Below, piece after piece: positions 1 to 13,202 of a stretch of 13,202 nucleotides of DNA (position 1 is its first letter; every line of letters starts with the position of its first letter). The stretch lies in IMG/VR virus record IMGVR_UViG_3300045988_115487, positions 1 to 13,202 of that record. One strand, written 5' to 3'. Origin of the DNA: a virus. The notes below the pieces were generated by a model, which was given only the letters and a program-made list of their open reading frames with translations, had not been told where the DNA came from and did not search any database. Both the position numbers and the translations under genes were made by a program.

Positions 1-73
1 AATACTCAAGTCCGTGGTGGACGGACAAATTTCTTCCCCACACGGACACATGTGTATGTCTATGACGGACACG
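1..73. repeat. Left inverted terminal repeat (73 bp) of a linear, protein-primed genome
   Basis: Bases 1-73 (AATACTCAAGTCCGTGGTGGACGGACAAATTTCTTCCCCACACGGACACATGTGTATGTCTATGACGGACACG) are the perfect reverse complement of 13130-13202. Identity ends at base 74 (A, versus C in the partner). The repeat lies exactly at the window edge and starts with the reiterated 5'-AA. Confidence 0.97.
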
Positions 74-101
74 AAAAAAGACCCCGGTCAAAACCGAGGT
101 C
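74..101 (-). terminator. Rho-independent terminator ending the long minus-strand transcription unit
   Basis: Minus-strand RNA GACCUCGG-UUUUGA-CCGGGGUC forms an 8-bp stem with one G.U pair (101->94 with 87->80) and a 6-nt loop. UUUUUU follows at 79->74. The element starts 14 nt after the TAA stop at 116-118 and ends 1 nt from the ITR. Confidence 0.85.
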
Positions 102-115
102 AAACATTTGTTCGC

Positions 116-1441
116 TTACTGGAAAAGTGGGTCGAACACAAATTCACCAAAATCCACACATTCAATCTGGTTGATATCATATCTCAAATAGTTTCTTTTT
201 TCAGTATTAATTGCATGCATAATTAAATACACTTTTTTCTCTGAAATTTTGATAACCCCTTGTACAATCTTGAATAAATTCGCTTCCCCTGCTGTGCCAG
301 TTTCTTTTCCCCTAAGAATCACGCTACACGGTAAAGTACAGTCTGTTGCATTGAAATGGATTGCAGGACTGTCAATAGAACCCACTTCCAACGGAGTACC
401 GTCCAGTTTTAAGTTTGGAACATTTATCTCACTGAGTTTAAGCTCTAAACATCTCACTTTAGCAGTGCCATTAAAAATGGAATATCTGATTTTCGCACCG
501 CCTTTACCTGGAATATTGGTGGTCTTTGTAAAAGTTGTACCATACTCAATACTGTTAATCGGCTTAAAATAAAGTCCGTCAAACGCTCCAATCACCATAT
601 TTAGAATATTCTTATGACCCTGTTCGGACGGGTGTACACCGTCATTTGAAAAAGATGATTCATACAGCATACCCTGATACGCTGGTATAACACTAAATCC
701 CAATTGAGCGGCTGAATATATCCAGATTTTAATTGCTTTAATCACACTGATATACTTTGTTGATGTGTGAATCCCCTGTTGATGTCCTTCCCATGTCCAA
801 CCCATAGGACACACAACGACATTTTTACAGTTTTCAAAATTATTTGATATTGCGCTCTGGAAATCAATCATTCCCTGACTGATATCGTTCTCAGCAGCGT
901 TCCTGTCATTATAGCTTCCACCAATAATAATTTTGACAATATTTTTCTTGTCGTTCACCGTCATACTGCTAGCTAACTCGTTTAGCATATTGGTGAAAGT
1001 TTTTGTCCCGTCCGCTTTAAAACCGTAACCGCCAATAGCACACAGTTTTACAGTATATCCATTTTTTTCAAGAGCACTTTTAAGCATATACGCCCATGAA
1101 TATTCCTTATTAGATATATTTTCTCCAGCCGCATAACTGTCACCTAAAATAAGAATCGTAGGTTTATTAACTCTAGCCAGTGCTCCCTGTAATAAGGCAT
1201 CCGAAATTATTTCTGAAAGCTCACCACTCTCTTTCATTTCTTCTAGAATTCTTCTCACTTCACTATTAATTTCCAGTTTTGCAAAATAATCTGTTACAAA
1301 ATTTTTCAACTCTTCAAATCTATCCTGCAAATTAGAGAAATCGTCCTGCATCCTAAGCCATTCATCCGTCAACTTTTTTATTGTTTCTATAATCCATGTC
1401 AAGTTCATTTCATGGAAATTCGTATATGGAAATTTAAACAT
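116..1441 (-). CDS. Tail appendage / receptor-binding protein with a central SGNH/GDSL hydrolase (esterase) domain
   Basis: 441 aa with an ATG start preceded by AAGGAGTG. The N-terminal ~90 aa are helical and coiled-coil-like (FHEMNLTWIIETIKKLTDEW...). SGNH blocks are readable: block I ILGDSYAAG (Ser102), block II AIGGYG, block III GGSYND (Asn178) and block V DGVHPSEQGH (Asp267/His270). A beta-rich C-terminal domain of ~150 aa follows. It is the last gene of the structural block, the position of gp12 appendages in phi29-like phages. Confidence 0.7.
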   Translation of the reverse strand: MFKFPYTNFHEMNLTWIIETIKKLTDEWLRMQDDFSNLQDRFEELKNFVTDYFAKLEINSEVRRILEEMKESGELSEIISDALLQGALARVNKPTILILGDSYAAGENISNKEYSWAYMLKSALEKNGYTVKLCAIGGYGFKADGTKTFTNMLNELASSMTVNDKKNIVKIIIGGSYNDRNAAENDISQGMIDFQSAISNNFENCKNVVVCPMGWTWEGHQQGIHTSTKYISVIKAIKIWIYSAAQLGFSVIPAYQGMLYESSFSNDGVHPSEQGHKNILNMVIGAFDGLYFKPINSIEYGTTFTKTTNIPGKGGAKIRYSIFNGTAKVRCLELKLSEINVPNLKLDGTPLEVGSIDSPAIHFNATDCTLPCSVILRGKETGTAGEANLFKIVQGVIKISEKKVYLIMHAINTEKRNYLRYDINQIECVDFGEFVFDPLFQ

Positions 1442-1454
1442 TTTCTCACACTCC

Positions 1455-2096
1455 TTAATACACTAACAAGAAGAACTCTTCTTTAAACATTTCAGTAATT
1501 TTACTCAACGCACTCATAGATTTTTCAAGCTTGAAATCCAACACCTCAAGTTCCGACATTCCCGTAGACTTTGTTTCTTTTTCCGTTTCTGTCGTTTCAT
1601 TTTTAGAATTCTTTGCGTTGTTGTTTGTCTCATTGTAGCTTGCTTTTCCTCCATAAGTAATGGTTGTGCTTCCCCTATCCACAAGTGACGTTGAGTTAAA
1701 CCCTGCTACTTTTTCAGCTGTTGAATCCGACCCGCTCGTTCCACTATTACTTTCCTGTTTTAAATTTTCTTTATCTTCTGTTTCAGACTTTCCTTTTCTG
1801 TCTCTTGTAATCGTCTCTGTTTTTGCGCCCTCTGTTTTGGAAATGGCGAGTTCTATATCATAGATAATCGAGAACAGTCTTTCATTTACAGATGACCATG
1901 AATTTAGAGCTAGTGCCATTTCAGTAGGTGACGGTATCAAAACTTCTAATTCAGCACATTTTAACAGAACATAGTTTTGAATATTTTCCTTTCCAATATC
2001 ATTTACCATATTGACAGGTAGATGATTTATGAAATTATCTTTCAACAGATTCTCATTCCATGCTAGCAGACCCTGCAAGTAAAGTTCCCCCGGCAT
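1455..2096 (-). CDS. Putative lower collar / tail tube protein (assigned by position)
   Basis: The track ORF is 1455-2114. The ATG at 2096 (MPGELYLQ...) is preceded by GAGGGGGGTGA, whereas the ATG at 2114 has no RBS. The gene lies directly downstream of the connector gene, as gp11 does in phi29. It has a Ser/Thr/Glu/Lys-rich central low-complexity region. I recognised no motif, so the function is inferred from synteny only. Confidence 0.4.
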   Translation of the reverse strand: MPGELYLQGLLAWNENLLKDNFINHLPVNMVNDIGKENIQNYVLLKCAELEVLIPSPTEMALALNSWSSVNERLFSIIYDIELAISKTEGAKTETITRDRKGKSETEDKENLKQESNSGTSGSDSTAEKVAGFNSTSLVDRGSTTITYGGKASYNETNNNAKNSKNETTETEKETKSTGMSELEVLDFKLEKSMSALSKITEMFKEEFFLLVY

Positions 2097-2973
2097 TATT
2101 TTCACCCCCCTCATTATGACGCAATTTAACGTTTAGATTGAGATTAAACATTCTGTTTGTCTTTTCGACCCCTTCTTTCAATGTTTCAAGCCATAGTTCC
2201 ACTTTTGTGAAGCACTCAATATTGTTACTGTTTACCTCATCCACTATCATGCGTTCTTTCTTGTCACTTCTCGTGTTTGGTATGCCAACCTCATTGCAAA
2301 ACATTTCTTCCCATCGTCTTAACGTGTCCTGTAATTCAGGGGCGATAAAATTCTTTTTCAAGTCATTGTTAAAAAAATCTAACGGGATATTGCCATCTCC
2401 TATTTTCAGTTTTTCATCATAGAAAACTCCAAGTTCACCCCTCATTACATCGTCTAGAATTTTCTTCATTGATTCAGCCTGACTTTTTCCTCTCACAGCG
2501 AAAAGGAATGACAGCTTACTGTTCATGATATTCATTTCACATGATTCGGCGGTCATAGCCATATTATCTGCATAGTAATTTACGATATCGGAAATACCAC
2601 TATAATCCGGCTGTAATTTGATAAGAGAACACTGAGTGTTGATTTTAGGCTCTAAAATGCCAGTCAACAGAGGATTGACAATTATAGCGTGTGTGGGATT
2701 ATAATAGATGTTATATCCTCTCAATCCGCAATGCTGGCATATAACACCAAACTTATCTGTATTCACAACCGCCAGATATCCATTTAGAAACAGTGAATAC
2801 AGAAAGTAATTTTTATCCCACATTTCAGGCAACTCAAACTCAAATACAGACATAACTTTTTCAAGCAAATACTTTTTGAAAAACATAAACATTTGTGTGT
2901 TTTTCGTGTGAAGAGTTGACGGACTGTAAGACGAATTAAACAAGTTTACCATTTCGTAACTGTATGGCATCAT
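2053..2973 (-). CDS. Head-tail connector (portal / upper collar), phi29 gp10-like
   Basis: 306 aa, close to the ~309 aa of phi29 gp10. The C-terminal segment WEEMFCNEVGIPNTRSDKKERMIVDEVNSNN...NLNLNVKLRH parallels phi29 gp10 [30 protein letters not shown]...GLNVKVKFRY as I recall it. The ATG start is preceded by AAAGGGGTG. Confidence 0.85.
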   Translation of the reverse strand: MMPYSYEMVNLFNSSYSPSTLHTKNTQMFMFFKKYLLEKVMSVFEFELPEMWDKNYFLYSLFLNGYLAVVNTDKFGVICQHCGLRGYNIYYNPTHAIIVNPLLTGILEPKINTQCSLIKLQPDYSGISDIVNYYADNMAMTAESCEMNIMNSKLSFLFAVRGKSQAESMKKILDDVMRGELGVFYDEKLKIGDGNIPLDFFNNDLKKNFIAPELQDTLRRWEEMFCNEVGIPNTRSDKKERMIVDEVNSNNIECFTKVELWLETLKEGVEKTNRMFNLNLNVKLRHNEGGENNAGGTLLAGSASME

Positions 2974-2974
2974 A

Positions 2975-3622
2975 TCACCCCTTTATAAATACAGAACTCC
3001 AATATTGAGCATACTCATAACGTTCTGGCTGATTCAGGCTTGCCGGTCTCAGATAGTTATACATGAATGCATTGGTCAGAGTTTTCAAGTCATGGTTTCC
3101 AGTTGCCCATTCACGCCAAGTCATATTGTAACTAGATGTAGCATACCATTCCGGTTCAATACCTCTATTGGCATCTCCCACACTCTCTTGATATTCGGCG
3201 AACAACACAGCGCACTGTTTTCCACCATCGTACCAGTCGTCATGCTTGCCGTATAATAAATCAAGCACTGAGAGTAGTTTTGTTCCGGGTGTCCACTGTA
3301 CAAGTCCTCTACCGGGTCCATCTGCAGTGGTTCCACCGCCAACCTCCAATAGTCCGGGATTCATGGTACTTTCTTTCTCCATGTTTCCAAGTAACGCCAT
3401 ACGCGCAGTAGCACTCCAACCTCTCTCTTTGAAATAATTGTTAATGTTTGCGGCATTTTGCATCATCTTATCACGGGGAAAATATCCCTGTACTGTGTCA
3501 GTAACAAGAACGTTCCAATTTCCAGATGGCAGGGGAATTTCACCGCCACCACCACCGGAACCGCCTTTTTTAAGTCCTATCAATAATGCCGAATTATTAT
3601 AAGGATATCTCAACGAACTCAT
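2975..3622 (-). CDS. Tail-associated peptidoglycan hydrolase (phage tail lysozyme fold, like the N-terminal domain of phi29 gp13)
   Basis: 215 aa with an ATGA overlap onto the upstream gene. The motifs LLGNMEKESTMNPG and GRGLVQWTPG match the GNxxxES...GxGLxQWT signature of the phage tail lysozyme family. A GGSGGGGG linker follows a short N-terminal segment. Confidence 0.75.
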   Translation of the reverse strand: MSSLRYPYNNSALLIGLKKGGSGGGGGEIPLPSGNWNVLVTDTVQGYFPRDKMMQNAANINNYFKERGWSATARMALLGNMEKESTMNPGLLEVGGGTTADGPGRGLVQWTPGTKLLSVLDLLYGKHDDWYDGGKQCAVLFAEYQESVGDANRGIEPEWYATSSYNMTWREWATGNHDLKTLTNAFMYNYLRPASLNQPERYEYAQYWSSVFIKG

Positions 3623-5010
3623 GCGTAATAAAATCCTCCTTCCAAGTAATTTTTAATTGTGGTTATTTCTTCTGAATAGGCACCAATGATATTAACATTG
3701 CCATTTTCCACGATATAGAAACCGTTCCCCATTGATGAGGGCACACCATTCTTCATGTAAGGTCTACCGTTATCGGCGTTATCCTCATCTGTAATCTCAT
3801 AACAATCGGTTATAAGCTGAGTATTTACGAGCATTGATGCAACTGTGTCCGCCGATGAAAGTGCAGTAGCTTCTGCTTTAGTGAGTTGTAAACCTAAATT
3901 CAACAGTGATGAAGCAGATCCAATCCAGTTACCCGAAACAATACCGCCAACTGCCCCGACTGCTGACCCGATAGCACCCGGCAAGTCATTTTTAATATCA
4001 CCAATGGAAATAGAAAAACCAACTTTTCCGGGAACATTTGCTAACATGTATTTTTCAGTACCTTTTACGATGTATACATATGCGACCGCACCACCTGTTC
4101 TGCAATCTATATCACATTGTATTGTCAGCGTGTTCTCAATGATTTTCGAATAATTCAGTTCAATACTTCCAAATCCTTGTATGAACAACTTTCCCCGTCT
4201 ATACGGATAGCTGTTTAGGTATGAACCTCTCGTTCCTGCTTGCGGATGACTAGGAACATTTACAGTTGTTGATACACGATCAATAGCGTTTGATGATAGT
4301 CTAACTGCTATGGCGTCCACTTCCCACCACCCCAAACCGATTTTCGATTCTATGACTACTTCATCTTCCACAATATCGTAGGGAAACCATAATACAGATG
4401 TTATATATTGTGCAGGGTTGAAAACCATTTTTGCAATATCTTCACCTAAATCCGCTAAATCACCAGTGCCCATCCAAGTCATAGATGAAAATACACTTTC
4501 AGAAAATTTTACAAAACCTGCGTAATTAAATTTATAGTATTCACACATACCATTTTTACCTATAACCCCTACCACAAAAGTTCCTGATTTAATACTGTTA
4601 GCTTGTGGAAAAAGAGGTTGATTTGCCATAGTTGCGTTCCGTGTAGGGGCGCTGAATGACGGATATAAAGCGTCTGATATTCTACCATCAAAATTGGTAC
4701 TAGTTCTTATGATGTAATAACTCTTCTCGCCTATTTCATCTTTAAAACTTGCCATCACATCTACTTCCATATGGCACACCCACAACCCCGTACTGTATTC
4801 CCAATCATCCACGAAATAATATCGTTCAAATTCCGGAATATAGCAGTAATTGATTTTTTTCGGACTCCAGTCTTTCGCAAACTGAAATGTGATTGTAGGC
4901 TTTAAAATGGAGGAAGGGGCTCTTAAAGCCCCCTCATAATTTTTACCACCACTCGTGGGAATCCATGTAGAATTTTTCGCTTTACCGACATTAAAACATG
5001 TCACTATCAT
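3619..5010 (-). CDS. Tail knob / distal tube protein, phi29 gp9-like
   Basis: 463 aa with TAGGAGG 7 nt upstream of the ATG. The N-terminal region YCYIPEFERYYFVDDWEYSTGLWVCHMEVDVMASFKDEIGEKSYYIIRT parallels phi29 gp9 [55 protein letters not shown] as recalled. The gene lies between the capsid and connector genes. Confidence 0.7.
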   Translation of the reverse strand: MIVTCFNVGKAKNSTWIPTSGGKNYEGALRAPSSILKPTITFQFAKDWSPKKINYCYIPEFERYYFVDDWEYSTGLWVCHMEVDVMASFKDEIGEKSYYIIRTSTNFDGRISDALYPSFSAPTRNATMANQPLFPQANSIKSGTFVVGVIGKNGMCEYYKFNYAGFVKFSESVFSSMTWMGTGDLADLGEDIAKMVFNPAQYITSVLWFPYDIVEDEVVIESKIGLGWWEVDAIAVRLSSNAIDRVSTTVNVPSHPQAGTRGSYLNSYPYRRGKLFIQGFGSIELNYSKIIENTLTIQCDIDCRTGGAVAYVYIVKGTEKYMLANVPGKVGFSISIGDIKNDLPGAIGSAVGAVGGIVSGNWIGSASSLLNLGLQLTKAEATALSSADTVASMLVNTQLITDCYEITDEDNADNGRPYMKNGVPSSMGNGFYIVENGNVNIIGAYSEEITTIKNYLEGGFYYA

Positions 5011-5025
5011 ACATGTGCCTCCTAA

Positions 5026-6222
5026 CTAATCGAGTAAGAAAACTACACCGTTTTCCGTGAAGTCATTGTAATATCTGTCATTGAAATGCCAGAAAATGTT
5101 ACTGTATCCGCCTCTTGCATTAAACGGTGATGGCGCTGACCATTCACCATAAGTTGTGATACCGACAGCTTCCTCATCGAATAATACTCCAAAAATATTG
5201 GAAGTAACTTCCCCCTCAGTATCAGAAACGACATTTCCGTCGGAGTTCATGTACGATGCTTTTACGTTGATTCCATCTGAACTGTCAATATTCTGCCAAA
5301 ATCCCACTTTTTCATGGTCTGCCATTTTAAGATAGCTGTCGTTAAAGATAGAGGACATAACAGTAGTGTCAATATTGTTCAGTTCTTCTGAATACAGATA
5401 CAATTTCTGCTTGTTGTATGGCGTATGCCTAGAAATCTCTTTTCCCGTCACATTAATGTGGAATTTTTGTGTCCTCTCAGTCATCCAATCGGATACTGTC
5501 TTAATATACCCTGTTGCCCATTTCATAAACGGCACAAAATTCTCTGGTTGTTTTACCGTTTCAGTAGTCAGCGTGGTTCCTGCCACATCATTGTATTTTG
5601 CCACAAGATGGATAACGTTGTCGGGGTCACCTTTTACTTTACCACCGATGAAGTTCACAAGCGTCATTCTTGCTGTTGCTTCATGCGCCTGTTCGATCAG
5701 ATCAGATGCATTTGTCATAACCATAGTGACGAACCTTTGAAATTCCTGTTCATTCTGCAGAGCAACGTTTAACTGGTCTCTAAACAGTGTAATATGTCTC
5801 TGATATACGTTTTGTCCGTAAAAATTTGTTTGAAGCACTTTCGGAATGGCAACCACCTGGTCGTCCACACTCGCACCGTTTTTCAAATCATATCTGTCAT
5901 CTTTTTCCCAATCAGAATCTGCGATGTTAAGTTTTCGCACGTGGTTTCCGAATCTCATATTATCCTGATACAAACCCTTGAACTTTCTGGAATACGGTCT
6001 GATAGAAAAAATGGTTCTGCTGAGCACCTGAGAAATCGCACCTAATAGTGGGTCAATTCCTAATCCGAGTGCAGTGGTGGCAACCGAAGTGAAATCACTG
6101 GTCGCAATTGCACTAATTGTGTTTCTACCTGTTGCCTGATTTACAATTTCATTTAAAACAGCTGCTGAATTAAAATTGTCTACATTAGGAGAATCTAACG
6201 ATAATTTAGTAACTGAACCCAT
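5026..6222 (-). CDS. Major capsid protein, phi29 gp8-like core without the C-terminal Ig-like domain
   Basis: 398 aa with AAAGGAGTG upstream of the ATG, directly downstream of the scaffold-like gene. Segments such as SRKFKGLY and FQRFVTMVMTNASDLIEQAHEATARMTLV resemble the gp8 segments LKKFKKG and [28 protein letters not shown] as recalled. It is the largest non-tail structural ORF. Confidence 0.75.
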   Translation of the reverse strand: MGSVTKLSLDSPNVDNFNSAAVLNEIVNQATGRNTISAIATSDFTSVATTALGLGIDPLLGAISQVLSRTIFSIRPYSRKFKGLYQDNMRFGNHVRKLNIADSDWEKDDRYDLKNGASVDDQVVAIPKVLQTNFYGQNVYQRHITLFRDQLNVALQNEQEFQRFVTMVMTNASDLIEQAHEATARMTLVNFIGGKVKGDPDNVIHLVAKYNDVAGTTLTTETVKQPENFVPFMKWATGYIKTVSDWMTERTQKFHINVTGKEISRHTPYNKQKLYLYSEELNNIDTTVMSSIFNDSYLKMADHEKVGFWQNIDSSDGINVKASYMNSDGNVVSDTEGEVTSNIFGVLFDEEAVGITTYGEWSAPSPFNARGGYSNIFWHFNDRYYNDFTENGVVFLLD

Positions 6223-6226
6223 GATA

Positions 6227-6589
6227 TCACTCCTTTACTGGCGGGTTAATAATTGATGCTAACATATCTCCTGTTGTTGGTGGTTCTGGAATCTGAGAAT
6301 TACTCAGGTTTCCAACCTGAATCAGTCTTGTAATCTCATCTAACCGGTTGTCCAGAACGCCCATACGCTGATTAAACATATCCTGAGTATTATTCTGAAT
6401 CGGAACCTGTACCGGAACTGGTGCCGGTGCTGGTGCCTGTGCCGGTGTTGGTGTCTGAATCTGAGCCGGTGCAGGTGCTGGCATCGTAGTGACCTGATAA
6501 TTCTGTGATGCCACTACTCCTGCAAGTTTGATAATATCATCTTTTGTGAATCCTGCACCAGACAGTGCAATGATATCTTCGATTTTCAT
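6227..6589 (-). CDS. Putative scaffolding protein (gp7 position) with a Pro/Ala-rich linker
   Basis: 120 aa with an ATG start, immediately upstream of the capsid gene. It has a helical N-terminus (IEDIIALSGAGFTKDDIIKLAG), a PAPAPAQIQTPTPAQAPAPAPVPVQVP linker and a helical C-terminus. The call rests on position and composition only. Confidence 0.5.
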   Translation of the reverse strand: MKIEDIIALSGAGFTKDDIIKLAGVVASQNYQVTTMPAPAPAQIQTPTPAQAPAPAPVPVQVPIQNNTQDMFNQRMGVLDNRLDEITRLIQVGNLSNSQIPEPPTTGDMLASIINPPVKE

Positions 6590-6595
6590 GTGTTA

Positions 6596-6898
6596 TCATT
6601 CCTTTCTTGTTAAATATTTTTTATTACAAAAACCTGCATAAATCTTTCCGCTGTCTGAGTATTCGCAAAGATACCATTCCATAGTAGCATCTGTGAACCC
6701 GTAACAAAAAACAGTACGTCCTTTTTGCATCTCTACAATGATATTTGCGTTTGTATCTGGCTTATCACGCAACAACAGAGGGGAACTCTTTGTGCTTATC
6801 TTGTATTCACCATATACGTCACAGTCTGGTATAATGTCAATCATTCCGTACTGTTCTTCAATATCAGGGTCTAGTAGAATTTTTGCGCCTAATGGCAT
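6596..6898 (-). CDS. Stand-alone bacterial SH3 (SH3b)-like domain protein, a possible cell-wall-binding module
   Basis: The track ORF starts at a GTG at 6907. The ATG at 6898 has AAGGAG 8 nt upstream. The C-terminal ~60 aa (LLLRDKPDTNANIIVEMQKGRTVFCYGF...WYLCEYSDSGKIYAGFCNKKYL) fit the SH3b pattern L.(V/L)R..P......I..(L/M).KG..V......W.......G..G(W/F)...KYL. No catalytic motif is visible. Confidence 0.5.
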   Translation of the reverse strand: MPLGAKILLDPDIEEQYGMIDIIPDCDVYGEYKISTKSSPLLLRDKPDTNANIIVEMQKGRTVFCYGFTDATMEWYLCEYSDSGKIYAGFCNKKYLTRKE

Positions 6899-6903
6899 CT
6901 GTA

Positions 6904-7098
6904 TCACTCCTTCACGTCCAGTTTATCGGCAAGTTTCTGAATTGCCATTGTATTGTTGTTCAGAACCTCTGTGAGGTTGTGTATCTCTTCTTTGTGGTTT
7001 TCAGTCTCTCTGTACCATAAATAAAAGGTTACTGCAAGGCAAGCTACAGGTACACCCAAAGAGCTAAATAACTGACTTACTGCCTGAATCCATTCCAT
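6904..7098 (-). CDS. Holin, BhlA/UviB-like (one N-terminal TM helix plus a charged coiled C-terminus)
   Basis: The track ORF begins at a TTG at 7146. The ATG at 7098 (MEWIQAVSQLFSSLGVPVACLAVTFYLWYRETENHKEEIHNLTEVLNNNTMAIQKLADKLDVKE, 64 aa) has GGGGGGAG 7 nt upstream. Its size and layout, one TM followed by a helical charged tail, match the BhlA/UviB holin family of Firmicutes. Confidence 0.65.
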   Translation of the reverse strand: MEWIQAVSQLFSSLGVPVACLAVTFYLWYRETENHKEEIHNLTEVLNNNTMAIQKLADKLDVKE

Positions 7099-7198
7099 AT
7101 TGTCACTCCCCCCTCTTTTGAATTGAGGGGAAGTGCTGTGAGCCAACCAAACTCATGTACACGGGTTCCGCCCGTTGGTTTTGTACCACTCCCCCTAC
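7099..7198 (-). promoter_or_regulatory. Structured intergenic RNA: anti-anti-SD / anti-SD / SD arrangement upstream of the holin
   Basis: In minus-strand RNA, CACUUCCCCU (7135->7126) can pair with either of two partners. One is upstream AGGGGGAGUG (7196->7187), giving 10 bp with one G.U and enclosing the hairpin ACGGG-CGGAA-CCCGU (7175->7161) and an AACCA/UGGUU helix. The other is the downstream holin SD copy AGGGGGGAGUG (7114->7104), giving 10 bp with one bulged G and an 11-nt loop. No U-tract follows either helix. Confidence 0.5.
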
Positions 7199-7204
7199 AA
7201 CGAT

Positions 7205-7233
7205 AGAGTATCACATCTTGAAATAATTGTCAA
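7205..7233 (-). promoter_or_regulatory. Possible internal promoter (TTGACA-17-TACTCT with TG extension)
   Basis: On the minus strand, TTGACA (7233->7228) is followed by a 17-nt spacer ending in TGA, then TACTCT (7210->7205). The -35 is consensus and the -10 is weak, partly compensated by an extended TGn. The site lies at the 3' end of the ATPase gene, and its predicted start falls at the 5' edge of the structured element. Confidence 0.3.
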
Positions 7234-8266
7234 GTAAATATTTTGATTCAATATCAGAAAAACTTACTAACCCGTCAAGGTACATCCCCCAGACCCATAT
7301 GAACTTGTGTCGGAAAGCGATTAAATCTCTTGTTGATGTGGAATAAGTAATTTGTGGCGAACCCTGTAAGTGTTGTGTGATATACAATTTTTCCTTGCTT
7401 TTATGGGTGTATACGGTTATTTCACCGACTGTCACAATGGGGACGTACTCGTTTATTGGCTCTGATTTGATATCCGAATAATCCTCTGCATAAAAATCAT
7501 TCTGGATTGACATCTTGTAAAAATCGCTGTCTTTGCCAACCATTTTGTATACCGCTGTCTCAGATTTTGCCTGTGAAATCGGGGAGTTGGCAAGATTGAT
7601 AAGGATAATACCTCTATCAGGCAGATAGCTGAATTCCTGCCCTGTTTTATGCATATCAGTGACTTTACGGATTAATCCTAGTTTTGCAAATATATCACAG
7701 TTTGCGTTTTCGCTATTTGACGCACATATGAGCTGTAAAGGTTTTTCCCCCACAAGCTCTCGATTTCGGTTTATGGTTTCATATCCATTTAATAGCGCAA
7801 TCGTGGCGTTTTTCAACTGAGGCTCCGTCTTTTCTGGAATAAATTCATCGTAAAACATCAACTCAACGTCTGCCGCTCCGAAACCTCTTAAATTGGATAT
7901 CGTGCCAAGTGCCGCGGAATAGCCAAGTGGTTCCCCTGAGTTTGTATATTTTTTTGTTTTCTCATCAAATTTTGTATCATAAAAACCTGAGTACATTTTG
8001 TTAATTGGTGACGGTGTAATGCGTCTACCGCAGTCCGCGTTATATTGCTTAAATGGGTTGAATTGTGGTGTGCGAATCATATCTATTTGAGTTTGGCGAG
8101 TTCGTAGGTAAATAAATTTTTTATTATTTTCCACGGCGTGTTTCAAAATACCGTATGTTTTTCCTGTTCCTCTGCCACCCCATATAAAGATGAAAGGACA
8201 CCCTGTTTCCAAGATGCCCTTTATATTCACATAACCGTTACTGTCGTACATTTCAGGTTTTTTCAT
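7211..8266 (-). CDS. DNA packaging (encapsidation) ATPase, phi29 gp16-like
   Basis: 351 aa. Walker A is FIWGGRGTGKTYG and Walker B is ELMFYDEFIPEK (phi29 gp16: IVFDEFIREK). NRNRELVGEKPLQLICASNS parallels gp16 FRNRERVRCICLSNA. The ATG overlaps the upstream stop (ATGA). Confidence 0.9.
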   Translation of the reverse strand: MKKPEMYDSNGYVNIKGILETGCPFIFIWGGRGTGKTYGILKHAVENNKKFIYLRTRQTQIDMIRTPQFNPFKQYNADCGRRITPSPINKMYSGFYDTKFDEKTKKYTNSGEPLGYSAALGTISNLRGFGAADVELMFYDEFIPEKTEPQLKNATIALLNGYETINRNRELVGEKPLQLICASNSENANCDIFAKLGLIRKVTDMHKTGQEFSYLPDRGIILINLANSPISQAKSETAVYKMVGKDSDFYKMSIQNDFYAEDYSDIKSEPINEYVPIVTVGEITVYTHKSKEKLYITQHLQGSPQITYSTSTRDLIAFRHKFIWVWGMYLDGLVSFSDIESKYLLDNYFKM

Positions 8267-8619
8267 TTCACGTATCCTGCAACAAGGAAGTCCCTGCCAC
8301 GCTGTGATTTTTTGAAAAATACAGATACTTTTCTGAAGTCCTCACCGCATTTTTCTGCCATTGTGATGATACGCTCGAAAGACTGAATGAATGAGGCTGA
8401 GGTTGTCACGAAAACTGTATCCGTTTTCACTTCTTCGATTGACAGAGTTTTTACCACTTCACCCTTTGCGTTCACATCTTCCACAATAGCGTAGTAGCCA
8501 AACTCAACAGTTGTTCCGGCGGCGTTGGAAAGACGGATTCTGCCCTCATCTTCGAACATTTTGAACATTAATTCCATTGTGTACTCATTTTCCTTGATGT
8601 TTGTTTTGATAATTTTCAT
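8263..8619 (-). CDS. Putative single-stranded DNA-binding protein (remote resemblance to phi29 gp5)
   Basis: 118 aa with an ATG start. The C-terminal half TVFVTTSASFIQSFERIITMAEKCGEDFRKVSVFFKKSQRGRDFLVAGYVK has the same pattern as recalled phi29 p5 [61 protein letters not shown]. Size and context fit. The call is tentative without a profile search. Confidence 0.35.
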   Translation of the reverse strand: MKIIKTNIKENEYTMELMFKMFEDEGRIRLSNAAGTTVEFGYYAIVEDVNAKGEVVKTLSIEEVKTDTVFVTTSASFIQSFERIITMAEKCGEDFRKVSVFFKKSQRGRDFLVAGYVK

Positions 8620-8655
8620 GCTGTTTTCTCCTTTTTTCTTTTATGCTGTTTTTCT

Positions 8656-8871
8656 CTACTTTCCATAGTGTACAAATTCAGCCTCTGTCATGGATGCTTT
8701 CACAACCTCTGTATCCATAGACACTTTTACAGCTTTTACTCCTGTCTCAGCTTCATAAGATTTTTTAATCTTTGTAGCTGTTACATTTGCACCGTAGTAG
8801 GTTTTTTCAACAGTCTGTCCGTTTTCGTCTGTAATCTTTGCTGTTACTTTCTCAATGCTTCTTGTAATCAT
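8656..8871 (-). CDS. Putative histone-like dsDNA-binding protein (remote resemblance to phi29 p6)
   Basis: 71 aa and the first gene after a consensus promoter, with a GGAG RBS. GANVTATKIKKSYEAETGVKAVKVSMDTEVVKASMTEAEFVHYG parallels recalled phi29 p6 GNLTMEQAQWRMKRKYKGEPVQVVSVEPNTEVYELPVEKFLEVA. The call is tentative. Confidence 0.35.
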   Translation of the reverse strand: MITRSIEKVTAKITDENGQTVEKTYYGANVTATKIKKSYEAETGVKAVKVSMDTEVVKASMTEAEFVHYGK

Positions 8872-8916
8872 GTTTTCAACTCCTTTTTATTTTGTTTTGT
8901 TTTTTGTTACAAGTAT

Positions 8917-8945
8917 ATAATAGCATATGTGAACGTGTATGTCAA
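8917..8945 (-). promoter_or_regulatory. Sigma-A/sigma-70-type promoter (TTGACA-17-TATTAT) driving the p6-like gene and downstream genes
   Basis: On the minus strand, TTGACA (8945->8940) overlaps the polymerase TGA stop. A 17-nt spacer and TATTAT (8922->8917) follow. Downstream come an A-rich leader and the GGAG RBS of the 8871 ATG. Confidence 0.8.
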
Positions 8946-11053
8946 GCCTTTTCTTTAGTATTTTTTAAAAAATCGTGCCATAAGTCAACACTATTAAGAA
9001 CGTTTAAATATTCCAGTGTAAGCCCTACTGTATATTCAGAGGGTCGTATAACTACATTTCTGGTGATATACACGCTCTTGTCAGGGTTGGCAGGGTCTGG
9101 ACTATAATAGCCATAGTCTGTATCATTATAAACGGATTCCGTGCCACCTGCATCCCTGAATGTGGTTCCGATTTTCAGAGCTTCCAGACCACCCATTTTT
9201 TGCAGTTCCACCGCACCTTTTTCCTTTTCCACACCTGCTATTGTGATTTTGAGTCTACCGTTTTTTTCCTGCGCGTATTTTTTTGCACCTAGTGTAATAA
9301 ATCTATCCGACGTGCCCTCATATTCATACACGCCTAAATAATGTTCCACGCCTTTTGGGTCTGAAGCATGACCGCCATTATCTATGGAATCCTCCTTTAA
9401 TCGGATATTCAGTTCATCAAATTTATCCTTGATTTTGGGGTAACGCTCCGTCATCAATATTTTACATGAATCGGTATCACAATAAACAAAATCCTCGCCC
9501 GCGATGTTTACGGCAAGCTTGAGTCTCTGTCTGGCATGAGCAGTTACCCAACACCCCCACGCATACAGCATGAACGCTCTTTTGTTGTATTTCGCTAACT
9601 TTTCCGCTGTATCCCCATCCTCAACTGAAAACGGCTTGTCAGTGTTACTGTAAATAATATCAGGCTTGACCGGGTTTTGTGCCGCCATGCCATATAACGC
9701 ATTTATCAACTCTTTTGCTAGAGCGTATTCAAACTCCTTCCCTTTTACACCTTTTAAAGATGTTTTATCTGTAAACAAACTTTTCACTAGTTCCCTCAGA
9801 GATTCTGGTAGATAACCATATCCCGCTGTATAAAAATCTGTAAGTTCTGCCGTATCCCAGACGTATTCACCTTTTACAATCCCAAAATCGATATCATTTA
9901 GAGTGCATGAGTATTCACGTGCTGAGAGCAAGCGTCCGTTGTCCCAAACAGATTCGGTGCTTATGCAATACCCCTTATCTTTTGTCAGATAAGGCGCACC
10001 GTAATATACATCTTTTTGCCTGATATTTCGGAAATGGAACCGCCCCACGTATGCCTTGTGAAATTTTGTCCACCTTTCGAGGTCGTCCATACCGCAATTT
10101 CCCTGCCGCACAAATTTTGTCATTGGAAATTCGCAATTAAGCATAACGTCCGGATAAGAGCTTGCCCGGTCGAATGACGCAACGTTGTTGAGTATTTTTC
10201 CAACGTGATACCTGTTTGCATGCGTGTCACCACCCCTGAACTCTTCTCTGAGTAACGTGTATAAGCTCGTGTCACACATCATATTATGCAGTTTTTTATA
10301 ATTGTACTGTTTCATAGCTTGCCTTGCTTCTCTTCTGACATAGCCAGTAGAGGTTAATGGGAGAGTGTATAAGGTATCGTTATTATCCGTCAATCGTTTA
10401 TGCATTGCCTGTAATAATCCTATCACATCGTTACACCCGTATTCAATTTCCCTAGTTGATAATTCTGTCCACGGGTAACGTTGTTTATTATAATCAAAAT
10501 CTTTCAGCTTCTGATTCTCTACCCCACTATCACTCAAAAACTTGTCAAGACTTTTGTGCGTTTGCATATACGTACACCGGAACTCTAAATTCCCTTGCAT
10601 ATGATTTCCTGCTCTTATTCTGAGTATTTTACGAGGTTTGAGCGCAAACACCTCTTCTGGCTTTATTTCTATGTGTGAACGCAAAAACTGAAATTCGTAT
10701 GACAGGTTGTGCACAAAAGTCATTGTAATAAGGTGTTCATCTTCAATGCCTGTAAACAGTTCTTCGAGTTCGTCCCAATTTCTGCCGTACACGCATATTA
10801 TCTCATTATCGTCTAGTAATACGGCAAACTGCCATAAATACATAATGCTCTGTTCGATTCCAGAAAGTCGTGTAGTTTCAATGTCAAAAGCGCATATGCA
10901 ATTTCGGTACGACTGCTTTGCGAAGCGTTGTTTTCCTCTCATGTTAGGAGTTCTGTATATCTTCTGTATTCTATGTATCAATTCTTCTCTTTGCTTTTTG
11001 CCACTCCCTATACTGATTGAGTAATTCATCACCAGATTTTTCACCTCTATCAA
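8942..11053 (-). CDS. Family B DNA polymerase, protein-primed type (phi29 gp2-like)
   Basis: Readable motifs: Exo I CAFDIETT, Exo II HNLSYEFQFL, Exo III YGCNDVIGL, motif A FDRASSYPDVM (DxxSLYP-like), motif B KELINALYGMAAQ (Kx3NSxYG-like), motif C VYCDTDSCKI and KxY LGAKKYAQ. The start is uncertain. 11053 is a TTG, the ATG at 11029 has GAGGTG 12 nt upstream, and the ATG at 10942 would remove the overlap with the upstream gene but has no RBS. Confidence 0.95.
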   Translation of the reverse strand: MIEVKNLVMNYSISIGSGKKQREELIHRIQKIYRTPNMRGKQRFAKQSYRNCICAFDIETTRLSGIEQSIMYLWQFAVLLDDNEIICVYGRNWDELEELFTGIEDEHLITMTFVHNLSYEFQFLRSHIEIKPEEVFALKPRKILRIRAGNHMQGNLEFRCTYMQTHKSLDKFLSDSGVENQKLKDFDYNKQRYPWTELSTREIEYGCNDVIGLLQAMHKRLTDNNDTLYTLPLTSTGYVRREARQAMKQYNYKKLHNMMCDTSLYTLLREEFRGGDTHANRYHVGKILNNVASFDRASSYPDVMLNCEFPMTKFVRQGNCGMDDLERWTKFHKAYVGRFHFRNIRQKDVYYGAPYLTKDKGYCISTESVWDNGRLLSAREYSCTLNDIDFGIVKGEYVWDTAELTDFYTAGYGYLPESLRELVKSLFTDKTSLKGVKGKEFEYALAKELINALYGMAAQNPVKPDIIYSNTDKPFSVEDGDTAEKLAKYNKRAFMLYAWGCWVTAHARQRLKLAVNIAGEDFVYCDTDSCKILMTERYPKIKDKFDELNIRLKEDSIDNGGHASDPKGVEHYLGVYEYEGTSDRFITLGAKKYAQEKNGRLKITIAGVEKEKGAVELQKMGGLEALKIGTTFRDAGGTESVYNDTDYGYYSPDPANPDKSVYITRNVVIRPSEYTVGLTLEYLNVLNSVDLWHDFLKNTKEKA

Positions 11054-11429
11054 TAAACAACTCTAGCGCTTTTGTGCTGTCATATACTCTCCCAAGCGAA
11101 TAATCACGAACGGACTCCATGAACTCACCAAACTCATTGAGTTCTTTATAGGTTTTAAATTTGACCCCCAACTCTTCAAGTTTTGCCATTTTCCGTCTGG
11201 CAATTCTCCTTTGTCCCGAGACGCTGTATAAATCAGATTTCTCAGCGTGTTCTAAGGCAGACAATGCGCCCCGTCTCTGGCGGGCGGTCACTATCTGACT
11301 TTCAGGTGGTAGTTGTTGTAGCATATACTGTATATCATTCTTTGCACCCATTCCAAAATTTCGGTTTTGGGCTAAGACTTTTAGTTTTCTTATCACCTTT
11401 GTGCGCCGTTTTGCGTAATCTGTCGTCAT
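10971..11429 (-). CDS. Candidate terminal (priming) protein
   Basis: 152 aa, very basic, predicted helical, immediately upstream of and overlapping the protein-primed polymerase gene, as gene 3 precedes gene 2 in phi29. The N-terminus YAKRRTKVIRKLKVLAQ resembles phi29 TP EYARLVKNTKAKIARTKKKYG as recalled. The ATG forms an ATGA overlap with the upstream gene. The call rests mainly on synteny and composition. Confidence 0.45.
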   Translation of the reverse strand: MTTDYAKRRTKVIRKLKVLAQNRNFGMGAKNDIQYMLQQLPPESQIVTARQRRGALSALEHAEKSDLYSVSGQRRIARRKMAKLEELGVKFKTYKELNEFGEFMESVRDYSLGRVYDSTKALELFIDRGEKSGDELLNQYREWQKAKRRIDT

Positions 11430-11737
11430 GACACTATGTCCTCCATTTCGTGAATATGCCCCAAGTGAAACATTATCGCAGAACGGCTCAGTACTCGCGC
11501 TTTGCTCATATTACACTGTCTTGCCAATTTCTCCACTTCCCTGTATGTTCTGTCTGTGAGATATACGCTTGTGTTATATTTCGGCATAACTCGAGGGGAT
11601 ACTATAACCCGAGAACCTATGTCGCCGAACTCTGAAACAAAGTACACGGCGTGCTCCAAGTATTCACTCACGGTTGTCCCATATTCTTCTGACCAATTGT
11701 ATATTCTGATATCTAGACGGAGTGATAATTTTCTCAT
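11426..11737 (-). CDS. Tandem ribbon-helix-helix (RHH) DNA-binding protein, likely transcriptional regulator
   Basis: 103 aa containing two RHH-like units. Unit 1 is RKLSLRLDIRIYNWSEEYGTTVSEYLEHAVYF. Unit 2 is TSVYLTDRTYREVEKLARQCNMSKARVLSRSAIMF. Each reads as beta-strand, helix, G/N-x-S/T turn, helix. The ATG forms an ATGA overlap with the upstream gene. Confidence 0.5.
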   Translation of the reverse strand: MRKLSLRLDIRIYNWSEEYGTTVSEYLEHAVYFVSEFGDIGSRVIVSPRVMPKYNTSVYLTDRTYREVEKLARQCNMSKARVLSRSAIMFHLGHIHEMEDIVS

Positions 11738-11895
11738 TGTTTTCTATCCTTTCGATCCTGTTTTCTTCTACGTTTTTCTTTCCGTCTATTTTCTCTGCCC
11801 ATTTCGTCTGTTGTGCCTAAGATATAACCTGAAACAAACATTATCACAAAAGTTATTAACAGACACATTGTGTCACTCATAGTTGTTGCTATCAT
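11734..11895 (-). CDS. Small membrane protein with a polybasic C-terminal tail
   Basis: The track ORF starts at a GTG at 11934. The ATG at 11895 has GGAGGT 6 nt upstream and lies just after the upstream TAG stop. The product is 53 aa: MIATTMSDTMCLLITFVIMFVSGYILGTTDEMGRENRRKEKRRRKQDRKDRKQ, one TM segment plus an Arg/Lys-rich tail. Confidence 0.55.
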   Translation of the reverse strand: MIATTMSDTMCLLITFVIMFVSGYILGTTDEMGRENRRKEKRRRKQDRKDRKQ

Positions 11896-11899
11896 TTTG

Positions 11900-12466
11900 C
11901 TACCTCCAATAAATATTTCTCTCATCACTATCACTAATCAAGAACACGTCGTCATATTCGGTATACTTATTCACATTCCCATCATGAAACAAAATACTAA
12001 TTCCGTTCTCTTCCACTTTCAAAAACCTCACATTTCTTTTAAATCCGTTTATATAAACAGTTTCCCCAAAATACCCTTTTTTAATCTTTCGGAATAGCTC
12101 TTTCAAATCATGATTAAAATCAATAATTAAACTGTGAATACCCGTATATTTGATTTCAGCGGTTAGACCGTAAAACTCAATTCCAGTTTCTCCTAGAATA
12201 GCGTCCTCACCTGCAAATTCGACAAAACCATTGATTGTAACTAGAGTGTCTTTAACCACGATAGCTTTTTTAAGCTCTTCTAACTCATCAACAGGCTCAA
12301 TAGGTACTAGACATGTATCTTCAATTCTTGATATGTCATTAAATAATGAAGCGTTGTAGCGTATGGAACCGTCTGAAAACCTATGGAAACTATACTTGCC
12401 ATTTTTGTTCATATATTCATCAAGCTCCTGAGTGTGTCTTATTATTAATTCGATTGTATCTGCCAT
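11900..12466 (-). CDS. Hypothetical early protein
   Basis: 188 aa with an ATG start preceded by AAAGGAGC. It is in the same orientation and packing as its neighbours. I recognised no motif. Confidence 0.6.
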   Translation of the reverse strand: MADTIELIIRHTQELDEYMNKNGKYSFHRFSDGSIRYNASLFNDISRIEDTCLVPIEPVDELEELKKAIVVKDTLVTINGFVEFAGEDAILGETGIEFYGLTAEIKYTGIHSLIIDFNHDLKELFRKIKKGYFGETVYINGFKRNVRFLKVEENGISILFHDGNVNKYTEYDDVFLISDSDERNIYWR

Positions 12467-12516
12467 TTATGCTCCTTTTCTCCCCGTTGTGCCGGTAGGA
12501 CAGCTTATTTCAATGT

Positions 12517-12753
12517 TTATCTGATACTACAACAAATTTTTACTTCTGCATAAGGAACACTAGCCACGATTCTTTTGCTACGGTCATATATAAACAATTC
12601 TTCCATATCGTCATCAAAATTTAATTTTACTCTATCAAAGAAGAAAAATAAGCCGTTTATAAAAACGCCACAAGAAGCACCATGATAACCTGTTCTAAAA
12701 ACTTTATTAAGCTCTCTAATTTTTTTGATGAAATATTTTTTATTTTTTTTCAT
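12517..12753 (-). CDS. Hypothetical early protein (first ORF of the early transcript)
   Basis: The track ORF begins at a TTG at 12774. The ATG at 12753 (MKKNKKYF..., 78 aa) has AAAGGGGT 7 nt upstream. I recognised no motif. Confidence 0.5.
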   Translation of the reverse strand: MKKNKKYFIKKIRELNKVFRTGYHGASCGVFINGLFFFFDRVKLNFDDDMEELFIYDRSKRIVASVPYAEVKICCSIR

Positions 12754-12777
12754 TTTCGTACCCCTTTCACTCAATTT

Positions 12778-13045
12778 CAGGGAATAGTACTGAGTCCTCT
12801 CGCTCGCTTAATTCATCCGCTTCACAGCTAAATCAAGGATTAACGTCTAACTTGGCATTAGCTGGTGATTTTCTACTAAGTATCACCACTGTGCGTCATT
12901 GTCCTACTGCTCTCACTTTCTTTAAGTCCTTTACCGGGTACTTATTCTTCACACGCTCATTCCGATTTGTATCGGCATAACTGCCATGTTACTAACGTGT
13001 AGCCCTATGGGTTCCCGATCTTTCCTGCTTTCTATTCCCTGTTAC
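12778..13045 (-). ncRNA. Candidate structured non-coding RNA (pRNA-like candidate) or long structured 5' leader
   Basis: About 265 nt with no ORF of 60 aa or more and no RBS-preceded ORF on either strand, beginning a few nt downstream of a consensus promoter. The ends pair perfectly over 10 bp: CAGGGAAUAG (13041->13032) with CUAUUCCCUG (12787->12778). Internal helices include UGGUGAU/AUCACCA (12888->12882 with 12869->12863, 12-nt loop), CAGCUAA/UUAGCUG (12864->12858 with 12831->12825) and CCGAU-ACAA-AUCGG (12975->12962). No terminator is visible at the 3' side. Confidence 0.35.
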
Positions 13046-13051
13046 AATTAT

Positions 13052-13080
13052 ATAATACCACACTTATACCACAATGTCAA
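13052..13080 (-). promoter_or_regulatory. Early sigma-A/sigma-70-type promoter (TTGACA-17-TATTAT)
   Basis: On the minus strand, TTGACA (13080->13075) is followed by a 17-nt spacer and TATTAT (13057->13052). The site lies about 50 bp inside the right ITR and points into the genome. Confidence 0.8.
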
Positions 13081-13092
13081 TAGTTTTTTATA

Positions 13093-13121
13093 ATTATACC
13101 GCATTTTATTGTCTGTGTATA
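13093..13121 (-). promoter_or_regulatory. Possible second (tandem, upstream) early promoter (TATACA-17-TATAAT)
   Basis: On the minus strand, TATACA (13121->13116) is followed by a 17-nt spacer and a consensus TATAAT (13098->13093). The -35 matches 4 of 6 positions. The site lies 41 bp upstream of the stronger promoter. Confidence 0.35.
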
Positions 13122-13129
13122 GCGCACAG

Positions 13130-13202
13130 CGTGTCCGTCATAGACATACACATGTGTCCGTGTGGGGAAGAAATTTGTCCGTCCACCACGGACTTGAGTA
13201 TT
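13130..13202. repeat. Right inverted terminal repeat (73 bp)
   Basis: 13130-13202 is the exact reverse complement of 1-73 and ends exactly at the window edge. Confidence 0.97.

Follow-up and report, generated by a model that had tools for sequence, protein, structure and literature searches.

A 13.2-kb sequence that very probably represents the nearly complete genome of a miniaturised phi29-like gut podophage

The window (the whole 13,202-nt stretch analysed here) very probably represents the complete linear dsDNA genome, lacking only the outermost four nucleotides on either side, of a miniaturised phi29-like gut podophage with the life cycle proposed below. Miniature phages of this lineage are very common in gut metagenomes. 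When relatives were collected from IMG/VR, 21 were found with sizes of 12.3-13.6 kb, and many independent contigs of 12.9-13.3 kb carry homologous inverted terminal repeats (ITRs) at both ends. The protein clusters (up to 1,392 members; hundreds of near-identical contigs) derive from contigs that are all about 14.3 kb or shorter.

The two ITR arms are 73 nt each and 100 % complementary. The preliminary description was right about this perfect repeat, but the physical ends lie 4 nt beyond the window ends at which it had been placed. An ENA contig (L155) that is 100 % identical to the window is 13,210 bp long with 77-nt ITRs and has GTGG outside each window end; thus the ITR is at least 77 nt and the true genome about 13,210 bp. 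At least ten contig ends of relatives also reach 4 nt farther (GTGG) and terminate at exactly GTGGAATACT. At one contig end the Illumina TruSeq adapter tail GCTCTTCCGATCT is joined straight onto GTGG, and at three other ends the Nextera mosaic end lies 13-20 nt farther inward. In the arm at 1..73, three phased ACGGACA repeats lie at 21, 42 and 65; six of the eight ACGGACA sites in the genome are inside the ITRs, with 1.3 expected genome-wide. Sliding-back initiation uses a terminal reiteration, and none is obvious in the terminal sequence GTGGAA.

It is extremely improbable that the window is a piece of a larger replicon or an integrated prophage whose terminal repeats are an assembly artefact. 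Fold-back misassembly can yield ITR-bearing contigs, and a related NCBI MAG contig (L166) is permuted, its right end running into its left end. However, both ITR copies are truncated on their outer side at the L166 junction, by about 17 and about 40 nt, and L166 itself begins and ends in inverted copies of one sequence (palindromic ends). It looks like an assembly artefact. Dozens of independent assemblies stop at one and the same nucleotide, in one case with an adapter joined to it. Over 1,000 member sequences include no homologous contig longer than about 14.3 kb, and the gene set is full for replication, packaging, virion and lysis. This evidence upholds the earlier claim of an entire genome. 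Its placement near the lower size limit of tailed phages is also true, yet it is no record, as relatives of 10.4-11.7 kb are known.

Table 1 Features of the window, in order of position
Feature	Position	Strand	Evidence or remark
ITR, downstream genome end	1..73	.	true repeat runs 4 nt (GTGG) past window
Intrinsic terminator, 9-bp GC-rich stem then TTTTTT	80..101	-	after last gene
Tail appendage or tail spike, SGNH/GDSL esterase domain	116..1441	-	
Putative lower collar, 213 aa	1455..2096	-	synteny only
gp10-type upper collar/connector	2053..2973	-	PF05352; phrog_2038, E 1e-32
Tail-associated lysozyme	2975..3622	-	PF18013, E 6e-25
gp9-type tail knob; Gly-rich hydrophobic loop at about residues 341-382	3619..5010	-	predicted structure
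phi29-type major capsid protein	5026..6222	-	PF25622 (Phi29_MCP), E 2e-17
Putative scaffold protein, 120 aa	6227..6589	-	synteny: position upstream of capsid gene
SH3-like cell-wall-binding protein, 100 aa, without catalytic domain	6596..6898	-	phrog_14030 C-terminus, E 1.6e-6; weak SH3_3 match
Putative holin, 64 aa, one transmembrane segment	6904..7098	-	
gp16-type DNA packaging ATPase; Walker A GGRGTGKT	7211..8266	-	PF05894 (Podovirus_Gp16); phrog_2150, E 9e-33
ORF, 118 aa, no function assigned	8263..8619	-	
ORF, 71 aa, no function assigned	8656..8871	-	
sigma70-like promoter P3, TTGACA-17-TATTAT with TG	8917..8945	-	directly past polymerase gene
Protein-primed B-family polymerase	8942..11032	-	PF03175; catalytic motifs
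Candidate terminal protein, 152 aa, all-helical	10971..11429	-	position; family HMM E 1e-7
Early ORF, 103 aa; ribbon-helix-helix hints, all sub-threshold	11426..11737	-	
Early ORF, 53 aa; one hydrophobic segment, very basic tail	11734..11895	-	
Early ORF, 188 aa, no function assigned	11900..12466	-	
Early ORF1, 78 aa, no function assigned	12517..12753	-	
RAGATH-8 structured RNA (Rfam RF02687), 5' leader of early operon	12778..13041	-	200.9 bits
sigma70-like promoter P2, TTGACA-17-TGgTATTAT, 11/12 matches	13052..13080	-	
sigma70-like promoter P1, TATACA-17-TATAAT	13093..13121	-	kept in relatives
ITR, upstream genome end (early-gene side)	13130..13202	.	100 % complementary to other arm

All long ORFs lie on the minus strand, and an independent gene call on contig L155 gave 18 genes, all in one direction, which is the count that had been read from the window, and in addition a spurious ORF at the end. 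GGAGG-type Shine-Dalgarno sites precede most genes, and for nine small ORFs no function could be assigned. The protein-primed type B polymerase reported earlier was confirmed by its family assignment and by all catalytic motifs. YCDTDS was read directly in the translation (within VYCDTDSCK), as were the exonuclease motifs ExoI (FDIETT), ExoII (HNLSYEFQF) and ExoIII (YGCNDV) and motifs A (DRASSYP), B (KELINALYG) and KxY (KKYA). The spacing is 153 aa from motif A to B and 78 aa from B to C, compared with 134 and 73 in phi29. The polymerase matches that of phi29 at an E-value of only 1e-5 and is about equidistant from those of Clostridium, Amedibacillus and Salmonella phages (33-35 %).

Judged by its position only, the 152-aa product encoded just upstream of the polymerase is probably the terminal protein. 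It is a shortened member of a gene family that adjoins the polymerase upstream in all relatives, and the S-T-V-x-G motif of this family appears in it as YSVSG. When it was compared with the phi29 terminal protein, neither a sequence match nor a fold match was found.

Family searches recovered the gp16-type ATPase, the capsid gene, the tail lysin and the gp10-type connector named in the preliminary description (Table 1), and the connector motif KKERMIVDEVNSN was read directly in the translation. In the case of the tail knob, sequence searches gave no support, and the gp9-type assignment was confirmed by a predicted structure: the AlphaFold2 model (pLDDT 84) matched phi29 gp9 (PDB 5FB5 and 5FB4) in Foldseek with an E-value of 2e-11, a probability of 1.0 and TM-scores of 0.5-0.58, at 11-13 % identity. 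No family match was obtained for the putative lower collar. The 64-aa protein may be the holin, as suggested solely by its one transmembrane segment and gene position.

The genome shares with phi29 (a Bacillus phage of the Salasmaviridae, 19.3 kb) a protein-primed polymerase that has every catalytic motif and whose insert spacings match TPR1/TPR2 in size, the gp16 ATPase, the gp10 connector, the gp9 knob fold, the phi29-type capsid protein, and the tail lysin and appendage. This resemblance is at the level of motif or fold only; the polymerase E-value and the knob identity bear out the earlier view that the phage is diverged from phi29, and the divergence is strong. The ITRs are 77 nt here and 6 nt in phi29, and transcription runs in a single direction, whereas phi29 has divergent early and late units (PMC11476376). 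The genome is 6 kb smaller and contains no recognisable pRNA and no recognisable homologues of phi29 gp3, gp5, gp6 or gp4.

Phages of this kind were already known. A published catalogue covers phi29-like gut phages of 12-15 kb, including the 'Caudoviricetes sp. ct...' genomes in its table (PMC11476376), and cultured small relatives exist (Amedibacillus phage AD70P2, 12.3 kb; Astrithrvirus, 11.5 kb). The uncultivated gut phages match the window genome in size, ITRs, core genes and the order of genes along a single strand. Those from IMG/VR (e.g. 3300045988_111502) share 80-94 % nucleotide identity and 89-93 % polymerase protein identity with the window, while GenBank fecal contigs (such as MT835998 and MT836263) show 35-47 % for the polymerase and up to 59 % for the capsid protein. 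A megablast search of the GenBank phage collection found no record alike enough for a match. The cultured Amedibacillus phages AD70P2 (12,320 bp) and AD70P3, both 12.3-kb Guelinviridae, have the same order of polymerase, ATPase, capsid, knob and connector genes, nearly all genes on one strand and a homologous gene upstream of the polymerase. However, protein identity in five core genes is only 24-33 %, their GC content is lower (26.7 %, compared with about 39 % here), their tail and lysis genes differ and they lack RAGATH-8. Astrithrvirus-like phages (Salmonella astrithr, Pectobacterium DU_PP_III and Acinetobacter Phanie) are miniature phi29-like genomes of 11.2-11.9 kb. Their polymerase belongs to the same family (35 % identity) and has the same Tyr-Glu variant of ExoII, and they carry the same gene upstream of it. 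They differ in a capsid protein that is only about 25 % identical, a gene order with an inverted right arm and Gram-negative hosts.

We propose the following life cycle. Replication would originate at the 77-nt ITRs, both of which contain three phased ACGGACA repeats, and the polymerase would initiate from the terminal protein, probably the 152-aa product. Host sigma70 RNA polymerase would start at the tandem promoters P1 and P2 beside the left (early-gene-side) ITR and transcribe the 264-nt RAGATH-8 leader RNA, then the early genes and then the polymerase gene. The third strong promoter, P3, past the polymerase gene, would raise expression of the packaging ATPase, lysis and structural genes, and the transcription unit would close on the right at the single terminator. 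The virion is predicted to follow the phi29 architecture, with a phi29-type capsid, gp10 connector, gp9 knob, tail lysozyme and SGNH-esterase appendage, and DNA would be packaged by the gp16-type ATPase without a recognisable pRNA.

RAGATH-8 is an orphan structured RNA motif. The leader is the one unexpected feature of the genome and was overlooked in the first reading. The match is full length, with a score far above the Rfam gathering score (200.9 against 86.7 bits), and covariation was found at 48 of 63 pairs, supporting every helix (35 distinct sequences). The predicted transcription start of P2 coincides with its 5' end. A relative that is 93.7 % identical (L001) has no RAGATH-8; this relative and at least five others share the ITR, promoters and first gene with the window but carry a leader of just about 35 nt, and therefore the RNA is dispensable. 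Among 26 relatives it is present only in L019; most close uncultivated gut relatives, unlike the window genome, lack the leader.

As this RNA lies at the non-coding left end of the genome and the phage has a gp16-type ATPase, it could be taken for a functional counterpart of the phi29 packaging RNA. It is also highly structured, with 5' and 3' ends that pair as a closing helix. Moreover, in a second small phi29-like phage (L091) a copy lies immediately upstream of the ATPase operon. We nevertheless give this reading next to no credence. The presence/absence polymorphism among relatives already contradicts it, the Rfam search gave no pRNA match, and none of 75 further RAGATH-8 loci encodes a homologue of the proteins of the window phage. 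Most copies are found in larger contigs of temperate gut phages (17-103 kb) beside an integrase and a CI-like repressor and others in Lachnospiraceae contigs; RAGATH-8 is thus not the phi29 pRNA. Here it occupies the first transcribed position of a lytic-type phi29-like genome, whereas most others adjoin a temperate-phage lysogeny switch or lie in Lachnospiraceae-named contigs.

As the first reading proposed, the phage most likely has a strictly lytic lifestyle. Gene-family searches of the genome detected no integrase, repressor, partition or toxin-antitoxin family. A cryptic lysogeny or maintenance function may exist among the nine small ORFs, one of which has the sub-threshold ribbon-helix-helix hints, the RAGATH-8 module is common to temperate phages, and the lineage is extremely prevalent across gut metagenomes. 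These points would fit a complete phi29-like genome kept as a linear plasmid-prophage or in a carrier state, like the Enterococcus EF62phi/pBE32_2 elements of about 30 kb. We regard this as distinctly unlikely, as the families named were not found, a 13-kb genome offers scant coding room, and cultured relatives of like size were, according to their records, isolated as plaque formers.

The host of this presumably lytic phage is most likely a Bacillota bacterium, possibly of the Lachnospiraceae, in keeping with the low-GC Gram-positive host proposed in the first reading. A host that is not Gram-positive, such as a Bacteroidota or Pseudomonadota bacterium in line with the Astrithrvirus-like phages, is unlikely, although the polymerase identity to Astrithrvirus is about the same as that to the Clostridium and Amedibacillus phages. 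The capsid protein, knob and connector are nearer to the gut/Amedibacillus group than to Astrithrvirus, and the closest cultured relatives by capsid protein infect Amedibacillus. No spanin was recognised, an SH3-like wall-binding protein is encoded, and strong GGAGG ribosome-binding sites are atypical for Bacteroidota. Among the ten RAGATH-8 genome matches, which include isolate scaffolds of 384 and 458 kb, one is in a MAG labelled Bacteroides but nine are in contigs named for Lachnospiraceae taxa.

The perfect 73-nt inverted terminal repeats (ITRs) were found as described in the preliminary description, which had placed the genome ends at the ends of the window. When the window was compared with an ENA contig (L155, 13,210 bp) that covers it over its full length at 100 % identity, an extra GTGG, at L155:1-4 and 13207-13210, was found outside each end. 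The physical ends thus lie 4 nt further out, and the ITR is at least 77 nt long because L155 extends beyond both window ends. At least 10 independent contig ends among the relatives stop exactly at GTGGAATACT. One of the compared contigs (L005) has a TruSeq adapter tail, GCTCTTCCGATCT, joined directly to GTGG at its 3′ end, and in three others (L007, L010 and L016) a Nextera mosaic end lies 13-20 nt inside the contig end. These shared stops and adapter-fused ends are signatures of a real DNA terminus, and the molecule is a linear dsDNA with ITRs and fixed physical ends, as in phi29-like phages.

A total of 21 IMG/VR contigs encode a polymerase 89-93 % identical to that of the window and measure 12.3-13.6 kb (one cut contig, 10.6 kb). 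In the protein clusters built at 90 % identity, with up to 1,392 member sequences, the longest listed contig is about 14.3 kb. The coinciding contig ends, the adapter fusion and the lack of any listed cluster contig above about 14.3 kb support the earlier view that the genome is complete. One contig from a metagenome-assembled genome (L166; GCA_905216595.1, CAJMTI010000600.1; 13,155 bp) is permuted: at 7481-7900 the right genome end is joined to the left. Circularity as the cause was rejected, since the ITRs at the junction are partial (the outer parts, ~17 nt of one copy and ~40 nt of the other, are missing) and each contig end is an inverted copy of the other. Because its own ends are inverted copies, L166 is likely an assembly artefact, probably of the graph and due to palindromes inside the ITR.

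Each ITR contains three copies of ACGGACA at spacings of 21 and 23 nt, about two helical turns. The genome has eight copies (1.3 expected genome-wide), and six of them fall within the ITRs. The ITR repeats are conserved in relatives and are candidate binding sites for an origin protein. No obvious reiteration that could serve sliding-back initiation is seen in the terminal GTGGAA. The exact termini (5′-GTGGAATACT), the 77-nt ITRs and the phased repeats represent a concrete candidate origin for protein-primed initiation without obvious terminal reiteration.

Features of the window and of one unrelated small phage (L091), with coordinates and strand
Feature	Position	Strand	Remark
ITR, two copies	1-73 / 13130-13202		perfect repeat
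ACGGACA repeats	21-27, 42-48, 65-71; mirror sites 13132-13182
Terminator	101-80		consensus scan
Putative lower collar	1455-2096
Tail lysozyme	2975-3622	-	between knob and connector genes
SH3-like protein	6596-6898	-	adjoins putative holin
Polymerase	8942-11032	-
Third promoter	8945-8917		consensus scan
Intergenic stretch CCTACCGGCACAACGGGGAGAAA	12467-12516	-	before 188-aa gene
RAGATH-8 (RF02687)	12778-13041	-
Early promoter P2	13080-13052	-	consensus scan
Promoter adjoining left ITR, in tandem with P2	13121-13093		consensus scan
Diverged RAGATH-8 of L091	L091:2937-3179	+	lacks one hairpin

All long ORFs of the window are on the minus strand and the GC skew is negative in each 1-kb interval. 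An independent gene call on L155 gave 18 co-directional genes and one spurious end ORF, in agreement with the 18 genes on one strand counted before. The cultured Amedibacillus phage AD70P2 has the same single-direction layout, whereas phi29 has divergent transcription units. Two tandem promoters adjoin the left ITR and are kept in relatives; a third predicted promoter, as strong, directly follows the polymerase gene, and a clean terminator lies behind the last gene. No tRNA was found in a tRNA scan of the window.

Most gene assignments of the preliminary description held when the translations were searched with profiles. The motifs it had quoted are present (the polymerase has VYCDTDSCK, the connector KKERMIVDEVNSN). 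The packaging ATPase is of the gp16 type (PF05894, E-value 1e-11; phrog_2150, 9e-33), the connector of the gp10 type (PF05352, 1e-19) and the major capsid protein of the phi29 type (PF25622, 2e-17), and the tail lysin is a PF18013 tail lysozyme. The last gene encodes an SGNH/GDSL esterase domain. In the case of the putative lower collar, so named by synteny only, no match was found in Pfam, PHROGs, NCBIfam or PDB.

The polymerase was assigned to PF03175 (phrog_1907, E-value 2e-56), and its alignment with the phi29 polymerase (1XHX) reaches an E-value of only 1e-5, which bears out the strong divergence from phi29 proposed earlier. ExoI (FDIETT), ExoII (HNLSYEFQF), ExoIII (YGCNDV), A (DRASSYP), B (KELINALYG), C (YCDTDS) and KxY (KKYA) motifs were all identified, and all catalytic motifs are kept in 13 relatives. 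TPR1 and TPR2 insertions are a mark of protein-primed polymerases. The spacings of 153 aa from A to B and 78 aa from B to C (134 and 73 in phi29) leave room for both, and the window polymerase probably carries them, judging from these spacings. The family, the 1XHX match and the complete set of motifs agree with the protein-primed type B polymerase recognized previously. In ExoII (polymerase residues 114-124), Glu replaces the catalytic Asp66 of phi29; this Glu is kept in 13 of the 13 relatives examined, including the cultured Amedibacillus, Clostridium and Salmonella phages.

A 152-aa gene overlaps the start of the polymerase gene. A single-sequence search with its product returned close homologues only. 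The more distant relatives all have, directly upstream of the polymerase, a gene of one family (197-312 aa; 787 members by profile search), which is also represented in the cultured phages AD70P2 of Amedibacillus, HM2 of Clostridium and astrithr of Salmonella. When the HMM of this family was compared with the 152-aa protein, residues 4-135 were matched with an E-value of 1e-7, and the best-conserved family motif, S-T-V-x-G, appears as YSVSG. The AlphaFold2 model of the 152-aa protein is all-helical (pLDDT 84.6). Foldseek found no match for it in the PDB, the phi29 terminal protein included, and in BFVD only uncharacterised proteins of similar metagenomic podophages. No terminal protein was detected by homology with PDB phmmer, Pfam, PHROGs or NCBIfam. 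A split terminal-protein gene, with a 103-aa ORF as the missing N-terminal part, received no HMM support and was discarded. Because neither a sequence nor a fold match exists, the 152-aa product is a candidate terminal protein on the basis of position and conservation only. It would belong to a conserved yet unrecognisable family common to all miniature phi29-like phages.

The tail knob had been described as gp9-type. Its 463-aa protein gave no family or PDB sequence match, and 79 homologues were collected, none of them on a contig longer than 15 kb. An AlphaFold2 model built from these homologues (mean pLDDT 84) was searched against the PDB using Foldseek, and the top seven matches were all phi29 gp9 (5FB5, 5FB4 and 5FEI), with E-values of 2e-11 to 4e-10, probability of 1.0 and TM-scores of 0.5-0.58; the next match had an E-value of 9e-3. 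As gp9 heads the results, the assignment is confirmed at fold level. The sole low-confidence stretch of the model, residues 341-382, is a Gly-rich hydrophobic loop. In phi29 gp9, a loop at a comparable position is membrane-active.

A 64-aa protein with one transmembrane segment (the putative holin) and a 100-aa SH3-like protein are encoded between the ATPase and putative scaffold genes. The SH3-like gene has a wall-binding domain only and no catalytic domain, and the tail lysozyme is the only recognised peptidoglycan hydrolase. Therefore, the endolysin arrangement is unusual or incomplete.

Phi29-like phages are the smallest known tailed viruses, and a 2024 review with a bioinformatic survey tabulated many such genomes of 12.3-16 kb from human metagenomes (PMC11476376). 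The same source lists AD70P2 at 12,320 bp in the Guelinviridae and Astrithrvirus at about 11.7 kb (PMC11476376). Among our polymerase matches are records as small as 10.4 kb. Pairwise identities between AD70P2 and the window were 24-33 %, and Clostridium HM2 was also compared pairwise. A database search had been proposed earlier; of this, a megablast of the window against GenBank phages was run and gave no match. Such phages are catalogued and some are cultured, and IMG/VR, ENA and Logan assemblies already contain the window lineage many times over, so the novelty of this genome is low. Overall, the original observation was confirmed once the ends had been moved outwards by 4 nt, and its interpretation is supported, host, lifestyle and terminal-protein identity being probable only. 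The genome confirms that 13.2 kb and 18 genes can hold a full tailed-phage life cycle, which leaves existing knowledge unchanged. The part worth following is the leader RNA of the early operon, with its natural presence/absence variants.

When the window was scanned against Rfam (E-value ≤1), a single match was obtained, RAGATH-8, on the gene strand. It scored 200.9 bits against a gathering threshold of 86.7 and is full length (model positions 1-276). Its 5′ end lies 11 nt past the -10 element of P2, at the predicted transcription start, and its 3′ end about 25 nt ahead of the first gene. In an alignment of the left ends, the RNA was carried only by the window and one other contig, L019, whose copy is ~70 % identical in nearly identical flanks. 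Six relatives (L001, L004, L005, L012, L014 and L015) have the same ITR, both promoters and the first gene, with a leader of ~35 nt in place of the 264-nt RNA when their left ends are compared with window 12753-13080. L001, the closest of the six, matches the window at 93.7 % identity across 98 % of the genome; the remaining 2 % is the RNA. In L166, RAGATH-8 breaks off after the first ~105 nt and unrelated sequence takes over. The near-isogenic set includes a full RNA (window and L155), a ~70 % variant (L019), a partial copy (L166) and none (L001), and RAGATH-8 is an exchangeable, dispensable module in this lineage.

The packaging RNA (pRNA) is confined to phi29 and its Bacillus relatives (PMC11476376). 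As a class feature it belongs to the Salasmaviridae, not to phi29-like phages as a whole. None was found in the Rfam scan of the window at E-value ≤1, and relatives have a leader of ~35 nt at the site expected for an RNA gene. We considered whether the left-end RNA is a pRNA analogue. An RNA of that class would be present in all close relatives with the same ATPase and restricted to them, and the left-end RNA is not distributed in this way. It is missing from near-isogenic relatives and most copies are in temperate phages; the analogy was therefore rejected.

The first search pattern for RAGATH-8 was too loose and gave mostly chance matches, and a covariance model was built instead. With this model, more than 45 copies were found among IMG/VR loci, mostly in contigs of 17-103 kb. 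In the larger contigs, the RNA is located beside a divergently transcribed XRE/CI-type repressor and ~2.3 kb from a tyrosine integrase. A stricter pattern matched at least 119 IMG/VR contigs, and none of 75 new RAGATH-8 contigs encodes a homologue of the window phage proteins. When one-genome-per-species bacterial assemblies were searched with the stricter pattern, 10 contigs were obtained. Nine of these are named for taxa (Blautia wexlerae, Fusicatenibacter, Faecalicatena and unnamed Lachnospiraceae MAGs, together with the isolates Clostridium sp. OF03-18AA, Clostridium sp. OF09-36 and Anaerosacchariphilus hominis NSJ-68) which we take to be Lachnospiraceae; the tenth is a MAG labelled Bacteroides. 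This placement ties the RNA to Lachnospiraceae phages.

The consensus structure of RAGATH-8 is well supported by compensatory changes. In the alignment, which was fitted to the model and so favours the structure somewhat, 96.3 % of cells are paired, and changes on both sides were seen in 48 of 63 pairs. None of 500 shuffles reached the observed level, and slid controls paired at 32-38 %. A further hairpin, with no clear U-tract, is found 3′ of the RNA in many temperate-phage copies (L040, L047, L051, L109 and others) and shows the compensatory changes GTCAGGAAGT/ACTTCCTGAC, GGGTCAGG/CCTGACCC and GTCAGGCAGT/ACTGCCTGAC; it is not in the window.

Of 33 distinct loci, ~25 have a sigma70 promoter close to consensus whose end lies 6-34 nt ahead of the RNA. 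The shared rule is a strong phage promoter with RAGATH-8 as the element transcribed first, one that is dispensable and exchangeable. Its position where early-operon transcription is predicted to begin and the natural plus/minus variants narrow the likely role to an accessory, promoter-proximal one. A literature search found no paper on the function of RAGATH-8, which is an orphan Rfam motif. We tentatively suggest, at somewhat less than even odds, that it is a promoter-proximal leader RNA which moves horizontally, belongs to gut Bacillota phages and works early in infection. A put-like RNA that works in cis, modifying the host RNA polymerase for terminator readthrough, may fit this position, and so may a first-expressed decoy or anti-defence RNA. 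If the early-acting leader is real, the near-isogenic set would be a minimal system for determining its function.

Host and lifestyle, like the identity of the terminal protein, are points on which we infer. Family searches found no integrase, repressor or partition families, nine small ORFs being without assigned function, and a lytic lifestyle is probable. GGAGG-type ribosome-binding sites precede most genes. By capsid protein, the closest cultured relatives infect Amedibacillus; the polymerase is about equally distant from those of Clostridium, Amedibacillus and Salmonella phages. The RAGATH-8 module suggests Lachnospiraceae. A Bacillota host is supported, though not proven, by the GGAGG sites, the Amedibacillus capsid relatives and the occurrence of RAGATH-8 in Lachnospiraceae-named contigs.

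A diverged RAGATH-8 is also carried by L091 (12,752 bp), another miniature phi29-like phage, unrelated, whose polymerase and capsid protein are 42 % and 59 % identical to those of the window. This copy directly follows the polymerase gene and heads the ATPase operon, and looks like an independent acquisition. The intergenic stretch CCTACCGGCACAACGGGGAGAAA of the window is conserved throughout the close relatives, including those whose ORF ahead of it has diverged. A similar sequence, CCTATCGGGAGAAAGG, is found in L091 3′ of the RNA.

Follow-up and report, generated by a model that had tools for sequence, protein, structure and literature searches.

What does the short region between the packaging ATPase gene and the next gene of this phage genome do? 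In the window (the whole stretch of 13,202 nucleotides analysed here, read on its minus strand), an SD-like sequence occurs twice in this region, with one complementary sequence between the two copies. A sequence-only reading had interpreted the three boxes as an RNA switch that times the translation of a holin, and therefore lysis, with ribosomes terminating at the ATPase stop codon biasing the choice between two folds. The question is whether the boxes are themselves the functional unit or parts of another structure.

The phage genome and the competing folds at the locus

The 13,202 bp of the window make up a complete linear phage genome, whose genes all lie on the minus strand. Its perfect 73-nt terminal inverted repeats (1–73 and 13130–13202) indicate that the linear genome is complete and of the protein-primed type. 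Terminal repeats of ~74 nt are likewise present in the relatives L073 and L028 (L001, L026, L190, and so on are the labels of the relative loci fetched for comparison). The genes include those for a type-B protein-primed DNA polymerase (8942–11053), a Gp16-type DNA encapsidation ATPase (7211–8266; Pfam PF05894, E = 9.9e-12; PHROG 2150 terminase, E = 8.7e-33), a phi29-type major capsid protein (5026–6222), a tail lysozyme (2975–3622), and a GP10 connector (2053–2973). The Pfam families PF05894, PF25622, PF03175, and PF05352 represent the packaging module and the protein-primed features. This gene set, together with the terminal repeats, led us to classify the phage as a very small phi29-like podovirus.

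The same genome carries a full-length RAGATH-8 RNA (RF02687; 12778–13041, minus strand; 200.9 bits, E = 1.5e-53). A TTGACA-17-TATTAT promoter at the left end immediately precedes it, and the first early ORF comes next. RAGATH-8 behaves as a discrete insertion, because ~279 nt of the window (12757–13035) correspond to 26 nt in L023.

The three boxes were found on the minus strand exactly where they had been reported: the SD region of the downstream ORF, AGGGGGGAGUG (7114–7104), its upstream SD-like copy, AGGGGGAGUG (7196–7187), and the anti-SD box, CACUUCCCCU (7135–7126). The hairpin ACGGG-CGGAA-CCCGU is indeed present at 7175–7161, and the ATPase stop codon, also correctly placed at 7213–7211, lies 15 nt upstream of the first box. 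CACUUCCCCU pairs either with AGGGGGAGUG (10 pairs) or with GGGGGGAGUG (7113–7104) across the SD, and the two 10-bp helices are mutually exclusive in the window, as proposed. For a transcript running from 7196–7198 into the downstream ORF, the anti-SD:SD state was the MFE structure (-31.8 kcal/mol), and the state with the upstream helix, when forced with the SD region included, had an energy of -30.2/-30.9 kcal/mol. The fold computation that the sequence-only reading had recommended thus gave two states nearly equal in energy, which makes the region bistable in the window genome. The probability that the SD is paired was ~0.85–0.99, and the SD was buried in the MFE structure also for transcripts including the 3' end of the ATPase gene. 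We agree that the structure is not an intrinsic terminator: no U-tract follows 7126, and a terminator scan of the minus strand was empty in the interval. An intrinsic terminator of the ATPase operon was thereby ruled out in the window, there being no U-tract after the GC-rich hairpin.

The three-way-junction RNA and its promoter in the phage family

A blastn search of the ATPase-to-holin region against 50,697 GenBank phage records found no cultured relative. Because this search at the DNA level gave nothing, relatives were gathered via the ATPase protein. By protein, the closest cultured phages were the Amedibacillus phages AD70P2 and AD70P3 (12.3 kb, Guelinviridae; ~31% ATPase identity; the AD70P2 record is OP172638), and ATPase identities of up to 49% were found in unannotated human faecal contigs. 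The ATPase protein retrieved 27 IMG/VR contigs, and an alignment of diverse ATPases used as the query revealed at least 467 ATPase relatives in IMG/VR. A further 19 whole contigs were taken from one clade. The comparison set comprised more than 110 related phage genomes, and the relatives gathered were all 12–15 kb in size and derived from gut and rumen metagenomes.

Comparison of these genomes showed that the upstream box and the anti-SD box match because one is the 5' and the other the 3' strand of helix A, which closes a 71-nt three-way-junction RNA (7126–7196, minus strand). A covariance model, R1, was built from 20 diverse members, and the window RNA scores 73.7 bits with it (E = 2.9e-17). 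R1 gave exactly one match in each genome that it recognised, and without exception this match was located immediately 3' of the ATPase gene, on the same strand. The 100 loci yielded 57 matches (E = 4e-19 to 3e-6), and a further clade gave 19 of 19. Of the loci missed by R1, 40 of the 42 in the L190–L231 block possess a 110-nt variant at the same place. R1 gave no match in AD70P2, Clostridium innocuum phage CI644P2, or phi29; in AD70P2, a divergent version with the same layout was recognised by eye. Essentially all family members, down to 30% ATPase identity, have the RNA, and with this distribution it is a core gene of a large family of 12–15-kb phi29-like gut and rumen phages.

In isolation, the window RNA folds to a three-way junction as both the MFE and the centroid structure (-29.0 kcal/mol, z = -2.25). 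Helix A is formed by the 5' strand at 7196–7187 and the 3' strand at 7135–7126. It consists of 10 uninterrupted pairs in the window and of 14–17 pairs with a 1–6-nt bulge in the 5' strand in L173, L187, L189, and the L190 group. The 5' strand of helix C, GUAC (7183–7186), pairs with 7160–7157 (94.1% of cells paired); its 3' strand, also GUAC (7157–7160), is supported by covariation, and the variants in the relatives include GCUU/AAGC, GCAC/GUGC, and GGUC/GACC. Helix C leads through a CE-type bulge, AAAACCA (7176–7182), into the E hairpin, ACGGG-CGGAA-CCCGU (7161–7175), of which 98.9% of cells are paired and all four pairs covary. The E loop, CGGAA (7170–7166), is invariant or nearly so in the alignment. 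The D hairpin, UGAGUU-UGGUU-GGCUCA (7139–7155), presents the loop UGGUU (7149–7145), which is complementary to AACCA (7180–7176) of the bulge.

Covariation was evaluated with 47 distinct sequences, in an alignment that was fitted to the model and thus favoured the modelled helices: 94.5% of cells were paired, compared to 62% for shuffles and 31–46% for slid controls. The covariation score was 0.809, against 0.197 for shuffles, and was reached by none of 500 shuffles. Changes on both sides were found in 24 of the 26 pairs, and compensatory changes in all 10 pairs of helix A. The pairing between the bulge and the D loop is absent from the covariance model and is therefore an independent test. 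In this pairing, 96.8% of cells were paired (slid controls, 17–32%), the score was 0.897 versus 0.201 for shuffles, and the four standard pair types each occurred at three of the four positions. Examples of bulge/loop combinations are AAACCAA/UUGGUUU, GAAAC/GUUUC, GGUCAA/UUGACC, GUGC/GCAC, and ACGC/GCGU. In the 110-nt variant, aligned with MAFFT without any model, 96.2% of cells were paired and the bulge–loop pairs also covaried (GUACA/UGUAC, UGUGC/GCACA, and GGGUAA/UUACCC). Only seven columns are invariant among the 20 diverse members, four of which are in the distal E loop. The covariation shows a three-way-junction fold in which helix A is formed from the ends of the RNA, helix C leads with a 5' bulge into hairpin E, and hairpin D completes the junction.

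Searches against Rfam gave only chance-level matches for the window, the RNA interval, and the 110-nt variant, and no family fits either subtype; self-cleaving ribozymes (hammerhead, twister, pistol, and hatchet) gave no Rfam match at E ≤ 10. A scan with the E-hairpin pattern AACGGNCGGAANCCGT found mostly a coding region of unrelated ~11-kb phages along with chance sites, and was set aside, although it did reveal L065. A home-made structure-descriptor scan recovered the true members together with 1–3 false matches per genome strand, and for this reason it was not applied to other phi29-like families. A coding role was also rejected: the 29-codon frame running through the RNA is broken by indels in close relatives, and the substitutions fit a paired RNA.

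The promoter of the RNA overlaps the end of the ATPase gene. The -35 hexamer, TTGACA (7233–7228), lies within the last codons of the gene and is separated by a 17-nt spacer from TACTCT (7210–7205), which is part of an extended -10, TGaTACTCT (7213–7205), whose TG comes from the ATPase stop codon TGA. TTGACA is encoded by conserved C-terminal L-D codons of the ATPase (LLDNYF motif; 7214–7240, minus strand). Since these codons encode the -35 and the stop codon supplies the TG, the end of the ATPase and the promoter constrain each other. The window promoter does not appear in a simple promoter-scan list, because its -10 matches the consensus at only three of six positions. The proposal of a weak promoter at 7233–7205 adjoining the upstream box nevertheless proved sound, as it has a counterpart in every relative. 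TTGACA occurs 16–18 nt upstream of a -10 in nearly all relatives, in which the hexamer at the same position is TATGAT, TATAAT, or TACAAT, and the -10 ends 6–10 nt before helix A in 46 of 52 distinct upstream sequences. This spacing would place the transcription start at the first base of helix A. The layout after the ATPase gene is constant in every lineage: a near-consensus promoter, 6–10 nt, and then the junction-closing helix.

Several lineages carry further elements around the RNA. A 14-bp palindrome, GTTTCACGTGAAAC, was found in 75 of 276 fetched loci (L174 3766–3779; L190 3718–3731 and ~3752–3765; L001 1464–1477; L256 3687–3700; and many others). In the L174 clade it lies in the spacer of the RNA promoter, between -35 and -10; in the L190 group two tandem copies precede the holin-like gene; and in close relatives it occurs in the early region. 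The palindrome resembles an operator to which a phage regulator would bind; in the window it is absent, even with three mismatches allowed. In the distant relative L065, the ATPase gene is followed by a second unit (5720–5840) before the three-way-junction RNA is reached: a TTGACA-17-TATACT promoter, ~100 nt, and a strong terminator, GGCAGACC...GGTCTGCTTTTT. This unit may be another small RNA gene. In L264 (6205–6600), two small ORFs (~64 and ~66 aa, the second cysteine-rich) are located between the ATPase gene and the RNA promoter. This two-ORF insertion occurs in part of the L174 clade and places the promoter within the end of the second ORF.

The 3' side of the RNA also differs among lineages. 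A terminator or U-tract follows the RNA only in the L190 group, L232/L240, and L173, the last of which has a run of seven U after helix A; the window has neither. After the longer RNA variants, there is a hairpin with covarying stems and a conserved loop, GUGUCAnAGC, followed by a U-tract (L190 3683–3718; L192, L216, and L232). This hairpin may exceed a plain terminator and is possibly a second RNA domain.

Possible functions of the RNA

The gene downstream of the RNA, a 64-aa holin-like ORF (6904–7098, minus strand; ATG 7098–7096), is the first of the late/lysis block. The label stems from a weak match to PHROG 2429 (E = 2e-4), and no Pfam family was matched. Homologues of this ORF follow the RNA in most relatives, in keeping with the gene order assumed earlier, whereas its identity as a holin depends on that single PHROG match. 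In L253, the usual small ORF is replaced by an unrelated 120-aa ORF; we read this ORF as encoding a multi-pass membrane protein and the ORF after it as amidase-like. The distance from the RNA to the next start codon is 24–53 nt in most lineages.

Judged against the relatives, the upstream helix certainly exceeds a chance match, and the duplicated box does not. Among 24 close relatives (95–98% ATPase identity), the exact SD copy is found in one genome, the window itself; the extra AG that makes the SD a copy of the box is unique to it, and the others have a GGGGGUGA-type SD. The energy of the anti-SD:SD duplex was -17 to -20 kcal/mol in the sub-clade of the window, -7.5 to -13 kcal/mol in other close relatives, and -5 to -13 kcal/mol in distant ones. 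The mean for cognate pairs was -10.05 kcal/mol versus -9.24 kcal/mol for non-cognate pairs. Because cognate pairs are no better than non-cognate ones, the match reflects generic pyrimidine–purine complementarity rather than co-evolution. The suggested search for covariation in relatives thus gave a divided answer: the upstream helix is supported at 10 of 10 pairs, whereas the anti-SD:SD pairing is not conserved. The SD copy lies outside the conserved element, and its extra match to the box is, as far as the compared genomes indicate, lineage-specific. Occlusion of the SD may damp translation of the downstream ORF in read-through transcripts of this phage, as a lineage-specific side effect.

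The literal three-box switch, in which holin translation and lysis are timed by the two folds and biased by ribosomes terminating at the ATPase stop codon, is consistent with the boxes, the energies, the 15-nt distance from the stop codon to helix A, and the burial of the SD in transcripts that include the ATPase 3' end. As the root purpose of the element, however, we consider it very unlikely. Apart from the restriction of the SD copy to the window and the weak basis of the name holin, the strength of the pairing ranges from -7.5 to -20 kcal/mol even within a clade of 95–98% identity, and what is conserved is the three-way-junction RNA and not the boxes. The RNA persists in L026, where the holin SD lies 91 nt away, and in the L190 group, where an intrinsic terminator, two palindromic operator copies, and a separate -10 stand between the RNA and the holin-like gene. 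A broader regulatory explanation is that the RNA is a cis-acting leader of the late/lysis operon, a protein- or ligand-binding fold that would act as part of the mRNA and set translation of, or read-through into, the first late gene by lineage-specific alternative pairings. In the window clade, the SD would pair with the 3' strand of helix A; in other clades, a spacer motif next to the SD would pair with the E-loop region; and the 110-nt variant would use its terminator. We regard this as possible, though somewhat unlikely. The RNA always lies directly after its promoter at the head of the late block, close to the next start in most lineages. Promoter and RNA stay with the holin-like gene in L264 despite the extra ORFs after the ATPase gene, and the arrangement is kept in L253 despite the unrelated ORF. 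The bistability in the window points in the same direction, as does the ability of the SD region in the L174 clade to pair with the 5' strand of helix A. A 6-bp SCCGGA/UCCGGS complementarity with one covarying position was matched by 0 of 300 shuffles in 7 of 18 scorable lineages, and three-way junctions with a loop–bulge tertiary pairing occur in riboswitches. On the other hand, no alternative pairing is common to the family, and the SD pairing energies show no preference for the cognate partner. Helix A, with its 10–12 GC-rich pairs, forms with a probability of ~1 in distant lineages, even with the SD included, and is thus unlike a ligand-gated P1. Few junction nucleotides are conserved, the invariant part being the distal pentaloop, and the L190-group terminator and operator-controlled promoter, like the 91-nt gap in L026, separate the RNA from the gene.

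The spacer motif mentioned above, UAUCCGGS, is found 3–8 nt upstream of the SD and 10–15 nt after the RNA in four clades (L233 ~3640; L246 ~3628; L236 ~3622; L243 ~3637), and is absent from the clade of the window. It could form 6 bp with CGGA of the E loop together with the two final bases of the E stem. Its S position covaries (GCCGGA/UCCGGC versus CCCGGA/UCCGGG), with CCUGA/UCAGG in L242. The motif hints at a cis interaction with the ribosome-binding region. A search for duplexes between the whole RNA and the downstream sequence was abandoned, since it gave long, messy duplexes that were mostly no better than those of shuffles.

The explanation that we favour is that the 71-nt RNA is a miniature pRNA-like packaging RNA, the functional counterpart of pRNA, to which we assign a probability of about 50%. 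According to this proposal, the sigma-70-type promoter at the end of the ATPase gene would start the RNA at helix A, and the RNA would be used in DNA packaging by the neighbouring Gp16-type ATPase. In the lineage of the window, it would presumably be made as the 5' end of the late transcript and released by processing. A discrete small RNA would need such processing, because there is no terminator and the next gene follows at a short distance in most lineages. We favour a packaging RNA because of the phi29 order of elements, the presence of the protein partners, the universality of the RNA, and the lack of a rival structured RNA in the genome. RAGATH-8 was rejected for this role: among the close relatives, L007 alone shares the insertion with the window, and 10 other family genomes lack it. 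The conserved promoter, the L190-group terminator with its separate operator-bearing promoter, and the U run of L173 argue for independent transcription. The covariation fits a bulge–loop pairing within one molecule and one between molecules alike; pairing within the molecule is conceivable, as in some three-way-junction riboswitches, because helices C and D are equally short (~4 bp) and set the bulge and the loop at the same height. The short helices, the lack of an RKR patch, the failure of the covariance models to match across the two families, the mostly missing terminator, and the UAUCCGGS complementarity count against a packaging RNA, and we have held our confidence at one half for these reasons. 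The packaging and cis-leader roles are not mutually exclusive.

A wider proposal, whose probability we would place slightly below even, is that a minimal pRNA of ~70 nt, unrecognisable by sequence, is core to a large clade of 12–15-kb phi29-like gut and rumen phages. pRNAs would then not be confined to Bacillus phages. In many members, the RNA would form the 5' end of the late/lysis mRNA, so that a single transcript would couple motor-RNA supply with late-gene expression.

The RNA could instead be a 5'-terminal stabiliser that protects the late mRNA from a 5' exonuclease, or a trans-acting RNA unrelated to packaging, for instance a host-factor or defence-system decoy. Its 5' end is buried in a stable helix, and the promoter is strong and looks constitutive. 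A stabiliser would need neither the covarying pseudoknot nor the invariant loop, and counter-defence elements are usually accessory, whereas this RNA is found throughout the family; we consider both of these roles very unlikely.

The RNA family, which is absent from Rfam and combines very strong covariation with a pRNA layout beside the ATPase gene, appears to be new. According to a 2024 review, pRNA is known only from phi29 and related Bacillus phages (PMC11476376). A survey with Infernal in 2025 reported 12 new pRNAs and named the phages phi29, GA1, DLc1, BC-5, and vB_BceP_LY3 (PMC12670572). Our full-text literature searches found nothing else on pRNA-like RNAs in Guelinviridae or gut phages. 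The five phages named in the survey are, we take it, all Bacillus phages. To our knowledge, no RNA component of a viral DNA-packaging motor is known besides pRNA, which is also a workhorse of RNA nanotechnology. The new family occurs in hundreds of the smallest known tailed phages, and its cultured carrier AD70P2 makes the requirement for the RNA directly testable. If it is a packaging RNA, it would be a minimal natural pRNA, and the RNA-dependent motor would predate the split of these lineages. A cis-acting leader would instead constitute a new regulatory RNA class heading phage lysis operons, and if the function is unrelated to packaging, the RNA would be a new class.

Comparison with known RNAs

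The closest parallel is the pRNA of phi29 (RF00044). Both RNAs belong to phages with a Gp16 ATPase, a GP10 connector, a phi29-type capsid protein, and protein-primed replication. In both, helix A is formed from the 5' and 3' ends and closes a three-way junction. The order of elements, A, C, 5'-side bulge, E, C', D, and A', is that of the prohead-binding domain of phi29 pRNA, with the same handedness (as judged from the RF00044 structure line). The bulge and the D loop are Watson–Crick complementary and covary in both, and the letters of the window (AACC/GGUU) even coincide with those of phi29. The window RNA also resembles phi29 pRNA in having its own sigma-70-type promoter and in the weak conservation of its sequence relative to its fold. 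For pRNAs in general, weak sequence conservation, a conserved fold, and covarying loops have been described (PMC12670572). In phi29, the bulge–loop pairing takes place between molecules and produces a ring that links the Gp16 ATPase to the connector (PMC5066667).

The differences are also considerable. The covariance models match in neither direction (RF00044 on the window or R1 on phi29). RF00044, which scores phi29 itself at 145 bits, was without a match both in the whole window (E ≤ 1) and in 7060–7260 (E ≤ 10). The window RNA is 71 nt long as opposed to 120–174 nt, with 4 bp instead of 9 in helix C, 4–6 instead of 6 in D, and 10 instead of ~22 in A. Helix A lacks the CCA-type bulge in the window lineage; in pRNA, an essential bulge in the 5' strand of the long helix A engages the ATPase. 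The E loop is a conserved CGGAA pentaloop, unlike that of phi29. The gene follows the ATPase gene and heads the late operon, whereas that of phi29 is at the left end of the genome, and the window lineage has no terminator. In phi29, the basic RKR patch of the connector is needed for pRNA binding; the N-terminus of the window connector has no such patch.

Three-way junctions with a loop–bulge tertiary pairing are also known in riboswitches, and in translational leaders of the purine/THF aptamer type, the 3' strand of P1 competes with the SD-sequestering helix. Riboswitch leaders of this kind share with the RNA described here a location in the 5' UTR, a size of ~70 nt, a P1-like closing helix, and a tertiary loop pairing. 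A further parallel, seen in the window, is that the SD can be sequestered when the 3' strand of the closing helix switches partner. The RNA departs from these leaders, however, in the length and high stability of its closing helix, in its variable junction nucleotides, and in an alternative pairing that relatives do not conserve. Searches matched no Rfam riboswitch model, and in some lineages a terminator and a new promoter precede the gene. RAGATH-8 (RF02687), encoded by this phage as well, resembles the three-way-junction RNA in that it is structured, heads an operon, and immediately follows a strong promoter. It differs in its unrelated fold and its length of 264 nt, and it is an accessory insertion of ~279 nt, whereas the three-way-junction RNA is universal in the family.
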